From contig OZ244217.1 in the NCBI GenBank assembly GCA_965216935.1, positions 601,827 to 665,826 of the forward strand: a DNA stretch of 64,000 nucleotides. Reading direction: 5' to 3'. Positions 1-64,000 of this stretch are shown one piece after another. The notes under the pieces were generated by a model, which was not told the origin of the DNA, did no database searches, and saw only the letters and a program-made list of their open reading frames with translations. Each line of letters starts with the position of its first letter. Position 1 is the stretch's first letter. The position numbers were made by a program, and so were the translations under genes. The DNA is from Acidobacteriota bacterium. Its GTDB lineage: Bacteria; Acidobacteriota; UBA890.

Positions 1-757
1 GGCGCTGTTTCGTACGTTTCCGATGTGCGAGGACCTGGTGCGGGCGAGCCGGGCTACAGCGATGCACGGGGAGTCGGCCTGCGCCTGGCTGCGTGCCCAG
101 GTCCCGGCACCCGTAGTGTCCGTTGCTCACTGGCGTTCCGTCGATGTAGACCCCGAGGCGCGCGACGTGTGGAGGGGTCGTCTCGTCGGCGAAGACGAGG
201 TGTTGATCGGGAGCTTCGGCAACATCGGTCCGGAGCGCCGCCTCGACAAGCTCCTCGCCGCCCTCGCCGAGCTTCCGAGCGGGCTCCGCTGGCGGCTGGT
301 GGTTGCCGGCAGGGTGGCGCCCGATCTCGACCTCCAGGCGCGCGCCGGCGAGCTCGGCATCGCCGAGAGGGTCACCTGGCAGGCAACGCTGAACGACGCG
401 GATTTCGTCGCCGTGATGGCGGCGACAGACGTGGCCGTCAACCTCCGCTATCCGCCGGCCCGGGCCTCCTCGGGCGTGCTGCACCAGCTGTTGCAGCTTG
501 GCGTCCCGACGGTGATCAGCGACGTCGTGCACTGGCGCGACTATCCCTCGACGATCGTCAAACGAGTTCCACCGGGGCCGGACGAGGCCGAGCACGAAGC
601 CCTGCGCAGTGCGCTGGTCGCCTGGGTTGGTAGTGCCGGCGACCGCGCCACCGCCAGCGCCGCCGCGGCGTCCTGGGCGTCGTTGAACCTGACACCGGAG
701 CGGATGCGCGACAGCTATGTCGAGGCAGTCGGAGAAGCCGTGCGGCGGGCGGTCTAG
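1..757 (+). CDS. Glycosyltransferase family 1 (GT4), C-terminal part; 5' end lies outside the window
   Basis: Translation shows a GT-B C-terminal domain pattern (VVAGRV...RYPPARASSG...LGVPTVISDV). The ORF is open to the window start. Confidence 0.6.
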   Translation, partial: ALFRTFPMCEDLVRASRATAMHGESACAWLRAQVPAPVVSVAHWRSVDVDPEARDVWRGRLVGEDEVLIGSFGNIGPERRLDKLLAALAELPSGLRWRLVVAGRVAPDLDLQARAGELGIAERVTWQATLNDADFVAVMAATDVAVNLRYPPARASSGVLHQLLQLGVPTVISDVVHWRDYPSTIVKRVPPGPDEAEHEALRSALVAWVGSAGDRATASAAAASWASLNLTPERMRDSYVEAVGEAVRRAV

Positions 758-893
758 AGCCCGTGCGGCGGACGGTCCGGAGCCCGTGCGGCGGACGGTC
801 CGGAGCCCGTGCGGCGGACGGTCCGGAGCCCGTGGGGCGGATGGTCCGGAGCCCGTGCGGTGGGTGGTCCGGAGCCAGCGCGACGGGTGCTCC
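731..893. repeat. Tandem array of about 7 copies of a 23-bp unit (GGAGCCCGTGCGGCGGACGGTCC), each carrying the palindrome TCCGGA; the last copies are degenerate
   Basis: Direct reading: perfect copies at 756-778, 779-801 and 802-824, then diverged copies at 825-847, 848-870 and 871-893. The array begins inside the last codons of the upstream GT4 gene. Confidence 0.9.
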
Positions 894-1059
894 GGAACTC
901 CCCGGGACGGGCGGCCTCGAGTGCGTCTCGCGGGCCTCTCGCGGCGCGACCTTGATGTATCATCCCTCCTGACCCGCCCGCCGAGCCCGTGGATCCCGGA
1001 TCCCGACCTACATTGCGAACAGGCCCACCGGCGCCCTTCGTACGTCCCTGATCGATTCC

Positions 1060-2388
1060 ATGAACCATATGCAAATCGCCGTGATCGGCACCGGCTACGT
1101 TGGCCTCGTGTCCGGTGCGTGCTTCGCCGACTTCGGCATCAACGTCACCTGCGCCGATATCGACGAGGGCAAGATCGCGCAGCTCGAGGCCGGCGAGATC
1201 CCGTTCTACGAGCCGGGGCTGTACGAGAAGGTGCAGGCGAACGTTGCCGCCGGCCGGCTGTCGTTCACCACGGACGTGGCCGCGGCGATCCGCGACGCCC
1301 TGGTGGTGTTCATCGCCGTGGGCACACCGGCGAATCGCGACGGCACCGCCAACCTGACCTACATCGACGCCGTCGCCTCCGAGATCGGGCGCAATCTCGA
1401 CGGCTACAAGGTGGTAGTCACCAAGAGCACGGTGCCGCCGCGGACCGGGGAACGGGTGAGAACGCTGATCGAGGCCGAGGCCGGCGCGGACGCGCGCTTC
1501 GACGTCGTCTCGAATCCGGAATTCCTGCGCGAAGGCTCGGCGATCGAGGACTTCATGCGCCCGGATCGCATTGTCGTCGGGGCGGAGTCCGAGCGGGCCA
1601 TGGAGATCATGCGCGAGCTGTACCGGCCGCTCTACCTGATCGAGACGCCGTTCATCGTCACCGACGTGGCGACGGCGGAGATGATCAAGTACACCTCGAA
1701 CGCCTTCCTGGCCGTGAAGATCTCGTTCATCAACGAGATCGCCGACGTTTGCGAGCGCGTCGGGGCTGACGTGCATCAGGTCTCGAAGGCCATGGGGCTG
1801 GACGGACGTATCTCGAGCAAGTTCCTGCACCCGGGCCCCGGCTTCGGCGGCTCCTGTTTCCCGAAGGACGTCAGCGCGCTGGTATCGACGGCCGAAGCGG
1901 TCGACTTCGAGTTCAAGATCGGCAGGGCCGCCCTCGAGGTGAACGAGCGCCAGCGTCGCCTGATGGTCGAGAAGATCAAGGCGGTCGCGGGGGACGTGGA
2001 CGGCAAGGAAATCGGTTTCTTCGGCCTCGCGTTCAAGCCGAACACCGACGACATGCGCGACAGCCCGACGATCGAGATCATCAAGGGCTTGCAGAAGGCC
2101 GGGGCACGGATTCGCGCCTACGACCCGGCGGCGATGGAAAACGCCCGACACATCTTCGACGACGTCGACTACCGTGAAGACGCCTACGCCGTTGCCGAGG
2201 GTGCCGACGTTCTGGTCGTCGCCACCGAATGGAACCAGTTCCGCAGTATCGACCTGGAGCGCATCAAGGAGAGCATGCGTGAGCCCGTGGTTGTCGACAT
2301 GCGCAACATCTACGATCCCGCCCGGATGCGAGAGCTCGGATTCACGTACGATTGCGTCGGTCGGCCGGGCGGGAACCGGACGGCCTGA
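1060..2388 (+). CDS. ugd: UDP-glucose 6-dehydrogenase (UDP-glucose/GDP-mannose dehydrogenase family)
   Basis: N-terminal Rossmann motif MQIAVIGTGYVGLVSGACFA, catalytic GGSCFPKD motif, 442 aa full length. Confidence 0.92.
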   Translation: MNHMQIAVIGTGYVGLVSGACFADFGINVTCADIDEGKIAQLEAGEIPFYEPGLYEKVQANVAAGRLSFTTDVAAAIRDALVVFIAVGTPANRDGTANLTYIDAVASEIGRNLDGYKVVVTKSTVPPRTGERVRTLIEAEAGADARFDVVSNPEFLREGSAIEDFMRPDRIVVGAESERAMEIMRELYRPLYLIETPFIVTDVATAEMIKYTSNAFLAVKISFINEIADVCERVGADVHQVSKAMGLDGRISSKFLHPGPGFGGSCFPKDVSALVSTAEAVDFEFKIGRAALEVNERQRRLMVEKIKAVAGDVDGKEIGFFGLAFKPNTDDMRDSPTIEIIKGLQKAGARIRAYDPAAMENARHIFDDVDYREDAYAVAEGADVLVVATEWNQFRSIDLERIKESMREPVVVDMRNIYDPARMRELGFTYDCVGRPGGNRTA

Positions 2389-2444
2389 GCTGTTGAACCC
2401 TGTTAACCCCTGACGGCTCGCAGCGCCGCAACCAGGAGGGCGCA

Positions 2445-4034
2445 GTGGACCGGGACGAAGTCTCCGGACGCCTCGAGAAGGTCCGCGCCGCGGTGCGCGA
2501 GCGGCTTGCCGAGCGCGAGCCCGCGGTTTTCGACGACACGGCGCGTGAAGACGTTCCGTTCCACCTGCAGCCGGGGATCGGCGTCGTCATCGGGGGCGAT
2601 CCGCAGCTCACCGTCACCGACGAGCTGACCGAGGCGAACCGTACCGCGGACGTGTTCGGCCCGCTGCCCTCGCAGGCTCCGGTCGTCGGCCCGGTGATCA
2701 ACCTGGTGCGCCGCCTCATGCGTCCGGTCGTGAAGGTCTTCTTCGGCGAGCCCTTCGGCCGGCAGCAGGAGTTCAACGCCCACGCCGTGCGCCACATGAA
2801 CGAGCTCGGCAACCGGCTCGAGCAGCGGGTTCGCCATCTCGAGGAGGCGCTGGCCGAGTGGTCCGCGAACCCCGGCGGTATCGACGCGCGCGTGCGCAAG
2901 AGTCTGAACGACTACGACGCCGCCTTGCGACAGCGACACATGACGTTGTTTTCGGCGCTCGAGGAAGACGTGCTGGTGGCGCACACGGCCGCCGAGCGGG
3001 TGCAGAAGCTCGAGGAGCTGGTTGTCGAGCGCGCCCAGGCGGTCGATCGGCGTTTCGCCGAGAAGGACGAGGTCTTCGATCGCACCGTCAGCGAGTGGCG
3101 GCGTCGCGAAGGAGCGATCGACGATGCCGTCGGGCAGGTCGGTGAGCTCATGGCGATGCGCTCGTTGCTGCGCAAGGCGCTGGAAACGGCGTCGGCCCCG
3201 GGACCGGCAACGGTTGCGGGTGCGGCAGCCGCGGCGCCACAGGCAGCGGAATCGGTTGCGGTGGCCGCAACGACGCCCCCTGCGGGCGAGCCCGATGCCT
3301 GGAGCGAGCTCGGAGAGTGGATGGGGGACGAGGACTATCGCTCGTTTCAGGATCGGTTTCGCGGCGAGCCGGAGGTCATCGCCGAGCGCATGCGGGCGCA
3401 CGTGGCGCGTTTCGAGGATGCACCCGGGGTGGTCGCCGACCTCGGCTGCGGCCGGGGCGAGTTCCTCGACCTGCTGCGCGACGCCGGCCGCGAGGCGATC
3501 GGCGTGGAGATCAACGCCGCCGACGTCGAGGAGTGCAAGCGGCGCGGACACGAGGCGTTCGTCGGCGATCTGTTCGAATGGCTCGAAGACCGGGACGACG
3601 ACGAGCTCGGCGGTATCTTCATGGCACAGGTGATCGAGCATTTGCCGCCTACCGACTGGCAGCGCTTCGTCGAGCTGGCCGCCCGCAAGCTCGCCCCCGG
3701 GGGCCGCGTCGTCGTCGAGACGATCAACCCCGAGAGCCTCTACGCGCTGGCGCGCGCGTACGTCATCGACCCGACCCATATCCGGCCCGTGCATCCGGAG
3801 CTGCTGGCGTTTCTGGCTCGCCGCGCCGGGCTGCACCCGGTAGAGGTCGAGCTGCAGTCGCCGGTCCCGGACGACGAGCGCCCGACCGGGCTGCCGTTCT
3901 TCCGGGACCCGCCCGAGGGCGACCTGGGCGAGGAGCTGGCCTCGCTGAAGGAGGCCTTGTTGCGGCTCGATCGCATCTGCTGCGCGCCACAGGAGTACAC
4001 CCTGCAGGCGACAAAACCCGCGGGATCGCGCTGA
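2445..4034 (+). CDS. Two-domain protein: N-terminal 300 aa charged and coiled-coil-like (ELTEANRTA, EELVVERAQAVDRRFAEKDE) plus a C-terminal class I SAM-dependent methyltransferase
   Basis: The C-terminal half carries the DLGCGRGEF SAM-binding motif (motif I) and the LAPGGRVVVET post-I region. The N-terminal half has no recognisable catalytic motif. The stop overlaps the next start (TGATG). Confidence 0.7.
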   Translation: MDRDEVSGRLEKVRAAVRERLAEREPAVFDDTAREDVPFHLQPGIGVVIGGDPQLTVTDELTEANRTADVFGPLPSQAPVVGPVINLVRRLMRPVVKVFFGEPFGRQQEFNAHAVRHMNELGNRLEQRVRHLEEALAEWSANPGGIDARVRKSLNDYDAALRQRHMTLFSALEEDVLVAHTAAERVQKLEELVVERAQAVDRRFAEKDEVFDRTVSEWRRREGAIDDAVGQVGELMAMRSLLRKALETASAPGPATVAGAAAAAPQAAESVAVAATTPPAGEPDAWSELGEWMGDEDYRSFQDRFRGEPEVIAERMRAHVARFEDAPGVVADLGCGRGEFLDLLRDAGREAIGVEINAADVEECKRRGHEAFVGDLFEWLEDRDDDELGGIFMAQVIEHLPPTDWQRFVELAARKLAPGGRVVVETINPESLYALARAYVIDPTHIRPVHPELLAFLARRAGLHPVEVELQSPVPDDERPTGLPFFRDPPEGDLGEELASLKEALLRLDRICCAPQEYTLQATKPAGSR

Positions 4035-5083
4035 TGCCCGGGCGCCGCATCTGTGTCGCGGCGCCGCAGGTGCCGTACCTGCGTGGGGGCGCCGAACTGC
4101 ACACCGAGCTGCTCGTGCAGGCACTGAAGGACGCCGGGCACGACGTCGAGCTGGTGACACTGCCCTACATCTGGACGAACGACGAGAGCTCGCTGGAGCA
4201 GTGTCTCGCCTGGCGCATGGTCAACCTGTCGACGGAAATCGCCGGCATCGACCTGATGGTCGCCACCAAGTTCCCGTCGTACCTGATCAAGCACCCGAAC
4301 AAGGTGGCCTGGATCTTCCACCAGCAGCGCGAGGTCTATGACCTGCACGCGACACCGTTCGGCCGCCTCTCGGCCGGAAACGGCGACCGCGGCCTGCGCC
4401 AGGCCCTGGTCGAGCTCGACCTGCAGGGGCTGGGCGAGAATCGCAACCTGTTTGCCAACAGCCGCAACACCGCCGCTCGCGTGGCCCGCTATTGCGGCCT
4501 CGAGGCGACCGCCCTGTACGCGCCGCCGAAGCTGCATGCCGACCTGCACACCGGGCCGTACGGTGACTACTTGCTGTACGTCGGCCGGCTCGACCGCATC
4601 AAGCGGATCGACCTGACCCTCGAGGCAATGGCGCGGACGCGCGGCTCGTTCGTTCTGAAGATCGCCGGCCGCGGGCCCGACCAGGAGAACTTGCAGCGTA
4701 CGGTCAACGAGCTCGGCCTCTCGAAGCGGGTGGAGTTCCTCGGTTTCGTATCCGACGAGGAGGTCGTCGATCTTTATGCCGGCTGTTTCGCCGTGGCGCT
4801 CACGCCCCACGACGAGGACTACGGATTCACCACGCTCGAGGCGTTTTTCGCCGGCAAGCCGGTGGTTACTACGGAGGACGCCGGCGGCGTGCTCGAGTGG
4901 GTGCACGACGGGGAGACCGGGTTCGTCGCCCCACCGGAACCGGCAGCGATCGCCGAGAAGCTCGACATCCTCGCCGCGGACCGGGCCCTGTGCGAGCGAC
5001 AGGGCACCGCCGGCCGCGACCGGGTGCGCGCCGAGGTGAGCTGGTCGAAGGCGATCGAAGCCCTGACCGCGACCCTGGAATAG
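4034..5083 (+). CDS. Glycosyltransferase family 1 (GT4)
   Basis: GT-B fold signatures: N-terminal ICVAAPQVPYLRGGAE and C-terminal GFTTLEAFFAGKPVV (EX7E-type region). The ATG at 4034 overlaps the upstream stop by 1 nt. The longer track ORF (3317..) is an upstream artefact. Confidence 0.85.
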   Translation: MPGRRICVAAPQVPYLRGGAELHTELLVQALKDAGHDVELVTLPYIWTNDESSLEQCLAWRMVNLSTEIAGIDLMVATKFPSYLIKHPNKVAWIFHQQREVYDLHATPFGRLSAGNGDRGLRQALVELDLQGLGENRNLFANSRNTAARVARYCGLEATALYAPPKLHADLHTGPYGDYLLYVGRLDRIKRIDLTLEAMARTRGSFVLKIAGRGPDQENLQRTVNELGLSKRVEFLGFVSDEEVVDLYAGCFAVALTPHDEDYGFTTLEAFFAGKPVVTTEDAGGVLEWVHDGETGFVAPPEPAAIAEKLDILAADRALCERQGTAGRDRVRAEVSWSKAIEALTATLE

Positions 5084-5125
5084 CCGCCGTGACGGAAGCG
5101 GAACAAACGGAGGCGAGATAGATCG

Positions 5126-6448
5126 ATGCGCATTGCCGCCGCGCTGCCCAGCCTCGAGCCGACCGCGCCGCACCGGCGCGCCCTCGACGCGATGCTCGCA
5201 CGCGTCGTCGAGGCGGGCCACGAGGTCGCGGGCTTCGCCGAGCACGACCGCACCGAGGACGCCGCACCGTTTCCCGTTTTCCACTATCTGCGCATGCCCG
5301 AGCGGCACGACGATCGCGCCTTCGACGCCGCCCTCTATCCGATTGGCCGCGACGCTTCGCCCTATCAGGGGGTGTTCGCGCTGATGCATCGCTACCCGGG
5401 CGCGGTCTGGTTTCTCGACCCCATCGTGCATCACTTCGCCGTCGGCGGGATCGCGCTGATGGACGACTGGGTCGGCTACCGCCGGCTGCTCGACGAGGCC
5501 TACGGCACCGACGGTGGAGCGCTGGCGCAGACAGTGGCGTCGAACTGGGGGACGGGGGCGTTGTTTCGTCGCTACGACCTCGTGCAGGCGATGGCAGCCG
5601 GGCAGAAGCGGGTGCTGGCGGCGTGGCCCGCGTTGGCCGACAGGCTGTCGGCGCGTCTCGAGGGGCGCGAGATCGGCGTGGTTCCGCTGGTGTCGGCGGC
5701 GTCGTCGGTGGGTCGTGCTGCCGGAGGGCCTGCCGACGGGTCTGCCACAGCGATCCGGCGCCTCACCATTATGACGGTCAACGAGTCGTTCCCGGCCAGT
5801 GCCGTGCGGGTTGCCGCAGCGGCGCTGGACGTTGCCGACGATCTCGACGTGCGCCTGTGCATGAGCGAGCCGATTCATCGCACCGAGGGAGCGCGCCTGG
5901 CCGAGCGATGGGGCATCGAAGGGCGGATCGACTGGATGCTGAACAACGTCCCGGAGCGCCTGGCGGAGGCGGCCGCGGACAGCGACATCGTCGTCTGGCT
6001 GGCCGAAGAGCTGGAAGGACGGCATCGGCTGGTGCTGCTCGATGCGATGGCCGACGGCCGGATCACGTTCGTCCCGCGAGGCGGCCTCTACGACGACCTG
6101 CCCGACGGAGCGGTGATTCGGCTCGATCTCGGCCGGACGCTGCCGTCCGTGTTCGGTGGACTGCTGGAGGCGATCACCCAGGACCATGAGCTCGCCGCCG
6201 GCCTGGTGGAACAAGCCCGCGCGTTTGCCCGGACGCGCCCGACCCCGGACGAAGCGGCCGCAATGCTGGTCGACGAGCTACGCGCTTCCGCCGCCGCCGG
6301 CCCGGTCGCGCCCCGGCCGATCTCGCGCCCGAGCTGGGAGAAGGTGGATGCGGGGGCCGCTTCCGCCGGTGTTCCCGGCGGAGCCGGCGACCCGACGCGG
6401 GATCGCGTCGCCGAGATCCTGCGCCGGCAGACCGAACCCTTCCGATGA
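5126..6448 (+). CDS. Divergent GT-B/GT4-like protein, possibly catalytically degenerate
   Basis: The N-terminus MRIAAALPS...VVEAGHEVAGFA resembles the GT4 N-domain. The C-terminal region LVLLDAMADGRITFVPRGG resembles the GT4 donor-binding region but lacks a clean EX7E motif. The stop overlaps the next gene's start (ATGA). Confidence 0.4.
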   Translation: MRIAAALPSLEPTAPHRRALDAMLARVVEAGHEVAGFAEHDRTEDAAPFPVFHYLRMPERHDDRAFDAALYPIGRDASPYQGVFALMHRYPGAVWFLDPIVHHFAVGGIALMDDWVGYRRLLDEAYGTDGGALAQTVASNWGTGALFRRYDLVQAMAAGQKRVLAAWPALADRLSARLEGREIGVVPLVSAASSVGRAAGGPADGSATAIRRLTIMTVNESFPASAVRVAAAALDVADDLDVRLCMSEPIHRTEGARLAERWGIEGRIDWMLNNVPERLAEAAADSDIVVWLAEELEGRHRLVLLDAMADGRITFVPRGGLYDDLPDGAVIRLDLGRTLPSVFGGLLEAITQDHELAAGLVEQARAFARTRPTPDEAAAMLVDELRASAAAGPVAPRPISRPSWEKVDAGAASAGVPGGAGDPTRDRVAEILRRQTEPFR

Positions 6449-9168
6449 GCGCCTTCGCCCTCGGGTTGGCCGCCATGCTGTGGCTTCCGGGCTACCTCGT
6501 TCTCCGGCTATCCGGTGAACCGGTCGTCGGCGGCGAGGCCGGGAAGCGGCGCTGGTCCATCGGCGGGACGGAGAAGCGCTTCGCCGAGGTGGCGATCTCG
6601 CTGCTCTTCTTGCTCTGGATCGGCGTCACTCTGGCGACGATCGGCGTGATGTTGCCGGCGACCCTACTCGGCGCCCTTGCCCTGCCGGCGTTGGCGGCCG
6701 CGGTCCTGTTCACCAAGCGCGAAGGTCGCCTGCCGCTGCCGTGGCGCGGCGCCACGTCGTCCGCGGCGATGTCGCCCGCAGCCCTGTCGGACGGACAACC
6801 TCGCCTCATCGGTTGGGTGGCGCTGGCCCTGGCCATCGCCGGCGGGCTGCTGTATCAGCCCCCCTTCGAACAGATCGTCGGCGGCCAGGACCCGGTGACC
6901 TACATGGTCTCGGGCATTCAGCTGGGGCGGACGGGCGCCTGGGAGTCGACCGACGAGATCGTTCGCACGATTCCCGAGCAGCAGCGGACAATTCTCCTCG
7001 GCCCGGACCTGCGGGAGAGGCTCGGGCATTGGTCATCTCGGTTCCTCGGCTGGTATCTGATGGATCCCGAGAGCGCCCGGGTCGTTCCGCAAGGGTTGCC
7101 CCTCTATCCGGTGGCGATCGCCGTCGGCTACATGGTCGCGGGGGTGGAGGGGGCGGTTCGGGTCACGCCGATCCTCGCGGTGGCCGCGGTGCTGGCGCTC
7201 TTCTTTCTCGGCAGCCGGTGGCTGGGAGTCGCTGCTGGTGCGATCGGCGCGCTCCTGTTGCTCGTCTCCCCCCCGCAGGTGTGGTTCTCGCGCTTCGCCA
7301 CGGCGGAGTCGGTAACCCAGCTGCTCTTCGTTCTCGGCCTCTACGGCCTTCTAATGCAGCGTCGTGGGGGCGGCTGGGCCTTCGGGCTGATGGCGGCGGT
7401 CGCCTTCGGGCTCTCCTGGCAGGCGCACATCTGGACGGTGTGGTTGGTGCTGCCGCTGGCCGCCATCCTGCTGTTCGATATCCGCCGCGGGCTGCTCGAT
7501 CGTACGGTTCTGCTGTCGTTCTGGGGGCCGCTGGTCGTTCTCGGGCTGCAGGCGCTCACGCTCTACTTCACCGTAACGACGGCGTATCTGCTCGGTGCCT
7601 ACAAGGTGATCCGGCAGTCGAGCTGGGCCCTCATACCGCTGATCCCCGGGGTGGTCGTCCTGTTGTTCGCGCTGTGGTACTGGGGCCGCCGGTCGGGGGC
7701 GTCGGGGTCGGGGGGAGGCTCGCAGGGCCCTGAAGGGTCCGAGCCCGGGGCGCCCCACGACCATTCCGCCGGTGCCGTCGGCTGGCCGCGCAAGGTGATC
7801 GCCGCAGGTGTGGTGATCGTGGCCGTCTACGGCTACTGGGTGCGTCCGGCGATCACCGTGGTCGCCAACCAGTGGCGGGCGGAGTCGTTCGTTCGCCTGG
7901 TGGTGGCGGTCACGCTGCCGGTCTTCTGCTTCGCCGTCGTCGGCCTCGCCATGCTTTTCCTGGACCGCCGCCGTGGGGAAGCGTCGTTCTGCGTGCTGGC
8001 GATGACCTTGGGAATCATGGTGCCGGTCCTCTACGAGCCGAACATCGTCCGCTGGATGTTGTGGGCGGTACGCCGTTACCACGCCTTCCTGCCGCTGGTG
8101 TGCCTGTTCGCCGCCGTGCCGATATGGTTCGCCGTGAGTGGCGGCGGTGCGTGGCGGGCCGCGTTCGGCCCGCCGAGAGGGACCGGAGTGGTAGAGGACG
8201 GTTCTACGGGAGGGGACGGCGGCGCCGTGGTTCCTGAGGGTCGCCCGGGCACGGTGACGGGTCCGAGGTGGGCGGTGGTGGCGGGTGTTCTGGTGGTGGC
8301 GCTCCTCGCGCTGCCCCTGGGCTCTCGGGGCTGGACGTTCCGCGGCTTCAAGCAGCCGGGCGAGAGCATCGCGCTGGTCGAGGAGATGGCCGCGAGCTTC
8401 GAGGACAACGCCGTGCTGGTCTTCGAAGCGCGCTCCGGTTGGGGAGCACTGGACTTCGCCGCCCCGCTGGCCTATTGGAAGGGCTTCGACGTCGTGCTGC
8501 TGTGGCACAAGGAGACCGACGCGGCGGTGCTGATCGACTTTGTCCGGCGCCAGGCGCAGCGCGGCCGGCCTGTCTACTTCATCACCCAGGGCTTCAACTA
8601 CTTCGTCTCCGAGCCGCGCATGGTGCCCCATCGCCGCTGGCGGTTCGCGCGTCTCCACATGCAGCAGCTGGACGGCCAGCTGCCGCGTGTCGTCATTCCC
8701 TCGAGCTTTCCGGTCTCCAGCTACCGGCTCGAGCCTTCGGGTGTGAACGGACCGCTGGACGGCATGCTGGATGTCGGCGAATGGGACGACGTCTACGTCG
8801 GCGAAGCCCTGCCGTGGGAATACTCCGGCGACATCACTGCCCGGTGGACGAAGCAGACCGGATTCTTCTGGCTCCCCGGCCTGGACGAGACGGCGACGGA
8901 GATCGTCGTCCACGCCGACACGATCCATGGGTCGGAGGCCTTCGACCGGCGGCTTCGCGCCCGTCTCGACGGTATCGATCTCGGCGAGATTCCCGTCGAG
9001 CAGCAGTGGACCGACTACGTTTTCGAGGTACCCTCCGACTGGCGTCCCGCGGCCGGCTCGGCTCCGAGGTTGGACCTGCTCATCGAGCCGCTGCAGCCCG
9101 ACGCCGTGAACGGTAACGGTGACCGGCGTGACCTGGGGGTACTGGTGAACGCGATACTGTGGCGATGA
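6445..9168 (+). CDS. Large polytopic membrane protein (about 540 aa with at least 10 predicted TM helices) plus a 360-aa C-terminal soluble domain; GT-C-like (ArnT/PMT-type) glycosyltransferase candidate
   Basis: Hydrophobic-segment pattern with a conserved acidic loop (GGQDPVTYM) after the early TM helices. It sits beside two polyprenyl-phosphate GT2 genes. Confidence 0.45.
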   Translation: MSAFALGLAAMLWLPGYLVLRLSGEPVVGGEAGKRRWSIGGTEKRFAEVAISLLFLLWIGVTLATIGVMLPATLLGALALPALAAAVLFTKREGRLPLPWRGATSSAAMSPAALSDGQPRLIGWVALALAIAGGLLYQPPFEQIVGGQDPVTYMVSGIQLGRTGAWESTDEIVRTIPEQQRTILLGPDLRERLGHWSSRFLGWYLMDPESARVVPQGLPLYPVAIAVGYMVAGVEGAVRVTPILAVAAVLALFFLGSRWLGVAAGAIGALLLLVSPPQVWFSRFATAESVTQLLFVLGLYGLLMQRRGGGWAFGLMAAVAFGLSWQAHIWTVWLVLPLAAILLFDIRRGLLDRTVLLSFWGPLVVLGLQALTLYFTVTTAYLLGAYKVIRQSSWALIPLIPGVVVLLFALWYWGRRSGASGSGGGSQGPEGSEPGAPHDHSAGAVGWPRKVIAAGVVIVAVYGYWVRPAITVVANQWRAESFVRLVVAVTLPVFCFAVVGLAMLFLDRRRGEASFCVLAMTLGIMVPVLYEPNIVRWMLWAVRRYHAFLPLVCLFAAVPIWFAVSGGGAWRAAFGPPRGTGVVEDGSTGGDGGAVVPEGRPGTVTGPRWAVVAGVLVVALLALPLGSRGWTFRGFKQPGESIALVEEMAASFEDNAVLVFEARSGWGALDFAAPLAYWKGFDVVLLWHKETDAAVLIDFVRRQAQRGRPVYFITQGFNYFVSEPRMVPHRRWRFARLHMQQLDGQLPRVVIPSSFPVSSYRLEPSGVNGPLDGMLDVGEWDDVYVGEALPWEYSGDITARWTKQTGFFWLPGLDETATEIVVHADTIHGSEAFDRRLRARLDGIDLGEIPVEQQWTDYVFEVPSDWRPAAGSAPRLDLLIEPLQPDAVNGNGDRRDLGVLVNAILWR

Positions 9169-9172
9169 CGAA

Positions 9173-10267
9173 GTGACGATGACGACCCCGAGCCCGGGGG
9201 CACGAGTCGGGACGAAGCTGATCGTCCAGATTCCGTGCCACAACGAGGCGGAAGCGCTGGCGGTGACCATCGCCGCGATCCCGCGTGCGATCGACGGCAT
9301 CGATGAGGTCGAGGTCCTCGTCATCGACGACGGTTCCACCGATGAGACGGTGGCCGTCGCCCGGAGCGCCGGTGCCGACCACCTGCTGCAGTTCAAACGT
9401 CGGCGCGGCCTCGCTACCGCGTTTCGCGAGGGCCTGGCAGAGTGCCTGCGGCGGGGCGCGGACATCATCGTCAATACGGACGGCGACAATCAGTACGAGG
9501 GCGGCGACATCCCGCTGTTGGTGGCCCCGATCCTCGAGGGCCGGGCGGACATCGTCGTCGGCGACCGCGACACGTCTTCCTTGGAGCACTTCTCCGCGGT
9601 CAAGAAGATGTTCCAGAAGATCGGCTCCTGGGCGATGCGGCGTCTTTCGGGCACCGATGTCGCCGATGCCCCCAGTGGATTTCGCGCCTACAGCCGCGAC
9701 GCCGCGTTGCGGCTGAACGTCGTGACCGACTTCACCTACACGCTCGAAACCCTCATACAGGCCGGCAAGCGGAAGATGGCCGTGATCGACGTGCCGATCC
9801 GCTCCCATCCGACGCCGCGATCCTCGCGCCTGGCGCGCACGATGGGCCACTACCTGGCACAGGCGGGCGGGGCGATGGCCCGCGCATATGCGCTGTACGA
9901 GCCGCTGAAGATCTTCTCGGTCACGGGTGGGCTGATGATCCTGGTCGGCATCGCCCTCGGTGTCCGCTACCTGTATTTCCGCTACTGGGTCGCGGTCACG
10001 CTCACGGGCATGGTGCAGTCGTTGATTCTCGCCGCCATCCTGCTGATCGTCGGCTTCCTGCTGATGTGCGTCGCGGTGCTCGCCGACCTGCTGGCCACGA
10101 ACCGGCGGTTGCTCGAGGAGAGCCTGTATCGCATCCGCAAGCTCGAGCTCGAGAGCGAGGCGACGCGGAGGAACGGCGGCGCTGACCGGCCCGCCGTTGC
10201 TCCGAGCGGTGAGGACCGGCAGCTCGCGTCGACGGCGCCATCCGCGCACGGCGGCGAGGGGGGGTGA
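9173..10267 (+). CDS. GT2 polyprenyl-phosphate glycosyltransferase (Dpm1/GtrB/ArnC-like) with C-terminal TM helices
   Basis: LIVQIPCHNEAE...VIDDGSTDET...DGDNQ (DXD region) ...DAPSGFRAYSR, then two C-terminal TM segments. Confidence 0.85.
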   Translation: MTMTTPSPGARVGTKLIVQIPCHNEAEALAVTIAAIPRAIDGIDEVEVLVIDDGSTDETVAVARSAGADHLLQFKRRRGLATAFREGLAECLRRGADIIVNTDGDNQYEGGDIPLLVAPILEGRADIVVGDRDTSSLEHFSAVKKMFQKIGSWAMRRLSGTDVADAPSGFRAYSRDAALRLNVVTDFTYTLETLIQAGKRKMAVIDVPIRSHPTPRSSRLARTMGHYLAQAGGAMARAYALYEPLKIFSVTGGLMILVGIALGVRYLYFRYWVAVTLTGMVQSLILAAILLIVGFLLMCVAVLADLLATNRRLLEESLYRIRKLELESEATRRNGGADRPAVAPSGEDRQLASTAPSAHGGEGG

Positions 10268-11130
10268 TCTCGATGCCCTCCGTGAGCATCATCCTGCCGG
10301 CATACAACGAGGAGAGGGTCATCGGCTCGGTGGTTCGCGCGGTCCTCGACGTTGCCGAGGACGACTGGGAGGTCATCGTCGTCGACGACGGCTCGACCGA
10401 CGAAACCGTCGAACGTGCCTCGATCGACGGCGTGGTGGTGATTCGCCATCCCTACAACAAGGGAAACGGCGCCGCCGTGAAGACCGGGCTGCGTGCCGCC
10501 ACCGGCGATCTTGTTTGCCTGATGGACGCCGACGGTCAACACGATCCGGCGCAGATTGCGGACCTGCTCGCGGCCCTCGAGACGTACGATCTCGTCATCG
10601 GCGCCCGCCAGCACGGCGGCGCCGGCGGCATTTTTCGCCGCGTCGGCAACGCCTTCTACAACCGGCTGGCCACCTACCTGTCGACGCAGGAGGTGCTCGA
10701 CCTGACCTCCGGGTTCCGCGCCGCCTGGCGCGACAAGATCCTCGAGTTCATTCCGCTGTTCCCGAACGGTTTCTCTTACCCCACTACCAGCACGCTGGCG
10801 TTCATCAAGGCCGGCTACAACGTCGGCTACGTGCCGATCACCGCTTCCAAGCGGGTCGGCAAGAGCAAGATCCGTCTCTTCCAGGACGGCCCGAAGTTCG
10901 CCGTCATCGTGATGCGCATCATCGTCCTCTTTTCGCCCATGCGGATCTTCCTACCGGCGAGCATCTTGATGTTCATCACGGGGACGATCTACGGCACCTA
11001 CACGGTGATCACCGAGACCGACGTCACCGACGCCACCGTGCTGCTGTTCACGATGAGCCTGGTGACGTTCTTCATCGGCCTGGTGTCGGAGCAAATCGCC
11101 CTGATGCGCTTCGAGCGCCTGCAAAAGTGA
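10264..11130 (+). CDS. GT2 polyprenyl-phosphate glycosyltransferase (Dpm1/GtrB-like), second copy
   Basis: VSIILPAYNEE...VVDDGSTDET...MDADGQHDP...TSGFRAAWR plus C-terminal TM helices. The GTG start overlaps the upstream stop (GTGA). Confidence 0.85.
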   Translation: MISMPSVSIILPAYNEERVIGSVVRAVLDVAEDDWEVIVVDDGSTDETVERASIDGVVVIRHPYNKGNGAAVKTGLRAATGDLVCLMDADGQHDPAQIADLLAALETYDLVIGARQHGGAGGIFRRVGNAFYNRLATYLSTQEVLDLTSGFRAAWRDKILEFIPLFPNGFSYPTTSTLAFIKAGYNVGYVPITASKRVGKSKIRLFQDGPKFAVIVMRIIVLFSPMRIFLPASILMFITGTIYGTYTVITETDVTDATVLLFTMSLVTFFIGLVSEQIALMRFERLQK

Positions 11131-12080
11131 GCACGAGAAGCAAGGGCCCCTTCTGGATGGCGTTCGGGTGGCGGCTCATCGGCGTCGTCCTGCTGGTGCT
11201 CGTCCTCTGGAGAGTCGGTGCCGCGGAGCTCTTCGGCGCGCTGATCAACGTCGACCCGCTGGCGTTCATCGCTGCCGCGGTCCTCGCCACAGCCGTCTTG
11301 ATCGTGCGCTCGATCCGCTGGCGGATCCTGTGCGAGAGCCTGGATATTCACCTATCGATGGGCGAGGCCGTGCGGCTGTACTTGCTGGCGACGTTTTTCG
11401 CGTCGATCACGCCCGGCCGAATCGGCGACCTGGCCAAGGCCTACTACGTGCGCGATCGGCGCGAGCAGGGAGGATTGGCGGCCGGCATCGCCACGGTGGT
11501 CTACGACCGGGTCCTCGATCTCGGCCAGATCGGCGCCCTGTCCCTCGGCGCCATCGTCATCCTTCCGTGGGTGCCGGCGGCGGTCGGCCCGCCGCTGGTG
11601 CTCGCGGCCCTGCTGGGCTTTGTCGCCGGAACCGTCTGGCGTCCGACCCGCGAGGGGCTGCTGGCGCGGCCGTTGAACTGGGCCCTGCGGCGCCTGCCGG
11701 GGGCCGACGGCGAGACCCCGGCCGCGCCGCTCGCACGCCACGTTCTCGCCGCCCAGGCGCTCACCACGGCCAGTCTGGTGGGCGTGGCCGGAGCCAGCGT
11801 CGTGCTTGCCCGGGGACTGTCGATCACCGCCTCGGCATGGTCGCTCTCGGTCCTCGCCGCGCTCGGCACCGTCATCGGGTTGATCCCGATCACCGTTCTG
11901 GGCATCGGCACCCGCGACGCCCTGTACGTCGCCGCGGCCCCGTATCTCGGCGCCACCGCCGAGTCGATGCTGGCCCTGTCGTTGCTGTTGCTGGCCATGT
12001 ACATGTTGAACACCGTTACCGGGTGGGCCGCGTGGTTCCTTTCTCCGCGGCGGGATCGTCGACCTCCGAGCCCGTCCTAG
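11127..12080 (+). CDS. Polytopic membrane protein of the lysyl-phosphatidylglycerol-synthase TM-region ('flippase-like' domain, UPF0104) type
   Basis: About 8 hydrophobic helices with the pattern ...RWRILCESLDIHLSMGEAVRLYLLATFFASITPGRIGDLAKAYYV typical of the MprF N-domain/UPF0104 family. Start GTG 11127 overlaps the upstream stop; an alternative ATG lies at 11157. Confidence 0.6.
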   Translation: MSTRSKGPFWMAFGWRLIGVVLLVLVLWRVGAAELFGALINVDPLAFIAAAVLATAVLIVRSIRWRILCESLDIHLSMGEAVRLYLLATFFASITPGRIGDLAKAYYVRDRREQGGLAAGIATVVYDRVLDLGQIGALSLGAIVILPWVPAAVGPPLVLAALLGFVAGTVWRPTREGLLARPLNWALRRLPGADGETPAAPLARHVLAAQALTTASLVGVAGASVVLARGLSITASAWSLSVLAALGTVIGLIPITVLGIGTRDALYVAAAPYLGATAESMLALSLLLLAMYMLNTVTGWAAWFLSPRRDRRPPSPS

Positions 12081-12165
12081 CAGGCGGCGTTGTGCGTGTC
12101 ATGGGGTTGGTTACGACGAAGTTGAAGCGGCTGCTTGCGAAGGGGAGAGGCTACGGGCCTGGCAG

Positions 12166-13404
12166 ATGAGAATCCTGCACCTGGCAACGACGTACCCGCT
12201 TCATGGCGGCGACAGCAACGCCGCCTTCGTCGAAGCGCTGGTCGAGGGGCTGTGCCGCCGCGGCCACGAGGTGCACGTCTTGCTGCCCTGGCACCCCCGC
12301 CTCGAGCTCGAGCGGGAGGGGCGCTCTGCGGTGCTTCATTCGTTCATGGCCACGCCGTTCAAGAGCTGGCACCCCTGGGGCTACGCCCAGGCGCTGTCCG
12401 CCGATCGATCGCTGCGCTGGGACGCCTATCTCGCCACCCCGTTTGCCGCCTTCTCGGCGGCACGTGCGATGCGCGCGATCATGCGGCGCACCGACGTCGA
12501 CGTCGTGCACGCGAACTGGCTACTTCCGGCCGCCCCGATCGTCAGGTCGGCGCTACGCGGCTCGGACAAACCGATGATCGTGTCGTGCCACGGCAGCGGC
12601 GTGTTTCTGGCGCAGAAGCGTTCGTGGGCGTCGTCCGCGGCACGCTGGGGGTTGCGGCGCTCCGGCGCGGTGACAGCGTGCTCCCGCGACCTTACCCGCC
12701 GGGTGGCGGCGCTGGGCGCCGGCCCGGAGCCGCAGTGGGTTCCGTACGGCGTCGATCTCGAGAACTTCCGTCCCGCCGGCGCGGAAGATCGCCGCCGCCG
12801 GCGTCGCGAGTTGGCCGAGCGGCTGGGCCTGCAACCCGACGCCCCGTGGATCCTGGCGGTCGGTCGGCTCGTCTACAAGAAGGGGTTCGAGTACCTGGTG
12901 CGGTCGATGGCCGATGTACGCGCCCGGGTCCCGGATGCCCAGCTGGTGGTTGCAGGCGACGGGCCGCTCCGGCCGCAGCTCGCCGCCGCCGCAGCGGAAA
13001 CCGGCGTGACCGACGCCGTGCACCTGGTCGGCGCCGTCGCACACGCCGATCTCCCCGCCCTGTACAGCGCCGCCGATATCGTCGCGGTTCCCTCGGTCCA
13101 CGGACCCGGTGGCAACGTCGACGGCCTTCCGAACGTGTTTCTCGAGGGCCTGGCGAGCGGCACCGCGGTGGTCGCGAGTCGCATCGCCGGAATTCCCGAC
13201 ATCGGCCGCGACGGCGAGACCGTCGTGCTGGTCGGCGAGGGGGACATCCCGGGTCTTGCCGACGCCATCGCCGGGTTGCTCGAGGATCCCGCCCGACGGG
13301 AAGCGTTGGGGAAGGCGGCCCGGGCGGACGCGGAAGACCGGCTCGGGTGGGATCACGTTGCGGCCCGATTCGAGAGCCTCTACCAGGAGCTGGAGCGGCC
13401 ATGA
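12166..13404 (+). CDS. Glycosyltransferase family 1 (GT4)
   Basis: MRILHLATTYPLHGGDSNAAF...GLPNVFLEGLASGTAVVASRIAGIPD, GT-B signatures. Confidence 0.88.
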   Translation: MRILHLATTYPLHGGDSNAAFVEALVEGLCRRGHEVHVLLPWHPRLELEREGRSAVLHSFMATPFKSWHPWGYAQALSADRSLRWDAYLATPFAAFSAARAMRAIMRRTDVDVVHANWLLPAAPIVRSALRGSDKPMIVSCHGSGVFLAQKRSWASSAARWGLRRSGAVTACSRDLTRRVAALGAGPEPQWVPYGVDLENFRPAGAEDRRRRRRELAERLGLQPDAPWILAVGRLVYKKGFEYLVRSMADVRARVPDAQLVVAGDGPLRPQLAAAAAETGVTDAVHLVGAVAHADLPALYSAADIVAVPSVHGPGGNVDGLPNVFLEGLASGTAVVASRIAGIPDIGRDGETVVLVGEGDIPGLADAIAGLLEDPARREALGKAARADAEDRLGWDHVAARFESLYQELERP

Positions 13405-14660
13405 GCGTCGATGACGCGGCCCCCGTGCGTCCCGCATCGGCCGGTGGAGCGAGCCGCGACCGTAGCCTGACGCAGCAGGTCGATGACAGCGCCAAACGCA
13501 TCGACTTCGTCTTTCCCCGCTTCAAGCTCCTCTCCGGAGCGGAACGCGCCATTCTCGGCCTCGCCGAAGCGCTCGTGCGCGGTGGACACGCGGTCCGGAT
13601 CGTGTGCCATCAGTTCGACGATTCGTGCCGACCCCGGCTGGCCGACGGTGTCGAGTTGGTGGTCTCCGGTGCGCGGCTGGACTTCTCCCGGAATCGTTAC
13701 GTGAACGCCGTATTCGACTACGGCCGGACGCTCAAGCTCGGGCGGCTTCTCGACCCGGAAGCCGACGCTCGGGTTCACTTCGGCCCGGCGCTGTTGCTGG
13801 CGCGACGACATCTGAAGCGGAGCCGGGCGGCCGGTATCCCGTCGATCTACTACTGCTGGGAGCCGCCGCGGGTCCTGTATCAGGACAGGGGCGAGGTGCT
13901 CGATCGCCTCGGTTGGCTGCGCTGGCCGATGGCGGCAGCGCTCGCCGTGTACGCCGGCGTCGATCGTCGCATGGTCATGGCTGTGGACCAGGTCGTGACG
14001 TCGAGCCCGTTCGCGGCCCGCCGGATCGAAGAGATCTACGGACGCCCGGCCGGGGTGATCACCCTGGGAATCGATCGCCGACGGCTCGACGCCGCACGAG
14101 AGCGGCAGCCCGCCGACCCGCCGCGGTTGTTGACCGTCAACTACCTGCACCCGCGGAAGCGGGTCGACCTGATCGTTCGGGGTGCGGCAGAGCTCGACGG
14201 GCAACTCGTGGCGGCCGCCCCGGTGCTGACGATCGTCGGGGACGGCCCGGAAAAGGATCGGCTGAAGGAGCTGGCGAAGGAGCTCGGCATCGCCGATCGG
14301 GTGGTGTTCGCCGGCTTCGTTCCCGACGAGGAGCTGCCACGCTACTACGGCGAGGCGACCTGCTACGTTCACGCCACCCGTGACGAATCGTTCGGCCTCT
14401 CGGTGATCGAAGCGTCGTACTGCGGATTGCCCGTCGTTGCCGTCGACGAAGGCGGCGTGAAGGACACCGTCGAGGACGGCACGACGGGGTATCGTGTGGC
14501 AGCCACGCCGGCATCGATCGCGGCAGGGATCGCGCGTGTGCTGGCCTCGCCCGATCGTGGCAAAGGCTTGGGGGAGGCGGGGCGGCGGAACATCGATGCC
14601 CGTTTTCGCTGGAGTCGCGGTGCCGAGGATCTTCTCGAGGCGGCGCGAAGCAAGGGGTGA
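13401..14660 (+). CDS. Glycosyltransferase family 1 (GT4)
   Basis: ATG 13401 overlaps the upstream stop (ATGA). C-terminal ESFGLSVIEASYCGLPVVAVDEGGVKDTV is an EX7E motif. The 841-aa ORF in the track is a frame artefact upstream of this start. Confidence 0.85.
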   Translation: MSVDDAAPVRPASAGGASRDRSLTQQVDDSAKRIDFVFPRFKLLSGAERAILGLAEALVRGGHAVRIVCHQFDDSCRPRLADGVELVVSGARLDFSRNRYVNAVFDYGRTLKLGRLLDPEADARVHFGPALLLARRHLKRSRAAGIPSIYYCWEPPRVLYQDRGEVLDRLGWLRWPMAAALAVYAGVDRRMVMAVDQVVTSSPFAARRIEEIYGRPAGVITLGIDRRRLDAARERQPADPPRLLTVNYLHPRKRVDLIVRGAAELDGQLVAAAPVLTIVGDGPEKDRLKELAKELGIADRVVFAGFVPDEELPRYYGEATCYVHATRDESFGLSVIEASYCGLPVVAVDEGGVKDTVEDGTTGYRVAATPASIAAGIARVLASPDRGKGLGEAGRRNIDARFRWSRGAEDLLEAARSKG

Positions 14661-14670
14661 TAGGGGACGG

Positions 14671-16110
14671 ATGGTCAGGGAGCGGTTGACGAGCCCCGGG
14701 CGGCGGCGTTTCGGGGAGTGGGGCGTGCCCTTGTTGCTGGGGCTGGCGGCGCTGGTGTTGTTCACGCCGCGCATCTACGGCGCCGACGAGATCAAGCTGT
14801 TCGCCCCCTTACGCTCGCTGTACTTCGACGGCGACCTGCACTACGAAAACGAATACACCTACTTCATCGACGCGGATCCGGTGGCGCACGCCGGGCTGGT
14901 CGCCTATCGCGACGCGGTGACGTCGACCGGGTACCGGCTCAACGACGGAACCATCGGCTCGGCGCTCTTGTGGTCGCCCTTCTACGTTGCCGCGGACATC
15001 GGGGTGATGGTTACCGGCTGGTTCGGTTCGGAGGTGCCGCGGGACGGATACAGCGCGCCGTACGTCTGGGCGGTGTGTTTGGGGTCCCTTTTCTGGGGCA
15101 CGGCCGGGTTGTTCATTACCTACCGCCTGTGCCGCGAGTATGCCGACGCCGCCTCCTCCACGGCGGCCCTGGTGGGCATCTGGTTCGCCACTCCGGTGGT
15201 CTTCTACCTGTACATCACACCACCGATGGGCCACGCGAACTCGCTGTTCGCCGTCTCGCTGTTCATCTTCATCTGGTTGCACACGCGCGAGGAGCGACAG
15301 GCATGGGAGTGGGCCGCGCTCGGGGCGAGCGCCGGGCTGATGGTCATCGTCCGCGAGCTCAACGGTGTGTTCCTGCTCGCCCCGGTCATCGATGAGCTGG
15401 GGGAGGCCTGGGACGCTTTCCGCGTCGCTCGCGTCGAGAGCGCACTCGACTCGCGCGGGTTGATCGTCACCTGGTGGGACCGGTTCAAGCCGCGGGTCTC
15501 CGGGTACGCCCTCTTGCTCGTGCCGTTCCTCATCGTCGTGGCACCGCAGTTCCTCGTCTATCGGATCACACACGGCACCTTCGGGCCTTCCGAGGTGGTG
15601 CTGGTGAAGTTCTCCAGCTTTCCGATCCACGCCATCGACGTGCTTTTCTCCGGGTTCCATGGGCTCTTCTCGTGGTCGCCGATCACCCTGATCGGCGTCC
15701 TCGGATTGCTCGCCCTGGCGCGCCGCAACCGCCGCGTGGCGCTGGCGCTGTTCGCCGTCTTCGCCGCCCAGGTGTGGGTGATCGGCTCGTATGACACCTG
15801 GTGGGCCGGCGCGTCCTTCGGCGCCCGGCGCTTCATCAACTGCATGCCGATCTTCGCCATGGGCCTGGCGCTGTTGCTCGACGGATTGCGCCAGCCGGCC
15901 CATCGGCTCGCCGTCGGCGGCATCGTCATGCTGATCTTCTGGAACTTCGGCCTCGCCATCCAGTACGGCACCGGCATCATCCCGCGAGACCAGCCGGTCG
16001 AGATGCGGACAATCGTTCGCAACCAGGTGCTGGAGGTTCCACCGCGGTTGTTCGAGGTCGCCTGGCGTTTCGTCACCGACCGCTCGTCGTTTTACCAGAC
16101 CCGCTCATGA
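14671..16110 (+). CDS. Polytopic membrane protein (about 11 predicted TM helices), GT-C-like (PMT/ArnT-type) glycosyltransferase candidate
   Basis: First extracytoplasmic loop carries an acidic motif (YGADEIKLF...YFDGDLHYENEYTY) reminiscent of the GT-C DE/DxD catalytic loops. Hydrophobic throughout. Confidence 0.5.
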   Translation: MVRERLTSPGRRRFGEWGVPLLLGLAALVLFTPRIYGADEIKLFAPLRSLYFDGDLHYENEYTYFIDADPVAHAGLVAYRDAVTSTGYRLNDGTIGSALLWSPFYVAADIGVMVTGWFGSEVPRDGYSAPYVWAVCLGSLFWGTAGLFITYRLCREYADAASSTAALVGIWFATPVVFYLYITPPMGHANSLFAVSLFIFIWLHTREERQAWEWAALGASAGLMVIVRELNGVFLLAPVIDELGEAWDAFRVARVESALDSRGLIVTWWDRFKPRVSGYALLLVPFLIVVAPQFLVYRITHGTFGPSEVVLVKFSSFPIHAIDVLFSGFHGLFSWSPITLIGVLGLLALARRNRRVALALFAVFAAQVWVIGSYDTWWAGASFGARRFINCMPIFAMGLALLLDGLRQPAHRLAVGGIVMLIFWNFGLAIQYGTGIIPRDQPVEMRTIVRNQVLEVPPRLFEVAWRFVTDRSSFYQTRS

Positions 16111-17474
16111 CCGACTCTGCGGCGGGCGCTGCGGCGGGCGCTGCCGGCGACGGGGCGTCGCCGACCGGCGAGCTGGCAGTGCTCCTGGTGACCGACGTCT
16201 ACCCGCCGGGGTGCGGGGGCAGCGGCTGGTCGACGCACGCGCTGGCACAGACGCTGTCGACCCGCGGCCATCCGGTCGAGGTCGTCGGCATGGATCCCGC
16301 CTCGACCGGCCTGACCCAGCGGGTCTTCGAGGGTATTCGCATTACCGAGGTCGGCGTACGCGCGGCGCGCCGAAGCCCGTTGCGGCGCTGGGGGCGGCAG
16401 GACTACGCCCACCGCGCCCTGCAGCTGTATCTCGAGATGCGCCTACGCGACGATCCGTCGGTTGGTCTGGTCCACGCCCAGCATCTCCACAGCGGGCCGC
16501 CCGCGGTGGCGGCTGCCGCGACGTGTGGGCGGGCTTCGATCGTGACCCTACGCGACTACTGGCCGGTTTGCCTGCACGGGACTTCATGGTGGGGCGGCAA
16601 GGAGTGTCCCGGATGCAGCACCGCGGACCTCGTCGGTTGTCTGGGCGAGTATCGTGGTTGGCCGACGCCGATCGCACGCGCGATGGTGCCGTGGGTGCGA
16701 CGTCGGCTGGACGAGCGTCGTGCCGGAATCGCGCCGGCCGGTCGGCTGATCACCGTGAGCGACTGGGTGCGGCAGCGCATCGAGCGCGAGGCCCCCCAGG
16801 CCCGTTACGTCGTGTTGCCGAACATGGTCGACCCGGCCACGGCCCGTGCGGCCGCCGCCGCGGCGGCACCGGTCGAGCTGCCGTTTTCGGGCGACTACCT
16901 GATGGCGGCGGGGAAGCTCGTCGCCACCAAGGGATTCGACCGCATGCTCGCGGCGTTGGCCGAGGCCGACAGCCGGCTCCCGGTCGTCATCGCGGGTACC
17001 GGTTCTGCGGGCGACCGCTTGCGACGACAGGCCGAAGAGCTGCCTTTCGAGGTCTTCTTCCCCGGTTGGGTGGGGCACGACAGCTTGCTCCGCGCGATCT
17101 CAGAGGCGCGGGCGTTCCTGCTCCCGAGCGCCTGGAACGAGCCGCTGTCGCGGCTCCTGCTCGAGGCGATGGCAGTCGGTGTGCCGGTGATCACCTGGCG
17201 GAGCGGCGGCAACCCGGAGCACCTCGAGTCGGGTGTCGACGCGTTTGTCGTCGACGATGCCGGTGACCTGCGGCGCGCGCTGCAGCACCTCGCCGATCCC
17301 GGCCGCGCCGCGGAAATGGGTGCCGCCGGCGCACGGCGCGCCGGCGAGCGATTCTCGCCGGATGCGGTGTACCCCCGGCTGATGGAGGCGTACCGCGACG
17401 CTCTGGCCGAGGTTGGGAGGCCAGGTCTACCGGCTCCGGCGGCCACCCCGCCGGCAAAGCCGCCGGCCGGATGA
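16107..17474 (+). CDS. Glycosyltransferase family 1 (GT4)
   Basis: VLLVTDVYPPGCGGSGWSTH...EPLSRLLLEAMAVGVPVITWRSGGNPE. ATG overlaps the upstream stop (ATGA). Confidence 0.85.
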   Translation: MTDSAAGAAAGAAGDGASPTGELAVLLVTDVYPPGCGGSGWSTHALAQTLSTRGHPVEVVGMDPASTGLTQRVFEGIRITEVGVRAARRSPLRRWGRQDYAHRALQLYLEMRLRDDPSVGLVHAQHLHSGPPAVAAAATCGRASIVTLRDYWPVCLHGTSWWGGKECPGCSTADLVGCLGEYRGWPTPIARAMVPWVRRRLDERRAGIAPAGRLITVSDWVRQRIEREAPQARYVVLPNMVDPATARAAAAAAAPVELPFSGDYLMAAGKLVATKGFDRMLAALAEADSRLPVVIAGTGSAGDRLRRQAEELPFEVFFPGWVGHDSLLRAISEARAFLLPSAWNEPLSRLLLEAMAVGVPVITWRSGGNPEHLESGVDAFVVDDAGDLRRALQHLADPGRAAEMGAAGARRAGERFSPDAVYPRLMEAYRDALAEVGRPGLPAPAATPPAKPPAG

Positions 17475-18706
17475 GCGGCCCGCCGATGCGTGTCGTCATG
17501 GTGTCCCGGCGCGTCCATCCGGCGCACGGACCCGGAGGGATGGAACGCAAGGTCTTCGACCTGGCAGTGCGCCTCGGTCGCGCCGGGGTCGAAGTCGAGC
17601 TGTTCAGCGAGACCCCCGCCGACCCGGCGCGGGCGACAGCCGCCGCGGCCGAGATGCCGCCCGGCGTGATCCTCGAGTGGGTGCCGGGTCGCTGGCTTCC
17701 GATCGGGGATCGTACCGGCACGATCGTGCTCGATCGGATCACGAACTACCCGATGTGGGCCCGTCGCGCCGGCCGCTGGGTGCGCGATTCTCGCGACGCG
17801 GCTCCCACCGTCGTGCACGCACACGGCCTGGCGGCGTGGGGCTTTGTCGGCATCGACGTCGGGGCGCCGCTGGCAATGTCGGTGGAGGGCCTGGAGGAGT
17901 TCGAGGCGCCGGCCGGGTTGAAGCGGCTGGCGTACGCGCCGTTCCGGCGGCGTATGCGACGGGGGGCCGCCGCGGCGGATGTCGTGATTGCCACGGACCG
18001 GGCTCTCCAACCCGTGGTCGAACGACGCCTCGGGATCCCTGTTTCCGAGCAGGCGATGATTCCCAACGCCGTCGATCCGGAAGCCTGTCGCGCCCTGGGA
18101 GATGCCACCCGAGGGCGCGCCTTGCTTGCCGAGCTGGGCATTGAAGGCTCCGGGCCGGTGCTGCTCTCGGTGGGGCGGCTGGAGGCGAACAAGGGCTTCG
18201 ATGTGCTCGCACGCGCGCTTGCGGCGGCCGGCGATGATCTCGCCCCGGGGTGGGCGTGGGTCCTCGTCGGCGACGGCCCGGAGAACGCTTCGATTCAGGC
18301 GGCGATCCGGTCAGCGGGCATCGCGTCGAGCACGGTGATGGCCGGAAGGCTCTCTGATACCGAGCTCCACAGCCTCGCCGCCGCAGCGGATTGGTTCGTC
18401 CACCCGACACTTTTCGAGGGCTCGAGCCTGGTTTCGCTCGAGGCCATGGCGCATGGCTTGCCATTGATCGCTTCCAACGCCGGCGGGCTTCCCGACAAGG
18501 TGCTCGACGGGGAGAGCGGCTTTCTCGTGCCGCCGGGAGACGTCGATGCGTTGGCCGGAGCTCTGGCTCGCATCGCCGCCGTCGACGGAAAGGCGATGGG
18601 GTCGGTGGGTCGTCGCCGGTGCGAGGAGCTGTTCAGCTGGGATACCGTCATCGGTCGCTATGTCGACCTGTACCGGTCGCTGGCGGAGGCGAGCAGGCCG
18701 CGGTGA
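17471..18706 (+). CDS. Glycosyltransferase family 1 (GT4)
   Basis: MRVVMVSRRVHPAHGPGGMERKV...FEGSSLVSLEAMAHGLPLIASNAGGLPD. ATG overlaps the upstream stop (ATGA). Confidence 0.85.
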   Translation: MSGPPMRVVMVSRRVHPAHGPGGMERKVFDLAVRLGRAGVEVELFSETPADPARATAAAAEMPPGVILEWVPGRWLPIGDRTGTIVLDRITNYPMWARRAGRWVRDSRDAAPTVVHAHGLAAWGFVGIDVGAPLAMSVEGLEEFEAPAGLKRLAYAPFRRRMRRGAAAADVVIATDRALQPVVERRLGIPVSEQAMIPNAVDPEACRALGDATRGRALLAELGIEGSGPVLLSVGRLEANKGFDVLARALAAAGDDLAPGWAWVLVGDGPENASIQAAIRSAGIASSTVMAGRLSDTELHSLAAAADWFVHPTLFEGSSLVSLEAMAHGLPLIASNAGGLPDKVLDGESGFLVPPGDVDALAGALARIAAVDGKAMGSVGRRRCEELFSWDTVIGRYVDLYRSLAEASRPR

Positions 18707-18825
18707 AAGTGTGAGGGTTCCGGCCACGAGGACCCGAGGCTGAAGGTGGCCTGGGTGCCCGACCGCGTCGCCTCGGCCGTTGTCGGGCGGGCAGGCTCGC
18801 GGCGGCCATCCTGGTAGACTTCTCC

Positions 18826-19725
18826 GTGACGATGAGCGACGAAACGAGAGACCCCGCCGAGACCCGCATGCGCCTGTTTTGCCGCGAGCAATTCGCTGCC
18901 TGCGTGACCACCCAGGACGCCGAAGTCGACCTGGCGAGCGCCGCATTGTGGCTCGCCGCCGAGGAATACCCGGACCTCGATCCTCAGATCTACCTCGGCC
19001 GCCTCGAGAGCCTTGCCGACCGGGTCCGCAATGCCTGGGGCCGGCGCACCGGGGCCTACGCGGCGCACGACGCCATGCGCTCGGTGCTGGTCGAGGAGCA
19101 GAGCTTCGGCGGCAATGCACACGACTACTACGACCCGCGCAACTCGTTCCTCAACGAGGTTCTCGACCGCCGTGTCGGCATTCCCATCAGCCTGTCGGTG
19201 CTGTGGATCGAGGTGGCCAAGAGAGCCGGTATTCCGATCGAGGGGGTCAATCTGCCAGGGCACTTCGTCATCCGTCTTTTGAACGGACGGGACTCGCTGC
19301 TGGTAGATCCGTTTTGTGAGGGCATGTTGCTTACCGCGGCGGAGTGCGAGGAGCGCCTGCGGCAGACACAGGGCGAGGGTTCGCGGCTGGCTCCCGAGGA
19401 CCTGGTCGCGGTCGGTCCGAAGCAGATCCTCGTCAGGATGCTGAACAATCTGCGCCTGATCTACCTCGAGTTGGAGGACTACGGCCGTGCCCTGGCGGTG
19501 GTGGATCGGTTGGCGCTGATCGTCGGCGATACGCCGAGGATGCGGCGCGACCGCGGGCTGTTGTTCGCTCGCCTGCAGATCTACGGCAAGGCCTGGGCCG
19601 ATCTGGCTGCGTATCTCGAAGCGGACGAAACCGACGGCCAGGGCGACGATCCTGACGACGAAGAGGGCACGCTGTTGCGCGAGCACCTCGAGCGCGTCCG
19701 CCACCTGGCGGCCGCCCCCAACTGA
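18826..19725 (+). CDS. Transglutaminase-like/TPR protein of the SirB1 (YchA) family
   Basis: Core RVGIPISLSVLWIEVAKRAGIPIEGVNLPGHFVIR typical of the transglutaminase-like core-2 / SirB1 N-terminal domain, followed by a TPR-like tail. Confidence 0.6.
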   Translation: MTMSDETRDPAETRMRLFCREQFAACVTTQDAEVDLASAALWLAAEEYPDLDPQIYLGRLESLADRVRNAWGRRTGAYAAHDAMRSVLVEEQSFGGNAHDYYDPRNSFLNEVLDRRVGIPISLSVLWIEVAKRAGIPIEGVNLPGHFVIRLLNGRDSLLVDPFCEGMLLTAAECEERLRQTQGEGSRLAPEDLVAVGPKQILVRMLNNLRLIYLELEDYGRALAVVDRLALIVGDTPRMRRDRGLLFARLQIYGKAWADLAAYLEADETDGQGDDPDDEEGTLLREHLERVRHLAAAPN

Positions 19726-19745
19726 ACCGCCGGGAGAACGCCACC

Positions 19746-20285
19746 GTGTTCCTATCGATGCAGCGAAGCGTTGCGGTCGTCGTCCTGGCGCTGTGCGTCT
19801 TGGGGGCAAGCACCGGCTGTGTGCAGCGCAATGTCGATCGCATCAACGGCGAAGAGGCCGACACGATCCCGCCACCGCCGCCGCCGCAAGCCGCGGGAGC
19901 GCAGGCGGCGGGTGAGGCAGAGGCGACGACCCGCATCGCCGGCGTGGTCGAGCTTTCCCCGGAGATCGCCGGCTCGGTCCCGGCCGGCTCGGTGCTTTAC
20001 CTGATTGTCCGCGTCGCCGGCCGTGAGGGCGGCGCTCCGCTCGCCGTGCAGCAGATCGCCACGCCGACGTTTCCGTTCTCGTTCGAGATCACCGAGCGCG
20101 ACTCGATGATCGAGGGCACGCCGCTGATCGGGGAAATGAGTGTCACCGCCCGCGTCGACCAGGACGGCAACGCGTTCACCTCCACACCGGGCGACCTGTC
20201 GGGCGTGACGTCGCCCGTGGTGGCCGGCGATGACGACATCGTCGTCGTCCTGGATCAGAGGGTGACCGGCGAAACGGGTTCATGA
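19746..20285 (+). CDS. Hypothetical lipoprotein
   Basis: Signal peptide with lipobox (VLGASTGC), Pro-rich linker, 179 aa. Coupled (ATGA) to the downstream gene. Confidence 0.55.
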   Translation: MFLSMQRSVAVVVLALCVLGASTGCVQRNVDRINGEEADTIPPPPPPQAAGAQAAGEAEATTRIAGVVELSPEIAGSVPAGSVLYLIVRVAGREGGAPLAVQQIATPTFPFSFEITERDSMIEGTPLIGEMSVTARVDQDGNAFTSTPGDLSGVTSPVVAGDDDIVVVLDQRVTGETGS

Positions 20286-21343
20286 GCGTCGCCGCGATTC
20301 TGGACGAGCGCGCGGTCGAGCACACCGAGGTTGCCGGCACCCGGCTACCCCTTCACTTCGGCGACCCCGCGGTGGAGTACGAGGCGGCGCACGCCGCCGC
20401 CGCGATCTGTCTTCGGGCCCACCGCGCCCTGGTCCGCGTTTCCGGCGCCGACCATCGTCGCCTGCTGAACGGCCTGCTCACCAACGAGATCCAGGCGTTG
20501 CCTTCCGGCGGCGGCTGCCGGGCGCTGTTTCTCGATACGAAGGGACATGTCCGCGGGGTACTGGAGCTGTGGGCCAGCGAAGACGAGCTGACCATCGGAT
20601 GTGATGCACCGTTCGTCGATGAGTCCCTGGCCGACCTGACGAAATACGTTCTTGCTGCCGACGCTCGTTTCGAGGATCTGCGTGCGACCCACAGCGTGCT
20701 GGCGGTCGTCGGCCCCGGTGCGGCGGCACTCGTGGCGGCCGCCGGAGCCGACCCGCCGCCGGACGCGCCCCACGCCCACGTGACCGGCAGCATCGGTGGG
20801 GTCCCTTTGGGTCTGGCGCGCACCCGGGATTCAGGCGCGGACGGTATCGAGCTGCACGTGGCGACCGAAGCAGCCGCGGCTGTTTGGAAAGCGCTCGAGG
20901 CGGCCGGTGGCGACGACCCGCCGCCGTGTCTCGGGTGGCAGGTCGCCGAGGCGATCCGCATCGAGGCCGGCGTGCCTCGGCTCGGGGCCGAGATCACCGG
21001 CGCGGAATTTCCGCAAGAGGCTCGCCTCGACGCCGCGGTGAACTACGAGAAGGGCTGTTATCTGGGGCAGGAAACGGTGGCCCGCATTCACTATCGCGGC
21101 CAGGTCAACCGGCTGTTGAGCGGTTTCGTCGGCGACGCGCCGGTCCCGGTGGGCGCAGAATTGATATCGTCGGATCAAGGGATCGGCACGGTGACGTCGG
21201 TTGCCACGTCGCCACGCCGGGGGCCCGTAGGCTTGGCGTACGTTCGGCGCGAGGAAGCCGAGGCCGGCGTCACGGCGCGGGCCCGCCTCGACGGCGAGGA
21301 CGTCGCGGAGGCTCGAGTCTCCGCCGTGTCCCTCGACGCTTGA
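20282..21343 (+). CDS. ygfZ: Folate-binding protein YgfZ/GcvT-like (aminomethyltransferase fold)
   Basis: ALVRVSGADHRRLLNGLLTNEI...KGCYLGQETVARIHYRG, characteristic of the YgfZ/GcvT family. Confidence 0.7.
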   Translation: MSVAAILDERAVEHTEVAGTRLPLHFGDPAVEYEAAHAAAAICLRAHRALVRVSGADHRRLLNGLLTNEIQALPSGGGCRALFLDTKGHVRGVLELWASEDELTIGCDAPFVDESLADLTKYVLAADARFEDLRATHSVLAVVGPGAAALVAAAGADPPPDAPHAHVTGSIGGVPLGLARTRDSGADGIELHVATEAAAAVWKALEAAGGDDPPPCLGWQVAEAIRIEAGVPRLGAEITGAEFPQEARLDAAVNYEKGCYLGQETVARIHYRGQVNRLLSGFVGDAPVPVGAELISSDQGIGTVTSVATSPRRGPVGLAYVRREEAEAGVTARARLDGEDVAEARVSAVSLDA

Positions 21344-21371
21344 TCCCGCAGCACCAAGGAGGAGAGAGGTC

Positions 21372-22124
21372 ATGTCGCTGAACCTCGGAGCGCGACTTAC
21401 GTACTACGGCCATTCCACCTTCCTGATCACCACGGAAGGTGGAGCTCGCTTGATGCTCGACCCGTGGATCTGGATCGGTGATCGCCCGGCCGGCGGGATG
21501 AACAACCCCTCGTGCCCGGAGGGCTTCCAGCCGATCGACTCCCTCGACGCGATTCTTCTCACGCACGGGCATTTCGACCACGTCGCCGATACGCTGCACG
21601 TCTTCGAGCAACACGGGCCGGAAGCGGTCGTTTGCAACTGGGAGATCGGCGAGTGGCTCAAACGCAAGGGCATTCCGGAGGCCGCCGTGCGGCAGATGAA
21701 CAAGGGCGGCACGCAGGAAGTCGCCGGGCTGCCGATCACCATGGTGCATGCCTTTCATTCGTCCGGAATGCTCGACGGCGACGACATCGTCTACGGGGGC
21801 GAGCCGGCCGGCTTCGTGATCGGCCTGGAGAGCGGCAAGCGGTTGTACTGCGCCGGGGATACCGCGGTGTTCTCCGACATGGCGTTGATCGCCGAGCTGT
21901 ACGCACCCGACGTGGCATTGCTGCCGATTGGTGACCTTTTCACCATGGGCCCGCGCGAGGCTGCGAAGGCCTGCGAGCTGCTTCGGGTCGGTACCGTCGT
22001 GCCGATCCATTACGGAACGTTCCCCGCCCTGACCGGAACGCCGGACGCGCTGCGCCGCGAGTGCGCCGAGCGTGGCCTGGCGGTAGAGGTCGTGGAGGTG
22101 CTTCCCGGTGACTCGGTGGATTGA
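21372..22124 (+). CDS. Metal-dependent hydrolase, metallo-beta-lactamase fold (UPF0173-like)
   Basis: LLTHGHFDHVAD motif (HxHxDH), 250 aa. Confidence 0.8.
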   Translation: MSLNLGARLTYYGHSTFLITTEGGARLMLDPWIWIGDRPAGGMNNPSCPEGFQPIDSLDAILLTHGHFDHVADTLHVFEQHGPEAVVCNWEIGEWLKRKGIPEAAVRQMNKGGTQEVAGLPITMVHAFHSSGMLDGDDIVYGGEPAGFVIGLESGKRLYCAGDTAVFSDMALIAELYAPDVALLPIGDLFTMGPREAAKACELLRVGTVVPIHYGTFPALTGTPDALRRECAERGLAVEVVEVLPGDSVD

Positions 22125-23856
22125 GCTGGCGATTGCCCTCGTGGTGCTGGGCAGCTCGGTCGGGCAAGCCCCCCCGCCGGGCAAGCTCTTCGACGCGGAG
22201 GTCGAGCTCCGGGCGGTTCTCCTCGAGTTCGGGGAGCTTTACGCGGAGCCATCCAGTGACGGGCGGATCATCGAGCGGCTGGCGGCGGGCACGGTGTTGG
22301 ACTACGTCGGCGAAACCACCGACGCGTTCGGCCGGACGTGGTACACGGTGCGCGATCCGAATCGGCATGTGCGGCGCCGGGACGCCTACCTGGTGCCCTT
22401 CAACGGGCGGCAGTTCCGCGCCTACGGCAATCGTGGCGCCGTTCTGGCCAACCGGCGGCCGGGACCGCCGGCACGACCGGGGCCGGCCCAAGGGCAGGGG
22501 CAGCGTGAAGAGGAGCCTCCCTGGTGGGAACCGGTCAATGTTCTCGAGCTCGGGCACAGCGCCAGCTTCGACGCGACGGTGGCGATAACGGCCCGGGCGC
22601 CACGCGAGCAGGACGTACGCGAGCTCATCGATCTGCTCGGCGGCATGGACGCGATTGCTACCTGGCCCGCCGATCCCGCCCCCGGACAACTTTTCGTGCC
22701 GACGATGGTTCCCGTGATCTTCCAGTTCGACGGCGCCGTGTGGGAAATCGCCCAGCCGGTTCGGCTTCTGGGGAAAGCCCTCGACCTGCTCGGCAACGGC
22801 ACGTTGCGGGTCGATCGGAGCACGCCGCCGCCGGCGGGCGGCCCGGTCCTGTACTGCTGGGAGCTGGTCGGCTCACTCGACCCCCGCAACCTGCTCGCCG
22901 GCAGCGTCGCCGTTGCGCCACCTCCTGCCGGACCGCAAGCCGGCCCGGTGCCGCCCGACCTGGGGCCGTTCGATCTTGCCCTGGCGCCGGAGGCGATCCG
23001 CCAGGTGTTGCCGCCGGCGCCTCCGGAGACGCGGGTACCGCCGCGTGTCGATCAGGCGGAGCCTCCGTCAGGCGTCGTGCTCGAGGACAACAACAGTCGC
23101 CAGGCGGTATACCTACAGCAGCGTCTCGGCCCGGCGATGACCCACGCGCTTCGCGGCCGGGCCCTGGCGGTGGACGCCGTTGCCCGTAATGCGCCCCGGT
23201 CCCAGGCGGCGGCCACGTTCGGCGTCGATATCGAGGTCGGTTTCGGCGATTCGAAGCCGCCGCTCAACATCGCCACTTCGTTCACGACGGCCGACGCCAG
23301 GCGCCGCTTCGAGTGGCCGTTCGAGGTTCCGGAGGATGCCGAAACGTTGATCGTACGCCTGCTGCCGCTCGATCGAACGCTGGCGGTCGAGCAACAGGGT
23401 TCGGTTGTTCTGGAGCGCGTATCACTGCGTCTCTCGGCCTGGGAAGCCGAGCCGCCGGCAGCCTCGTTTCTGCTCTATCGTGTCAGTGCCAGCGCATTCG
23501 AAGGGGCCGAGCTCCACACACGTGCGCCGATCGCGGTCACTTCTCGGCCGGTTGCCGACCTTCAGCGGGCATGGACCCGGGTCGCGACGTCGGACTGGCC
23601 GGAGGAAGACAAGGCACTCGTATTGGCCGGTGACGTCCGGCAGGGGATGACCATGGAGCAGGTGCGGGTGGCCTGGGGTGAGCCGGCGGAGACCTCCGAG
23701 GAGGGTGGCGGCGACATCCTGTGGGACTACCCGGATCGATTCGCCGTCTTCGCCGACGGCGAGGTCGTACTTTTTCGTCCCCGACCGGTCGTCGAAGAGG
23801 ACGTGACACGGAAGATCTGTCCCGGCGGCCCGGTGGCTGCGGAGCTGCGGCCCTGA
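22108..23856 (+). CDS. Hypothetical exported protein, Pro-rich segments, 582 aa
   Basis: N-terminal hydrophobic segment, then low-complexity Pro/Ala regions. No recognisable catalytic motif. Confidence 0.5.
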   Translation: MTRWIELAIALVVLGSSVGQAPPPGKLFDAEVELRAVLLEFGELYAEPSSDGRIIERLAAGTVLDYVGETTDAFGRTWYTVRDPNRHVRRRDAYLVPFNGRQFRAYGNRGAVLANRRPGPPARPGPAQGQGQREEEPPWWEPVNVLELGHSASFDATVAITARAPREQDVRELIDLLGGMDAIATWPADPAPGQLFVPTMVPVIFQFDGAVWEIAQPVRLLGKALDLLGNGTLRVDRSTPPPAGGPVLYCWELVGSLDPRNLLAGSVAVAPPPAGPQAGPVPPDLGPFDLALAPEAIRQVLPPAPPETRVPPRVDQAEPPSGVVLEDNNSRQAVYLQQRLGPAMTHALRGRALAVDAVARNAPRSQAAATFGVDIEVGFGDSKPPLNIATSFTTADARRRFEWPFEVPEDAETLIVRLLPLDRTLAVEQQGSVVLERVSLRLSAWEAEPPAASFLLYRVSASAFEGAELHTRAPIAVTSRPVADLQRAWTRVATSDWPEEDKALVLAGDVRQGMTMEQVRVAWGEPAETSEEGGGDILWDYPDRFAVFADGEVVLFRPRPVVEEDVTRKICPGGPVAAELRP

Positions 23857-23942
23857 GTGCCCCGGAGGGCGCCCCGACCGGTCGCCGATACTGGATCGGT
23901 GTCCTTCTGTACGTCGTCGCGCTGCTGTCGATTCAGTCCGTC

Positions 23943-24455
23943 ATGGGCTACGGCATCGACGGATTCAAGCAGCTCTGGGGAGAGGATGCCCTCGAGGTCG
24001 TCGCTTCCCTGATCGTCGTCGCCGGTGGACTGGCTGTCCTGTGGGCGGGAACGAAGATCTGGGCCCGTTGCACGGGGGTGGAGCTCGCCTCGATCGCCCT
24101 CGGCCTGGCACTGTACGGCGCCGGCACGTTTACTGCCCGCTACCCGCAGGAGCGCTTGCACTATCTCGGTTACGGCCTGCTGTCGATCCTGCTGTACATC
24201 GGCTTTCGTCGCAGCCGCGGAGCGGACAGCGGCCGAGCTTCAGCGCTGCGCTCGACGCTCTTCGCCGCCGCAGCCGCGGTCGCGCTCGGCACCGCCGTGG
24301 GGTTCACGGACGAGTTGCTACAGATTCTCTGGCCGCGCCGTTACTTCGACTGGGCCGACGTGGCGATGAACGTGGTCGCCGTCTCCGGCGGGCTGTTGGT
24401 GGCGATTCCCCTCGCGAATGCGCTCCGCCGGGAAGACCCGGGGCCGGGAGCGTAG
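23943..24455 (+). CDS. VanZ-like family membrane protein (start uncertain; in-frame GTG at 23721 would overlap the upstream gene by 135 nt)
   Basis: Four hydrophobic helices and the C-terminal motif FTDELLQILWPRRYFDWADVAMNVVAV, typical of VanZ-like proteins. Confidence 0.55.
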   Translation: MGYGIDGFKQLWGEDALEVVASLIVVAGGLAVLWAGTKIWARCTGVELASIALGLALYGAGTFTARYPQERLHYLGYGLLSILLYIGFRRSRGADSGRASALRSTLFAAAAAVALGTAVGFTDELLQILWPRRYFDWADVAMNVVAVSGGLLVAIPLANALRREDPGPGA

Positions 24456-24469
24456 GCTGCCGACCCTGC

Positions 24470-25522
24470 TCAGCTCCGGCGCGCCGACCGAGATGCCTGA
24501 ACGAACGCCTCGCCCTGATAAATGGGCATCGCGTCGCCCTCGATCTCCAGGTCGACGAAAGCTGCACTCTCGACGCCGTCTGCCTGCAGCAACGGCGGCA
24601 GCTCCGCAGCGGACACGGCGCCCGGCTCGGTCTCGTCGCCGATGTCGGCGTCCGGGTCAGCCGTGGCTTCGGTGACCGTTCCGGTCGGGCTCGTTCCGCC
24701 GCCGTCTCCGGGGATCGCCGCCGTGTCGGTCGAGTCCGTCGGCGCGTCGGGCCCGGCTGCGTTCGGGCGTCGGAAGCGCACCGTCAACTCGGCGCCGCGG
24801 GCCACACAGACGACCGGTGAGGCCACTCGGCCGAGGGCAGCGGATGCCAGAGCGGCGGAAATGCTGCCCGTTCCCGACGACAGCGTCTCGTCCTCGACAC
24901 CGCGCTCGTAAACACGGAAGTACAGCCGCTGATCGTCCTCGATGCGGACGAAGTCGACGTTTGCGCCACGCGGTGCCAGCTCCGGGTGGTTTCGAATCGC
25001 ACGGCCGAGAAAGCGAACCGCCAGCTCGTCCGGATTGTCGTGAAAGCAGACGAAGAAGGGGACACCGACCTCCACGTAGGTGCCCGTCAGGTCGCGACCC
25101 TCGACGCGAATCCGCCGATTCGGGTAGACCATCGCCCGGGTAGGGAGCTGCAGCCTGCAAAGATCGCCGTCGACCGTGGCGGTGATCCGGCCGACGTCGC
25201 TGTCGAAGCAGAGCGCGCTCGGGTCGGCCCCGGTGTCGACCAGGAAGCGAGCCACGCATCGGGCGCCGTTGGCCGAGATCTCGGCGTCGGAGCCGTCCGC
25301 GTTCCACAGGCGCATGCGGGCAATCGAGTCGCCGTCGTCGTCATCGGCCGGGCCGACCACGATCAACCCGTCCGCGCCGACCGACCGACCGCGACGACAA
25401 AGGGCCTTTGCCAGCGAGTCCGGGTCGCCCACGGGCTCGGCGTCGCGACCGTCGAGAATGATGAAGTCGTTTCCTGCCCCGCTGTATTTCGCGAACGAGA
25501 GGGGCCAGCGGCGTTTGCTCAA
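24470..25522 (-). CDS. dapF: Diaminopimelate epimerase with an acidic low-complexity C-terminal extension of about 95 aa
   Basis: DapF signatures SGAGNDFIILD, NADGSDAEISANGARCVARF and ERGVEDETLSSGTGSISAA. TTG start at 25522 overlaps the upstream stop (TTGA). The tail is PTDSTDTAAIPGDGGGTSPTGTVTEATADPDADIGDETEPG... Confidence 0.85.
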   Translation of the reverse strand: MSKRRWPLSFAKYSGAGNDFIILDGRDAEPVGDPDSLAKALCRRGRSVGADGLIVVGPADDDDGDSIARMRLWNADGSDAEISANGARCVARFLVDTGADPSALCFDSDVGRITATVDGDLCRLQLPTRAMVYPNRRIRVEGRDLTGTYVEVGVPFFVCFHDNPDELAVRFLGRAIRNHPELAPRGANVDFVRIEDDQRLYFRVYERGVEDETLSSGTGSISAALASAALGRVASPVVCVARGAELTVRFRRPNAAGPDAPTDSTDTAAIPGDGGGTSPTGTVTEATADPDADIGDETEPGAVSAAELPPLLQADGVESAAFVDLEIEGDAMPIYQGEAFVQASRSARRS

Positions 25523-27186
25523 GGTTTCCGGTCTCCGGGCTCCGTTCCGAGGGCGAGGGCGCTGAGGTTGCCCGCTCCGTCGACGGCTTCGATGGCGTAC
25601 ACGTAGCGAACGGATGGGTCGTTGTCGTTGTCTGTGTATCGGCTGAACGGAACGGGATCTTCGGTGAGCAGTTCCCAGCCGGCCTGCACCATCTCGTTCG
25701 GTGCCTGCGCCTCGTCTTCGCTCCCCGTGGCTGTCACCGACCCCGGCGGAAAGCCCGGCTGCTCCTCGTCGGACGTCGGGTCGAAGCGGGACGGGACCGT
25801 AGGGGCCGGAAACGCATGCCGGTAGACGCGGTAGCCGATCAGGTCGATCGACACCGATGGCGTCCAGCGCAGCGACACGCGACTGCCGGCGCGTGTCGCG
25901 TCGACCTCGGTCGGCGGCGCCGGGGGGAATCGGTCCACGACCCGGAAGGCGCTGGTCTTGAGGCCCTCGCTCTCGCGACGGATCGGGCCGGGTTCCACCG
26001 TGACGGCGCGAACCTCGTACACATAGTTCTCGTCCCACTGCATGCTGCCGTCGGTGTAGGTCGTCTGGTCCAGGGGAGACGCATTGAGGGGCTGCGGTCC
26101 TGCGATACCATCCGGCAGCATCCGGTACACGTTGTAGCGGACGGCGTCGGGATCGAGGCGACGCAGCGCCATATCGCCGGCGGGCGGGTCCCACGACAGC
26201 TCGACCCCGCCGGCCCCGATCAACACCGTCACGTCGGCCGGCGGCACGGGTACCGGGGCCGGCGCCAGCGCCACCAGCGATGCCACCTCGCCGGGAGTAT
26301 TCCGGGTCGATCGCCCGCGTGCGGCGAAGAAGTAGCGCGTGCGCAGGTCGTTGCCGGTCGATACGCCGACGGGAATGGCGACCTGCAACTGGCCGTCCAC
26401 CAGGAGCCCTTCCCACTGATCGATCGGGATTCGCCGCGAGATCGAGGCCCTGCCGAGGAACGCTCCCACCGGGAGCTGACGCTCGTAGGTCACCGACTGG
26501 AGAATCTCCTCGCTGGCGCGGGCAATTTCCCCCGGGTCGGGCAGCGGTTGCGGTTGGCCGGAGGCCAGAACCGTCGCCGGCAGGTTCATACGCGCCCATA
26601 GCGCGTCCACCGCTACTGCCAGGCGGCGGGCGCCGAGGAGCTCCGCTTCGGACGAAAGCCCCTGCAGGCGCCACTGCTCGCGCAGATCGACCGGCAACCG
26701 GAAGATGGCGTCCTCATCCGGATTGCGGCGCCGAACCGTCGTTACCGGGGCGTTCGGGTCGCCCGGTGGTGGCGGGGGCTCCCCGGCCGCGGTCGCGGCC
26801 TCTACTGCGGCGCGGGCCTCCGCGGCAGCCGCCTCGGCGGCGGCGTCCAGAATCATGACGTCGCGGCGACGCTCGAGCCCGGCGATAAGGGTCTCGACGG
26901 AGAGCGGCGGATAGCGTTCCGCGTACACCAGTACCTCGACCGACTCGAGCTCCATCTCCTCCGCTCCGATCGTCGCGCGAAGCGCGGGCGGTGGAAACCG
27001 GAGAATGCCGAACGTTCCCCGCTGGGCCGCGGTGAGCCCGTCGACCGGCGGAGGATTGGGATAGACGGGGGGCCGCGGGTCGCCCCGGCTGCCGCACGCG
27101 GCGAGCAGCGGGAGCACGAAAAGCGAAGCGAGCGCAAGGAACGAGCCGCGCGCCGTCGGCGAGGTGGCGATGAAAGGTGATCTCAC
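25519..27186 (-). CDS. Lipoprotein with fibronectin type III-like domains
   Basis: Signal peptide plus lipobox (LLAAC). Repeated segments ending YNVYR / YRVYR / [13 protein letters not shown], typical of FN3 strands. Coupled to hslU upstream (ATGA overlap) and dapF downstream. Confidence 0.55.
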
Positions 27187-28613
27187 AGGATGTACTTCGA
27201 CAGGTCCTCGTCGGTGACCAGGTCATCGAGCGCATCGCGCACGTAGGCCGCGTCGATGGTCACGTGCTCGCCGGATCGTTCGGAAGCCGTGAACGAGAGC
27301 TCCTCGACCACGTGTTCCATCACCGTGTGCAGCCGGCGAGCGCCGATGTTCTCCGAGCGATCATTCACCAGAGCGGCGTATTCAGCAACAGCCTCGATGG
27401 CGTCGTCCGTAAATGTGATCTCCACGCCTTCGGTTCGCAGCAGGGCCGAGTACTGTCGCACGAGCGAGTTTTCCGGTTCGGTGAGGATTCGCACCAGGTC
27501 GCCGCGTTCCAGGGGATCGAGCTCGACCCGGATCGGAAAGCGACCCTGCAACTCGGGAATCAGATCGCTCGGCTTGGTCATGTGGAAAGCGCCGGCGGCG
27601 AGAAACAGGATGTGGTCGGTACGCACCATGCCGTAGCGAGTGTTGACCACGCTGCCTTCGACGATCGGCAGGATGTCGCGCTGAACCCCCTCGCGCGAGA
27701 CGTCGGGGCCGGAGCCGCCGTGGCGGCCGGCGATCTTGTCGATCTCGTCGAGGAAGATGATGCCCGAGCTCTCCACCCGCCGAATCGCCTCCCGGGTGAT
27801 TTCCTGCTCGTCCAGCAGGCCCTCGGCCGCCTCGCGCTCGAGATGTTCCAGGGCGTCCGGAACCGACATCCGGCGCCGGGCGCTGCGGCCGCCGAACAGG
27901 CCCGGCATCATGTTGCGCAAGTTGACGTCCATCTGCTCGGCACCCTGGCCGGAGAAGATCTGAAAGCTGGGGAACTGGTTCTCGGTCACCGAGACCTCGA
28001 CGTTGCGGTCGTCGAGCTCTCCGTTGCGGAGCTGCGCCCGCAGTTTTTCGCGTGTCGCCCGTCGCTCGGCGCGAGTCTCGGGTTCCTGAGCGGGCTCCTC
28101 GCCCATCGCCGGCGCCGGCCGCGTCGGCGGTGGCGTCGGCGTCGGCGGCAGCAGCAGATCGAGCAGGTGTTCTTCCGCCTGCCGGCGCGCCTTCGGCAGC
28201 ACCTCTTCGGTCTTCTCTTCCTTGATCAGGTTGATGGCGATCTCGACCAGGTCGCGGACCATCGATTCGACGTCTCGACCGACGTAGCCCACCTCGGTGA
28301 ATTTCGTCGCCTCGACCTTGGAGAACGGCGATCCGGTGAGACGCGACAGCCGGCGGGAGATCTCCGTCTTTCCGACGCCGGTCGGCCCCATCATGATGAT
28401 GTTCTTCGGTGCCACCTCGTCGCGCAGGTCGTCGGGAAGGCGCATGCGGCGGCGCCGGTTGCGCATGGCGATCGCCACAGCGCGTTTGGCTGCCGCCTGT
28501 CCGACGATGAACTTGTCGAGCTCGGCGACGATTTCGCGCGGTGTCAGATGATCCGCGTCCGCGCTGTCGGTTGTCTGCACCGCGTCCATGCTCTCGGGCA
28601 GTCGTATCACCAT
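27183..28613 (-). CDS. hslU: ATP-dependent protease ATPase subunit HslU
   Basis: [37 protein letters not shown], Walker [17 protein letters not shown], full-length I-domain. Confidence 0.95.
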
Positions 28614-28625
28614 CGGGCGATTCCC

Positions 28626-29180
28626 TTAGTTTTCCGCGCTGCCGGCGCTCAGGACCTCGATCGTCAGCTCGTGGTTCGTGTAGATGTCGATGTCGGCGGC
28701 AACGGTCACCGCTTCGCGGGCGACCGTCTCGGCATCGAAGTCGGTGTGCTGCAAGAGCGCTCGCGCCGCGGCCAGCGCCATCGGCCCTCCCGAGCCGATC
28801 GTCAGCACGCCGTCGTCGGGCTCGATGACGTCGCCGGTCCCGGACAACAAAACGGAAGTCTCCGCATCCGCGACGATCATCAGGGCCTGCAAGTTGCGCA
28901 GGCTACGGTCCATGCGCCAGTCTTTCGCCAGCTCTACGGCGGCGCGGCGCAGGTTGCCGCGAAACTCCTTCAGCTTGCCCTCGATGCGCTCCAACAGGGC
29001 GAGACCGTCGGCGGAGGATCCAGCGAAGCCGACCAGGACCTTGTCGTCGTGCAGCCGGCGGACCTTCTTCGCGCCGTGCTTCATGACGGTCGTGTCGAGG
29101 CTCACCTGGCCATCGGAGACCATCGCCACGGCGTCGCCGCGCCGTACGCAACAGACGGTCGTGTGGTGCCATTCGCTCAT
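28626..29180 (-). CDS. hslV: ATP-dependent protease peptidase subunit HslV
   Basis: TTVCCVRRGDAVAMVSDGQVS...GSGG. The catalytic Thr pair is preceded by MSEWHH. Confidence 0.93.
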   Translation of the reverse strand: MSEWHHTTVCCVRRGDAVAMVSDGQVSLDTTVMKHGAKKVRRLHDDKVLVGFAGSSADGLALLERIEGKLKEFRGNLRRAAVELAKDWRMDRSLRNLQALMIVADAETSVLLSGTGDVIEPDDGVLTIGSGGPMALAAARALLQHTDFDAETVAREAVTVAADIDIYTNHELTIEVLSAGSAEN

Positions 29181-29341
29181 CGAGTGATTGTAGCAATTGT
29201 GTCCCTGGGCGCCTTCGGCGCGAACGGCGGACGGTGCGACGCACGGCCGAGCGGTTCGACGATCGCGGCGGACGGTCGCGCCTCGCCGGTCTCCCGAGCT
29301 ACCGAATCCCCGTCCCCTCGGCTTCCGAACCCGCGGACTGT

Positions 29342-29393
29342 CGAGCTCCCGGCGGCCGAGCTCGCCGGGGCCGAGCTCCCCACCCCCGAGCTC
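29342..29393. repeat. Four CGAGCTC heptamers (palindromic GAGCTC core) at exact 15-bp spacing
   Basis: Direct reading: CGAGCTC at 29342, 29357, 29372 and 29387. Lies between the xerC stop (29407) and the hslV start (29180). Confidence 0.85.
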
Positions 29394-29406
29394 GCGGCCG
29401 GCGGTC

Positions 29407-30390
29407 TCAGGCGCGCGGGTGCGCCTTGTCGTAGATCGCCTTGAGTCGGGCCGTGGTCACGTGGGTGTACCGCTGCGTCGTTCCCAGCGAGGCGTGCCCG
29501 AGCAGCTCCTGAATGGCGCGCAGGTCGGCGCCGGCGTTGAGCAAATGGGTGGCGAAGGAGTGGCGGATGGCGTGCGGGGTGACGTGCTTGTTGATGGCCG
29601 CGTCGCCGAGGCGACGGGAGAGCAGCTTGCGCAAGGAATCGTTGGAAAGCCGCTTTCCGGCGGCGGAAAGAAACATCGCCGGCCTGTCGTCCCGGTTCCA
29701 TCGGCGGCGCACGTCAAGGTAGGCGCGGAGCGCCTCGGCGGCGTCGCTGCCGAAGGGAACCACGCGCTCCTTGCGGCCTTTCCCGAGAACACGCACCGTG
29801 CGTTGATCGAGGTCGACACCGGTTTCGTCGAGCCCGGTGAGCTCGCTTGCTCGCAACCCGGTGGCGTACAGCAGCTCCAGGATGGCCCGGTCGCGACGTC
29901 CCTCGTCGCTGTCGTCGGGCGACTCGAGCAAAGCCGCGATCTCGGGCTCGGTGAGAAACCGCGGCAGCTTCTGCGGCGCCTTCGGGTTGCGTACCGCACG
30001 CGCCGGGTTGACCTGCAACGCGCCGGTGCGGCAGAGCCACGTGCAGAAAGAGCGCAGCGCCGCCAGCTTTCGACCCATCGTCACGGCCGACAGCGAGGCG
30101 GCGTGCATGCGCGCCAGCCAGGCACGCACCGCCGCCGTTTCGATCTCTCCCGCGGCAAGCGTGCGGGTCTCCTCGGGAGCGGCTGCCTTTGCGCGACGCG
30201 TCCCGCGCCTTCCCGGCGGTTGGCCGCGGTAGTCGGCGTCGACCCCGCCTGTCCAAGCGGCCAGAAAGCAGGCGAAATGGGTCAGGTCGGTCCGGTATGC
30301 GCGTATCGTGTGGTCCGACGCGCTTTCCTCGACGGCGAGGTAGACGAGGAATTCGTCGAGACCCTCCAGGACAACAGCGGTAGGCGGCAC
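29407..30390 (-). CDS. xerC: Tyrosine recombinase XerC/XerD family
   Basis: N-terminal core-binding region (EFLVYLAVEESASDHTIRAYRTDL) and C-terminal catalytic RHSFATHLL...LGHASLGTTQRYTHV. GTG start. About 35 aa is inserted in the N-domain. Confidence 0.92.
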   Translation of the reverse strand: MPPTAVVLEGLDEFLVYLAVEESASDHTIRAYRTDLTHFACFLAAWTGGVDADYRGQPPGRRGTRRAKAAAPEETRTLAAGEIETAAVRAWLARMHAASLSAVTMGRKLAALRSFCTWLCRTGALQVNPARAVRNPKAPQKLPRFLTEPEIAALLESPDDSDEGRRDRAILELLYATGLRASELTGLDETGVDLDQRTVRVLGKGRKERVVPFGSDAAEALRAYLDVRRRWNRDDRPAMFLSAAGKRLSNDSLRKLLSRRLGDAAINKHVTPHAIRHSFATHLLNAGADLRAIQELLGHASLGTTQRYTHVTTARLKAIYDKAHPRA

Positions 30391-30714
30391 GTCAATTTCT
30401 ATCCTCGGCTCGACGGTGGCACCGCGCCGGCTGCGCGCGGGCGCGGTCCCACCGGAGCCTGGCCGCCCCTGCGGCGTTGCCGCCGCGGACAGCCTGACCA
30501 GCTTCGCCCGCCGGGGAGGATAGCAAGTCGGGCCGCGACTTGGACACCCCCAATTTCAGACTTCTGCACGCCCGGTTCGGGAGCAACTCGGCGAGCCGTT
30601 TCCGGCGGCGGACCGGTAACGATCAGAGCGGGTGTGCGAGCGGCAGATCGGCAACGACCGGCGGGTAGGGAGCGACGGATGGGTTGACGATCGGCGTGGG
30701 GACTCAGCAGCAGG

Positions 30715-31293
30715 CTAGTGCCCGTGGCCGTCGCCGGGAGCGTGCGGCGCTTGCTCGTCGCCGAGCGGCTCGCCGGCGAGCATCTTGTCGAGCAGCTCGC
30801 GGATCTGTTCGGACTTCTGCGGGGCGGCGCCGATCCAGCGCTTCACCACCGTGCCGTCGGTATCGATCAGCAGCGTGGTGGGGAAACCGAACACGGGACC
30901 GAACGCCTCCATGAGCTCGTCCGTCGACATCACCAGCGGGTAGTGCATCTGGAAGGCCGGGTCGGACGCCATCCACTCGAGTACTTCCTCGGCGGTGCCG
31001 GATTCGACCGTCAGGCCGATCAGGCTGACACCCTTGTCACCGTAGTCCTCGTGGATGGCGTTGTAGTGCGGGATCTCGGTGATGCAGGGACCGCACCAGG
31101 TGGCCCAGAAGTCGACGATGAGGATCTCACCCGCGAACGAATCGAACGTCAGCTCGCCGCCCTCGAGACGGTCCGCGACCAGCGTCGCATATGCGGCGGG
31201 AACGGCCGTGGGCGGCGTGTAGACGATGTATCCGAGCGAGCCCACCAAGCCGATGATCGCGATCAGTAGCAAGCCGTATCGAACAAGCTGCAT
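30715..31293 (-). CDS. TlpA/ResA-like thiol:disulfide oxidoreductase (thioredoxin fold), membrane anchored
   Basis: N-terminal TM helix, WATWCGPC active site. Confidence 0.85.
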   Translation of the reverse strand: MQLVRYGLLLIAIIGLVGSLGYIVYTPPTAVPAAYATLVADRLEGGELTFDSFAGEILIVDFWATWCGPCITEIPHYNAIHEDYGDKGVSLIGLTVESGTAEEVLEWMASDPAFQMHYPLVMSTDELMEAFGPVFGFPTTLLIDTDGTVVKRWIGAAPQKSEQIRELLDKMLAGEPLGDEQAPHAPGDGHGH

Positions 31294-31343
31294 GAGAGAG
31301 CCTCACTTTGTCGTTCATCAGGGCGCTCAAAGCGCCGGCGGTC

Positions 31344-32732
31344 TCAGCCGGCCGCGCGCCGGCCGCCTGCTTCCAGCCCCAGATCCCCGCCATTTTCTCG
31401 GATCCAGGAATCCAGGTCCAGCAGGGCGCGAGTAGCCAGAGCCTCGCGCCGCTCCGCCTTCTTTCGAATCGGGTTTTCGAGCTCGGGAATGATGCCGAAC
31501 GTGATGTTCGTCGGCTGATAGCTTATCGCGCGGGCGTGGCTGATGTAGAACGCCAAAGAGCCCAATGCTGTCGTGCGGGGAACAGGCCGGATGTCACCGT
31601 CCCGCAAGGCCATGCCGCAGTAGATCCCGGCCAGCAGCCCGCCGGCGGCCGATTCGACGTATCCCTCGGTGCCGGCGATCTGACCGGCGAAGTAGAGATC
31701 GCCGCGAGTACGGGTCTGCAGCGTTTCGGTGAGCACCCGGGGAGCGTTGATGTAGGTGTTGCGATGAACCGTGCCGAAACGGATGAACTCTGCCGTTTCC
31801 AATCCCGGGATCAACCGCAGAACCTCTTCCTGCGGGCCCCATTTCATCCGCGTCTGGAAGCCCACGAGTGAGTAGTGCTCCGCGGCGATGTCGTCCTGGC
31901 GTAGCTGCACCACCGCGTGCGGACGTTCGCCGGTGCGCGGATCGGTGAGCCCCACTGGTTTCATCGGACCGTACAGCAAGGTCTCCGGCCCGCGCCGGGC
32001 GATTTCTTCGATGGGCAAACACCCCTCGAAGTACAGCTTCTTTTCGAAATCGGGCAACTCGAGCGGCTCGGCCGCCATCAAGGCCGCGTAGAACCGCTCG
32101 AACTCCTCGCGGGAGAACGGGCAGTTAATGTAGTCGGCGCCGCCCTTGTCGTAGCGGCTGGCGGCGAAGGTCTTGTCGTGGTCGATACTGTCCGCCGCCA
32201 CGATGGGGCTGATGGCGTCATAGAAATAGAGGTGCTCGGCGCCGGTGATCTCGCGGACGCTCCCGCTCAACGCGTCGGACGTGAGGGGGCCGGAGGCGAC
32301 GATACACGGCCCGGCGGGAACCTCCGTCAGCTCGCGGCGGACGATCTCGACGCCGTCCAGCGCCTCGACCCGTTCGGTGATCTCGCGAGCGAACCGCCGG
32401 CGGTCAACGGCGAGCGCTTTTCCGGCCGGGACGCGGTTGTTGTCGGCGGCCGAAAGAAACAGCGAGTCCAGCCGGCGCATCTCCTCGTGCAACAGGCCGA
32501 CGGCGTTGTCGAGCCCGTCGGAACGGAGCGAGTTGCTGCAGACCATCTCGGCCAGATCGCCGGTGTGGTGCACCGGCGTCGGTCGCTCCGGTCGCATCTC
32601 GTACAGACGGACGCCGACGCCGCGTTTGGCCAGCTGCCAGGCCGCCTCGCTGCCGGCCATGCCGCCACCGATGATCGTGACCTTCGGGTCGTTAGAAACC
32701 GTCGGGTCGCCAGAAGAAGAGGGTGGGCTCAT
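31344..32732 (-). CDS. trmFO: Methylenetetrahydrofolate-tRNA-(uracil54-C5)-methyltransferase TrmFO (Gid)
   Basis: FAD motif VTIIGGGMAGSEAAWQLA, characteristic MVCSNSLRSD and HRNTYINAP motifs. Confidence 0.93.
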   Translation of the reverse strand: MSPPSSSGDPTVSNDPKVTIIGGGMAGSEAAWQLAKRGVGVRLYEMRPERPTPVHHTGDLAEMVCSNSLRSDGLDNAVGLLHEEMRRLDSLFLSAADNNRVPAGKALAVDRRRFAREITERVEALDGVEIVRRELTEVPAGPCIVASGPLTSDALSGSVREITGAEHLYFYDAISPIVAADSIDHDKTFAASRYDKGGADYINCPFSREEFERFYAALMAAEPLELPDFEKKLYFEGCLPIEEIARRGPETLLYGPMKPVGLTDPRTGERPHAVVQLRQDDIAAEHYSLVGFQTRMKWGPQEEVLRLIPGLETAEFIRFGTVHRNTYINAPRVLTETLQTRTRGDLYFAGQIAGTEGYVESAAGGLLAGIYCGMALRDGDIRPVPRTTALGSLAFYISHARAISYQPTNITFGIIPELENPIRKKAERREALATRALLDLDSWIRENGGDLGLEAGGRRAAG

Positions 32733-32803
32733 GGTCGGATTCTAACGCGACGTCTCCGTGCAGCCTGGCCGGGAGGTGGCGGCGGAGCTCGGATGGGTCC
32801 CGG

Positions 32804-33868
32804 TCATCCCTCGAGGGTGGCAAGGGCGTCGGCAACGGAGGTGAACACCTGGCGGATGGAGTCGACCGTCCGCCCTTCGACGTCGTGGTCCAGGTTGGCG
32901 GAGGCGACGGCGATGGCGCCGACCCTGCCGCTGGCGCACAAATAGCCCGCCAGGGTGCCGACCTCGGACGGGTCGAAGCCACCATCGACCCGATAGTGGA
33001 CGCCGGGCGCGAAGAGCGGGTCGAGGGCGTCGACGTCGAAGTGCAGATACACGTCCCGGCCGGTCGAATTCGCCGCGGTCGCGGCCTTGGCAGCGGCCGG
33101 GTCGACGGCGCTGATCTGTGCCCGGGCTTCCGGGGGCATGATCGAGATCTCGGGGACCTCGAGGATCTCCATCACCACCTCCTCGGGGCCGACCGCACGG
33201 GTGGCTGTGGTGTTGACGTGCCGAACACCGAACCGGACGAGATTCTCGCTCTCGCCTTCGTCGAGGTCACGGCCGCCGAGAAGGAAAGTTCGCCCGCCCG
33301 GGGGCGGTGCGGCGCCGTCGTGCAGCGATACGAGCTCCTCTGGCCCATGTCCGAGCATGGCCGCCATCGGCATCCCGGTCACGAGACCCGACGTGCTTGT
33401 CTCCGGCGTGTTCAGGTCGCCATGGGCATCGAGCCAGGCGACAGTGATGCTTCCGTGCTCCTGCCCCTGCTCCTGTCCCTGCTCCTGCCCCTGTGCCTGC
33501 CGCTGTGCCCGACCCTGCCCTTGCGCCAGGGCGGGGGCGACGCCGAGGCAAAGCGAGCATTCCCCGCCGATGACGACCGGCAGGTCGCCGTCTCTGATCG
33601 CTTCGGACACAGCCTGGCGAACGCCGCGGGCCATCTCGGCGACGTTCTTCAAGTGAACCGGGTCGATGCCGGCGCTCCCGTCGACCGCGCTGCGGAGGTC
33701 ACTTGGCGACATCGGCGCCACGGCGACGTCGCCACCGTCGGTGACCTCGTGTCCGGCCTCCTGGAGCCATTCGAGCAGGCCGGCCCGCCGCAGCAAGCCG
33801 GGGGTCCGCCGGGCGCCGAGCTCGAGCGTGCCCCAGGCGGACGGTACGCCGATGACTCGAAGCTTCAT
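32804..33868 (-). CDS. Arginase/agmatinase/formiminoglutamase-family ureohydrolase with an internal QG/QE low-complexity insert
   Basis: GGECSLCLG, DAHGDLNTPETS and HFDVDALDP metal-binding motifs. ATG 33868 is preceded by GGAGAG. Confidence 0.75.
   Translation of the reverse strand: MKLRVIGVPSAWGTLELGARRTPGLLRRAGLLEWLQEAGHEVTDGGDVAVAPMSPSDLRSAVDGSAGIDPVHLKNVAEMARGVRQAVSEAIRDGDLPVVIGGECSLCLGVAPALAQGQGRAQRQAQGQEQGQEQGQEHGSITVAWLDAHGDLNTPETSTSGLVTGMPMAAMLGHGPEELVSLHDGAAPPPGGRTFLLGGRDLDEGESENLVRFGVRHVNTTATRAVGPEEVVMEILEVPEISIMPPEARAQISAVDPAAAKAATAANSTGRDVYLHFDVDALDPLFAPGVHYRVDGGFDPSEVGTLAGYLCASGRVGAIAVASANLDHDVEGRTVDSIRQVFTSVADALATLEG
33455..33535. repeat. Hexanucleotide microsatellite (CTGYYC)n of about 12 units inside the ureohydrolase coding sequence
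   Basis: ctgcccctgctcctgtccctgctcctgcccctgtgcctgccgctg... encodes QGQGRAQRQAQGQEQGQEQGQEHG on the minus strand. Confidence 0.8.
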
Positions 33869-33950
33869 GCGAGTGCTCTCCGTTGTGTCAACCGGCCGGC
33901 CGCATGCGAGCACGGCCGCGCTGCGGCAGAGGATGCTCGGGGCTCGAGGA

Positions 33951-36272
33951 CTACGCTTCGACCTTCTCGGCCGCTTCGGTGACGTACTCGCAGCCCTCGG
34001 CGGGGCATCCCATCTTGTCGGGCTGACCCTTGCGCCGGCGCAGCTCGAGGAAGGGATGCTTGCACTCGGGGCAGGCGATGGGCAGCGGCGGCTTCCAGGT
34101 GGCGAACTTGCAGTCGGGGTATTGATCGCAGCCGTAGAAGGTGCGCCCCTTGCGGGTGCGTTTCTCGGCCAGCTCGCCCTTGCCGCATTCCGGGCATTTC
34201 ACGCCCGTCGTCTTGGGCTGGATGTAGCGACAATCGGGGAAGCCGCTGCAGCCGACGAAGGGGCCGAACCGACCGGTGCGACGCAGCAGCGGCTTGCCGC
34301 ACTTCGGGCAATCCTCGCCGGTAGGCTCCGGCTCGACGGTCTCGGCAACCTCGCCGTTCTTCTTCAGCTGCTTCGTCGTCTTGCACTCCGGATAACCGGT
34401 GCAGGCGAGGAAGCGGCCGAAGCGGCCCCACTTGATGACCATCGGCTTGCCGCACTTCTCGCAAACCTCGTCGGTCTCGATCTCTTCGGCCTTGATGTTG
34501 CGCATCTCGGCCTTGGCCTTCTCGAGCTGGCTGGTGAAGCGCTTCCAGAAGCGATCCAGTGCCTTGACCCAGTTTTCCTTGCCGGACTCGATGAGGTCGA
34601 GCCGATCCTCGACCTTGGCGGTGTACTCGATGTCCATGATCCGATCGAAGCTCTCGACCAGCAGATCGACCACGATCGTGCCCAGCTCCGTCGGCGTGAA
34701 GCGGCGGTCCTCGACGGTGACGTACTCGCGGTTCCGCAGCTTCGAGAGGATGTCGGCGTAGGTGGACGGTCGGCCGATGCCGTTGCGCTCCAGCTCGCGC
34801 ACCAGCGAGGCCTCGCTGAAGCGCGGCGGCGGCTGGGTGAAATGCTGCCGCGGCAGCAGCTCGAGGCATTTCAGCATCTGCCCCTCTTTCAGCGGGGGCA
34901 GCAGACGCTTGGCGTCCTTGTCGCCGTCCGTATCGCCGTAGGCGGCGAGGAAGCCGGGGAACTTCAGCACCGAACCGGTGGCGCGGAACAGGTACTTCGA
35001 CGAGCTCGAACTGCCGGCGACCTCGATGTCGACGGAGGTCGCGTCGTAGATCGCATCCTTCATTTGCGACGCGACGAACCGTTGCCAGATGAGCTCGTAG
35101 AGGCGGAACTGGTCCTTGTCGAGGTACTTCTTCAGCTCCGCCGGCGTGCGCGACGCGGATGTCGGGCGGATCGCCTCGTGCGCCTCTTGCGCTCGCTTTC
35201 CGGCCTTGAACCGGCGCGGCTTCGCCAGGCTGAAATCCGTACCAAAGCTCTTCTCGATGACCTCTTTGGCCTCGACCTCGGCTTGCTCCGAGACCCGCGT
35301 CGAGTCCGTACGCATGTACGTGATCAGACCGACCGAGCCCTCGTCGCCGATCTCGATTCCCTCGTACAGCTGCTGCGCGACACGCATCGTCTTGCGCACG
35401 GGAAAGCGCATGCGGGACGCCGCCGCCTGCTGCAGTTGCGAGGTGGTGAAGGGCGGTTGCGGCCTGCGTTTGCGCTTCTTCGCCTCGACCTTGGTGATCG
35501 GCCATTCGGTGTCGGACGAGGTCAGTGCCGCGATGTTTCCGTCGTCGTCGCGCTCGAACTGCGGCTCGGTAACGCCGAGGTCCGCAAGCAGGGCGAGCGA
35601 CTCTTCTTCGTTGCCGACGGCGATCTTCTCGCCGTCCTTGCCGCGCAGCTCCGCCTCGAACGTCGGCGGCTCCTCGCCTTCGAGATGCGCCTTCAGCGAC
35701 CAGTATTCCTCGGGCACGAAGGCCTCGATCTCCCGCTCGCGATCGACGACCAGCCTCAGGGCGACCGATTGCACGCGACCGGCGGAGATCCCGCGCCGCA
35801 CCTTGTCCCAGAGCAGCGGAGAGAGCTTGTAGCCGACAATGCGGTCGAGGATCCGCCGCGCCTGCTGCGCGTCCACCTTGTCACTGTCGATCTCGCCCGG
35901 GTTGTCGAACGCCCGCTCGACGCCGGCCTTGGTGATTTCCTCGAGCAGCACGCGAATGACCGGCTTGTCGGCCGTGTCCAGCATCTCGACGAGGTGCCAG
36001 CCGATGGCCTCACCCTCGCGGTCCGGGTCCGTTGCGATGTAGATCGCCTCGGCTCGCTTGGCGGCGCGCTTCAGCTCGCCGATGACCTTCTTCTTGTCCT
36101 CGATGGGCGCGTACGTCGGCTCGAAGTCGTTCTCGATATCGACCGACAGGCCCTTCTTCGGCAGGTCGCGTACGTGGCCCATCGACGCCTTTACGTCGAA
36201 GGACTTACCCAGGTATCGGTTGATCGTACGCGCCTTTGCCGGCGACTCGACGATGACCAGTGATTTGCCCAT
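33951..36272 (-). CDS. topA: DNA topoisomerase I with C-terminal C4 zinc ribbons
   Basis: MGKSLVIVESPAKARTINRYLG, active-site region, three or four CxxC...CxxC zinc-finger repeats at the C-terminus. Confidence 0.96.
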   Translation of the reverse strand: MGKSLVIVESPAKARTINRYLGKSFDVKASMGHVRDLPKKGLSVDIENDFEPTYAPIEDKKKVIGELKRAAKRAEAIYIATDPDREGEAIGWHLVEMLDTADKPVIRVLLEEITKAGVERAFDNPGEIDSDKVDAQQARRILDRIVGYKLSPLLWDKVRRGISAGRVQSVALRLVVDREREIEAFVPEEYWSLKAHLEGEEPPTFEAELRGKDGEKIAVGNEEESLALLADLGVTEPQFERDDDGNIAALTSSDTEWPITKVEAKKRKRRPQPPFTTSQLQQAAASRMRFPVRKTMRVAQQLYEGIEIGDEGSVGLITYMRTDSTRVSEQAEVEAKEVIEKSFGTDFSLAKPRRFKAGKRAQEAHEAIRPTSASRTPAELKKYLDKDQFRLYELIWQRFVASQMKDAIYDATSVDIEVAGSSSSSKYLFRATGSVLKFPGFLAAYGDTDGDKDAKRLLPPLKEGQMLKCLELLPRQHFTQPPPRFSEASLVRELERNGIGRPSTYADILSKLRNREYVTVEDRRFTPTELGTIVVDLLVESFDRIMDIEYTAKVEDRLDLIESGKENWVKALDRFWKRFTSQLEKAKAEMRNIKAEEIETDEVCEKCGKPMVIKWGRFGRFLACTGYPECKTTKQLKKNGEVAETVEPEPTGEDCPKCGKPLLRRTGRFGPFVGCSGFPDCRYIQPKTTGVKCPECGKGELAEKRTRKGRTFYGCDQYPDCKFATWKPPLPIACPECKHPFLELRRRKGQPDKMGCPAEGCEYVTEAAEKVEA

Positions 36273-36341
36273 ACTCCACCCTCGCTCGTTGGCCCTTCTT
36301 TATATAAGAGGGCATTCGAGCCCGAAAAGTCAAAAACCGTA

Positions 36342-37256
36342 TCACACACGCTCGTAGCGGTGGGCGCCGAGAGAGCGTATCAAGCCGCGCACCTCGATCT
36401 GCGTCAAGGCCGCCATCAACCTTCCGGGTGGCAAGTTCGTCGCCGCCGCGAGCTCCTCGACGCTGCGGATCTCACCCCGCGGCATCGCCGAAAGGACCGA
36501 GCCCGCCGTGGGATCGAGACCCTCGACGCGAGAGAGGGCCTCCGCCCGGGCAGACGCGAGGCGCCTTGCGGCGCGACGCTCCGTCGCCGGCGGAAGCTGC
36601 TTCAGAAGGCTGTCGATGCCGGTGCAGACCGCCGCCCCCTCGGAAATCAGAAAGTTCGTCCCGTCGCTGGTCGGGGAGCCGACCGGTCCCGGCACCGCCA
36701 GGACCTCGCGATCGTACTGCAGGGCGAAGTTCGCCGTGATCTTCGCTCCGCTCCGGTGCGCCGCTTCGACCACCACGACGGCAACGGCGAGCCCGGCGAT
36801 GATGCGGTTGCGCTGGTGGAACGTGCCCGGTTTCACCCAGCTCCCGGGTTCGAACTCCGTCACCACGGCTCCCGCCCGGGCGATGCTGGCCGCCAGGCGC
36901 CGGTGGCGTTGCGGGTAGATGCGATCGATACCCGAAGGAAGAACCGCGACGGTCGCGCCCTCGACGTCGAGGGCGCCGCGGTGGGCCGCAGCGTCGACGC
37001 CACGCGCCAATCCCGACACCACGACAAAGCCGGCCACGGCGACTTCGGTCGCCAGCCGGTACGCCATTCGCCGGCCGTACCCCGTGCATTCGCGCGAGCC
37101 GACGATGGCGACGGCGTCGCCCGACGGCAATCGGCCGCGAACCCATAGCCGCGGCGGCCGATCGGGGATCTTCTTCAACGCGATGGGATAGTCGTTCGAT
37201 TCCGGTGTGACGGTTCGTACCTCCGGCGACTGGAGGTTGCTCTGTGGCTGTTTCAT
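36342..37256 (-). CDS. dprA: DNA processing protein DprA (Smf), short form
   Basis: AIVGSRECTGYGRRMA...GLARGVDAAAHRGAL...VLPSGIDRIYP Rossmann domain plus a C-terminal wHTH-like tail. Start taken at ATG 37256 (MKQPQ); an upstream in-frame extension to 37355 is possible. Confidence 0.85.
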   Translation of the reverse strand: MKQPQSNLQSPEVRTVTPESNDYPIALKKIPDRPPRLWVRGRLPSGDAVAIVGSRECTGYGRRMAYRLATEVAVAGFVVVSGLARGVDAAAHRGALDVEGATVAVLPSGIDRIYPQRHRRLAASIARAGAVVTEFEPGSWVKPGTFHQRNRIIAGLAVAVVVVEAAHRSGAKITANFALQYDREVLAVPGPVGSPTSDGTNFLISEGAAVCTGIDSLLKQLPPATERRAARRLASARAEALSRVEGLDPTAGSVLSAMPRGEIRSVEELAAATNLPPGRLMAALTQIEVRGLIRSLGAHRYERV

Positions 37257-37432
37257 GCTTGGAAGAGACGGCCACCGAGGCCGTCGGGTCCGGGAGGCGA
37301 CCTGTGACAAACCGCACAAGGCGACCGACGACGCAGTTGCGGGCGAAACTCGCACGTCAGTACAATCTCCGTGTCCCCCTGTCCTTCCGTTTGGGTCCCC
37401 GTAATCGAGCTTCCAACGAGGGATCGCTGTTT

Positions 37433-38500
37433 ATGGCGCAACCTGAAGTGTTTCCGGCGCCCGGATCGAGCCCCGCGCGGGGGTCGAAGGGCATCCGGAC
37501 GGCTGTCTTTGCCGCGACGATCGTGGCGACCGCGCTGCTGTTCCCTGGCGCAGTGTGGGCGCAGGATCCCGGCAAGGCGTATGACCAGTGCGAGGACGGC
37601 GTGCGTGCCGCCGACGCCGGTCGCTGGGAGGAAGCGGAATTCCGCTGGCTCAAGGCGATCGCCATCGACCCGGCGGTGCCGTGCAGCTACAACAACCTCG
37701 CGGTCATGCACGAGCGGGACGGGGAATACGACGAGGCGGACGAGAACTACCGGAGCGCGCTCGAGCACGCCACCGGGGCCGAGCGCACCGACGTGCTCGA
37801 CAACTTCGCCCGCTTCCAGGAGGCGCGCATCTCCGACATCGTCGAGGGTGTGCCCGAGGCCGAGTTCGGAACGCGTGAGACCGACGACGAGCGACGTCGG
37901 GGCACCCTGGCGGTGATCATCTCCGTGCCCGAGGCCGAAGGGCGGGACCTCGCCGATTTCGAGCGCATCCTGGTGGGGCCGTTCATTGTCACGACACCGA
38001 ACGCGCCGGTCCCCGTCGGACCCCGCGCGGTGGCCTACTTCCGCCGGCGTATCGTCCAGCGGAGCTTTCTGCAGGCGGTGGACCTGCCCGGGAGCATCAA
38101 CTCCCAGGCGGCCGATCCGCTGACCGACGCTCCGATGTGGCAGGACGTCGCCGAGCAGTCCGGCGCCGACGTGATCTTCACAGGGCGCATCGGCCTGGAG
38201 ACCAGCACCGCATCGCGTCTGGTCACCGAGCAGGCGCGCGCCCCGAACGGCGAGGTCACCGAAATGGCGCGTTTTCGCAACCTCATCAAATACGACGTCA
38301 GCATGCACTTCGTCCTGCTTCGGGGCGAGGACGGTTCCATGCTTCTGGAGGGTGATCTCGAAGGCAGCCGCGAGTTCGCCGCGGACGACGAGATCCCGGC
38401 GGACGACATGTACGTCGAAACCCTCGAAGAGCTGTTGCCGCAGCTGCTCGACGCCGTCACGCCGCGCCGGGTGGAGCAACAGCGCGTCTTGATTTTCTAG
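37433..38500 (+). CDS. Hypothetical exported protein with a TPR-like N-domain
   Basis: Signal-like N-terminus, a TPR-like segment (WLKAIAIDPAVPCSYNNLAVMHERDGEYDEADENYRSALE), acidic C-terminus. Confidence 0.5.
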   Translation: MAQPEVFPAPGSSPARGSKGIRTAVFAATIVATALLFPGAVWAQDPGKAYDQCEDGVRAADAGRWEEAEFRWLKAIAIDPAVPCSYNNLAVMHERDGEYDEADENYRSALEHATGAERTDVLDNFARFQEARISDIVEGVPEAEFGTRETDDERRRGTLAVIISVPEAEGRDLADFERILVGPFIVTTPNAPVPVGPRAVAYFRRRIVQRSFLQAVDLPGSINSQAADPLTDAPMWQDVAEQSGADVIFTGRIGLETSTASRLVTEQARAPNGEVTEMARFRNLIKYDVSMHFVLLRGEDGSMLLEGDLEGSREFAADDEIPADDMYVETLEELLPQLLDAVTPRRVEQQRVLIF

Positions 38501-38515
38501 CCAGGGAGGCGACCG

Positions 38516-41500
38516 ATGAAAGCCAGCTACGGAACGACCGGGAAACGACGAATGCGGAACACTCGTCAGGACACACGCAAGCATGGGTTCGCAGCCCTGT
38601 TCTCGGCCGTTGCGCTGACGGCGGCCATGGCCCTCGTGGGCGCCGCACCCGCCTCGGCCCAGGCGGCGCAGGTTGACGAGACCGCATCGGCGCAGAAGAC
38701 CGGCACGATCATGCAGGCGAAGGACAGCCGTGGGACGGCCCAGCCGATCCAGATGCAGCTCCGTCAAACCGGCTACGGCACGACCTACGGCAAGAACAAG
38801 GTCACCTACGACGACTTCGACTTCTGGGTCTACAACGCGCCGCACTTCGACATTTACTACTACCAGGAAGAAGAAGCCCACCTCGACGAGGTGGTTGCCT
38901 TCTCCGAGAATGCGTACCAGCGCCTGCGCCGGCTGCTGAACCACGATCTGTCCGAGCGCACGCCGATCGTCTTCTACCAGACGCACGCCGAGTTCGAGCA
39001 GACCCACATCTTCCCGCTCTTCCTGCCGGAAGGCGTGGCGGCGTTCGCCGAGCCGACCATCAACCGCCTGGTGCTGCCGGTGGACGATCCGCCGGACGAG
39101 CTGCTCAAGCTGCTCACCCACGAGATCGCCCACATCTTCGAGTACGACTTCTTCTACGGCGGCGAGCTGGGGCGCAATATGCGCATGTCGCCGCCCACCT
39201 GGATCATGGAGGGCCTCGCCGAGCACGTGGCCGACAACCTCACCTCGCTCGACGAGATGATGCTGCGCGACGTGGTGCTCGCCGATCAGATCCCCACCCT
39301 GATGCAGATGACGTACAACAGCGGCTTCTTCGTCAACTACGTCCTCGGCCAGGTGGTGTTCGATTACATTGCCGAAGAGTACGGCGAGGACGGCGTGCGG
39401 ATCTTCATGAGCGAGGTGCGGCGCGACCTCGGCCAGGACATCGACCGCGACCTCGAGCGCGCCTTCAACATCTCGCCGTCCGAGTTCAACGAGAACTTCC
39501 GCAACTACCTGCGCGACCGCTACCTCGGCAACGTCCTGGAAGACGACGAGGCCGACGACTTCGGCATCGGCGTGTTCAGCCACATCGAGACCGAAGACCG
39601 CCCGGCCGCCTTCTCGCCTGCCGTTTCGCCCGAGGGCAACGAGTTCGTCGCCGTCTCCGTCGATCGCAAGAACCTCAAGCTCGACATCATGCGCTTCGAC
39701 CTGGACACCGGGGAGGCGCTGGAGAACCTGACGGACGGGATCAACGGCGACTACGAGTACATCATCGCCCAGGGCCTGACCGTCGGTTATCGATCGGGGG
39801 CGGACCTTTCGTGGTCTCCGGACGGCACGCAGGTGGCTTTCTTCGGCCGCACGCCGCCCACCCGCACGCTCTACATCATCGATTCCGACGACGGCGACGT
39901 CGACTTCAAGCAGAAGCTCGACGACCTGGACCAGGCGATGTCACCGGACATTGCCCCGGACGGCCGGGTGGCGTTCGCCGCCCACCTGAATGGCGTCCGC
40001 GACATCTACGTCATCGACCCGGCAAACCCGGAAAACCTGCTGAACGTCACCCAGGACGAGGTCTACGACTACGCTCCGGTGTGGTCGCCGGACGGTCGCA
40101 TCCTGGTCTTCAGCAGCCACGTGCTCGGCTTCAAGAAGCTGTTCATGGTCGATATGTCGCGGCCGCAGCAGCGCGTCCAGCTGACCTTCGGGCTCAACAA
40201 CGACACCCAGCCGGCCTTCTCGCGCGACGGCACCCGGCTGTTTTTCGCCTCGGATCGCACCGGCAAGTACAACCTGTACTCGATGGCGCTCGCCACCGGC
40301 GAGGTGCAGCGGCACACCGACCTGCTGCACGGTGCGTTCTTCCCGCAGCCACTGCCGCAGAACGCCAGCGCCAAGGGCGATCTGTTGTTCAGCAACTATG
40401 GCGACGGGCGCTACGAGCTCTACTTGATGGACATCGCGCCGGAGCCCTTCGAGACCTACATCGCCGACGACGAGGCCCTTCCGGACGAGGAGATCGCCGC
40501 CCTCGAGCAGGAGATGGCGGACGCCTCGACCGTCCAGCTCGACAACAGCAACGTTAGCCAAACGCCGGCGAAGGGCTGGCATATCTCCAACGTCAATGTG
40601 GCCGGCGGGTACGGTCGCTACGGCGGCAGTGGCACCGTGCTGGCCGCACTGTCGATCGAGATCTCCGACCTGCTCGGTAACCACCGGATCGTCGGGATCT
40701 TCGGGTCCGTGCAGAGCCAACGGAACCTGCAGGGTATGTACTTCAACCAGAGCAAGCGGCTGAACTGGGGCGTTTCCGGAACCAGCCAGCGGATGTTCTT
40801 CTTCACCCGCAGCCTCAACAGTCCGGACTCCCTCGATCGCGAGGCGTTCTACGAGCTCGACGGGGCCGAGATCTTCGCGTCCTATCCGCTCAGCCGCGAC
40901 TACCGCGTCGAGATGTCGGCCGGCTTCTACGACCAGCTCTACCTGTTCGACAGCGCGCTGGTGTCGACCGGCGGGGACATCGTCCTCGGCACTGTCTATC
41001 CGAGCGGAACGTATGTGCCGCTGGGACTCGGGCTGATCGCCGACAAGGCGCGCTTTCGCGAGTTCGGCCCGTTCGCCGGCTGGCGTACACGCATCGATTT
41101 TCGCTACGCGCCGCCCAACGTGGCCGATCTGACCTTCCGCGAGTGGATCGTCGATCACCGCATGTACTTCCCGATCACCGCGCGCAATACGCTCGCCTGG
41201 CGGACGTGGCTCGCCTGGAGCAACGGTGAGGACCCGAACGTGTTCTTCATGGGGGGCCTCAATCAGCTGCGCGGCTACGACTGGCTGCAGTTCTCCGGCA
41301 ACCGGGCGTTCTTCTCGAACCTCGAGTACCGCTGGCCGTTCATCGACGAGGTCCGCGGCGGCGCGTTCGCCATCACCGACATCCGCGGGCTGTTCTTCCT
41401 CGACGTCGGCGGCGCCTGGTTCGATGGCTTCGAGTTCGACTTCATCAAGGACGGCCGGCTGCAGGACGCCCTGGCGTCGTTCGGCGGCGGCGTGATGATC

Positions 41501-41605
41501 GATCTGGGGCCGCTGCCGTTGAACTTCTATCTGTCGCAGAAGACGGACGGGCAGCAGTTGATCGATGGGGTGCGGTTCGATTTTTATATCGGCCCGAGGT
41601 TCTAG
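38516..41605 (+). CDS. Outer-membrane multidomain protein: signal peptide, HExxH (peptidase-MA-like) domain, PD40/TolB-like beta-propeller repeats and a C-terminal Omp85 (bacterial surface antigen D15) barrel
   Basis: HEIAHIFE motif. Repeated SWSPDG / APVWSPDGR / AFSRDGTRLFFASDRTGKYNLY blades. C-terminal GGLNQLRGYDW...DFYIGPRF ends in Phe. Confidence 0.75.
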   Translation: MKASYGTTGKRRMRNTRQDTRKHGFAALFSAVALTAAMALVGAAPASAQAAQVDETASAQKTGTIMQAKDSRGTAQPIQMQLRQTGYGTTYGKNKVTYDDFDFWVYNAPHFDIYYYQEEEAHLDEVVAFSENAYQRLRRLLNHDLSERTPIVFYQTHAEFEQTHIFPLFLPEGVAAFAEPTINRLVLPVDDPPDELLKLLTHEIAHIFEYDFFYGGELGRNMRMSPPTWIMEGLAEHVADNLTSLDEMMLRDVVLADQIPTLMQMTYNSGFFVNYVLGQVVFDYIAEEYGEDGVRIFMSEVRRDLGQDIDRDLERAFNISPSEFNENFRNYLRDRYLGNVLEDDEADDFGIGVFSHIETEDRPAAFSPAVSPEGNEFVAVSVDRKNLKLDIMRFDLDTGEALENLTDGINGDYEYIIAQGLTVGYRSGADLSWSPDGTQVAFFGRTPPTRTLYIIDSDDGDVDFKQKLDDLDQAMSPDIAPDGRVAFAAHLNGVRDIYVIDPANPENLLNVTQDEVYDYAPVWSPDGRILVFSSHVLGFKKLFMVDMSRPQQRVQLTFGLNNDTQPAFSRDGTRLFFASDRTGKYNLYSMALATGEVQRHTDLLHGAFFPQPLPQNASAKGDLLFSNYGDGRYELYLMDIAPEPFETYIADDEALPDEEIAALEQEMADASTVQLDNSNVSQTPAKGWHISNVNVAGGYGRYGGSGTVLAALSIEISDLLGNHRIVGIFGSVQSQRNLQGMYFNQSKRLNWGVSGTSQRMFFFTRSLNSPDSLDREAFYELDGAEIFASYPLSRDYRVEMSAGFYDQLYLFDSALVSTGGDIVLGTVYPSGTYVPLGLGLIADKARFREFGPFAGWRTRIDFRYAPPNVADLTFREWIVDHRMYFPITARNTLAWRTWLAWSNGEDPNVFFMGGLNQLRGYDWLQFSGNRAFFSNLEYRWPFIDEVRGGAFAITDIRGLFFLDVGGAWFDGFEFDFIKDGRLQDALASFGGGVMIDLGPLPLNFYLSQKTDGQQLIDGVRFDFYIGPRF

Positions 41606-41874
41606 GGCGAGCGCGAACGCCAGCGCGGGCGATCGCGGCGTTGCGCTGGTCGCGTGATGCTCGACGTACTTCCAGTACGCCTGCGCTCCCGCTCCGGCGC
41701 GCGCCTTGCGCTCACCCGCGCTAGCGTCCGCGCCGCGGTGGCGCCGGTCCGGGATGCGGACTGCGCTTGCTTTCGCTCGCGCTTCCTTCTGAGGCGAAGA
41801 AGGGTCGGAGCGTCAGCCGTGGTGTCCGGCCGAATAGGCGAGGGCGCCTGGTGGCGCGTGAGCAAGAGGACCGC

Positions 41875-42132
41875 TCACGACCAACGTGGGACATCAAAGC
41901 AATATACGATCGGCTCGATTCGGGCGACCCCGCAAACCATCCGTCCATCCCTGGCTACCGCAATATCTCTTATCCCGTAGCCATCTTCCGGTGTATCGCC
42001 GCCGATCGTCAGGCTGGGCGCCAGTATCTGTTGTTGGGCACTGGCGGCGTGGCCCGGATCCAATGACTCTTGCCCAGCCAAAACAACGATCGACACCAAC
42101 GACGCAACAGCTCCGAGTTGGCTCGGGATCAT
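41875..42132 (-). pseudogene. 85-codon remnant: signal peptide plus first blade of a beta-propeller lipoprotein paralog, truncated
   Basis: MIPSQLGAVASLVSIVVLAG...TIGGDTPEDGYGIRDIAVARDGRMV aligns by eye to residues about 60-110 of the intact lipoprotein at 42849..44105 (SIGTAEGDDEYMLGLVRAVAASDDGIYV). Local GC is lower. Confidence 0.45.
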
Positions 42133-42220
42133 CTGTTCCCCCTTTCGTTGTGATCGAGATCCTCGTCTGCGAACAACTCGAGTTGATATGGCAGGCTCAC
42201 CCCAAACAGGCCCAGCCTCT

Positions 42221-42652
42221 TCACAGCGAGTCCGATCGGATCCCGTCCTGGTTGGTAACGGGCGACGACCAGGGGCATTGGCAACTCGAAGCCTGGAGGA
42301 ACACGCTTGAATGGTCCACGACACGACCGTTTCTAAGGACCTCACCACGGGCTGCTACGACGGCGGATACCGCGTTGTCTGTCCCCGAAAGCAGAGTCGC
42401 TGCGAGCTCGCGTTGGTTGGCGGCGTTCCGATGCCACAAGAGTAGGACCATCGGAGGGGTAACGTCGATCTGCCGTACGAGCTGGCTGACGGCCTCGCGC
42501 TCGGCCGTATGCGGCGGAGTCTCCGTTCGCGTTGATACCCGCGAAGCGACGAATACCGGGACACCGACGAGGATCCCAGGAATGGCGACCACCCATAGTG
42601 TGCTCTCGTGCCTGGATACCGTCGGCACAAGGGGAGACGACTGATTGGTCAT
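42221..42652 (-). CDS. Hypothetical small membrane-anchored protein (143 aa)
   Basis: ATG preceded by AAGGAGCGGG. One TM helix (LWVVAIPGILVGVPVFVA). Lies in the lower-GC islet. No recognisable family. Confidence 0.35.
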   Translation of the reverse strand: MTNQSSPLVPTVSRHESTLWVVAIPGILVGVPVFVASRVSTRTETPPHTAEREAVSQLVRQIDVTPPMVLLLWHRNAANQRELAATLLSGTDNAVSAVVAARGEVLRNGRVVDHSSVFLQASSCQCPWSSPVTNQDGIRSDSL

Positions 42653-42848
42653 GTTCCCGCTCCTTGTGGCGGTGCAAGAAAAATGGGGACCTCCCGCTGA
42701 GCGGATGGTCCCCATGTCCAACAATCTATTCCTTGATGCGGCTCGTGCCCAGAGCAAGTGTGCGGTCCGTTACGGTAGAGTCCGCGGACGTGGTGTATGA
42801 AGCCTAGCCAGACGAAGTCGACGTAGTTGGTGGAGGGCGGTGTAGGTT

Positions 42849-44105
42849 TTGGGCATGAGCGCCCGCCGGATCTTTGTTTCCGCCTTCGTTACCTTCTCGG
42901 TCGCCGCATGTGGTCCACAAGCTGGGCCATCTGCCGCCGGCGGCACCTGGGTCGGCACGATCGCGACGGAGGGGGAGCTCACCACCGTCGTCAACGAATC
43001 CGGTTCGGTGTGGGGTGGCGTTGGCACGCTGGTCGAGGAAGCGTCTATCGGCACCGCCGAGGGTGACGACGAGTACATGTTGGGACTCGTCCGCGCGGTG
43101 GCGGCATCGGACGATGGCATCTATGTGCTCGACTCCTCGACGAAAACCGTTCGCTCGTACACCTACGCCGGTGAGTACGTCGGCGATGTCGGCCGTCGCG
43201 GGGAAGGTCCCGGCGAATACACGCAGCCGATGGGCCTGGCTATTGCCCCGGACGGTCGATTGTTCGTGCATGACGCCGGCCGCCGGAGGGTGAGCATCTA
43301 TTCGTCGCACGGTGTGTTCCTCGATTCGTACTTTCTCCCGTACGACGGCCTGGCGCAGCTCGTCGTCAGCCGAGCAAGTGTCGTGTACGGGCCCATTCTC
43401 GTCGATCCGGCAGAGCCCTACGCGCGAATGGCGAGGGGGATGCTCGCCCACGGTCCTGACGGCGCGGTTGGATCACCCATCGTGCCTCGTCGCGTCGAGC
43501 TCGAGGTTCCGCACTTCTCCGGTGGGCGGGGGATGGCTGTTCCGCACGCGCCGGCCTTTGTCTGGGCGATGGACGCCTGGCTCAACGTGATCTCTGGGGT
43601 CGGAAGAACCTATTCCTTCGAGATCGCGCGGGCCGACGGGTCCAGGACGGTGGTTCGCTCCTACCACGACCCCGTCCCGGTCACCGCCGACGAACGTGAC
43701 GCACTCATCGACGAGACGACGGAGTTCATGCGCCGGCGCTACGGCGAATCGTGGGCCTGGGATGGACCCGAGATTCCGTCGGTCAAGCCGGCGTTCGTCC
43801 GCTTCATGCCAACCCAGTCCGGTGAAATCTGGGTTGTTCGGCCCGGCCCGAGCGACCGGGTCGAGCGCGCCGATGGAACGGTACGGTGGCGCGACACGCA
43901 CAACATTGATGTGTTCGATCCAGGCGGCAGACTCCTGGGGAAGGTGAAGGTGCCGGTTGCCTCGGCGACTTGGCTGCGTCTCTACGCGACGGGAGAAGGG
44001 GGGCCTTTTGCATTCGTCCGGGGGAGCACGGTGGTCCTTCCGGTCGAGGACGAGGCCGGAACCATCCTTGTGAAGCGGTTCCGGCTCGTATTGCCGGGCG
44101 AGTGA
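42849..44105 (+). CDS. Lipoprotein with a six-bladed beta-propeller (NHL/TolB-like) fold
   Basis: Lipobox FSVAACG. Repeated blade motifs (DDGIYVLD, PDGRLFVHD, GEIWVVRPG). Confidence 0.6.
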   Translation: MGMSARRIFVSAFVTFSVAACGPQAGPSAAGGTWVGTIATEGELTTVVNESGSVWGGVGTLVEEASIGTAEGDDEYMLGLVRAVAASDDGIYVLDSSTKTVRSYTYAGEYVGDVGRRGEGPGEYTQPMGLAIAPDGRLFVHDAGRRRVSIYSSHGVFLDSYFLPYDGLAQLVVSRASVVYGPILVDPAEPYARMARGMLAHGPDGAVGSPIVPRRVELEVPHFSGGRGMAVPHAPAFVWAMDAWLNVISGVGRTYSFEIARADGSRTVVRSYHDPVPVTADERDALIDETTEFMRRRYGESWAWDGPEIPSVKPAFVRFMPTQSGEIWVVRPGPSDRVERADGTVRWRDTHNIDVFDPGGRLLGKVKVPVASATWLRLYATGEGGPFAFVRGSTVVLPVEDEAGTILVKRFRLVLPGE

Positions 44106-44246
44106 GAGGGATGTGGCCGACGCGCCGCCCGTCGCTCTTTGGGCGGGCCAACGAGGAAATGGCAACGACGCCGTTCTAGCGGGGCCTGACGTTCCCAGCT
44201 TCCGGGGCAGCTTCGTTCGTGTTCGATGAGCTTTCTCATGGAGGTG

Positions 44247-44299
44247 TGTGTTGGAGTGATTGACAACACGTCGCTGCTGTTGGTATGTTCTCCAACACA
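44247..44299 (+). promoter_or_regulatory. Sigma70-like promoter (TTGACA-18 nt-TATGTT) bracketed by a 10-bp inverted repeat (TGTGTTGGAG / CTCCAACACA); the ATG at 44299 implies a near-leaderless transcript
   Basis: Direct reading: TTGACA 44260-44265, TATGTT 44284-44289, inverted-repeat arms 44247-44256 and 44290-44299. Confidence 0.55.
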
Positions 44300-44595
44300 T
44301 GAGCGTCGTTCCGTTGGTGCGTCGTCGCGTCGTTCTGGCGGAGGATGCCTTCGCCGAGGTGGTGATATGGCGCCTGGATGAACCGGTTTCGCCCGCGCGG
44401 CATCGCTTCAAGCATCGGCTCGCCTACGTGGTCGGCGGCGAGTGCGTGTTGCGCTACGACAACGAGCGGGGCAAGGGCGATCATCGACACATGGGCTGCG
44501 AAGAAAGTGCCTACCGGTTCTCGACGCCGGGGCGACTGATGGCGGACTTCGCGGCCGATATCGAGAGGTGGAACCATGAACACGGTCGTTCTTGA
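44299..44595 (+). CDS. Small conserved protein (98 aa), putative toxin-like partner of the downstream wHTH gene
   Basis: Motifs HRFKHRLAYVVGG...RYDNERGKGDHRHMG. Overlaps the downstream gene by 20 nt. I recall similar small-protein/HTH pairs annotated as putative TA modules, but cannot name the family with certainty. Confidence 0.5.
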   Translation: MSVVPLVRRRVVLAEDAFAEVVIWRLDEPVSPARHRFKHRLAYVVGGECVLRYDNERGKGDHRHMGCEESAYRFSTPGRLMADFAADIERWNHEHGRS

Positions 44596-44923
44596 GGTGA
44601 TGCCTTTGTCCGAGGCACTGGACCGCGCCTCCGAGACAATGACGACAGGACGTGCAGAAGACGAGGCGCGCATCAGCTTCGCCACGCCCGAATTGCTCTG
44701 GCAGGTGCTGACCGCGAAACGGTGGGAGATCCTGAAGACTCTCTGCGGGGTCGGCCCCGTTTCGATCCGCGAGGCTGCCCGACGCGTCGAGCGCGACGTG
44801 AAGGCAGTCCACGGCGACGTCACGGCGCTCCTGAACGCCGGCGTCATGAGCCGCACCGAGGACGGTCGCGTCGAGTTCCCGTTCGAAGTCGTAAGGGTCG
44901 AGTTCGAGTTGCGTGCGGCGTAA
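44576..44923 (+). CDS. Winged-helix DNA-binding protein (115 aa), putative antitoxin/regulator of the cassette
   Basis: ELLWQVLTAKRWEILKTLCGVGPVSIREAARRVERDVKAVHGDVTALLNAGV is a wHTH pattern. Confidence 0.55.
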   Translation: MNTVVLEVMPLSEALDRASETMTTGRAEDEARISFATPELLWQVLTAKRWEILKTLCGVGPVSIREAARRVERDVKAVHGDVTALLNAGVMSRTEDGRVEFPFEVVRVEFELRAA

Positions 44924-45003
44924 CGTCCACCATTCGCGGACCGGACATGTCCCTGGCCATGGCTCGGACTCATTGTGCTCGCCGAGCCCTTTCCACCACC
45001 CCG

Positions 45004-45411
45004 TCAGGTCGGCAAACGGGGGATGGCGACGACGTCGCTCTCTACGATTCTTTGCAGGTCGGCGTCGCGGTGGAGGAGGTGGCAGCGGTTGGCCTCGGCG
45101 AGGGCTGCGATGAGGCAGTCGATGGTGGAGCGGACGGTGACGCCGCGCTTTCGGAGGGTGCGGTAGATCTCGGCGGCGCGTACGTAGGGGTGAATGCCGT
45201 CGGGCTGCAGGAAGGTCAGGTCCTCGAACCCCTCGCGGATGCGTTTGTAGCCGGCCGGCCGGCGCAGGCCCTGGAGGACCTCGGCGACGATCACTCCACA
45301 GGTGCAGATGTCGTCCTCGCCAGCGAGGAGATGGGCCAGGGCGCGGGCGGTCTCCGAGTCGTGTTCGTTGATGTGGTCGACCCAGGCCGACGTGTCGACC
45401 AGGATCCTCAA
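45004..45411 (-). CDS. vapC: PIN-domain ribonuclease toxin VapC
   Basis: ILVDTSAWVDHI...D...CGVIVAEVLQG, PIN acidic residues. TTG start overlaps the vapB stop (TTGA). The longer track ORF is an upstream artefact. Confidence 0.85.
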   Translation of the reverse strand: MRILVDTSAWVDHINEHDSETARALAHLLAGEDDICTCGVIVAEVLQGLRRPAGYKRIREGFEDLTFLQPDGIHPYVRAAEIYRTLRKRGVTVRSTIDCLIAALAEANRCHLLHRDADLQRIVESDVVAIPRLPT

Positions 45412-45608
45412 CGGGTCGTGCGCTTGCGGAGGGCGTCGAGATCGCCCTCCCAGGGGCCGCAGCCTTTCAGGTCGGCCAGCTTGCGGACGCGCCGGCGCCG
45501 GGCGTACTCGGTCAGCGCCTCGTTGATGACCGCGGTCTTGGTCCGTCCGGGGGATACCTCCATGGCGGCCGCCAGGGCCTCGTCGTCGATGTTCAACGTG
45601 GTTCGCAT
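45408..45608 (-). CDS. vapB: VapB-type antitoxin (66 aa)
   Basis: MRTTLNIDDEALAAAMEV... typical VapB/ribbon-helix-helix antitoxin N-terminus. Lies immediately upstream of vapC. Confidence 0.8.
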   Translation of the reverse strand: MRTTLNIDDEALAAAMEVSPGRTKTAVINEALTEYARRRRVRKLADLKGCGPWEGDLDALRKRTTR

Positions 45609-45727
45609 GATCTGTATAGTAATGCATACCTTTCTATTGTGAAATCTGCATTAGTTATCGAGATTTCCGTGCCTGTCACCCCGGTTCTTTGAGACGGTCA
45701 CCGCCGATTGTTTGATAGTCTGTGCGC
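45609..45727. promoter_or_regulatory. AT-rich divergent promoter region between vapB and the downstream plus-strand gene
   Basis: tgtatagtaatgcatacctttctattgtgaaatctgcattagttatcgag is strikingly AT-rich for this genome. It contains an ATGCAT palindrome. Confidence 0.5.
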
Positions 45728-46360
45728 ATGGCTCTGTTCGACATCGATGATCCGGGGATTGACGTCGAGGCGCTCGAGGAGCGGGTGCGGGCGGCGATCG
45801 AGTCGAAGCGGGGGGTGCGGTTTTCGGACGAGGAGCTGGCGGAGCTGCGGGCGGCGAAGCTGGAGCCGCGGCTGCGGCGGGAGGATTTGCCGCGGGGGTG
45901 GCTGGAGGAGGCTTCGGAGGTCCGGGCGCGGTTGCCGATCGTCAGCCCGCCGCCCGGCGTGGAGGCTTCGCCGACGGTTTCGCTGTACGAGACCGGCAGT
46001 GCGGGGCTGAAGGGGAAGCTGCTGGGGTTTGCGCGGCGGCTGATGCGGCCGTTTTATCGCTCGACGTTGAACCTCGAGACGACGCTGGCGGAGATGATCG
46101 AGGCGATCAATGCGCAGGGGGCGTGGCTTTCGGAGGCCACCGGGCAGATCGACCGGTGGCGGGAGCGGGACCTGCACCTGTTGCACAATCTCGTCGCCGA
46201 GGTGACGGCGGCGCGGCTGCAGCAGACCCACATGCAGGATCGCATCAACGAGCTGATCCGGCAGCTCGAGGCGCTCAAGGAACGGGAGCGGGCGCTGGAG
46301 GCGCTGACGGTGGGCGGCGAGCCGGGGGAAGAGCGGGCGGATGTTTCACGCGGTAGCTGA
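45728..46360 (+). CDS. Hypothetical protein with a C-terminal coiled coil
   Basis: 211 aa, charged with heptad-like C-terminus (INELIRQLEALKERERALEAL). No recognisable motif. Confidence 0.45.
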   Translation: MALFDIDDPGIDVEALEERVRAAIESKRGVRFSDEELAELRAAKLEPRLRREDLPRGWLEEASEVRARLPIVSPPPGVEASPTVSLYETGSAGLKGKLLGFARRLMRPFYRSTLNLETTLAEMIEAINAQGAWLSEATGQIDRWRERDLHLLHNLVAEVTAARLQQTHMQDRINELIRQLEALKERERALEALTVGGEPGEERADVSRGS

Positions 46361-46527
46361 GCGATCTGCTGTCCCGCCGCTTCCCGCGGCACGCTGACGC
46401 GGAGCTTCCATACGCTTTGGTCCTGTCCTTATCAGGACACGATCCACGCTTTCACCGGCTTGCCTGACGGCAGGCCCAGCCCGTAAAATAGGTCGGTTAC
46501 CCCACCCCCCTTTTTGAGGCTAGGAAG

Positions 46528-46842
46528 ATGTACGCAGTAATTGAAACCGGCGGAAAGCAGTATCGCGTCAGCGAGGGCGACATCGTTCGCGTCGAAAAGC
46601 TCGCGAACGCGGTCGGAGACGAGGTGTCGATCGCCGATGTTCACCTGGTGGCCGACGGCTCCAACGTGCAGCTCGGCCAGCCGACGGTGGCGGGCGCGAG
46701 CGTGACCGGCACCGTGGTCGAGGAAGGCCGAGGCCGCAAGGTCGTGGCTTTCAAGAAGAAGCGGCGCAAGGGCTACAAGCGCAAGATCGGTCACCGGCAG
46801 GACTACACCGCACTTCGAATCGACAAGATCGTCGTTTCCTGA
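46528..46842 (+). CDS. rplU: 50S ribosomal protein L21
   Basis: MYAVIETGGKQYRVSEGDIV... Confidence 0.97.
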   Translation: MYAVIETGGKQYRVSEGDIVRVEKLANAVGDEVSIADVHLVADGSNVQLGQPTVAGASVTGTVVEEGRGRKVVAFKKKRRKGYKRKIGHRQDYTALRIDKIVVS

Positions 46843-46851
46843 GGACGAGAC

Positions 46852-47109
46852 ATGGCACACAAAAAAGGCCAAGGCAGCAGCCGCAACGGCCGTGACAGCA
46901 ACGCCCAGCGCCTCGGCGTGAAGCGATTCGGTGGCCAGTTCGTTACCGGCGGATCGATCATCGTGCGCCAGCGCGGTACCCGCATCAAACCCGGCGAGAA
47001 CGTCGGCGTAGGTCGGGACGATACGCTCTTCGCCAAGGCGGATGGCGTCGTCACCTTCCAGGACAAGGGCCGGCGCGGCAAGTTCGTTTCGGTACTTCCG
47101 GGTCAATAG
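46852..47109 (+). CDS. rpmA: 50S ribosomal protein L27
   Basis: [29 protein letters not shown]... Confidence 0.97.
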
Positions 47110-47188
47110 CGCGATCCGGCGGGCCGCCCCCTCACGTTCGTTCGCGTGATCGTCGAAGTGCGCGTGCGGAAGCCGCAGGACCAGATCG

Positions 47189-48199
47189 ATGTTCCGCGAC
47201 CTGGTACGAATTCGGGTCCAGGCGGGTGATGGCGGTCGTGGCTGCGTCGCCTTCCGGCGCGAGAAGTACGTACCCCATGGAGGTCCCAGCGGGGGCGACG
47301 GCGGTGACGGCGGCGATGTCTACCTGGTCGCTTCGAGCGGCTATGCCCAGCTCGGTCATCTCCGCGACGGTCAGATTTTCAAGGCGACACGCGGACGTCA
47401 CGGCGAGGGCAGCAACCGGCATGGGCGGACCGGAGACGATCGCGAGGTTCCCGTGCCCACCGGCACCGTCGTGCGCGACAACGCGACCGGAGAGCAGCTC
47501 GGCGACCTGGAGATCGACGGCGAGCGGCTGCTCGTCGCTCGCGGTGGCAAGGGAGGGCGAGGAAACACGCGCTTCAAGTCGTCGACCAACCGCGCTCCAC
47601 GACGCGCGGACCCCGGCCTTCCGGGGGAGCGCAGAGAGCTGGATCTCGAGCTCAAGCTCATCGCCGACATTGGACTCGTCGGGCGTCCCAACGCCGGCAA
47701 GACGACCCTGCTGCGACGCCTCACCGGGTCACAGGGAAAGGTCGCCGCGTATCCGTTCACCACGTTGGAGCCGAACCTGGGAATCCTCGAGCTTCCAGGG
47801 TATCGGCGAGCCGTTCTGGCGGACGTTCCGGGCCTCATCGAGGGGGCCCATCGGGGCGAGGGATTGGGCCTCAACTTCCTCCGCCACGTCGAGCGGACCG
47901 GGGCGATCGCGGTGCTCGTGGACACGGTTCCTCCCGACGGCGACGTCGTCGAGCACTACGAGATGTTGTGTAGCGAGCTGGGGCAATACAACGCAGTACT
48001 GTTGGAGAGGCCGCGTCTGGTGGTGGCGACGAAGACGGATTTGTCGCCCGGTCCCGACGTGGTCGAGAAGCTTCGCCGCGCTGCGGAAGCGAACGGCGCG
48101 GCATTCTGTGCGTTGTCGTCGGTCAGCGGTGATGGTCTGGACGACTTCGTCGGCTGGGTTGCAGAGCACCTGGCCGACACCGACGACGACGGATCGTAG
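47189..48199 (+). CDS. obg: GTPase Obg/CgtA
   Basis: Obg fold N-domain (GDGGRGCVAFRREKYVPHGGPSGGDGGDGGDV) plus G-domain (GRPNAGKTTLL). Confidence 0.95.
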   Translation: MFRDLVRIRVQAGDGGRGCVAFRREKYVPHGGPSGGDGGDGGDVYLVASSGYAQLGHLRDGQIFKATRGRHGEGSNRHGRTGDDREVPVPTGTVVRDNATGEQLGDLEIDGERLLVARGGKGGRGNTRFKSSTNRAPRRADPGLPGERRELDLELKLIADIGLVGRPNAGKTTLLRRLTGSQGKVAAYPFTTLEPNLGILELPGYRRAVLADVPGLIEGAHRGEGLGLNFLRHVERTGAIAVLVDTVPPDGDVVEHYEMLCSELGQYNAVLLERPRLVVATKTDLSPGPDVVEKLRRAAEANGAAFCALSSVSGDGLDDFVGWVAEHLADTDDDGS

Positions 48200-48210
48200 C
48201 GGCCTCGGCG

Positions 48211-48315
48211 CTCGATGCGGACAATTGGCAATGAATCGTAAAGGGATCGGGGCTCGACGCGGACAAATGCCCGATCGTAAAGGGATCGGTGGTCGACGCG
48301 GATCATCGGTGGCGT
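48211..48315. repeat. About 2.5 tandem copies of a 40-bp unit containing a CCGATC-N7-GATCGG hairpin
   Basis: ctcgatgcggacaattggcaatgaatcgtaaagggatcgggg / ctcgacgcggacaaatgcccgatcgtaaagggatcggtgg / tcgacgcggatcatcggtggcg, between obg and nadD. Confidence 0.8.
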
Positions 48316-48337
48316 ATCGCAACGGAGAAGAACCGAC

Positions 48338-49030
48338 ATGGCGTTGAAGAGGGTGGGCGTTTTCGGGGGGACCTTCGATCCCCCGCACCTGGGGCATCTG
48401 ATTCTGGCGGAAGAGATCCGCGAGACCTTCGGACTGTCCGAGGTGCACTTCATGCCCTGCAACGAGCCGCCGCACAAGGATCGCGCCGATCTCACCGACG
48501 CGAAGCACCGTTTTGCCATGGTGGTCGCGGCAACCCTCCACAATCCGTCGTTCGTCGCCTCGCCCATCGAGGTGAATCGGCCCGGGAAGAGCTTCAGCAT
48601 CGACACGGTGCGGGAGCTTCAGCAGGGCATGGGCGACGATACCGAGATCGTCTTCGTTACCGGCCTCGACGCCTTCCTCGAGATCGAGACGTGGGAGGAA
48701 TACGAGCAGTTCCTCGACCTCTGCCACGTTGTCGTCGTCAGCCGCCCGGGCCACGGCTTCGAGGACGTCGGCAAGCTGCCCGACTGGATCGGCGAGCGGG
48801 TGGTCGACCTGCGGGGATCGGAGGCTCCGGCGGTAGAGCAGTATCCCGAGGGCTCGCGCGCGGTTTTCCTGTCCGACGCGGTGCACATCGATATTTCGTC
48901 CACCGACATCCGCGAGCGCATCGCCGCGGGGTCGAGCGTCCGCTACAAGATCCCCTCCGAGGTGGAGCGATACCTCCGTGCCCACGGGCTGTACCGCGAG
49001 GCCGAGGTCCCGCAGAAGGTGGCCTCGTGA
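48338..49030 (+). CDS. nadD: Nicotinate-nucleotide adenylyltransferase
   Basis: VGVFGGTFDPPHLGHL motif. Confidence 0.93.
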   Translation: MALKRVGVFGGTFDPPHLGHLILAEEIRETFGLSEVHFMPCNEPPHKDRADLTDAKHRFAMVVAATLHNPSFVASPIEVNRPGKSFSIDTVRELQQGMGDDTEIVFVTGLDAFLEIETWEEYEQFLDLCHVVVVSRPGHGFEDVGKLPDWIGERVVDLRGSEAPAVEQYPEGSRAVFLSDAVHIDISSTDIRERIAAGSSVRYKIPSEVERYLRAHGLYREAEVPQKVAS

Positions 49031-49482
49031 GCGCTTCTCCGGGCGCATCGAAGCCCGACCGCGTTGCGCTTCCCGAAGCGGTCAAGCTTGTCGCCGACGC
49101 GACCGAGGACCTCAAGGCGGAAGATCTTCTGGTCCTCGACCTGCGGGAGGTGGCGAGCTTTACCGACTACCTGCTGATTTGCACCGGCGGCAGCGATCGC
49201 CACGTTCAAGCCATCGTCGACGGCATCCGCACGAAGCTGCGCGACAGCGACGTGACGCCGCTGCACACGGAGGGATATGACCAGGCGGCCTGGGTCCTGA
49301 TCGATTTCGTCGACTTCCTGGTGAACGTGTTCACCGCCGAAGCGCGCGAGTTCTACCAGCTGGACCGTGTCTGGCGGGACGCGCCGGTCCTTCTGGGCGA
49401 CCGCCCGGAAGGTTCGGTGGAGCCGGAGCAGCTCGACCAGGAGGGTCCGGTGGAACCGGCGGCCGACGCCGGCGATGGCTGA
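49027..49482 (+). CDS. rsfS: Ribosomal silencing factor RsfS (Iojap)
   Basis: LKAEDLLVLDLREVASFTDYLLICTGGSDRHVQAI. GTG start overlaps the nadD stop (GTGA). Confidence 0.88.
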   Translation: MSASPGASKPDRVALPEAVKLVADATEDLKAEDLLVLDLREVASFTDYLLICTGGSDRHVQAIVDGIRTKLRDSDVTPLHTEGYDQAAWVLIDFVDFLVNVFTAEAREFYQLDRVWRDAPVLLGDRPEGSVEPEQLDQEGPVEPAADAGDG

Positions 49483-49966
49483 TCCATCGACGCACATCGT
49501 GCTCTGCTGGCCGGGAAAAACGTCCGCGGCGTACGCTCGAGCCGGCATCGACGAATACCTGACCCGTATCAACCGGTTTCGGCGCTGCGAGTGCGTCACG
49601 GTCTCCGAGGAGCCGTCCACCAAGCACTACAGCGACGCCCACCGGCAGGAGAGGCAGTCGGAAGCAATCCTCAAGCGGCTGCGGGCCTATGAACCGCTGT
49701 TTCTCGTGGCGCTGGATCCGGCCGGAACGCCGATGGATTCAGTGAAATTCGCAGAATTGCTCCAACGACAGTGTTACGATAATTCCCGGACTCTGGCTTT
49801 CGTGGTCGGAGGCCCCGACGGGCTGGCGAAAGGCGTCCGCGACCGGGCCGACTTGCTACTCGGGCTGTCCCGCATGACCCTTCCCCACGACATGGCCCGT
49901 CTGTTTTTGACAGAGCAGATCTATCGCGCCTTCACGATCATCCACAATCTGCCCTACAGCCGTTAG
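49475..49966 (+). CDS. rlmH: 23S rRNA (pseudouridine1915-N3)-methyltransferase RlmH (SPOUT)
   Basis: LVALDPAGTPMDSVKFAELL...LAFVVGGPDGL...LSRMTLPHDMARLFLTEQIYRAF. Overlaps the rsfS end by 8 nt. Confidence 0.9.
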   Translation: MADPSTHIVLCWPGKTSAAYARAGIDEYLTRINRFRRCECVTVSEEPSTKHYSDAHRQERQSEAILKRLRAYEPLFLVALDPAGTPMDSVKFAELLQRQCYDNSRTLAFVVGGPDGLAKGVRDRADLLLGLSRMTLPHDMARLFLTEQIYRAFTIIHNLPYSR

Positions 49967-50020
49967 CAGAACTCCGATGAATGGTCCTTCGCGGGCCCGA
50001 GAATCAGGTTTCGAGTTTCC

Positions 50021-50374
50021 ATGAGAGCAACGGAAAAGAAGAAGCTGCGCGAGCAACTCGAACAGAAGCGCCGTGAGGCGAACGAAGCGTATCGACGGTC
50101 GCAGACGGTCAATCGCGAGGCGACCGCCGAGCCCCTGCAAGACCTCGCCGACCAGGCATCCGAAGGCTATCGGAAGGAATTCCTCTATAGCTTGAGCGAC
50201 AGCGAACGGGACACCCTGCTGAAGGTCGAGGAAGCGCTCCAGCGCATGGAAGATGGTTCCTATGAGGAATGCAGCTCGTGTGGTGAGAAGATCCCGCTGC
50301 CTCGCCTGAAGGCGATCCCCTGGGCGTCGCTGTGCATCGAGTGCCAGGAGCGACAGGAAGCGGGCGGAAACTAG
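50021..50374 (+). CDS. DksA/TraR-family C4 zinc-finger protein
   Basis: C-terminal CSSCGEKIPLPRLKAIPWASLCIECQ, coiled-coil N-terminus. Confidence 0.85.
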   Translation: MRATEKKKLREQLEQKRREANEAYRRSQTVNREATAEPLQDLADQASEGYRKEFLYSLSDSERDTLLKVEEALQRMEDGSYEECSSCGEKIPLPRLKAIPWASLCIECQERQEAGGN

Positions 50375-50398
50375 GTAAGCGGACAGGCAGGACTCGAG

Positions 50399-51775
50399 AT
50401 GTCATTGCGAAGCTTGGTCGGGCTGCTCACCGTTTTCGCTGGTGTGTCGATCGGCATCTGGACGGCGACGCTCAACACCGAGCTGGTGACCCTACGTCTC
50501 CCCGGCTTTCCACCCCGCGAGTTCCAAAGTTCGCTTTGGGTTGTCAATCTTCTCGCCGTGCTCGTCGGCGTCCTGGGGACGCTCCTTTACACCGTGGTGC
50601 TGTCCTCGAAGGCCGCCTTCGTTCGTTGGCGACGCATGCGCAGCGACCTGAAGGTCGCCGAGGACACCGAGCTGATCCAGTCCGGCCTGGCGGCCGCCGT
50701 GCGTGGTGAGCACGAGGTGGCGCTGGAGCGATTCGAGCGGGTCCTGCAGCACGATCCGGAGCGCCTCGGCGCCTGGGTTCAGGGCGGCAACACGGCGCGG
50801 GCCGCGGGTAATCTGGAGAAGGCCGTCGACATGCACATGCGCGCGCGTGGCCTGTCGCCGGACAATCCCGGTGTACACGACGCCCTGTCACGGGATTTCG
50901 AGGCCCTGGGCGAATACGCTCGCGCCGTCGGCCACCTCGAGCAGCGTCTCGCGGCCGAACCGAAAGGTGATGCCGAGCTCTACGCCCGGTTGCGGGAGCT
51001 TCTGGCGCGGCAGGGGCGCTGGGACGAGGCACTCGAGGCGCAGGACAAGCACACCAAGCTCCTGCGTGACCCGAATCAGCGTGAAGATGCTGCCTCGATC
51101 GCGCGCGGGCTGCGGGTGGAGAAGGCGAGGTCGCTGATCGAACAGGGAACCAAAGAGGCGCGGCAGAAAGCGCGGCAGATTCTCGGCGCCGTCCGCAAGG
51201 AGGCGCCCGATTTCGTGCCCGTCTACCTCGTTCAGGGGCGGGCCCGAAAGGCCGACGGCGATGCCGAGGGCGCCGTCGAGGCCTGGACCGAGGGCGTCAA
51301 GCAAACCCACGATCTCGAGCTCCTCAACGAGTTGGTGACCCACTACTTCGGCGCCGGGGATCCGGAAATGGCGATCCGCGCCTTTCGCCAGGCCGCAGAG
51401 ACGATCGGCGGGGCTGACGGCCGCGCCGCGCGGCTGGGCCTGGCGTTGCTGTACTCACGGCTCGAGATGATCGAGGAGGCTCGGCAGGAGCTCGAGCAGC
51501 TCGAAGACGAGGTCGAGTTCTCGCCGACGGTCACCTACCACCTGGCCAAGCTGACCGCTCGGCAGGGCGACAGCCAGGCGGCCGCCGAGCGTTTTCGCCA
51601 GGTGATCCAGTCCTCCGGCATTCTCGAGCCCGGGTACGTTTGCCGTAACTGCGAAACGGTGCACGACAGTTACACGATGCGCTGTTCGTCCTGCGGAATG
51701 TGGGGCACCGTCGCTCTGGACACCAGCAACGAGCTGCGACCCTTGGAGCGGGCCATCAAGGCGCCCCGGGTGTGA
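50399..51775 (+). CDS. LapB (YciM)-like TPR protein with an N-terminal two-TM LapA-like segment and a C-terminal rubredoxin-type zinc ribbon
   Basis: Two N-terminal TM helices, TPR repeats, C-terminal CRNCETVHDSYTMRCSSCGMWG. Confidence 0.6.
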   Translation: MSLRSLVGLLTVFAGVSIGIWTATLNTELVTLRLPGFPPREFQSSLWVVNLLAVLVGVLGTLLYTVVLSSKAAFVRWRRMRSDLKVAEDTELIQSGLAAAVRGEHEVALERFERVLQHDPERLGAWVQGGNTARAAGNLEKAVDMHMRARGLSPDNPGVHDALSRDFEALGEYARAVGHLEQRLAAEPKGDAELYARLRELLARQGRWDEALEAQDKHTKLLRDPNQREDAASIARGLRVEKARSLIEQGTKEARQKARQILGAVRKEAPDFVPVYLVQGRARKADGDAEGAVEAWTEGVKQTHDLELLNELVTHYFGAGDPEMAIRAFRQAAETIGGADGRAARLGLALLYSRLEMIEEARQELEQLEDEVEFSPTVTYHLAKLTARQGDSQAAAERFRQVIQSSGILEPGYVCRNCETVHDSYTMRCSSCGMWGTVALDTSNELRPLERAIKAPRV

Positions 51776-51825
51776 GCCCGCCTCAGACCTGAAAGTCGTT
51801 CGCCGGCGCCGTCTCATTCGTATGT

Positions 51826-52503
51826 GTGCCCGAGCTGTGTCGTGTCGTCGGTGCCGTCGCCGACCTGGTGTTTCCCGCTCTTTGCCGGGCGTGCGCCCAG
51901 CCGGTCGGCGACGCCGGCTGGGCGCCGCTTCTGTGCGACGCGTGCGGCGAGGAATTCCCCGTCCTCGACCGGGGAGTGGACGCGACCGCACCGATCCGTA
52001 CGGCGCACGCCTACGCGGCCTTCGCCGGCCCGGCCCGGCGCCTGCTGATCGATCTCAAGTACGACGGCGTCATCCGCGCCGGATCGGCGCTGGGGGAACG
52101 TATGGCGGCGGCGCCCGGCGCTCGCCGTTTGTTACGTCGATCGGAGGTCGTCGTCCCGGTGCCGCTGCACTGGCGTCGTCGTTGGAGACGCGGGCACAAC
52201 CAGGCGGCGGTTCTGGCGGCGTCACTCTGCCGCGCGGCGCCCGACCTCGCAGTGGTCCACGCCCTGCGTCGCAGGCGCTGCACCCGCCCGCAAGTGGGGC
52301 TTTCCCGCGAGCGGCGGAGGCACAACATCCGCGGCGCCTTCATTGCGGCACCGCGCGGAGCGGCAGCGATCGAGGGCCGCCGTGTTCTCCTGGTAGACGA
52401 TGTGCTCACCACCGGGGCGACGGCTGCCGCCGCGGCGGATGCGCTGATCAATGCGGGCGCACGGGAGGTCGCCGCGTACGCGGCGGCCTGGTCTCGCAGT
52501 TGA
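51826..52503 (+). CDS. ComF/GntX-family phosphoribosyltransferase-domain protein
   Basis: N-terminal Cys pairs (CRAC...CDAC), C-terminal PRPP motif VLLVDDVLTTGATA. Confidence 0.75.
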   Translation: MPELCRVVGAVADLVFPALCRACAQPVGDAGWAPLLCDACGEEFPVLDRGVDATAPIRTAHAYAAFAGPARRLLIDLKYDGVIRAGSALGERMAAAPGARRLLRRSEVVVPVPLHWRRRWRRGHNQAAVLAASLCRAAPDLAVVHALRRRRCTRPQVGLSRERRRHNIRGAFIAAPRGAAAIEGRRVLLVDDVLTTGATAAAAADALINAGAREVAAYAAAWSRS

Positions 52504-52557
52504 GTAGCCCCGACACCATCGTCCCGTCCGGCAGCCCAGCAACGGGGACGCTGCCCG

Positions 52558-53619
52558 TCAGGAGCCGGCCGGCCGCCAGTGGAATCCCGCGTCGGCCGGT
52601 TCCGGGGCCAACGGGCTGGTGGGCAGGTCGTCGCTCAGCTCGGGACGGTTGTACGCCAGCGGTGCAATATCGTTGGGCCCGTCGGGGTGGAACATACTGG
52701 CGAGATACTGCGCCTGCTCTCGCCCGACCCCAACCTCGAACTGGCCGCCACCGTACATCTGAATCCCCTCGCCGCGGCAAAACTCGTAGGCGCGAAACAG
52801 CTCGGAGATGAAGCCGAACCGCGACGGCTTGATATTGACGCAGTGCGGCTTCGTCTCGAGGGTACAGATATCGGCGACGGAATGGATGTTGGCGTCCCAG
52901 GTCAATCGATGCGAGTGGTCGGCCAGCGCCTCGCGCGTCGCGGCGTCGAGGAAGGGATCCTCGATCCAGGCCGACGGCAACGCCTCGGCAACCATTAGGT
53001 AGCGCTCGGGATCGGCGGCCGGCCCGGTGAAGTCGCCGTGGTAAAGACCCTTCAGATCGACCGTGTCGACGACGTCCATGGACGCCAGCTCGGTCACCAG
53101 CTCGGTCGTCCAATCGGCCGCGTAGTCGAGCTTGAATCGCATGTCCGGGTAGAGCGCGAGCCGATCACGCAGGGGCTTCGTCGAAACCGGCTCTCCCAGC
53201 CCGGTCGAGATGACGAACGTGAGGGGTCGGGCTTCCATCCCGAGGGCGTCGGCCAGGGAAAGGCCCGCCTGTCGCAACGCCAGGTCGAGCGCCGCGCTCT
53301 CGAAACCCCAGCGCCTGTACAGCGAGTAGTCGGGGCGCGAAGGCGGCGCGGAGAACAGCTCGACCTCGTCCAGGCGGCGCGAGAACTCGTCGAGCGTGTA
53401 CGTGCCGGTAAGGTCGAGCTCGAGATCTTGCTGCAGGCGACGATGGTCCTCGTCGTTCCAGATCACGTCCTCGCCGCAACCCTCGCACCCGGCGCCCCGC
53501 AGACGGATCAGCGTCGTTTGCCGTACCCAGCCGCTGGGGACGGTTTGTTGTAGCGGCTCGAGCGCGTGCCCGTCGATTCGCAGGGGTAGGTCCGCGACCT
53601 TGGCGTAGAGCGAGCTCAC
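52558..53619 (-). CDS. Enolase-superfamily (MR/MLE-like) protein
   Basis: N-terminal capping-domain pattern (IRLRGAGCEGCGEDV). Barrel motifs RFKLD, IEDPF and VNIKPSRFG. GTG 53619 is preceded by AAGGA, 8 nt after the upstream stop. The track ORF to 53763 overlaps the crotonase gene and is probably an artefact. Confidence 0.45.
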   Translation of the reverse strand: MSSLYAKVADLPLRIDGHALEPLQQTVPSGWVRQTTLIRLRGAGCEGCGEDVIWNDEDHRRLQQDLELDLTGTYTLDEFSRRLDEVELFSAPPSRPDYSLYRRWGFESAALDLALRQAGLSLADALGMEARPLTFVISTGLGEPVSTKPLRDRLALYPDMRFKLDYAADWTTELVTELASMDVVDTVDLKGLYHGDFTGPAADPERYLMVAEALPSAWIEDPFLDAATREALADHSHRLTWDANIHSVADICTLETKPHCVNIKPSRFGFISELFRAYEFCRGEGIQMYGGGQFEVGVGREQAQYLASMFHPDGPNDIAPLAYNRPELSDDLPTSPLAPEPADAGFHWRPAGS

Positions 53620-53626
53620 GACGAGG

Positions 53627-54382
53627 TCAGTCCTTGCCCTGCAGGCGCTCGATGGTCGCCCGGCGCGACGCCGTGGCGGCTTCGGAGAACCAGATATCGA
53701 CGAAGCGCCGGTCGAGCGGCTCTCGAAGCTCCTTGATGGCGTCGACGATCGGCGCGATGACACCGGCTTTCACCGCCGCGAAAGCGTCCAGCTCACCGCC
53801 CTGCTGGCGGGCCAGGGCGCACGATTGTTCGACGCACGTCTCGGCGTCTTCCGTCAGCATGTCGAGGATGCCGACCTGCTGCGCCGTTTCGGGCTCCATC
53901 AGGACGCCGCTCATGACCACGGTGCGGAAGGTCTGCGGCGTCAGGGCGCCGCGCGGGATCTCGTTCGCCACCGCCGGAAGCGGCAGGCCGTGCGACAGCT
54001 CGTTCATGCCGATCTTGAACTCACCCTCGACCCCGACGCGGTAGTCGCACGCCAGCGCCAGCACGCAGCCGCCGGCGACCGCATGGCCGTTGACGGCCGC
54101 GACCAGGGGGTAGGGCGTCGTCAGGACCTGGATCATGGTGCGCGAGAAGCGCGTCAGAAACTCCTCGAGCTCCCCCTCGCTGAGGGTGTCGAGGGTGACC
54201 AGGTCGAGGCCGGCCGAGAAGATCTTGCCGTCTCCGGTCAGCACTGTCGGTTGCGGCGCGCCCTCGGTAAGCGCCGCCGCCAGGGCGTCGAGCATGTCGC
54301 GATTCATGGCGTTCGCGCGGCCGCATTGCATGCGCACGACGCGCACGCCGTCACACTGTTCGACGACGATTCCTTCGGGCAT
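53627..54382 (-). CDS. Enoyl-CoA hydratase/isomerase (crotonase) family protein
   Basis: AVNGHAVAGGCVLALACDYRV oxyanion-hole region. Confidence 0.85.
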   Translation of the reverse strand: MPEGIVVEQCDGVRVVRMQCGRANAMNRDMLDALAAALTEGAPQPTVLTGDGKIFSAGLDLVTLDTLSEGELEEFLTRFSRTMIQVLTTPYPLVAAVNGHAVAGGCVLALACDYRVGVEGEFKIGMNELSHGLPLPAVANEIPRGALTPQTFRTVVMSGVLMEPETAQQVGILDMLTEDAETCVEQSCALARQQGGELDAFAAVKAGVIAPIVDAIKELREPLDRRFVDIWFSEAATASRRATIERLQGKD

Positions 54383-54395
54383 TAATCTCCCCTCT

Positions 54396-54743
54396 CTACC
54401 CGGGCGGCCAGGTCAGGCTGCGCCCGCCGAGCAAGTGCATGTGGAGGTGGAACACGGTCTGTCCACCGGCGCTGTTGCAGTTGACCACCAGGCGATAGCC
54501 GTCCGCGGCGAAGCCACGCTCGGCCGCCAGCTTCGACGCCGTGGTCGCGAGCTTGCCGAAGACCGCCTCGTGCCGGTCGTCCAGATCGTTGAGTGTGGCG
54601 ATGTGCCGACGCGGAATGATGACGACGTGATGCGGCGCCTGCGGGTTGATGTCCTCGAAAGCGACGACGTCCTCGTCGTGGTGGACGATGTTGGCGGGGA
54701 TGTCCCCGGCGGCGATCTTGCAGAAAAGACAGTCTTCCGACAT
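54396..54743 (-). CDS. HIT-family (histidine triad) hydrolase
   Basis: CLFCKIAAGDIPA...HLHMHLLGG. Confidence 0.9.
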   Translation of the reverse strand: MSEDCLFCKIAAGDIPANIVHHDEDVVAFEDINPQAPHHVVIIPRRHIATLNDLDDRHEAVFGKLATTASKLAAERGFAADGYRLVVNCNSAGGQTVFHLHMHLLGGRSLTWPPG

Positions 54744-54987
54744 GAATCCTCCCGGGTGCCGGCTTCGGGGCGCGACGCGACCCTCCCGGTCACGGTACAA
54801 GGAGGTTCGCGTGCGGCGCAAACACCGGGGTCACCGGGCCGGCGAGATACGCCTGTCGATCTTGTTCGAGATCGACGCCAGAGGCCTGCTGCGCGCTTAC
54901 TAGTTGCACACTGCAACCAAATAGCGGATACTCCCGCGAACGGGAGGCGGCAGAGGCGGACGACGGGCGCTCGACCGGCGGCGATGG

Positions 54988-55464
54988 TTGGCGTGGACTG
55001 GGCGTGCGCTAGGAGGGACGAAGACGGTGGAGCAGATTGGCTTCTCGATCGACGGTATCGACGATCCGGCGGAGATATCTCCGCTGTTGCGGGCCAGCGG
55101 TTTGGACCCGTGGAGGCCGGAAGACGGGGCGGCGGAGGTCCTCGTCGCTCGTCGCGATGACGGCCGCATCGTCGGCTGCGCCGTACTGATGTTCCTCGGA
55201 GATGTCGGGCTTCTGCGCTCCGTCGCGGTCGCCGAAGACGAGCGCCGCAGCGGCGTCGGCGCCGCGATCGTGCGCCGGTTGCTCGGCCGGCCGGCGGTGC
55301 GGCAGCTCGAGGCGGTCTACCTCCTGACCACGACAGCCCCCGGGTTCTTCGAGCGCCTCGGTTTTCGAGCGGTCGAACGCGATCTCGTCTCGCCGGTCGT
55401 CCAGGAGACGTCCCAGTATCGGACCGAGTGTCCTGCCTCCGCCGTGGTAATGCGCCGACCCTGA
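54988..55464 (+). CDS. GNAT-family N-acetyltransferase
   Basis: Acetyl-CoA motif RRSGVGAAIVRRLL. The start may be a downstream GTG. Confidence 0.7.
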   Translation: MAWTGRALGGTKTVEQIGFSIDGIDDPAEISPLLRASGLDPWRPEDGAAEVLVARRDDGRIVGCAVLMFLGDVGLLRSVAVAEDERRSGVGAAIVRRLLGRPAVRQLEAVYLLTTTAPGFFERLGFRAVERDLVSPVVQETSQYRTECPASAVVMRRP

Positions 55465-55489
55465 GGGGCTGTCGAGCGCGCCCGGCTGC

Positions 55490-55963
55490 CTACGGAGCGT
55501 CCAGTGTCGAGGATGCCCCGTCGGTCAGGTCACGTAGAAGCTCGGCCATGGTGCGTAGCGTCTGCTCGTCGACGTGCGCGATCAGCGGAGCCTGCCGGGC
55601 GATGAGCCCGTCGCGGACTCGCTCGTGCAGCGCCCTCCCTTTGGCGGTCGCTCCGAGCCATGACGCCCGCTTGTCGGTCGCATGCGGGGTGCGGGCGATG
55701 TTGCCGCTCGCTTCGAGCGACGACGCCACCCGGCTGGCCGTGCTCTTGTCGAGGCGCAGCGCCGCCGCCAGCTCCTTCACCGTCGTCGGCCCGCCGCGCA
55801 CGATGTGTTCCAGCGCGTAGCACGCCGTCACCGAGAGACCGCAGCGAAGCGGCTGCTCGCGGTCCCGAAACTGATAGGCGCGCAACAGGTCCTGCAGCGC
55901 GTCGAAGAAGATCTCCGCTGCAGGGACAGAGGCCTGTTCTTCCGAGCGCGCCGAGCGGGTCAT
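55490..55963 (-). CDS. MarR-family transcriptional regulator
   Basis: wHTH pattern LSVTACYALEHIVRGGPTTVKELAAALRLDKSTASRVASSLEASGNIAR. The track ORF extends artefactually into murA. Confidence 0.8.
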   Translation of the reverse strand: MTRSARSEEQASVPAAEIFFDALQDLLRAYQFRDREQPLRCGLSVTACYALEHIVRGGPTTVKELAAALRLDKSTASRVASSLEASGNIARTPHATDKRASWLGATAKGRALHERVRDGLIARQAPLIAHVDEQTLRTMAELLRDLTDGASSTLDAP

Positions 55964-56013
55964 GAGATGATGGTGAATAGATGCAGCATGCAACCAACCA
56001 TACCGCGGGCGCT

Positions 56014-57267
56014 CTACTCGCGGAAGCGCTCCACTTCGGCCCCGGCGTTGCCGAGCTTGTGGACGAGCGTCTCGTAGCCTCGGTCGAGATGGTAGAGGCG
56101 GTCGATCACGGTCTCGCCCTCGGCGGCGAGGGCCGCGAGCACCAGAGAAGCGGAAGCTCGCAGGTCGGTGGCCATGACCCGGGCACCGCCGAGCTTGCGC
56201 GGGCCGCGCACCACAGCGCTGTGCCCGTCGATGCTGACGTCGGCCCCCATTCGGTTGAGCTCGGGGACGTGCATGAAGCGGTTTTCGAAGATCGTCTCGG
56301 TGATTACCGCCGAGCCGGTGGCCTGGGTCATCAAGGCCATGTACTGCGCCTGCATGTCGGTCGGGAAGCCGGGGTGGGGCTGGGTGCGGGCGTCGACGCT
56401 GCGCAGATCCGCCCGGGCGCTGACCCGCATACCGTCGTCCGTCACCTCGACCGGCACACCGCTCTCCTGCACCTTGCCGATGACGGCTTCCAGATCCAGC
56501 GGGCGGCAATGCGTCACCTCCAGGTCGTCGCCGCACAAGGCCCCGGCGATCAGGTAGGTACCTGCCTCGATCCGGTCGGGCAGAATGCCGTGGTCGGCAC
56601 TACCGAGCCGCTCGACCCCGTGGATCTCGATCGTGTCGGTGCCGGCCCCCGTGATCGTGGCGCCCATGCTGCTGAGCAGCACGGCGAGATCACCGACCTC
56701 GGGCTCTCGCGCCGCGTTGCGCAGCACCGTCGTCCCCTCGGCCAGGACCGCTGCCAGCATCAGGTGCTCGGTGCCGCCTACGGTGGGGGCGTCGAAGATC
56801 ACTTCGGCGCCGCGCAGGCGTGCGGCTTCGGCCACGACGTACCCCTCCTCGACGTGCAGATTGGCTCCCAGCCGCGCCAGCCCGGCGAGGTGTTGGTCGA
56901 CGGGGCGAGCGCCGATGGCGCAGCCTCCGGGGAGCGAGACGCGGGCGGAGCCGGTTCGCGCCAGCAGCGGTCCCAGGACCAGGAACGAAGCACGCATCGT
57001 CTTGACCAGGTCGTACGGTGCTTCGGCGCTGGCGAACGACAACAATCTCGTCTCGACGCTGTCACCGTCGCGAGAGACCTCCACCCCGAGGTGCTCGAGC
57101 AGCCGGAGGATGGTCGAGACATCGCGCACGGCGGGCACGTTGCTCAGCCGCATCGGCTCGTCGGTCAGCAGCGCGGCGACGAGCTCGGGCAGCGCCGCAT
57201 TCTTGGCGCCGCCGACGCGGACCGACCCGCTCAGCCGGCGACCACCCTGAATGCGGAGCTTTTCCAT
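56014..57267 (-). CDS. murA: UDP-N-acetylglucosamine 1-carboxyvinyltransferase
   Basis: MEKLRIQGGRRLSGSVRVGGAKNAALP..., full-length EPT family. Confidence 0.95.
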   Translation of the reverse strand: MEKLRIQGGRRLSGSVRVGGAKNAALPELVAALLTDEPMRLSNVPAVRDVSTILRLLEHLGVEVSRDGDSVETRLLSFASAEAPYDLVKTMRASFLVLGPLLARTGSARVSLPGGCAIGARPVDQHLAGLARLGANLHVEEGYVVAEAARLRGAEVIFDAPTVGGTEHLMLAAVLAEGTTVLRNAAREPEVGDLAVLLSSMGATITGAGTDTIEIHGVERLGSADHGILPDRIEAGTYLIAGALCGDDLEVTHCRPLDLEAVIGKVQESGVPVEVTDDGMRVSARADLRSVDARTQPHPGFPTDMQAQYMALMTQATGSAVITETIFENRFMHVPELNRMGADVSIDGHSAVVRGPRKLGGARVMATDLRASASLVLAALAAEGETVIDRLYHLDRGYETLVHKLGNAGAEVERFRE

Positions 57268-57276
57268 GAATACATG

Positions 57277-59709
57277 CTACCCGGTAGGCCCGGCGCGGCG
57301 GACCGAGCAGGCGCCGCCGCCGTCGTTGCAGCCCGGCTCGCGCAGGGTGCGCTCGAACAGCTCGAAGATCCTCCGATACTCGTCGGTCCACGAGGCGGGC
57401 TCGACGAACCCGTGATTCTCCACCGGGTACACGGCGAGCTCCCAGTTCTCCTTGCCCAGCTCGATGAGCCTCTGCGCCAGACGCACGACGTCGGAGAAGT
57501 GCACGTTGGTGTCGATCATGCCGTGCAACATCACCAGGTGCTGGTCGGGGCGGAAGTTCTCGGCGAAGTAGATCGGCGAGGACTTCTCGTAGGCTTCTTC
57601 GTCCTCGTGGGGGAGGTTGAGAATCCGGCTCGTGTATCCGTGGTTGTAGTGGGCCCAGTCGGTCACCGAGCGCAGCGCCGCTCCCGACTTGAAGGTATCC
57701 GGCGCGGTGAACAGGCCCATCAACGTGATGAACCCGCCATAGGAGCCTCCGTACAGGCCGATGCGGTCGGCGTCGACGCCCTCGTTGGCGACCAGCCAGC
57801 GGGCTCCGTCCACCTGGTCGGACAGGTCCTTGCCACCCATCCAGCGATAGATCCCCGTACGCCATTCGGCCCCGTATCCGGCGGACCCGCGGTAGTCGAT
57901 GTCGAGAACCGTGTAGCCGGCGGCGGCGAGGAACTGGTTGAACTGGTATTCGCGGTAGTACGAGGACCAGTAGTTGTGCACGTTGTGCAGGTACCCGGCG
58001 CCGTGCACGAAGATGACGCCGCCGCCGTTGGCTTCGGCCCCCATGTCGGCCGGTCGATAGATGCGCGCCGGCACCAACGTACCGTCCTCGGCGGGAAAGC
58101 GGACGATCTCGGGCTTGATCCAGGGAAACGAGGCCCATTCGTCCGTCGGCGACGCGGTCACCTGAAACATGTCCATGGCGTCGTCCGCGGCGGCGACATA
58201 CAGCTCGGGCGGCCGATTGGCGACATCGTGCACGACGGCCAGCCGATCGCCGTCGGGAGACGGGGTGCCGACGAAACGGCCATCGCCCTCGGTGAGCGCT
58301 TCACGACCACCGCCATCGAAGGCCATACGGAAGACGTGCTCGTTGAAGGGCGAGCCTTCGTTCGTACGCAGGAGGAACCCGTCGCGCTGCTCGGGAATCG
58401 AGACGCTCAGGACTTCCCATTCGCCCTCCGTCAACGCCTGTTTGTCCGAGCCATCGGCGTTCACGGCGTAAAGGTGGGCGTAGCCGCTAGCCTCGCTGAC
58501 GAAGTACAGGCGGTCGGAGTCCGGCAGGAAGCCGACGCAGGCGGCGAAGCACGGCCCTGCGACCCAGGCATCGTCGCGCAGATGGTCGAGGAGCGTGCGT
58601 TCTCCGCTGGCCGCGTCGATCGACCACAGCCAGCGGTCCTTGTCGTCGAAGGAAACTACGAAGGCGAACGCCGTCGTTCCGGCATCGTTCCAACCACTGC
58701 TGAATACGCGCGGCGGCTGGTCGGCCTCGTGGCCGTCCGGCGCGACATCGATCCAGTTGATCTCGCCGGTGGCCGTGGCAACGATGCCGAGGCGTGACGC
58801 GCCCTGCGCGTCGCCGACTTTCGTGCGGACGTTGAGGTCCCGCGTATAACCGTCCTCGGTCACCCAGTCGGGGACGATGGTTCCGGTCGCGGCGCTGGCC
58901 GGTGTCGCGGCGCGCAGGATGACGTAGTCGCCGGCGCGGGTCGGCGTCAGGCCCTGCACCCGTTCATTCCGCTCCAGGTAAACCGTCTCCGGGTCTTCGT
59001 CGGCCGCCTCGCGGCGCTCCTCCGCCCGATCGCGTCGCGCCCTGTCGCGGCGTATGTGGGCGAAGAGCTCGAGTTGCTGCTCCTCCAGGAACGCCTTGTG
59101 TCCTTCGGCGGGCGAGTCCTCGCGCGGCGGGGTCTGGGTCGAGATGCGGGTGATCTGTTCGAGCTCTCCGTCCTCGATGCCCAGGCGAAAGAGATTCGTG
59201 CCGCGGCGGAAGATGACCGACGCTCCGTCGGCGGAGAAGAGCGGCTGCCCTTCGCTGTCTTCGGTGTGGGTGAGCCGTTCGACGGCGAGGGTCCGGCGAT
59301 CGACGAGGTAGAGGTCGCCGGCGATCGCCGAGACCCGCCAGCGTCGATCGGCTGAGAGGTCGCCCGCGGCCAGCAGCGGCTCGGCCCGTCTTGCCTCCTC
59401 GTCGCTGACCTGCTGCAGGTCGCTGCCGTCGGCGCGGACACGGTAGGTCGAGGCCTCCGCGTCCCAATCCAATCCCCCCGGTCGCCAGCGGAAGTACACC
59501 CAGGCGGAGTCGTCCGTCCAGCGCACCTGGGAAGGTGCCTGGCCGACGTGCTCCTGGGCCCGCATGATGTTGCGGATCGACAGCTCGAACCCTTCGCCGC
59601 GCACGGGCTCCGGGACAAAGGCGGCGGTGCTTTGAGCGCCGACCGGGATGGAAGCGAGTGGGGCGATCGCGAGTCCCACGAGCCCGACGATGACGAAGGA
59701 CCTTTTCAT
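57277..59709 (-). CDS. S9-family serine peptidase (prolyl oligopeptidase/DPP-like; beta-propeller plus alpha/beta hydrolase), exported
   Basis: Signal peptide after ATG 59709. C-terminal GGSYGG nucleophile elbow and ...MLHGMIDTNVHF. Confidence 0.85.
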   Translation of the reverse strand: MKRSFVIVGLVGLAIAPLASIPVGAQSTAAFVPEPVRGEGFELSIRNIMRAQEHVGQAPSQVRWTDDSAWVYFRWRPGGLDWDAEASTYRVRADGSDLQQVSDEEARRAEPLLAAGDLSADRRWRVSAIAGDLYLVDRRTLAVERLTHTEDSEGQPLFSADGASVIFRRGTNLFRLGIEDGELEQITRISTQTPPREDSPAEGHKAFLEEQQLELFAHIRRDRARRDRAEERREAADEDPETVYLERNERVQGLTPTRAGDYVILRAATPASAATGTIVPDWVTEDGYTRDLNVRTKVGDAQGASRLGIVATATGEINWIDVAPDGHEADQPPRVFSSGWNDAGTTAFAFVVSFDDKDRWLWSIDAASGERTLLDHLRDDAWVAGPCFAACVGFLPDSDRLYFVSEASGYAHLYAVNADGSDKQALTEGEWEVLSVSIPEQRDGFLLRTNEGSPFNEHVFRMAFDGGGREALTEGDGRFVGTPSPDGDRLAVVHDVANRPPELYVAAADDAMDMFQVTASPTDEWASFPWIKPEIVRFPAEDGTLVPARIYRPADMGAEANGGGVIFVHGAGYLHNVHNYWSSYYREYQFNQFLAAAGYTVLDIDYRGSAGYGAEWRTGIYRWMGGKDLSDQVDGARWLVANEGVDADRIGLYGGSYGGFITLMGLFTAPDTFKSGAALRSVTDWAHYNHGYTSRILNLPHEDEEAYEKSSPIYFAENFRPDQHLVMLHGMIDTNVHFSDVVRLAQRLIELGKENWELAVYPVENHGFVEPASWTDEYRRIFELFERTLREPGCNDGGGACSVRRAGPTG

Positions 59710-59851
59710 GATGACCTCAGGCTGTTTCGGGGGGAGCTCGGGGAAGCCTAGCAGGCCTGCGGAGCTCCGCCGCGCCGACGGTGGCGACGACCCCCAGCCC
59801 GGACGGAGGTCGAGCGGTCGTCGCACCGATCGCGATGGTGTCTCGGCCTGC

Positions 59852-62800
59852 CTAGCGCGGCGGCTCCAGCACGATGCTCTCGTCGTTCGGGTCGACCGGG
59901 TCGAGGCCGAGGCGCTGCAGCTCGGCGTTCACCGCCGCCAGGTCCGTGTCCCACACTTCCTGCAGGCGCCCGGTGTAGCCCTCGAGCTCCTCGACCATGA
60001 TGCCGAACACCTCGCGCATACCGTCGTTGGGGGCGCCGTCGCCGCGCTCCACCATCGACAGCAGGTTGGCGAGCCGGTTGTTCACCTTGATGGGGAAGTT
60101 CAGTGGATCCTGACCGGACCGATTCCGCACCTGATAGATGTTGGCCTCGACCTCGGACGCGTTGGTGACGAAGCGCTCGGCGGTTTGCGCCAGCCCGCCG
60201 TCATCGGATTCGGCCAGGCGCTCCTCGATCTGCGCCTTGGCCCTGCGGATGGCGATGACGGCGTTGTTGGCCTCGGTCACCTTGCTCTTGATCTCGCGGG
60301 CGAAGGTGAACTGCTGCTGCATGTCCTGCACGGTGACGTCGGTGATCAACGGGTTGGCGCGTACCTCGAGATCGGTGCTCTGCGTGGTCTCGTCGGTGAT
60401 CAAGCGCACCGTGTAGTTGCCGGGCGGGACCCGCGGGCCGGCCATACGAGCGCCCCACAGGATCATGCCGGGGAACGACGGTGGCGGATCGGTCTGCAGG
60501 TTCCAGCTCAGGTGGTTCATGCCCTCGCGCAGCGGCAGGCTGGCACCGCCGAACCCGCCGAATCCACCGCGGCCGCCTCCCTGCGCGGCCGGACGTCGCG
60601 GCTCGATCGTGCGCAGGACCTCGCCGGTCTCGTCGAGGATCTCCAACCTGGCGTTGCTCGGTGTATCGCTGAGCCAGTACGAGAGCGTGGCACCGCCCGC
60701 CGACCGGTAGGCGGCGGCCGGCTGGAACAGCACGACGGACTCGTCGGTGATTCCGGGCCGTGCCTGACGCAGCGGCGCGATGTTGTCGAGCACCCAGAAA
60801 CCACGACCGTGGCTGGCGATGACCAGCTCGTTGTGCTCGACGATCAGGTCGACGATCGGCAGGTCGGGCAGGCCGGGGTTGAGCCCTTCCCACGATGCGC
60901 CGTCGTCGTAGGAGATGTAGACGCCGTGGTTGGTGGCGGCGTAGAGCAGACCGGGACGGTTGGGATCCTCGCGGACGGCGTTCACATAGGCGTCGTCACG
61001 AATCCCGTTGACGATCTTGGTCCAGCTGGCGCCGTAATCGTCGGTCTTCCAGATGTAGGGGCGGAAATCGTCGAGCAGCGGCAAGCGTGCCGAGACGTAC
61101 GCCCGGCCGGCGTCGAAAGCCGACGCGTCGATCTGGCTGACGCGGCCGAAATCGGGCATGTCGGGCGGGGTGACATTGTCCCAGGTGTCGCCGCCGTTGC
61201 GGGTCACGTGCACCAGTCCGTCGTCGGATCCTGTCCAGATGACATCGACGTCGACCTTACCCGGCCCCACCGAGAAGATCGTCGCGTAGACCTCGGGACC
61301 GTTCATGTCTCCGGTGATCGGGCCGCCGGAATGGCCCAGCGTCTCGGGGTCGGCGCGGGTAAGGTCCGGGCTGAGTACCTCCCAGGAGTTACCGCCGTTG
61401 GTCGTCTTCCACAGGCGGTTCGAGGAAACGAACAGCGCCTCGTTGTCGATCGGCGAGAAGATGATCGGGAACGTCCACTGCCAGCGCTCGACCATGTCGG
61501 CGGCCGGCTCACCGGAGTAGAACCAGGGGTACGGGTTGACCTCCCGCGAGATGCCGATCGAGCGGTTGTACTTGTCGATGTAGCGTCCGTTGTTCGTCCC
61601 GGAGTAGAAGAGGTCGACGTCGACCGGGTCCGGGGCGATGTAACCGGGCTCGCCACCGCCGGCGCGGTAGGCGACGTCCATCGAACCTTCGGTGACGGTG
61701 CGGGGGGCCGCACCACCGCCGCGGCCGCCGCCGAAGCCGCCGCGACCGCCGCCGCCGAAGCCGAAGCGGCCGGCGTTCCAGTCGGAAGGCAGGCACAGCG
61801 TGCTGTTGTCCTGCTGCGAGCCGCAGACGTGGAACGGCATGTGGGCGGTCGTCACCGCGTGATAAAACTGCGCCGTCGGAAACTCCTGGTCGGTCCAGCT
61901 TCCTCCCGTGTTGACGCTCACTGCGCCGCCGCCGTCGTTGGCGACGACCAGGTGGGTCGGGTCGTCCGGATCGATCCACAGGTCGTGATGGTCGCCGTGG
62001 GTGCCGGTCAGGCGGCCGTAGGTGGCGCCCCCGTCCTCGCTGCGATAGAGGCCCGTGTTCTGGATGTAGACGACGTCGGGGTCCTGATGGTCGGCGAATA
62101 CGTGCGTGTAGTAGAAGGCGCGCTGGCGGATGGCACGGTCGTCGTTGACCAGCTCCCAGGTGGCGCCGGCGTCGTTGCTGCGAAACAGACCACCGTTGTC
62201 GTTCTCGAACAGTGAATACACGACGTTCGAGTCGGCGCTCGATACCGCCAGGCCGATGCGGCCGACCACACCCTCCTGTGGCATACCGGGGTTGCGGGTG
62301 ATCTCGGTCCACGTATCGCCGCCGTCCGTGCTCTTGAACATGCCGCTGCCCGGCCCGCCCGAGGACATGGTGTATTCCTTGCGAAACGCCTCCCAGAGGG
62401 CCGCGTAGATCACGTCCGGGTTGTTGCGGTCGATGGCGATGTCGATGGCGCCGGTCTGGGCGTTCCGGAAGAGAACCCGATCCCACGTATCGCCGCCGTC
62501 GGTGCTGCGAAAGACACCGCGCTCCTCGCTCGGCACCGGGTACTTGCCGAACGAAGCGACGTAGATGATGTCCGGATTCGTCGGGTGGATGCGGATCTTC
62601 GAGATACCGTGTGAATCACGGAAGCCGACGTGCTCCCAGGTCTCGCCCGCGTCCCTGCTGCGGTAGACGCCGTCACCCGGGAGAATGTTGCCGCGGATGC
62701 AGGTTTCCCCGGTGCCGATCAACACCAGGTTCGGGTTGGTCTCGCTCACTGCCACGGCGCCGACCGAGGAGGACGTGATCTGGAAATCGGTGATCGGTTC

Positions 62801-63064
62801 CCAGTTCTCCCCGGCATCGGTGGTCTTCCACAGGCCGCCACCGACCGCCCCGAAATAGGCCACTTCGGGCTGGCCGATGACGCCGGTGGCGGCGATCGAG
62901 CGGCCGCCGCGGTCCGGGCCGATGTTGCGCCAGCGGTAGCCCTCCATCAGGGCGTCGTCGATCGTGGCGCCCGCCTCCTGCGCCAACGGCTCGGGGATCG
63001 ACCCCACGAGCATGGATAGAGCGATGAGCGTTATTACGGCGAGAATGAGACGCTTCGCGAACAT
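59852..63064 (-). CDS. BNR/Asp-box repeat protein of the sortilin/Vps10-like (glycosyl hydrolase-like) type, exported
   Basis: At least 9 Asp-box repeats (SRDAGETW, STDGGDTW, SNDAGATW, SEDGGATY, TNGGNSW, TRNGGDTW, TDDYGASW, YDDGASW). Signal peptide after ATG 63064. Two Gly/Arg-rich inserts. Confidence 0.8.
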   Translation of the reverse strand: MFAKRLILAVITLIALSMLVGSIPEPLAQEAGATIDDALMEGYRWRNIGPDRGGRSIAATGVIGQPEVAYFGAVGGGLWKTTDAGENWEPITDFQITSSSVGAVAVSETNPNLVLIGTGETCIRGNILPGDGVYRSRDAGETWEHVGFRDSHGISKIRIHPTNPDIIYVASFGKYPVPSEERGVFRSTDGGDTWDRVLFRNAQTGAIDIAIDRNNPDVIYAALWEAFRKEYTMSSGGPGSGMFKSTDGGDTWTEITRNPGMPQEGVVGRIGLAVSSADSNVVYSLFENDNGGLFRSNDAGATWELVNDDRAIRQRAFYYTHVFADHQDPDVVYIQNTGLYRSEDGGATYGRLTGTHGDHHDLWIDPDDPTHLVVANDGGGAVSVNTGGSWTDQEFPTAQFYHAVTTAHMPFHVCGSQQDNSTLCLPSDWNAGRFGFGGGGRGGFGGGRGGGAAPRTVTEGSMDVAYRAGGGEPGYIAPDPVDVDLFYSGTNNGRYIDKYNRSIGISREVNPYPWFYSGEPAADMVERWQWTFPIIFSPIDNEALFVSSNRLWKTTNGGNSWEVLSPDLTRADPETLGHSGGPITGDMNGPEVYATIFSVGPGKVDVDVIWTGSDDGLVHVTRNGGDTWDNVTPPDMPDFGRVSQIDASAFDAGRAYVSARLPLLDDFRPYIWKTDDYGASWTKIVNGIRDDAYVNAVREDPNRPGLLYAATNHGVYISYDDGASWEGLNPGLPDLPIVDLIVEHNELVIASHGRGFWVLDNIAPLRQARPGITDESVVLFQPAAAYRSAGGATLSYWLSDTPSNARLEILDETGEVLRTIEPRRPAAQGGGRGGFGGFGGASLPLREGMNHLSWNLQTDPPPSFPGMILWGARMAGPRVPPGNYTVRLITDETTQSTDLEVRANPLITDVTVQDMQQQFTFAREIKSKVTEANNAVIAIRRAKAQIEERLAESDDGGLAQTAERFVTNASEVEANIYQVRNRSGQDPLNFPIKVNNRLANLLSMVERGDGAPNDGMREVFGIMVEELEGYTGRLQEVWDTDLAAVNAELQRLGLDPVDPNDESIVLEPPR

Positions 63065-63175
63065 GAGCCGGCTCCGGATCGTGGGGATGGGTTCGTCGAG
63101 CTCCGCTCGAAATCTATCGCCGGGCCGGCATTCGGGCAACCGGCGCGAGGGTGCTGGCTGCGTCTTGGGTCGGTC

Positions 63176-64000
63176 TCAGTTTCGCGTGGCTCGATCGTGG
63201 GGCGGTGGAGGCTGTTGCGCCTCCACGTGCATCTCGAGGTAGGCGCGCGCAAAGCGCCGGCCCAACGAGAGTTGGCCCTCCGTGTCGTAGTGCAGGCGGT
63301 CGTCGTGCTTGGACAGCTCCGCGGTGGACACCATCCGTGACGCCGGAATGCGGCCGGGCGCACTCGCTTGGGCGTCGCGAACATCGGCAGTGGCCGGGTA
63401 GCGGTCGGGCGGCGGGTCGACCTGCCCGAAAAGAAACGGCAGTTCCGGGGCGCCGAGGTCTTCGCGCAGCCGCCGGACGAACATCTCGAGGTTGGCGGCA
63501 TAAGCCGCCCCCGCCGGCGGGAAACGGGCGTCTCGCTCGCCCTGCATCCACAAGACGCCGGCCATGCGAGCGCCTTGACCCAGGCGCGGCCGCACCGTCG
63601 CCACCATCTCGAGAAGTTGCTCGTAGAGCGGCCCCCTGCCCTCGTTTTGTGTCACCCGGGCCGACTCCGCAGTCCACTCCGGCGCCCAGGCCAGCAGGGA
63701 AGTGCCGCCGACGGCGTACTTGAGCAGCACGATCGACGTGTCCGGCAGGGCCCGCGACAGCTCGTGCGCGAACGTCACCTCGGGGCCGAAGCGCTCGTTG
63801 GCGGCGAAGTCGGCGCGCTCGCCGTCGAGGAAGTACAGGACGTTCGAGGGCATCGTCCGGAGCGTCTCGTCCAGATCCGCCGTGTTCCCCTGGCCGACCA
63901 TGTTCGACTGGCCGGAGAGGATGAAAACGAGCGACTCACGGGTCTGCGTGCTCGCGTCGGCGCTCGCGGTGGCGTCCGCATCGGTGCCGGAAGCGGTGTC
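63176..64000 (-). CDS. SGNH-hydrolase / sialate O-acetylesterase-like carbohydrate esterase; 5' end lies outside the window
   Basis: ILSGQSNMVGQG (SGNH block I) is in frame up to the window edge with no stop. The C-terminal block contains DRLHYD. Confidence 0.7.
   Translation of the reverse strand, partial: DTASGTDADATASADASTQTRESLVFILSGQSNMVGQGNTADLDETLRTMPSNVLYFLDGERADFAANERFGPEVTFAHELSRALPDTSIVLLKYAVGGTSLLAWAPEWTAESARVTQNEGRGPLYEQLLEMVATVRPRLGQGARMAGVLWMQGERDARFPPAGAAYAANLEMFVRRLREDLGAPELPFLFGQVDPPPDRYPATADVRDAQASAPGRIPASRMVSTAELSKHDDRLHYDTEGQLSLGRRFARAYLEMHVEAQQPPPPHDRATRN

Follow-up and report, generated by a model that had tools for sequence, protein, structure and literature searches.

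An uncultured branch of Acidobacteriota shares a conserved 14-gene cluster for sugar assembly. At a probability of roughly 55%, we read it as an operon-like set of genes, passed on by vertical descent, whose products make a single conserved envelope oligosaccharide on a lipid anchor, with the work divided between two compartments. The cluster opens the window (the whole 64,000-nucleotide stretch of DNA that was analyzed) and includes an overlooked module of lipid-sugar synthases, a flippase-like protein, and membrane transferases. With this module counted, the pathway looks normal, although uncharacterized, and poses no puzzle.

Gene content and layout

GC3 frame analysis gave 14 consecutive plus-strand genes at 2 to 18706 and no credible minus-strand gene, in agreement with the original prediction. 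The features, in order along the window, are as follows.

g1, 2..757, plus strand: C-terminal 251 aa of a ~450-aa GT4-like protein (Pfam Glycos_transf_1, E=2.6e-8)
23-nt tandem repeat, 738..896, no strand: 6-7 copies, TRF score 222, covers the g1 stop codon
g2, 1060..2388, plus strand: UDP-glucose 6-dehydrogenase (Ugd), all three UDPG_MGDP_dh domains (E 1e-36 to 1e-65)
g3, 2445..4034, plus strand: 529 aa, helical N terminus of ~300 aa, C-terminal class-I SAM methyltransferase
g4, 4034..5083, plus strand: GT4 (Glycos_transf_1, E=1.6e-33), EX7E present, motif EDYGFTTLE
g5, 5126..6448, plus strand: 440-aa soluble GT-B/GT4-fold protein without catalytic motif, overlaps the g6 start by 4 nt
g6, 6445..9168, plus strand: 907-aa GT-C-fold membrane glycosyltransferase, ~13 TM helices, 270-aa beta-rich periplasmic C-terminal domain
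g7, 9173..10267, plus strand: GT2 polyprenyl-phosphate glycosyltransferase (DPMS/ArnC/AglJ type), DGD motif, two C-terminal TM helices
g8, 10264..11130, plus strand: second GT2 polyprenyl-phosphate glycosyltransferase (GtrB/DPMS type), DAD motif, two C-terminal TM helices
g9, 11127..12080, plus strand: 317-aa polytopic PF03706/UPF0104 protein (MprF flippase-domain, AglD2/YbhN)
g10, 12166..13404, plus strand: GT4, both GT-B halves (Glycos_transf_1, E=1.9e-34; Glyco_transf_4, E=2e-20), DX7E variant motif
g11, 13401..14660, plus strand: GT4 (Glycos_transf_1, E=5e-37), EX7E, motif ESFGLSVIE
g12, 14671..16110, plus strand: 479-aa GT-C-type (PMT_2-like) membrane glycosyltransferase, ~10 TM helices
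g13, 16107..17474, plus strand: GT4 with EX7E (Glycos_transf_1, E=1e-21; Glyco_transf_4, E=1.4e-11)
g14, 17471..18706, plus strand: GT4 with EX7E (Glycos_transf_1, E=5.5e-32), last gene of the conserved set

The window edge cuts g1, the first gene of the run. Overlaps of 1 to 4 nt account for 7 of the 13 junctions (1 nt at 4034, between the g3 stop and the g4 start; 4 nt at 6445, 10264, 11127, 13401, 16107, and 17471), not the "at least nine" originally counted, and the remaining six are gaps of 302, 56, 42, 4, 85, and 10 nt. The 4-nt overlaps join g5 to g6 and g7 to g8 to g9, with the 4-nt gap between g6 and g7. The translationally coupled operon that had been proposed is plausible for the 14 genes, but a single operon is unproven because the gaps of 302, 85, 56, and 42 nt leave room for internal promoters. 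Stop/start overlaps also occur between unrelated neighbors in the window (e.g., at 20282 and 27183-27186), and the plus-strand run extends past g14 through five unrelated genes to 23856; therefore, neither feature is special to the glycan locus. The 23-nt repeat, whose six matches all lie at 738..896 (0.01 expected), takes up much of the 302-nt g1/g2 spacer, which measures 63 to 105 nt in relatives.

Ugd, methyltransferase, and GT4-fold proteins

Pfam confirmed both the Ugd and the methyltransferase of the original prediction. By its domains, g2 is the predicted source of UDP-glucuronate. Residues 314 to 467 of g3 match Methyltransf_23 (E=2.8e-17), and a Pfam search of the helical N terminus gave no matches. 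The best PDB match of g3 is 3dli (E=5e-35); the PDB search detected no sequence similarity to WbdD structures. JGI labels relatives of g3 "O-antigen chain-terminating methyltransferase."

Six GT4 enzymes and one degenerate copy had been counted. Pfam does find GT4 domains in six proteins (g1, g4, g10, g11, g13, and g14), and the degenerate copy, g5, is borne out by its fold and its catalytic site. Searches of Pfam and NCBIfam with g5 returned nothing, and its AlphaFold (AF2) model (pLDDT 82.5) has as its top Foldseek matches the GT4 GT-B enzymes MshA, PimA, BshA, and WaaG (best E=5e-13, highest TM 0.70); the EX7E site is not conserved. This protein is likely a pseudo-glycosyltransferase or scaffold. 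The place of g1 among the active enzymes is less secure, as its Pfam score is weak and a motif check found no EX7E. Its full-length homologues (453 and 424 aa) follow uvrA in two syntenic relatives, L001 and L002. It may be a second degenerate GT4-fold protein, and the tally may then be five to six enzymes plus one or two degenerate proteins (g5 by structure, g1 suspected), perhaps five active and two degenerate.

Predicted lipid-sugar synthases, a candidate flippase, and GT-C proteins

The text of the original prediction did not extend to five of the genes (g7 and g8, GT2; g9, PF03706; g6 and g12, GT-C), and omission of the first three left its inventory incomplete. In Pfam, g7 and g8 match Glycos_transf_2 (E=7e-23 and E=1.6e-33, respectively). 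The best NCBIfam matches are AglJ, Dol-P hexose transferase, PpgS, and ArnC for g7 and AglJ (2.8e-33), Dol-P hexose transferase, PpgS, and PgfS for g8; in the PDB, g7 best matches DPMS (5mlz, 2.7e-12) and then ArnC, and g8 matches DPMS (1.6e-16), ArnC, and GtrB sll0501. These best matches, together with the TM helices and the DxD motif, identify g7 and g8 as predicted makers of polyprenyl-phosphate sugars. Adjacent g9 matches LPG_synthase_TM (PF03706; E=9e-31, 107.9 bits against a cut-off of 33.4) and NCBIfam TIGR00374, "flippase-like domain-containing protein" (65 bits against a cut-off of 43), and is a candidate flippase for lipid-linked sugars. To our knowledge, translocation by PF03706 proteins has been shown for aminoacyl-phospholipids only, and a role with polyprenyl-phosphate sugars is a prediction.

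The AF2 model of g6 (pLDDT 83.4, pTM 0.86) has GT-C proteins as all of its top 33 PDB fold matches (STT3, DPY19, ALG9/12, Emb, AglB, ArnT, PglB, Aft, and Pmt4); the best are oligosaccharyltransferases, with all GT-C classes scoring similarly in Foldseek. By sequence, its sole Pfam match is PMT_2 (E=0.009), and searches of the PDB and NCBIfam gave none. It has neither an STT3 Pfam match nor the WWDYG motif; its beta-sandwich does contain an invariant WDD. From its model, g6 is predicted to represent an unclassified GT-C family, outside the described ones. The second protein, g12, matches PMT_2 (E=1.4e-5, 25.8 bits against a cut-off of 26.1) and belongs to a large family (6168 representatives at E<=1e-3). 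Acidic positions are conserved in the first periplasmic loop of both: invariant D149 and D170 in g6 and a D39, D53, and D55 cluster after TM1 in g12.

Conservation and flanking genes

The same 14 genes occur in the same order and between the same flanks (uvrA upstream, CycH-Ig/GcvT-like downstream) in relatives in which g6 is only 40 to 43% identical. A core of g4, g6, g7, g8, and g10, with g11 to g14 nearby, persists in Vicinamibacterales, where it is flanked by the nqr operon and an IS element. Such conservation fits a conserved envelope structure rather than a variable O-antigen/EPS island. Around the Vicinamibacterales copy, there is no phosphoglycosyltransferase (PGT), Wzx, Wzy, Wzz, Wza, or ABC exporter. 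The 10 kb around such copies yielded no g9 homologue, which counts against the pathway proposed below.

In L001 and L002 (g3 identity, 79% and 55%), uvrA is directly upstream of g1 with a 4-nt overlap, preceded by a small cupin gene, a TP_methylase gene, and a toxin-antitoxin pair; in L002, a CycH-Ig gene directly follows g14. The genes downstream of the locus are housekeeping genes. The window also carries Omp85/BamA-like genes, consistent with a diderm host.

Family searches of the 14 proteins and the rest of the window found no match to Wzx, Wzy, Wzz, Wza, an ABC exporter (Wzm/Wzt), or a PGT, as had been claimed for exporters and WbaP/WecA-type initiators. Nor is there an exporter, polymerase, ligase, or PGT within ~7 kb upstream in the two relatives or 45 kb downstream in the window; the gene immediately upstream in those relatives is uvrA, not an exporter with a WbaP-type initiator. 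The claim of "no recognisable exporter" holds for canonical ones but was overstated, given flippase-like g9 (PF03706, NCBIfam) and the polyprenyl-phosphate glycosyltransferases g7 and g8. With the two GT-Cs, these proteins form the known three-component arrangement for periplasmic glycosylation, an addition to assembly in the cytoplasm and no substitute for polymer export. A missing PGT and exporter are normal for LPS-core and lipoglycan pathways.

Proposed pathway and alternatives

The analysis shows which genes are present, the folds and families of their products, their synteny, and that canonical exporters are absent nearby; from these we infer the enzymatic steps, sugars, and acceptor that follow. 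In the cytoplasm, judging by protein families, Ugd would make UDP-glucuronate, five or six GT4s would use nucleotide sugars to extend a membrane-bound acceptor one step after another, with GT4-fold g5 and perhaps g1 as noncatalytic partners, and g3 would methylate a sugar. In a periplasmic stage drawn from the three-component paradigm, each of g7 and g8 would couple a sugar to polyprenyl phosphate, g9 would be the candidate flippase for these lipid-sugars, and g6 and g12 would transfer them to the already translocated glycan, giving two modules of GT2, flippase, and GT-C. The locus encodes neither priming nor bulk translocation, and housekeeping genes at other sites in the genome would have to supply both. 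The three-component parts list is complete, with two GT2s, a PF03706 protein, and two GT-Cs (g6 by fold search, g12 by PMT_2). Such systems are well established (PMC11127046), the triad of GT2, UPF0104, and PMT/STT3-like proteins has already been predicted as an archaeal glycosylation module (PMC5898192), and UPF0104 proteins are predicted glycolipid flippases in gpgSDF and hexSDF (PMC12713373).

The acceptor that we favor, tentatively, is lipid A-Kdo, i.e., an LPS-core-type oligosaccharide flipped by MsbA, for which no PGT, polymerase, chain-length regulator, or exporter would be needed in the locus. Because the locus contains no GT9, GT30, or Kdo gene, this assignment draws on conservation, the absent polymer genes, and one distant context: a g6 relative at 26% identity adjoins a GT9 (heptosyltransferase-family) gene and lies beside NeuB and CMP-sugar synthetase genes and a DegT/epimerase/GT2 Arn-like set, which hints at LPS-related acceptors for the g6 family. 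Against a fixed oligosaccharide, the helical N terminus of g3 and its "chain-terminating" label would fit polymer length control better.

Those features of g3, whose helical region resembles that of ruler-type terminators, support an unlikely alternative, an ordinary O-antigen, capsule, or EPS locus. An undecaprenyl-diphosphate glycan would have a WecA/WbaP-type start, Wzx/Wzy or Wzm/Wzt would be encoded elsewhere in the 5.87-Mb genome, g3 would be the chain-terminating methyltransferase, and the GT2s, g9, and the GT-Cs would add periplasmic side-chain decorations. Such loci typically combine many GT4 genes with Ugd and a methyltransferase, and wecA is commonly unlinked from O-antigen loci. 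Side-chain addition to O-antigens is also the classical use of GtrB and GT-C (PMC11127046). However, the ~7 kb upstream in two relatives and the 45 kb downstream in the window lack the expected machinery, g3 lacks detectable sequence similarity to WbdD structures, and order and flanks are conserved to ~40% identity, unlike those of hypervariable islands.

We give little credence to two further readings. In a haloarchaeal Agl-like pathway in a bacterium, an AglJ-like GT2 would start by adding a hexose to polyprenyl monophosphate, and the GT4s, together with Ugd and the methyltransferase, would build this up to a uronic-acid-containing methylated oligosaccharide. Next, g9 would flip it, g6 would transfer it en bloc to protein or another acceptor, and the second GT2 and g12 would add the final sugar, as AglD and AglS do. 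In the Agl pathway, AglM is Ugd, AglP a methyltransferase, and AglJ and AglD GT2s; our locus parallels these parts, as well as the UPF0104 domain of AglD (PMC5898192), and has two GT-Cs. Such a pathway would explain both the missing PGT and the missing exporter, AglJ is the best NCBIfam match of both GT2s (1e-31 to 1e-33), and the top g6 fold matches are STT3-type oligosaccharyltransferases and AglB. Yet the AglJ scores are far under the family cut-off (110-116 bits versus 325), g6 lacks STT3 signatures, Foldseek does not separate oligosaccharyltransferases from ArnT, Emb, ALG, and PMT, and the cytoplasmic extenders are GT4s here versus GT2s in Haloferax. A lipoglycan or complex glycolipid with a glycerolipid anchor, comparable to corynebacterial lipomannan on glucuronosyl-diacylglycerol, is similarly improbable: a GT4 would put Ugd-derived GlcA on diacylglycerol or phospholipid, further GT4s would extend it, g9 would flip the glycolipid, and the GT-Cs would elongate it from g7/g8 polyprenyl-phosphate sugars. 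LM/LAM follows this logic, from nucleotide-sugar GT4s to GT-Cs with polyprenyl-phosphate sugars, and has a GlcA-diacylglycerol anchor with neither PGT nor dedicated exporter (PMC2440535, PMC12041525), and the gpgSDF and hexSDF flippases are predicted to act on GT4-made glycolipids (PMC12713373). PimA is among the g5 fold matches, and MGlcDAG and GlcN-PG synthases appear in the NCBIfam lists with weak scores, but these GT4 matches are generic and far under cut-offs, nothing in the locus indicates a specific lipid anchor, and the host is diderm. We know of no such glycerolipid-anchored lipoglycan from diderms.

Comparison with known systems

The conserved oligosaccharide pathway that we prefer shares parts with several known systems. 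E. coli O9a-type O-antigen is made by an ABC-transporter-dependent pathway with a WbdD terminator; the shared features are multiple GT4s, a methyltransferase with a long helical stretch attached, and the JGI label, but our locus lacks Wzm/Wzt, and g3 has no kinase domain, the opposite domain order, and no detectable similarity to WbdD. The archaeal AglD-like neighborhood (arCOG00897/00899/00563; PMC5898192) has the same family triad, and Haloferax Agl adds best GT2 scores against AglJ/Dol-P hexose transferases, Ugd, and a methyltransferase. Unlike in these, the system is bacterial, the UPF0104 protein stands alone rather than fused to GT2, AglJ scores are below cut-off, no STT3/AglB-type signature is present, and the cytoplasmic extenders are GT4s.

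In corynebacterial and mycobacterial PIM/LM/LAM synthesis (PimA, PimB', MgtA, Ppm1, PimE, MptA, and MptB; PMC2440535, PMC12041525), cytoplasmic GT4s likewise act first on a membrane lipid and GT-Cs follow with polyprenyl-phosphate sugars from a GT2 synthase, without PGT or canonical exporter; a GlcA-based anchor would be possible via Ugd. The sequence relationship is at family or fold level only, our host is a diderm acidobacterium, and the genes are clustered in an operon-like locus here but scattered in Actinobacteria.

Three-component periplasmic systems (GtrA/GtrB/Gtr*, ArnC/ArnEF/ArnT, CsbB/GtcA/YfhO, and Citrobacter ORF15/ORF14/ORF12; PMC11127046, PMC8035078) share the GT2 synthase with C-terminal TM helices, the adjacent small polytopic candidate flippase, the GT-C with acidic residues in its first outer loop, and adjacent, translationally coupled genes. 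Here, however, the candidate flippase is PF03706/UPF0104 rather than GtrA, SMR, or MATE, one such protein accompanies two synthases and two GT-Cs, g6 lies outside any described GT-C family, and the module is embedded in a conserved, operon-like GT4 locus and is no accessory seroconversion cassette.

LPS core assembly and the periplasmic decoration of core or lipid A involve Waa GT4 enzymes such as WaaG, as well as ArnT and, in Rhizobium, RgtE/RgtA-D galacturonosylation. Our locus differs in having no GT9 heptosyltransferase, GT30 Kdo transferase, kinase, ArnA/ArnB, or UDP-GlcA epimerase, and we know of no LPS structure for these organisms. Nevertheless, it shares with LPS core assembly a run of GT-B transferases without PGT, polymerase, or exporter that is conserved in the lineage, WaaG is among the g5 fold matches, the distant g6 relative adjoins a GT9 gene, and, as in LPS core decoration, a Ugd-derived uronic acid could travel via a polyprenyl-phosphate carrier and a GT-C.

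Gene content and organization of the locus

Because the G+C content of the window is about 68%, raw ORF lists were uninformative; genes were called from third-position GC and frame plots. Fourteen consecutive genes (g1 to g14, with g1 truncated by the window edge) fill positions 2 to 18706, where no minus-strand ORF has coding periodicity. All 14 lie on the plus strand, as the original prediction had stated. Families were assigned with Pfam and NCBIfam.

Genes of the locus, in order (window 2-18706, plus strand)
g1 (2-757, plus strand): GT4 glycosyltransferase, weak match (34 bits)
g2: UDP-glucose 6-dehydrogenase (Ugd)
g3: about 300 helical residues with no domain match, then a class-I SAM methyltransferase
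g4, g10, g11, g13, g14: GT4 glycosyltransferase each
g5: no Pfam or NCBIfam match
g6: 907 aa, about 13 TM helices, marginal PMT_2 match only
g7, g8: GT2 glycosyltransferases (Pfam Glycos_transf_2)
g9: 317 aa, polytopic; PF03706 (LPG_synthase_TM) and TIGR00374 ("flippase-like domain-containing protein"), both above cut-off
g12: 479 aa with some 10 TM helices; PMT_2 match of 25.8 bits, below the cut-off of 26.1

These assignments and a structural model of g5 agree in essence with the earlier count of six GT4 enzymes, one degenerate GT4, Ugd and a methyltransferase. The g5 model (27 homologues as input, pLDDT 82.5) superposed on the GT4 enzymes MshA, PimA, BshA and WaaG, with E values down to 5e-13 and TM-scores up to 0.70. 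The EX7E motif is absent from g5, and the corresponding column is not conserved among the 27 homologues; g5 is probably an inactive protein with a GT4-like fold. EX7E is also missing from g1, which has SSGVLHQLLQ at the expected position, and this absence together with its weak score makes a second degenerate protein possible, so that, judged from sequence, the locus may hold two rather than one. A defense-system reading, raised by weak GT4-conflict matches, was rejected: these matches overlapped the same GT4 domains, lay below or near cut-off and were far weaker than Glycos_transf_1.

Relatives of g3 carry the JGI name "O-antigen chain-terminating methyltransferase," which is an automatic label. 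When g3 was compared with the WbdD arrangement of methyltransferase and kinase on a coiled-coil ruler, it was found to carry the methyltransferase domain alone, at its C terminus. A phmmer search of the PDB returned 3dli and other small methyltransferases and zero WbdD entries at an E value of ≤0.01, giving no sign of kinship with WbdD.

The seven overlapping junctions listed in the original prediction are correct (TGATG at 4034; ATGA or GTGA at 6445, 10264, 11127, 13401, 16107, and 17471), but its figure of at least nine is not: 7 of the 13 internal junctions overlap, and the other six have gaps of 302, 56, 42, 4, 85, and 10 nt. Four-nucleotide overlaps also join unrelated neighbors at 20282 and at 27183-27186 and are therefore common in the source genome. 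Several overlaps of the locus (g3/g4, g10/g11, g12/g13, and g13/g14) are kept in L002, a distant syntenic relative. The plus-strand run itself extends beyond the glycan genes, as listed here.

Unrelated genes continuing the run (18706 to 23856, plus strand; Pfam)
transglutaminase-like/TPR protein
CycH-Ig lipoprotein
GcvT/YgfZ-like protein
metallo-beta-lactamase-fold protein
SH3 protein

Co-orientation is therefore a trait of the chromosome arm and not of the glycan genes alone. The run ends with a 582-aa proline-rich protein (22108-23856) for which Pfam returned a single match, SH3_3, below threshold (E = 2e-4; 21.9 bits, cut-off 27). In 1-19.9 kb, sites resembling promoters or terminators did not exceed shuffled expectation, so these scans speak neither for nor against a single operon, and the window has no Rfam match. 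A 23-nt tandem repeat, CCGTGCGGCGGACGGTCCGGAGC, is present in 6-7 copies at 738-896 and nowhere else in the window. Its first copy forms the final 20 nt and stop codon of g1, and the repeat enlarges the g1/g2 spacer to 302 nt, compared with 63-105 nt in relatives.

Predicted lipid-sugar synthases, a flippase candidate and membrane glycosyltransferases

The genes g6 to g9 and g12 are missing from the text of the original prediction. Both GT2 proteins have two C-terminal TM helices, with a DGD motif in g7 and a DAD motif in g8. Their best NCBIfam matches were AglJ, haloarchaeal Dol-P hexose transferase, PpgS, PgfS, and ArnC, and their best solved relatives in the PDB were the Pyrococcus dolichol-phosphate mannose synthase (DPMS), ArnC, and GtrB. 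Every one of these enzymes uses polyprenyl monophosphate as the sugar acceptor.

PDB sequence searches with g5, g6, g9, and g12, both single and profile, gave no meaningful match, and a fold search was therefore required. The g6 model (22 homologues as input, pLDDT 83.4, pTM 0.86) had GT-C membrane glycosyltransferases as all of its best 33 PDB matches (STT3, DPY19, ALG9/12, EmbC, AglB, ArnT, PglB, AftA/D, and Pmt4), at TM-scores of just 0.36-0.54 (target-length normalized), which do not resolve the GT-C subfamily. The first periplasmic loop contains two invariant aspartates, D149 and D170. The periplasmic domain of g6 comprises 270 beta-rich residues, and its beta-sandwich contains an invariant G-x-W-D-D; the STT3 Pfam domain and the WWD (WWDYG) motif are both absent from g6. 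In g12, which belongs to a very large family (6168 representatives), a conserved acidic cluster (D39, D53, and D55) directly follows TM1. We do not regard g6 and g12 as paralogues, as profile-profile comparison of the two families gave a probability of only 28%.

There was no GtrA, EamA/SMR, or MatE match, and the slot next to the GT2 genes is held instead by g9. Two other identities for g9 were rejected. No aminoacyl-PG synthase domain lies nearby and a PDB phmmer search with g9 returned no MprF match, which leaves MprF aside, and hpn genes are absent from the vicinity, which does the same for a hopanoid (HpnL-type) protein.

Canonical export and priming genes

Neither Wzx nor Wzy had a Pfam or NCBIfam match in g1 to g14, elsewhere in the window, or in the flanking regions of L001, L002, and L016 (L001 being a second syntenic relative and L016 another locus with a g6-family gene). 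Bac_transf and Glycos_transf_4 (MraY-type) domains, which would mark an initiating phosphoglycosyltransferase (PGT), were absent among the scanned proteins of the window, L001, and L002. The window has zero ABC matches, and the ABC-type matches nearby are faint and lie within UvrA, upstream in relatives only. The original prediction of no Wzx/Wzy, initiating PGT, or Wzm/Wzt therefore holds for these regions, and the locus likewise has no chain-length regulator. Its broader statement that there is no recognizable exporter is accurate for the canonical machinery; it overlooked a flippase-like gene and recognizable synthases of lipid-linked sugars.

The other 45 kb of the window contains no exporter and consists of housekeeping genes, including hslUV, xerC, trmFO, topA, obg, nadD-like, and aroA, as well as an Omp85-PD40 protein and peptidases. 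On the minus strand, 25519-36299 holds topA, an arginase-family gene, trmFO, a thioredoxin-like gene, xerC, hslV, and hslU, followed by a gene for an fn3-domain protein; the topA-trmFO-xerC-hslVU order is familiar chiefly from Firmicutes. The gene at 38516-41605, preceded by a TPR protein gene, encodes a protein of 1029 aa in which PD40 (WD40-like beta-propeller) repeats are joined to an Omp85 barrel at the C terminus, an unusual BamA/TamA-family architecture.

The upstream context of g1 was taken from L001 and L002. A canonical exporter and a WbaP-type initiator immediately upstream, which had been named as the arrangement that would overturn the original prediction, were not seen there; instead, uvrA directly precedes full-length g1 with a 4-nt overlap (L001, 4105-7152; L002, 498-3395). 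This overlap suggests that a DNA repair gene forms part of the glycan run or is coupled to it. Just before uvrA, both relatives carry a gene for a 149-aa dTDP-sugar-isomerase-like cupin.

Conservation across the Acidobacteriota

L001 (79% identical) and L002 (g6 40-43% identical) share both the gene content and the gene order of the locus, and in L002 CycH-Ig and GcvT-like genes follow g14. A g6-family scan of the genome collection gave 77 loci, nearly all from Acidobacteriota (Vicinamibacteria/Vicinamibacterales, Marinacidobacterales, and other MAGs); more distant, partial matches came from Chloroflexota. Complete 14-gene synteny is present in L001 to L009. The Vicinamibacterales share a core of g4, g6, g7, g8, and a g10-like GT4, and their loci had no detectable homologue of g9 within 10 kb. 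In L016, g11 to g14 adjoin the core on the opposite strand, and the flanks hold an nqr operon and an IS element, with no exporter or PGT around them.

A g6 relative of 26% identity lies in a large cluster in L081 (1-22586, JGI metagenome 3300044834), beside four GT2 genes, a YfhO-like GT-C, a DegT aminotransferase and epimerase, a GT4, a GT9-family gene, two NeuB genes, and CMP-sugar synthetases. From its gene content, this setting looks LPS/Arn-like or related to nonulosonic acids; the DegT/epimerase set occurs in this distant cluster only and not in the locus. The contig of P0235, a distant g12 relative, was too short for informative context. Another full-length g6-like GT-C of 26% identity (L010, 8757-12505, on the Vicinamibacterales MAG chromosome OZ250139.1) begins at the stop of a Cas1-like ORF (PF01867, E = 1e-10), with IS110 and DDE transposases and a tyrosine integrase on its flanks. 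Other locus genes are absent nearby, and the context looks mobile.

Discussion

An established route of extracytoplasmic glycosylation combines a polyprenyl-phosphate sugar synthase of the GT2 type with a small polytopic protein and a GT-C enzyme; its flippase family differs among systems, being GtrA, SMR, or MATE (PMC11127046, PMC8035078). Makarova and colleagues predicted that UPF0104/PF03706 proteins are lipid-sugar flippases, on the basis of an archaeal neighborhood of AglD-like GT2, UPF0104, and a PMT/STT3-like enzyme (PMC5898192). In gpgSDF and hexSDF, UPF0104 is likewise presumed to flip the glycolipid (PMC12713373), and it is widely fused to glycosyltransferases (bioRxiv 10.1101/2022.03.11.483950).

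From gene content, folds, families, and synteny, we infer the enzymatic steps, sugars, and acceptor of the pathway as follows. The proteins g7, g8, g9, g6, and g12 would form two three-component modules with one flippase candidate, g9, in common. The GT4 enzymes, Ugd, and the methyltransferase would act in the cytoplasm on the lipid-anchored glycan that these modules also modify, and housekeeping functions would prime and translocate what we propose to be a conserved, nonpolymeric envelope oligosaccharide. Such a product fits the lack of a PGT, polymerase, chain-length regulator, and exporter, the gene order and flanks kept across deep divergence, the housekeeping surroundings, and the GT9 gene beside a distant g6 relative. 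As its acceptor we tentatively favor lipid A-Kdo, which would make the product an LPS-core-type structure that MsbA flips, at a probability of roughly one in three. Missing canonical machinery is typical of core or lipoglycan-type pathways, and the lack of an exporter would here denote a pathway type that needs none in cis rather than missing or exotic export.

An ordinary O-antigen or EPS locus, with wecA and the exporter genes unlinked, would account for the mix of GT4, Ugd, and methyltransferase genes and for the JGI label on g3 relatives, but the strong conservation of the locus and a g3 without any detectable similarity to WbdD make it unlikely. The parts list also mirrors that of the haloarchaeal Agl route (AglJ, AglD, AglM, AglP, and two GT-Cs). 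In a bacterial counterpart, an AglJ-like GT2 rather than a PGT would prime an oligosaccharide on polyprenyl monophosphate, the GT4s would extend it with Ugd-derived uronic acid and it would be methylated, the stand-alone, MprF-type PF03706 protein would flip it, g6, from a new family of large GT-C enzymes, would pass it en bloc to an acceptor in the envelope or to a protein, and the second GT2/GT-C pair would add the last sugar. Such a pathway, if real, would make its glycan independently of both a PGT and an exporter and would be conserved across Acidobacteriota; given that g6 lacks STT3 signatures and that the fold search cannot tell GT-C classes apart, we consider it improbable. We give similarly little credence to a glycerolipid-anchored lipoglycan: its enzyme logic agrees with that of corynebacterial lipomannan on GlcA-diacylglycerol (PMC2440535, PMC12041525), but specific sequence support is absent and no precedent is known from diderms.

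We know of no experimental work on the envelope glycans of these Acidobacteriota, which abound in soil and sea and include Vicinamibacteria together with related uncultured classes, and a literature search returned no paper on the locus and none on acidobacterial LPS core structure. Being conserved, set among housekeeping genes, and easy to recognize, the locus is a good entry to the core envelope glycoconjugate of these bacteria. It raises the questions of whether stand-alone PF03706 "flippase-like" proteins can move polyprenyl-phosphate sugars, as predicted since 2015, what the donor sugar and acceptor of the g6 GT-C family are, and what role catalytically degenerate GT4-fold proteins play beside a GT-C enzyme. 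Every component is of a known kind, and the GT2/UPF0104/GT-C triad had been predicted earlier. What is new is its bacterial, lineage-wide, 14-gene embodiment, the unclassified GT-C family of g6, which has no Pfam, NCBIfam, or PDB sequence relatives, and the conserved pseudo-GT4 partner, g5.

Among known systems, the ABC-transporter-dependent pathway has a WbdD-like terminator that g3 does not match. The Arn pathway shares Ugd, ArnC-like GT2s, and GT-C enzymes with the locus, whereas its ArnA and ArnB are without counterpart there (no formyltransferase, epimerase/dehydratase, or DegT match). The likeness of g6 to the STT3/PglB/AglB oligosaccharyltransferases is that of a generic GT-C fold, lacking their signatures. 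In MprF, PF03706 is fused to a DUF2156/LPG synthase domain, whereas g9 has PF03706 alone. In its parts the locus resembles the three-component systems: g7 and g8 both have the DxD motif and C-terminal TM helices of the GT2 synthase, g6 and g12 both have the acidic first outer-loop residues of the GT-C enzyme, and in place of a GtrA, SMR (ArnE/F), or MATE flippase, a PF03706 protein of a different family occupies the functional slot.

Follow-up and report, generated by a model that had tools for sequence, protein, structure and literature searches.

VNTR3239/ETR-F, a repeat locus specific to the M. tuberculosis complex, has enlarged the rnc-fpg1 spacer from a few base pairs to 279–358 bp (PMC2734929). 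Its length is polymorphic among isolates and correlates with the fpg1 transcript level (PMC2734929). In the account given by the same publication, which cites Supply et al., MIRUs are elements of 40–100 bp found at 41 dispersed loci of a single genome (PMC2734929). For Borg elements, head-to-tail repeats have been described that form rapidly and are specific to their locus, and replication slippage was proposed as their origin (PMC9879509). Finally, REPs are imperfect palindromes of 20–40 bp that occur at high copy number in a genome (PMC3733652).

Here, a 23-bp head-to-tail array was analyzed that lies at 738–898 (+) in a 64-kb window, the window being the whole stretch of DNA under study. 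The array consists of seven contiguous copies without any indels, and it is an unambiguous tandem repeat and a new instance of a well-known kind. No other repeat in the window came close to it in strength: Tandem Repeats Finder reported a period of 23 at 738–876 (6.0 copies, 93% matches, score 222) and at 738–896 (6.9 copies, 90% matches, score 213). Allowing up to three mismatches, the unit was matched five times in the window compared with 0.01 matches expected, and none of 100 shuffles reached this number. The tandem array that the sequence-only reading had placed between a GT4 gene and ugd is therefore real.

The in-register copies start at 738, 761, 784, 807, 830, 853, and 876, and from 5' to 3' their mismatches to the consensus CCGTGCGGCGGACGGTCCGGAGC amount to 3, 0, 0, 0, 2, 3, and 7, which agrees with the three perfect and four diverged copies counted before. 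Copy 0 (738–760, +, three mismatches) comprises the last six codons (A V R R A V) and the TAG stop (755–757) of the glycosyltransferase gene, just as an array start within the last codons of the upstream gene had been proposed. The core of the array is formed by three identical copies of CCGTGCGGCGGACGGTCCGGAGC at 761–829 (+), followed at 830–875 (+) by two diverged copies with two and three mismatches, whose variants at unit positions 12/13 are common to neighboring copies. The degenerate last copy (876–898, +) is identical at 16/23 positions and stands in register; it shares G12/T13 with the preceding copy and has kept the TCCGGA palindrome. Alone, this copy does not beat shuffles, and it can be recognized only by its register and the shared variants. 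The TCCGGA palindrome had been ascribed to each of about seven units; it is present in six of them (776, 799, 822, 845, 868, and 891), while the first copy carries TCTAGA instead, which holds the stop codon.

Along the array, unit positions 12 and 13 read G-C in copy 0, A-C in the next three copies, then A-T, G-T, and G-T, so the shared variants are nested across copies with one apparent chimera. Together with the mismatch gradient of 3, 0, 0, 0, 2, 3, and 7, these nested variants are as expected if the copies arose from one another by slippage or unequal exchange. With regards to coding capacity, the unit length of 23 bp is not divisible by three, and the array is therefore non-coding downstream of the TAG stop. 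Long open reading frames do cross the array, one at 717–1769 (+) alongside ugd and one at 754–2151 (−) antisense to it, and translation of the array in these frames would give a peptide repeat of 23 residues for every three units. Both were rejected as genes, since stop-poor frames of this kind are typical of a genome with 69% GC. The GC content of the array itself is 76%. Its end lies 162–167 bp before the ATG of ugd, close to the value of about 165 bp given by the sequence-only reading. The stretch from 899 to 944 (+) is the non-repetitive, GC-rich rest of the variable spacer and aligns poorly with the relatives described below. A search of this stretch for decayed repeats returned none, its similarity to the unit not being significant, and it may be a remnant of a C-terminal tail that is still translated in some relatives.

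Upstream of the array, the window opens with the 3' part of a GT4-type glycosyltransferase gene (2–757, +, running off the window start; TAG stop at 755–757) with the Pfam domains Glycos_transf_1 and Glyco_trans_1_4. Its homologues are 54–74% identical, and its C-terminus can be aligned with theirs. Downstream follows ugd (1060–2388, +), which encodes a UDP-glucose 6-dehydrogenase with the N, central, and C domains of the Pfam UDPG_MGDP_dh series. With a glycosyltransferase, Ugd, and a methyltransferase as its neighbors, the array is part of a chromosomal glycan gene cluster. Between the glycosyltransferase genes of this cluster, two open reading frames on the + strand (5126–6448, 440 aa, and 6445–9168, 907 aa) show a coding-like GC3 of 0.85–0.87 and were not matched by any Pfam family at E-values of 1e-5 or below.

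Eight related Acidobacteriota loci (L011, L012/13, L014/15, L016, L017, L019, and L020/21) with ugd genes 78–89% identical were read for comparison. The closest homologues of the glycosyltransferase and of Ugd come from metagenome-assembled Acidobacteriota, and the nearest of these ugd genes is 89% identical. Where enough flanking sequence was present, the gene order uvrA-like, GT4, ugd, methyltransferase, GT4 was conserved; in the more distant relative L020/21, the first GT4 gene is missing. None of the eight loci (0/8) carries a tandem repeat between GT4 and ugd or upstream of ugd. In alignments of these loci, a conserved block upstream of ugd (945–1059, +) stood out, which lies outside the array and fixes its position. 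This block contains the 12-mer TTGATGTATCAT (952–963 in the window), which is invariant in the window and in all eight related loci and precedes the ugd ATG by 104–109 nt (by 80 nt in L017). In the relatives it is located at 1249 in L011, 4892 in L012, 532 in L014, 2894 in L016, 840 in L017, 2397 in L019, and 2396 in L020, and it is followed by a conserved stretch, CC..GAAACCCGCCCGC. In L020/L021, the region from 2149 to 2500 is a 352-bp spacer between the uvrA-like gene and ugd, yet TTGATGTATCAT is situated at the usual 105 nt from ugd. The 12-mer is a near-palindrome (TGATG/TATCA) with a single occurrence in the window. The ugd leaders of the aligned related loci gave no conserved RNA structure; the only four invariant pairs lie inside TTGATGTATCAT, and covariation was not found. 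TTGATGTATCAT is probably a promoter or operator for ugd, and for the control of ugd in this clade it is probably a more useful lead than the array.

The spacer between GT4 and ugd measures 302 bp in the window, compared with 100–129 bp in five and 221 bp in one of the six relatives that carry the GT4 gene. Measured from the GT4 stop to TTGATGTATCAT, the distance is −4 bp in L012, L016, and L019, where the TGA stop falls inside the element (CTT TGA TG) and the GT4 tail is approximately 12 residues longer. It is 10 bp in L011, 49 bp in L017, 113 bp of non-repetitive sequence in L014, and 194 bp in the window. As this distance ranges from −4 to 113 bp in the relatives, the array sits in a segment that was already variable in length and that only some lineages translate. 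The E-A-L-R codons of the relatives align with copy 0, and this homology to coding sequence suggests that the array arose in situ from the gene's end and was not inserted as foreign DNA. By eye, a 9-mer of the unit, ACGGTCCGG, was also spotted in the tail-coding region of L016, which is suggestive, but this region does not align reliably and the shared 9-mer was given no weight.

Taken together, the array is likely a lineage-specific minisatellite of the VNTR type that was generated by slippage in a hypervariable tail and spacer segment and that is probably near-neutral. In this scenario, a 23-bp segment at the very end of the GT4 gene would have been duplicated out of register, repeatedly, either by replication slippage or by unequal recombination. 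The segment that hosts it, the poorly conserved C-terminal tail plus the spacer between the conserved ...YVEAVxEAL helix of GT4 and the invariant TTGATGTATCAT, is the only part of the GT4–ugd junction with freedom to vary in length and even in coding status. The three identical central copies would represent the latest expansions, and the copies at the edges would be older and decaying. Most likely, the array is transcribed within the GT4–ugd spacer, and its main effect would probably be just a spacer longer by approximately 140–190 nt, which should be neutral or nearly so. The sequence-only reading had offered a slippage-prone, length-variable tract as one of its possible explanations, and as far as the anatomy goes this is supported by the identical central copies, the decaying edges, a unit that is not a multiple of three, and the absence of the repeat from the orthologous loci read.

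Further arrays are present in the window. At 29342–29398, a 15-bp unit with a GAGCTC palindrome is repeated 3.8 times in a spacer on the − strand (29224–29398), which is bordered by a gene for a XerC-like tyrosine recombinase (29407–30390) and then by an HslV-like proteasome-subunit gene (28626–29180); in − strand orientation, its first unit begins 8 nt past the recombinase TGA. Beside it, the same xerC-like/hslV-like spacer holds a 20-bp repeat of 1.9 copies. A 39-bp unit repeated 2.4 times (48205–48302) fills the spacer between obg (47189–48199) and a NadD-like cytidylyltransferase gene (48338–49030), beginning 6 nt past the TAG stop of obg. One part of this 39-bp unit, GATCGTAA, is similar to the end of obg (GATCGTAG). 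The 23-, 15-, and 39-bp units are mutually unrelated, and unrelated arrays next to stop codons in housekeeping spacers fit a mutational process that acts wherever the sequence is tolerant, not a set of dedicated regulatory arrays. This distribution suggests that stop-adjacent spacer arrays are a generic tendency of this genome. A coding repeat of 6/12/18 bp (TGCCCC on the + strand) was also seen at 33456–33524 within a gene on the − strand (32804–33913), where it encodes a Q/G-rich low-complexity insert, QGQGRAQRQAQGQEQGQEQGQEHG. Canonical G-quadruplex motifs (G3+) number four in the window and zero in the array, and a G-quadruplex reading of the array was rejected.

Several other explanations were weighed against a near-neutral minisatellite, one being that the array is a tandemly amplified member of a dispersed repeat family, either REP/BIME-like or MIRU-like. 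An intercistronic site beside a stop codon, where MIRUs and many REPs are found as well, would fit such a family, and so would the tandem repeats in other spacers of the window and the core 11-mer CGGCGGACGGT of the unit, which occurs twice more in one other repeat-bearing spacer (29225 and 29266) compared with 0.31 occurrences expected in the window. However, outside the array the 64-kb window contains no further copy of the 23-mer with up to three mismatches on either strand, and the units of the other arrays (15, 20, and 39 bp) are unrelated to it. When 596 Gb of genomes plus a metagenome collection were scanned with the degenerate pattern GAGCCCGTGNGGNGGNNGGTCCGGA (21 specified bases), two matches in genome contigs and eight in metagenome contigs were returned, all of them single chance matches in unrelated coding sequence. 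The match in a Bacteroides genome and all eight metagenome matches represent the same gene fragment, and the other genome match belongs to an actinomycete. Since the copies are also direct, form no strong stem-loop, fold like shuffled sequences, and begin with homologous coding sequence that argues for an origin in place, a dispersed family is very unlikely, and the REP-like element that had been suggested found no support in the window and in these public collections. A protein-binding array would require a regulator that binds TCCGGA or CGGAC-N-GTCCG cooperatively, as on iterons or multi-site operators, and thereby controls transcription entering or starting at ugd. The hexamer is regularly spaced, is kept in 6/6 non-coding copies including the degenerate one, and belongs to an array just upstream of a conserved cis-element, all of which would suit a binding array. 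Nevertheless, 39–43% of tandemly repeated 23-mers contain a 6-bp palindrome, whether they are sampled from the window or are random sequences of the same composition. The window contains 33 TCCGGA sites, 27 of them outside the array, compared with 33 expected for the whole window with the array included (Markov-1), and GGTCCGGAGCC with one mismatch is found at chance level (5 outside the array versus approximately 5 expected). As about 40% of units give such a palindrome and the hexamer is not enriched, TCCGGA was rejected as a significant signal; such a palindrome arises incidentally when a GC-rich 23-mer is repeated in tandem. The symmetry around the hexamer stops at 6 bp, and the 11-bp palindrome CGGAC-G-GTCCG (5-bp arms), which the unit holds as well, is no longer intact in the DNA of the diverged copies, where its left arm is mutated. 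A sub-period of 11/12 bp, as in response-regulator direct repeats, was not detected within the unit (12/23 identity at shifts of 11 and 12; P = 0.30 versus shuffled units). In addition, the sites are absent from all relatives read, and neither a regulator nor a rep gene is adjacent. The intact TCCGGA in 6/6 downstream copies has a probability of (17/23)^9, or approximately 0.07, over nine independent substitutions, a post hoc value that is not significant; it leans weakly towards constraint and leaves the verdict unchanged. The protein-binding array, another proposal of the sequence-only reading, thus gained no positive evidence and is regarded as very unlikely.

At the RNA level, the GT4–ugd transcript might contain a series of CGGAC-G-GUCCG hairpins, or GGA sites bound by a protein such as CsrA, with an effect on stability, processing, or termination. 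For two adjacent units, the predicted fold is an interrupted hairpin with 10 bp and −24.6 kcal/mol at an ensemble frequency of 85%, and GGA is found 10 times in the 161 nt of the array compared with 2.8 at the background rate. The changes in the CGGAC arm of the copies at 830 and 853 are all G.U-compatible in the + strand RNA (three independent events, chance of approximately 1 in 8). CsrB/RsmZ-type RNAs present many GGA motifs in hairpin loops; of those in the array, about half lie in stems of the predicted fold. The folding z-scores against dinucleotide shuffles were only −0.89 to −1.67 for parts of the region, −0.96 for 730–945, and +1.16 for the whole spacer (700–1062), and an exceptional RNA structure was rejected on these scores. 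Rfam returned nothing for the whole window at the gathering threshold, and for 650–1150 even an E-value cut-off of 10 gave only a sub-threshold ybhL match inside the GT4 coding sequence. Neither a terminator nor a sigma-70 promoter consensus was found in 1–3000, a U-tract terminator is lacking, the RNA is G-rich, quite contrary to a Rho-utilisation site, and the element is absent from all relatives read. An RNA element is hence considered extremely unlikely, and modulation of read-through into ugd by the array, as had been suggested, found no support, given that no terminator-like site and no exceptional RNA structure were present. The G.U-compatible arm changes and the recurrence of CGGCGGACGGT are weak signals against neutrality and do not change the verdict. 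A copy-number-tunable regulatory tract of the contingency type, in which copy changes would alter the expression of ugd and the downstream glycan genes, appears unlikely as well. Such an effect could be exerted by altered spacing or phasing ahead of the ugd promoter/operator block, or through intercistronic RNA stability. No more than 46 bp separate the end of the array from the conserved ugd block with TTGATGTATCAT, its three perfect copies imply a recent and possibly ongoing expansion, and a precedent exists in the rnc-fpg1 spacer of M. tuberculosis, where the fpg1 transcript level tracks the repeat length (PMC2734929). However, the relatives work without any repeat, some of them even with the GT4 stop inside the conserved element, and upstream of the array nothing is conserved but coding sequence, so that a change in distance would have no obvious partner. 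Moreover, similar arrays in housekeeping spacers (obg/nadD and xerC/hslV) argue for a generic mutational origin. That the array is a functional, copy-number-tunable module of an environmental Acidobacteriota whose TCCGGA or CGGAC-N-GTCCG sequences are read by a regulator as DNA or act as RNA hairpins, and which sets transcription into ugd and the glycan genes, is given only a very small probability.

If such a module did exist, slippage would provide heritable and reversible variation in the output of surface polysaccharide, and a contingency locus, a type known from host-associated pathogens, would then be present outside them. Likewise, an effect of copy number on ugd expression would mean that the tuning of surface glycans by repeats also occurs in free-living Acidobacteriota. 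On present evidence, the array matters little, as it is one more short tandem repeat in a tolerant intergenic or C-terminal-tail segment of a high-GC bacterium. In any population-level study of the organism, it could possibly find use in strain typing.

Compared with known systems, several classes can be set aside. Plasmid iterons are likewise direct repeats with a period of approximately 22 bp, and they flank a rep gene and an AT-rich origin. This assignment was rejected, as the neighbors here are a glycosyltransferase, Ugd, and a methyltransferase and the local GC content is 0.75–0.76. A CRISPR array was dismissed since the start-to-start spacing equals the unit length of 23, leaving no spacers. 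Simple-sequence contingency loci have units of 1–9 nt and lie inside an open reading frame or between promoter hexamers; with a unit of 23 nt and a position between a stop codon and the conserved ugd upstream block, the array does not belong to them. The JUMPStart/ops element, which is marked by the motif GGCGGTAGnnTG upstream of polysaccharide clusters, was discarded too, as this motif was found nowhere in the window with up to one mismatch.

Other classes share more features with the array. Like MIRUs, it is tandem and intercistronic and overlaps the end of the upstream gene, copy 0 being the last six codons plus TAG; this class was nevertheless rejected, because the 23-bp unit is too short and is confined to a single locus in the searched data. 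REP/BIME elements resemble it as short, GC-rich extragenic repeats beside the 3' end of a gene that contain a palindrome. However, REPs often alternate in orientation, whereas the copies here are strictly direct and contiguous, occupy one locus, and hold palindromes of 6 and 11 bp only; as the unit is not dispersed in the searched data and shows neither a 20–40-bp palindrome nor a stable stem-loop, this assignment was not retained. The repeats of Borg elements are equally locus-specific, head-to-tail, and absent from close relatives, but they are perfect, A-rich, pervasive, and part of archaeal extrachromosomal elements, while the array has 76% GC, is partly decayed, and resides on a bacterial chromosome. 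Its head-to-tail unit of the 10–100-bp class and its absence from the orthologous site in the eight related loci are those of an intergenic minisatellite. The closest documented case is VNTR3239/ETR-F. There, a complex of 37-, 26-, 18-, and 16-bp repeats is involved, whereas the present locus is built from a single 23-mer. In both cases, lineage-specific direct repeats inflate an intercistronic spacer that is only a few base pairs long in related species, and in both high-GC genomes the repeats begin a short way past the stop codon of the preceding gene and lie ahead of the following one.

Follow-up and report, generated by a model that had tools for sequence, protein, structure and literature searches.

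In 2023 Durairaj et al. showed that TumE-TumA is a translation-targeting toxin-antitoxin superfamily (Durairaj et al., Nature 2023, PMC10584680). Six TumE toxins arrested the growth of Escherichia coli and each was neutralised by its partner; the TumE from Allochromatium tepidum is the only one for which inhibition of translation was shown, as a reduced incorporation of 35S-methionine (PMC10584680). The validated pairs are gammaproteobacterial and belong to subcluster 1a. Their antitoxins are small and RelB-like (about 75–105 aa in the six validated pairs, as judged from the lengths of the synthetic DNA), one partner family of cluster 1 being a remote RelB homologue, and in clusters 1, 2, 4 and 6, out of seven published, the toxin gene is predominantly found downstream of that of the partner (PMC10584680). 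The TumE fold was described as having seven strands and two helices and as being without a solved structural relative, and DeepFRI predicted nucleic-acid binding for the TumE clusters (PMC10584680). In the literature searched there is no experimentally tested member of a TumE subgroup in which the toxin gene comes first and the partner is a winged-helix protein, nor is there a studied member of the HVO_A0114 family of DNA-binding proteins.

The locus considered here lies in a 64-kb window (the whole stretch of DNA that was analysed; 67.6% G+C) and its features are given in Table 1. The original prediction had described two open reading frames with a 20-nt overlap, the second coding for a winged-helix protein, and had taken them for a possible, poorly characterised pair of toxin-antitoxin or abortive-infection type. 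Both frames are present, sharing positions 44576–44595, and the family of the pair can now be named. In the Pfam check that had been suggested for both proteins, ORF1 matched the PF20126 (TumE/DUF6516) profile with 47 bits (cutoff 23.4; E = 2.7e-12) over profile positions 2–81 of 81, and ORF2 matched the PF25212 (HVO_A0114) profile with 96.4 bits (cutoff 27.6; E = 8.5e-28). By these profile matches ORF1 is a TumE/DUF6516 family protein and ORF2 an HVO_A0114-family winged-helix protein. Since TumE-TumA was established in 2023 and pairs of this kind already carry the NCBI/RefSeq names "toxin-antitoxin system TumE family protein" and "HVO_A0114 family putative DNA-binding protein", the cassette belongs to an already known family, of which it is an ordinary member. 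For genome annotation the consequence is routine: the pair should be labelled TumE-family toxin and HVO_A0114-family putative antitoxin/repressor. We propose that the region is very probably a self-contained, self-regulated type II toxin-antitoxin cassette from the TumE-TumA superfamily, about 677 bp in length. Against this reading stand the different antitoxins of the validated pairs, the opposite gene order in most subclusters, the shorter fold of ORF1 and a search of the PADLOC and NCBIfam models, which gave ORF1 no match.

Table 1. Features of the tumE-like cassette, with positions in the 64-kb window.
Feature	Position	Strand	Remarks
Left arm of the 10-nt inverted repeat, TGTGTTGGAG	44247..44256		Holds the left half-site of O1; GTTGGA kept in 62/81 loci
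Operator O1, GTTG-N10-CAAC, GTTGGAGTGATTGACAAC	44250..44267		18-bp palindrome over the -35 hexamer
-35 hexamer TTGACA	44260..44265	+	From promoter scan; 35–39 nt before the ATG in 74/81 loci
Operator O2, GTTG-N10-CAAC, GTTGGTATGTTCTCCAAC	44279..44296		Over the -10 hexamer and the predicted transcription start
Extended -10, TGgTATGTT	44281..44289	+	TG at 44281–44282; hexamer TATGTT at 44284–44289
Right arm of the 10-nt inverted repeat, CTCCAACACA	44290..44299		Final base is the A of the ORF1 ATG
ORF1, tumE-like gene	44299..44595	+	98 aa; putative translation-inhibiting toxin; PF20126 match
Shine-Dalgarno GAGGTGG for ORF2	44565..44571	+	Within the 3' end of ORF1; 4 nt separate it from the ORF2 ATG
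ORF2, HVO_A0114-family winged-helix protein	44576..44923	+	115 aa; putative antitoxin and autorepressor; PF25212 match

ORF1 contains the motifs HRFKHRLAYVVGG and RYDNERGKGDHRHMG, which had been called conserved-looking from the letters of this one copy and which are conserved in the homologues as well. In 55 sequences, the most distant at about 35% identity, D54 is invariant, and N55, E56, G58, K59, G60, D61, H62 and H64 as well as H35, K38, Y39 and W24 are conserved to at least 90%, all of them being present in ORF1. The protein retains the near-invariant TumE-family signature D-N-E-x-G-K-G-D-H-x-H. It has 1340 close homologues, and its conservation is very strong (60–90% identity across phyla).

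A structure model of ORF1 based on a diverse alignment (pLDDT 95.1; six strands and one C-terminal helix) superseded an earlier model based on 22 close homologues (pLDDT 59). Foldseek found nothing significant for the confident model in the PDB (best E = 0.61, TM-score 0.36), and a fold search of a viral library also gave nothing significant (best E = 0.06). A PDB search with the profile of the 55-sequence family yielded zero matches at E up to 10. As modelled, ORF1 agrees with the TumE fold in being an alpha+beta protein without a confident match to a solved structure. Single-sequence matches to the G-G-G-N-H-Q-H-I-G loop of the eukaryotic ribosomal protein uL2 were at chance level (E = 0.24–1.2), and the resemblance was dismissed as chance because the family profile had given nothing at E up to 10.

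A relative is encoded in at least 590 species-representative genomes, and the compact cassette is met again in several hundred bacterial species or more. For comparison 80 related loci from other genomes were sampled, motif counts being given over 81 loci. In 77 of 77 complete loci the ORF2 homologue begins exactly 277 nt after the ATG of ORF1, with the same 20-nt overlap. None of the 77 has ORF1 without ORF2, yet in one related locus (P0218) ORF2 is present and ORF1 is destroyed. This asymmetry counts for the toxin status of ORF1 because it is what is expected of a toxin and its antidote. It speaks against the view that the pair is a small regulatory module in which ORF1, without being toxic, serves the winged-helix regulator as, say, a co-repressor or a signal-sensing subunit. 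Such a module would fit the partner and gene order, which differ from those of the validated TumE pairs, the very strong conservation of ORF1 across phyla and the DeepFRI prediction of nucleic-acid binding for the TumE clusters (PMC10584680). Against it stand also the retained family signature and the search of the window for further operator sites hinting at a regulon, which found none, the sole extra GTTG-N10-CAAC apparently lying inside a coding region. We consider the non-toxic reading improbable and regard ORF1 as the putative toxin of the pair.

In front of the pair, the original prediction had seen a promoter, TTGACA-18-TATGTT, inside a perfect 10-bp inverted repeat that ends at the ATG; both are found where it had placed them. 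The promoter, with its 18-nt spacer, matches 10 of 12 consensus positions and is one of two promoter-like sites in 44000–45700, where shuffled sequences lead one to expect 0.2. The arms of the repeat, TGTGTTGGAG and CTCCAACACA, are perfect over 10 nt. Taken alone, such a repeat is not unusual by chance in the window (14 seeds of perfect 10-nt inverted repeats with a short loop versus about 9 expected); its significance derives from the conservation of the block upstream of the homologous pair in most of the 80 loci from other genomes. A better description is that the repeat forms the outer part of two 18-bp palindromes, O1 and O2. Both palindromes are present in 55 loci of the 81-locus set and at least one of them in 76. 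The pattern GTTG-N10-CAAC occurs three times in the 64-kb window versus 0.39 times expected; the third occurrence, at 2290–2307, appears to be coding.

The conserved operator-promoter block spans several phyla, the DNA farther upstream being unrelated, and the same operators precede relatives that share 48–60% identity and are carried by a Brucella plasmid and an E. coli Stx1c phage. The sequence CCAAC adjoins the ATG on its 5' side in 62 of 81 loci. The -10 hexamer reads YAnnnT, with A at position 2 and T at position 6, in every one of the 62 loci of standard geometry. In the window copy an additional AC precedes the ATG, as is common to the closest relatives. Pairwise identity is 0.74 in the operator block, 0.77 at codon positions 1 and 2, 0.47 at codon position 3 and 0.27 in the far-upstream DNA. 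By this measure the operator palindromes are conserved to the same degree as codon positions 1 and 2, and the control region of the cassette is unusually well conserved. Promoter and inverted repeat could still be thought of as chance features of G+C-rich intergenic DNA with no regulatory role, the number of perfect repeats in the window being near expectation. This reading has next to no probability and is refuted by the comparative data: in most of the 80 loci, which come from several phyla, the distance between the block and the ATG is constant; the block is more conserved than the third codon positions; and 1.7 kb hold just two promoter matches, this one included, versus 0.2 expected.

The comparison also bears on the question of what binds to these sites. 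Where GTTG/CAAC sites exist, the helix-turn-helix of ORF2 is nearly invariant; it is diverged in two of 77 loci (L047 and L055), both of which are without GTTG/CAAC half-sites. Since the half-sites are conserved across phyla and the divergence of the helix-turn-helix tracks their loss, the putative binding of ORF2 to the inverted repeat, which the original prediction had considered very likely, is supported by comparison across loci. A concrete candidate operator (GTTG-N10-CAAC, in two copies) is thereby supplied for the HVO_A0114 family, which is modestly useful.

A near-leaderless mRNA had also been predicted for the pair, and the conserved distance between promoter and start codon agrees with this prediction. 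The -10 hexamer and the ATG of ORF1 are 7 nt apart in 62 of 81 loci; the window copy has 9 nt here. A Shine-Dalgarno-like site was found at the start of ORF1 in 0 loci and at the start of ORF2 in 94% (78 loci); the duplex energy of the latter has a median of −7.4 kcal/mol (78 loci), with 94% at or below −6 versus 11% of background positions. Because in most loci the ATG follows the -10 hexamer after 7 nt and is without a Shine-Dalgarno site, the toxin mRNA is predicted to be leaderless in most loci. In the window the transcript is predicted to start within 44296–44299, and since the spacing here is 9 nt rather than 7 nt, a leader of 1–3 nt and a strictly leaderless start are equally likely. 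In the E. coli phage the relative is preceded by a 19-nt leader that carries a GGAG site; the family can therefore do without a leaderless start. The neighbouring vapB gene in the window has the same -10-to-start geometry as ORF1. An intrinsic terminator 3' of ORF2 was not found by scan (fold z-score 0.72), nor did the promoter scan find a promoter for ORF2 within ORF1; Rfam RNA families were not found in 43500–45800.

We therefore propose the following mechanism. Transcription would be initiated at the near-consensus sigma-70-type promoter, the transcript starting at the ATG of ORF1 or 1–3 nt upstream of it. ORF1, by homology to the validated TumE toxins, is expected to arrest growth by blocking translation, and ORF2 is expected to bind and neutralise ORF1 and to repress the operon. 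Since the two palindromes lie over the -35 hexamer and over the -10/+1 region, ORF2 bound to them, alone or together with ORF1, should shut the promoter. The toxin would be translated from the leaderless mRNA without a Shine-Dalgarno site, and the antitoxin by way of the conserved GAGGTGG inside the 3' end of the toxin gene. This layout of start signals should keep the antitoxin in excess despite the toxin-first order; the predicted leaderless toxin message would be a simple answer to the need for such an excess.

Homology to the closest relatives is confined to 44250–44925, starting exactly at O1, and the flanking genes are unrelated; the 677-bp unit is found in unrelated genomic contexts. 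There are 69 plasmid records with a relative. The cassette has attC-like sites on both sides in at least 15 related loci, with GTTCGGC about 70 nt upstream and GCCGAAC 15–20 nt past the stop codon of ORF2, and in these relatives full attC-like hairpins of 67–90 nt are present. This TumE subgroup thus moves as a unit of 677 bp, in many cases apparently in the form of an integron cassette. For the window copy itself the assignment as an integron gene cassette was rejected, there being no attC-like flank. The sole attC-like match in the window, at 8037–8169, apparently lies inside a coding sequence and is probably due to chance.

From the plasmid records, the attC-bracketed loci with their hairpins and the sharp borders of homology one may argue that the pair is mainly an addiction module which stabilises mobile DNA such as plasmids and arrays of integron cassettes, and that the window holds a stranded chromosomal remnant of such an element. 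That copy, however, has no attC-like flank, and an integrase or transposase gene was not seen near it. We hold this role to be somewhat doubtful as the main one.

The main role might also lie in defence against phages, by abortive infection or by superinfection exclusion, and not in addiction or the stress response. Infection would then free TumE, which would block translation; the difference from our proposal is one of biological role and not of mechanism. One close relative (L084) sits among a Pycsar effector, AbiEi/AbiEii, BrnT/BrnA and an integrase; a relative is also found in an E. coli Stx1c prophage, where it occupies the accessory region beside Rha and antirepressor genes; the two proteins of the pair match the phage protein families phrog_16135 and phrog_11214; and the window pair adjoins a VapBC pair. 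However, ORF1 found zero matches among the PADLOC defence models, ORF2 gave weak winged-helix matches in PADLOC and nothing more, only 1 of 50,697 records of a phage collection matches ORF1, and the other neighbours in the window are housekeeping-like (Omp85/PD40, TPR and RsfS proteins). Defence as the main role is in our opinion unlikely. The self-regulated TumE-type toxin-antitoxin cassette remains the preferred reading.

A bolder proposal, which we put forward as speculative and quite unlikely, is that the toxin-first TumE/HVO_A0114 subfamily is a distinct, widely transferred module with the start codon of the toxin placed in an operator, a leaderless toxin mRNA and a strong internal ribosome-binding site for the antitoxin. 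If this were true, the output of toxin would depend on the translation of leaderless mRNA and might respond, for example, to stress, phage takeover or a change in initiation factors. In read-through transcripts the palindromes can fold over the AUG of ORF1, and such transcripts, for instance from an integron promoter, could for this reason give antitoxin and little toxin. The minimal fold of 98 aa might also act on translation by a yet undescribed mechanism. This version of TumE, which is also found in E. coli Stx1c prophages, would be a convenient minimal subject for TumE biochemistry.

Compared with the described TumE-TumA systems, the cassette has in common the full-length PF20126 match of ORF1 with the conserved residues of the family, the conserved two-gene operon with a putative DNA-binding partner, and the predicted alpha+beta fold without a solved relative; the RefSeq relatives named TumE have the same arrangement as the window pair. 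It differs in that the toxin gene comes first, unlike in most published TumE subclusters, in that the partner is a 115-aa winged-helix protein of the HVO_A0114 family, unlike in the validated pairs, and in that ORF1 is minimal, with 98 aa, six strands and one helix, unlike the described fold.

HigBA, MqsRA and HicAB are toxin-first type II systems with helix-turn-helix antitoxins. The window pair would be a functional analogue of them, with the putative toxin first, a putative DNA-binding antitoxin, palindromes over the promoter and a compact two-gene operon; the fold and the family of ORF1 are unrelated to those of their toxins. HigBA, MqsRA and HicAB are not known to have a start codon embedded in an operator or a leaderless toxin mRNA.

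Chromosomal integrons, such as the superintegrons of Vibrio, carry toxin-antitoxin gene cassettes. At least 15 relatives of the pair resemble these in having their own promoter and attC-like bounds, in contrast to the window copy, which is without an attC-like flank. Leaderless mRNAs are known from lambda cI, transcribed from PRM, and from toxin-antitoxin operons of mycobacteria. ORF1 is like these in that it starts, without a Shine-Dalgarno site, at the distance from the -10 hexamer at which transcription usually begins; it is unlike them in that its transcription start is a predicted one and that the leader in the window may be 1–3 nt long.

Compared with Pfam, as the original prediction had suggested for both proteins, ORF1 covers the whole profile of PF20126 (TumE, formerly DUF6516) with 47 bits (cutoff 23.4), and ORF2 scores 96 bits (cutoff 27.6) against PF25212 (HVO_A0114, a winged-helix family). 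TumE-TumA was first described in 2023, when six gammaproteobacterial DUF6516 proteins were found to halt growth of E. coli and to be neutralised by neighbouring genes (PMC10584680). One of the six toxins lowered 35S-methionine incorporation, and an RNase activity was proposed without demonstration (PMC10584680). No later papers on TumE or HVO_A0114 were found in the literature searched. Close homologues in public databases number 1340 for ORF1 and at least 8000 for ORF2, some of them named 'toxin-antitoxin system TumE family protein' and 'HVO_A0114 family putative DNA-binding protein' by NCBI; the RefSeq annotation of an equivalent pair in E. coli Stx1c prophages carries exactly these two names. 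As far as the family is concerned, the observation is thus already explained, and the pair is a further member of the known TumE toxin-antitoxin family, not something new.

The original prediction had tentatively read the locus, without a family for ORF1, as a poorly characterised toxin-antitoxin or abortive-infection-type pair behind a promoter enclosed by a perfect inverted repeat. The reading gains support from the TumE match, and the two genes, their 20-nt overlap, the promoter and the repeat all lie where it had placed them. From the sequence comparisons we take the cassette to be a type II toxin-antitoxin system composed of a putative toxin and a putative antitoxin, in which ORF2 would repress the promoter covered by two GTTG-N10-CAAC operators, the ORF1 message would be leaderless or nearly so and poorly translated, and translation of ORF2 would start from a conserved ribosome-binding site inside ORF1.

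Features of the TumE cassette and its surroundings (positions in the window)
Feature	Position	Strand	Remarks
ORF1, tumE-like	44299-44595	+	ATG to stop, 98 aa
ORF2, HVO_A0114 family	44576-44923	+	from ATG, 115 aa
Promoter	TTGACA 44260-44265; TATGTT 44284-44289	+	18-nt spacer; consensus scan
Perfect 10-nt inverted repeat	arms 44247-44256 and 44290-44299		right arm ends on the A of the ORF1 ATG
Operators	44250-44267 and 44279-44296		18-bp palindromes
vapC, PIN-domain gene	45004-45420	-	PF01850
vapB	45408-45608	-	PF09957
VapBC pair	45004-45643	-	convergent with TumE cassette
ORF with RsfS domain	48289-49482	+	397 aa

The promoter has an extended -10 element (TG one base 5' of TATGTT) and is one of 2 promoter-like sites that the consensus scan found between 44000 and 45700, where 0.2 were expected from shuffles. 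The 10-nt repeat is not significant by statistics alone, since perfect repeats of this length with short loops are about as common as chance in the window of 67.6% G+C (14 versus about 9). GTTG-N10-CAAC occurs three times in the window against 0.39 expected, two of the three being the cassette operators.

A scan with one genome per species showed that at least 590 genomes encode a relative, from which 80 loci were fetched for comparison. They are mostly from Burkholderiales and Rhodocyclales, the others being labelled Nitrospira, Methylomirabilota, Pirellulaceae, Verrucomicrobiaceae, Desulfobacterota-type taxa, Thermoanaerobaculia/Vicinamibacterales and Caldilineaceae. Contig ends leave 77 of the loci intact, and in each of these the distance from the ORF1 ATG to the start of the ORF2 homologue is exactly 277 nt; the 20-nt overlap is therefore identical everywhere. 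Distant relatives (48-60% identity) on a Brucella pituitosa plasmid and in an E. coli Stx1c phage keep the gene order, both Pfam families and the same upstream palindromes. A case of ORF2 persisting without ORF1 is the 195-aa protein P0218 (locus L087, 3001-3588), which combines a truncated PIN_3 toxin fragment and an intact ORF2 homologue in one reading frame; the link between them is apparently the 3' end of a destroyed TumE gene, read out of frame.

Within the 100 nt 5' of ORF1 the loci share only a block of about 47 nt that runs up to the ATG and has the consensus tGTTGGAgtaATTGACAACa-N8-tGTTGkyAtnaTCTCCAAC-ATG. It is made up of two 18-bp palindromes of the form GTTG-N10-CAAC, one over the -35 hexamer and the other over the -10 hexamer and the predicted first transcribed bases; taken together, the pair also has two-fold symmetry. 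The 10-nt repeat of the original prediction corresponds to the outer half-sites GTTGGAG and CTCCAAC plus three bases in the window lineage. Of 81 loci, 74 have TTGACA, 76 have at least one of the palindromes and 55 have both. CCAAC immediately precedes the ATG in 62 loci, and in these the hexamer at -13 to -8 without exception carries A as its second and T as its sixth base. Among 36 loci with identical spacing, mean pairwise identity is 0.74 in the operator block, 0.77 at codon positions 1 and 2, 0.47 at codon position 3, 0.35 in the spacer between the two sites and 0.27 further upstream; the choice of loci predetermined 11 of the 47 positions in the block, yet the GTTGGA and GTTG positions outside this selection also reach at least 90% conservation.

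Residues 60-92 of ORF2, the helix-turn-helix, are almost invariant and carry many substitutions only in L047 and L055, the two loci without GTTG/CAAC sites upstream. L047 has instead an ACGACG/CGTCGT inverted repeat, whose right arm likewise abuts the ATG. This pattern, with two divergent cases only, is what repressor-operator co-evolution would produce.

In most loci the -10 hexamer ends 7 nt before the ATG, the distance at which transcription normally begins. No Shine-Dalgarno-like sequence was found at the ORF1 starts of the loci compared (mean duplex energy -0.4 kcal/mol, none reaching -6), and 94% of the ORF2 starts have a conserved GAGGTGG 4-5 nt before the ATG (median -7.4 kcal/mol), encoded in conserved R-W codons of ORF1. 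From this we infer a leaderless toxin message and a strong internal site for the antitoxin. Two additional bases (CCAACAC-ATG) are present in the window copy and in its closest relatives (85% identity), so that the window message may just as well have a leader of 1-3 nt. The neighbouring vapB has the identical 7-nt geometry, which fits a host commonly using leaderless starts; the promoter-like site of the VapBC operon (TTCACA-16-TACTAT) ends 7 nt 5' of the vapB ATG, and this operon is therefore also predicted to be leaderless. In Escherichia phage phiSTEC1589-Stx1c (L086, 1860-2610) the same pair has the same two operators, but CAACATA stands in place of the ancestral CAAC-ATG, and a 19-nt leader containing a GGAG ribosome-binding site comes after it. 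A leaderless start thus appears widespread, not obligatory, and the phage copy, of a type found in 18 of 5426 complete E. coli genomes, would be a convenient natural comparison for the leaderless design. On an upstream-initiated transcript of the window the palindromes could form a hairpin over the AUG (-26.1 kcal/mol, z-score -2.3); speculatively, it could restrict toxin translation from read-through transcripts, though any palindromic operator would fold so.

On one side of the cassette is a beta-propeller protein gene and on the other the VapBC pair, among otherwise housekeeping-like neighbours; the 397-aa ORF further downstream has an RsfS ribosome-silencing domain at residues 267-362 only, its long N-terminal part matching no Pfam family. 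Nucleotide similarity to the closest relatives (L081-L084; 84.6%) spans exactly 44250-44925; it begins with the outermost base of the left operator and ends 2 nt beyond the ORF2 stop codon, and the genes on either side are unrelated. One relative sits among defence and toxin-antitoxin genes with an integrase adjacent; others are found on plasmids (69 records) and in two phage protein families. At least 15 loci of Rhodocyclales/Burkholderiales type (L002, L004, L007, L009, L038, L049, L050, L062, L063, L066, L072, L074, L075, L076, L079) have integron attC-like sites on both sides, with GTTCGGC about 70 nt 5' of the ORF1 ATG, GCCGAAC 15-20 nt 3' of the ORF2 stop and complete hairpins (GCCGAAC ... 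GTTCGGC) of 67-90 nt. There the pair looks like an integron gene cassette carrying its own promoter. The window copy is a 677-bp unit, and its flanks contain no attC-like site. Addiction, cassette stabilisation and phage defence are candidate roles of the pair.

Conservation of ORF1 across homologues as distant as about 35% identity is strongest in the signature D54-N-E-x-G-K-G-D-H-x-H64 and at H35, K38 and Y39; an active or binding site would most obviously be sought among these residues. The conserved loop D-N-E-R-G-K-G-D-H-R-H-M-G (residues 54-64, window 44458-44490) weakly resembles the loop G-G-G-N-H-Q-H-I-G of the eukaryotic ribosomal protein uL2 (E=0.24), probably by chance, since the family profile has no PDB match. 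Neither sequence profile nor model search found a solved structural relative of ORF1, as was also the case for TumE (PMC10584680). A confident model from 55 diverse homologues (pLDDT 95.1, pTM 0.86) has six strands and one C-terminal helix, whereas the published TumE fold has seven strands and two helices (PMC10584680); as modelled, ORF1 is a minimal version of that fold. The antitoxins of the tested TumE-TumA pairs are small 'hypothetical' proteins, one partner family in their cluster being a remote RelB homologue (PMC10584680), whereas the partner in the window is a winged-helix protein. In TumE clusters 1, 2, 4 and 6 the toxin is predominantly encoded downstream of its partner (PMC10584680), whereas in the window pair the toxin comes first.
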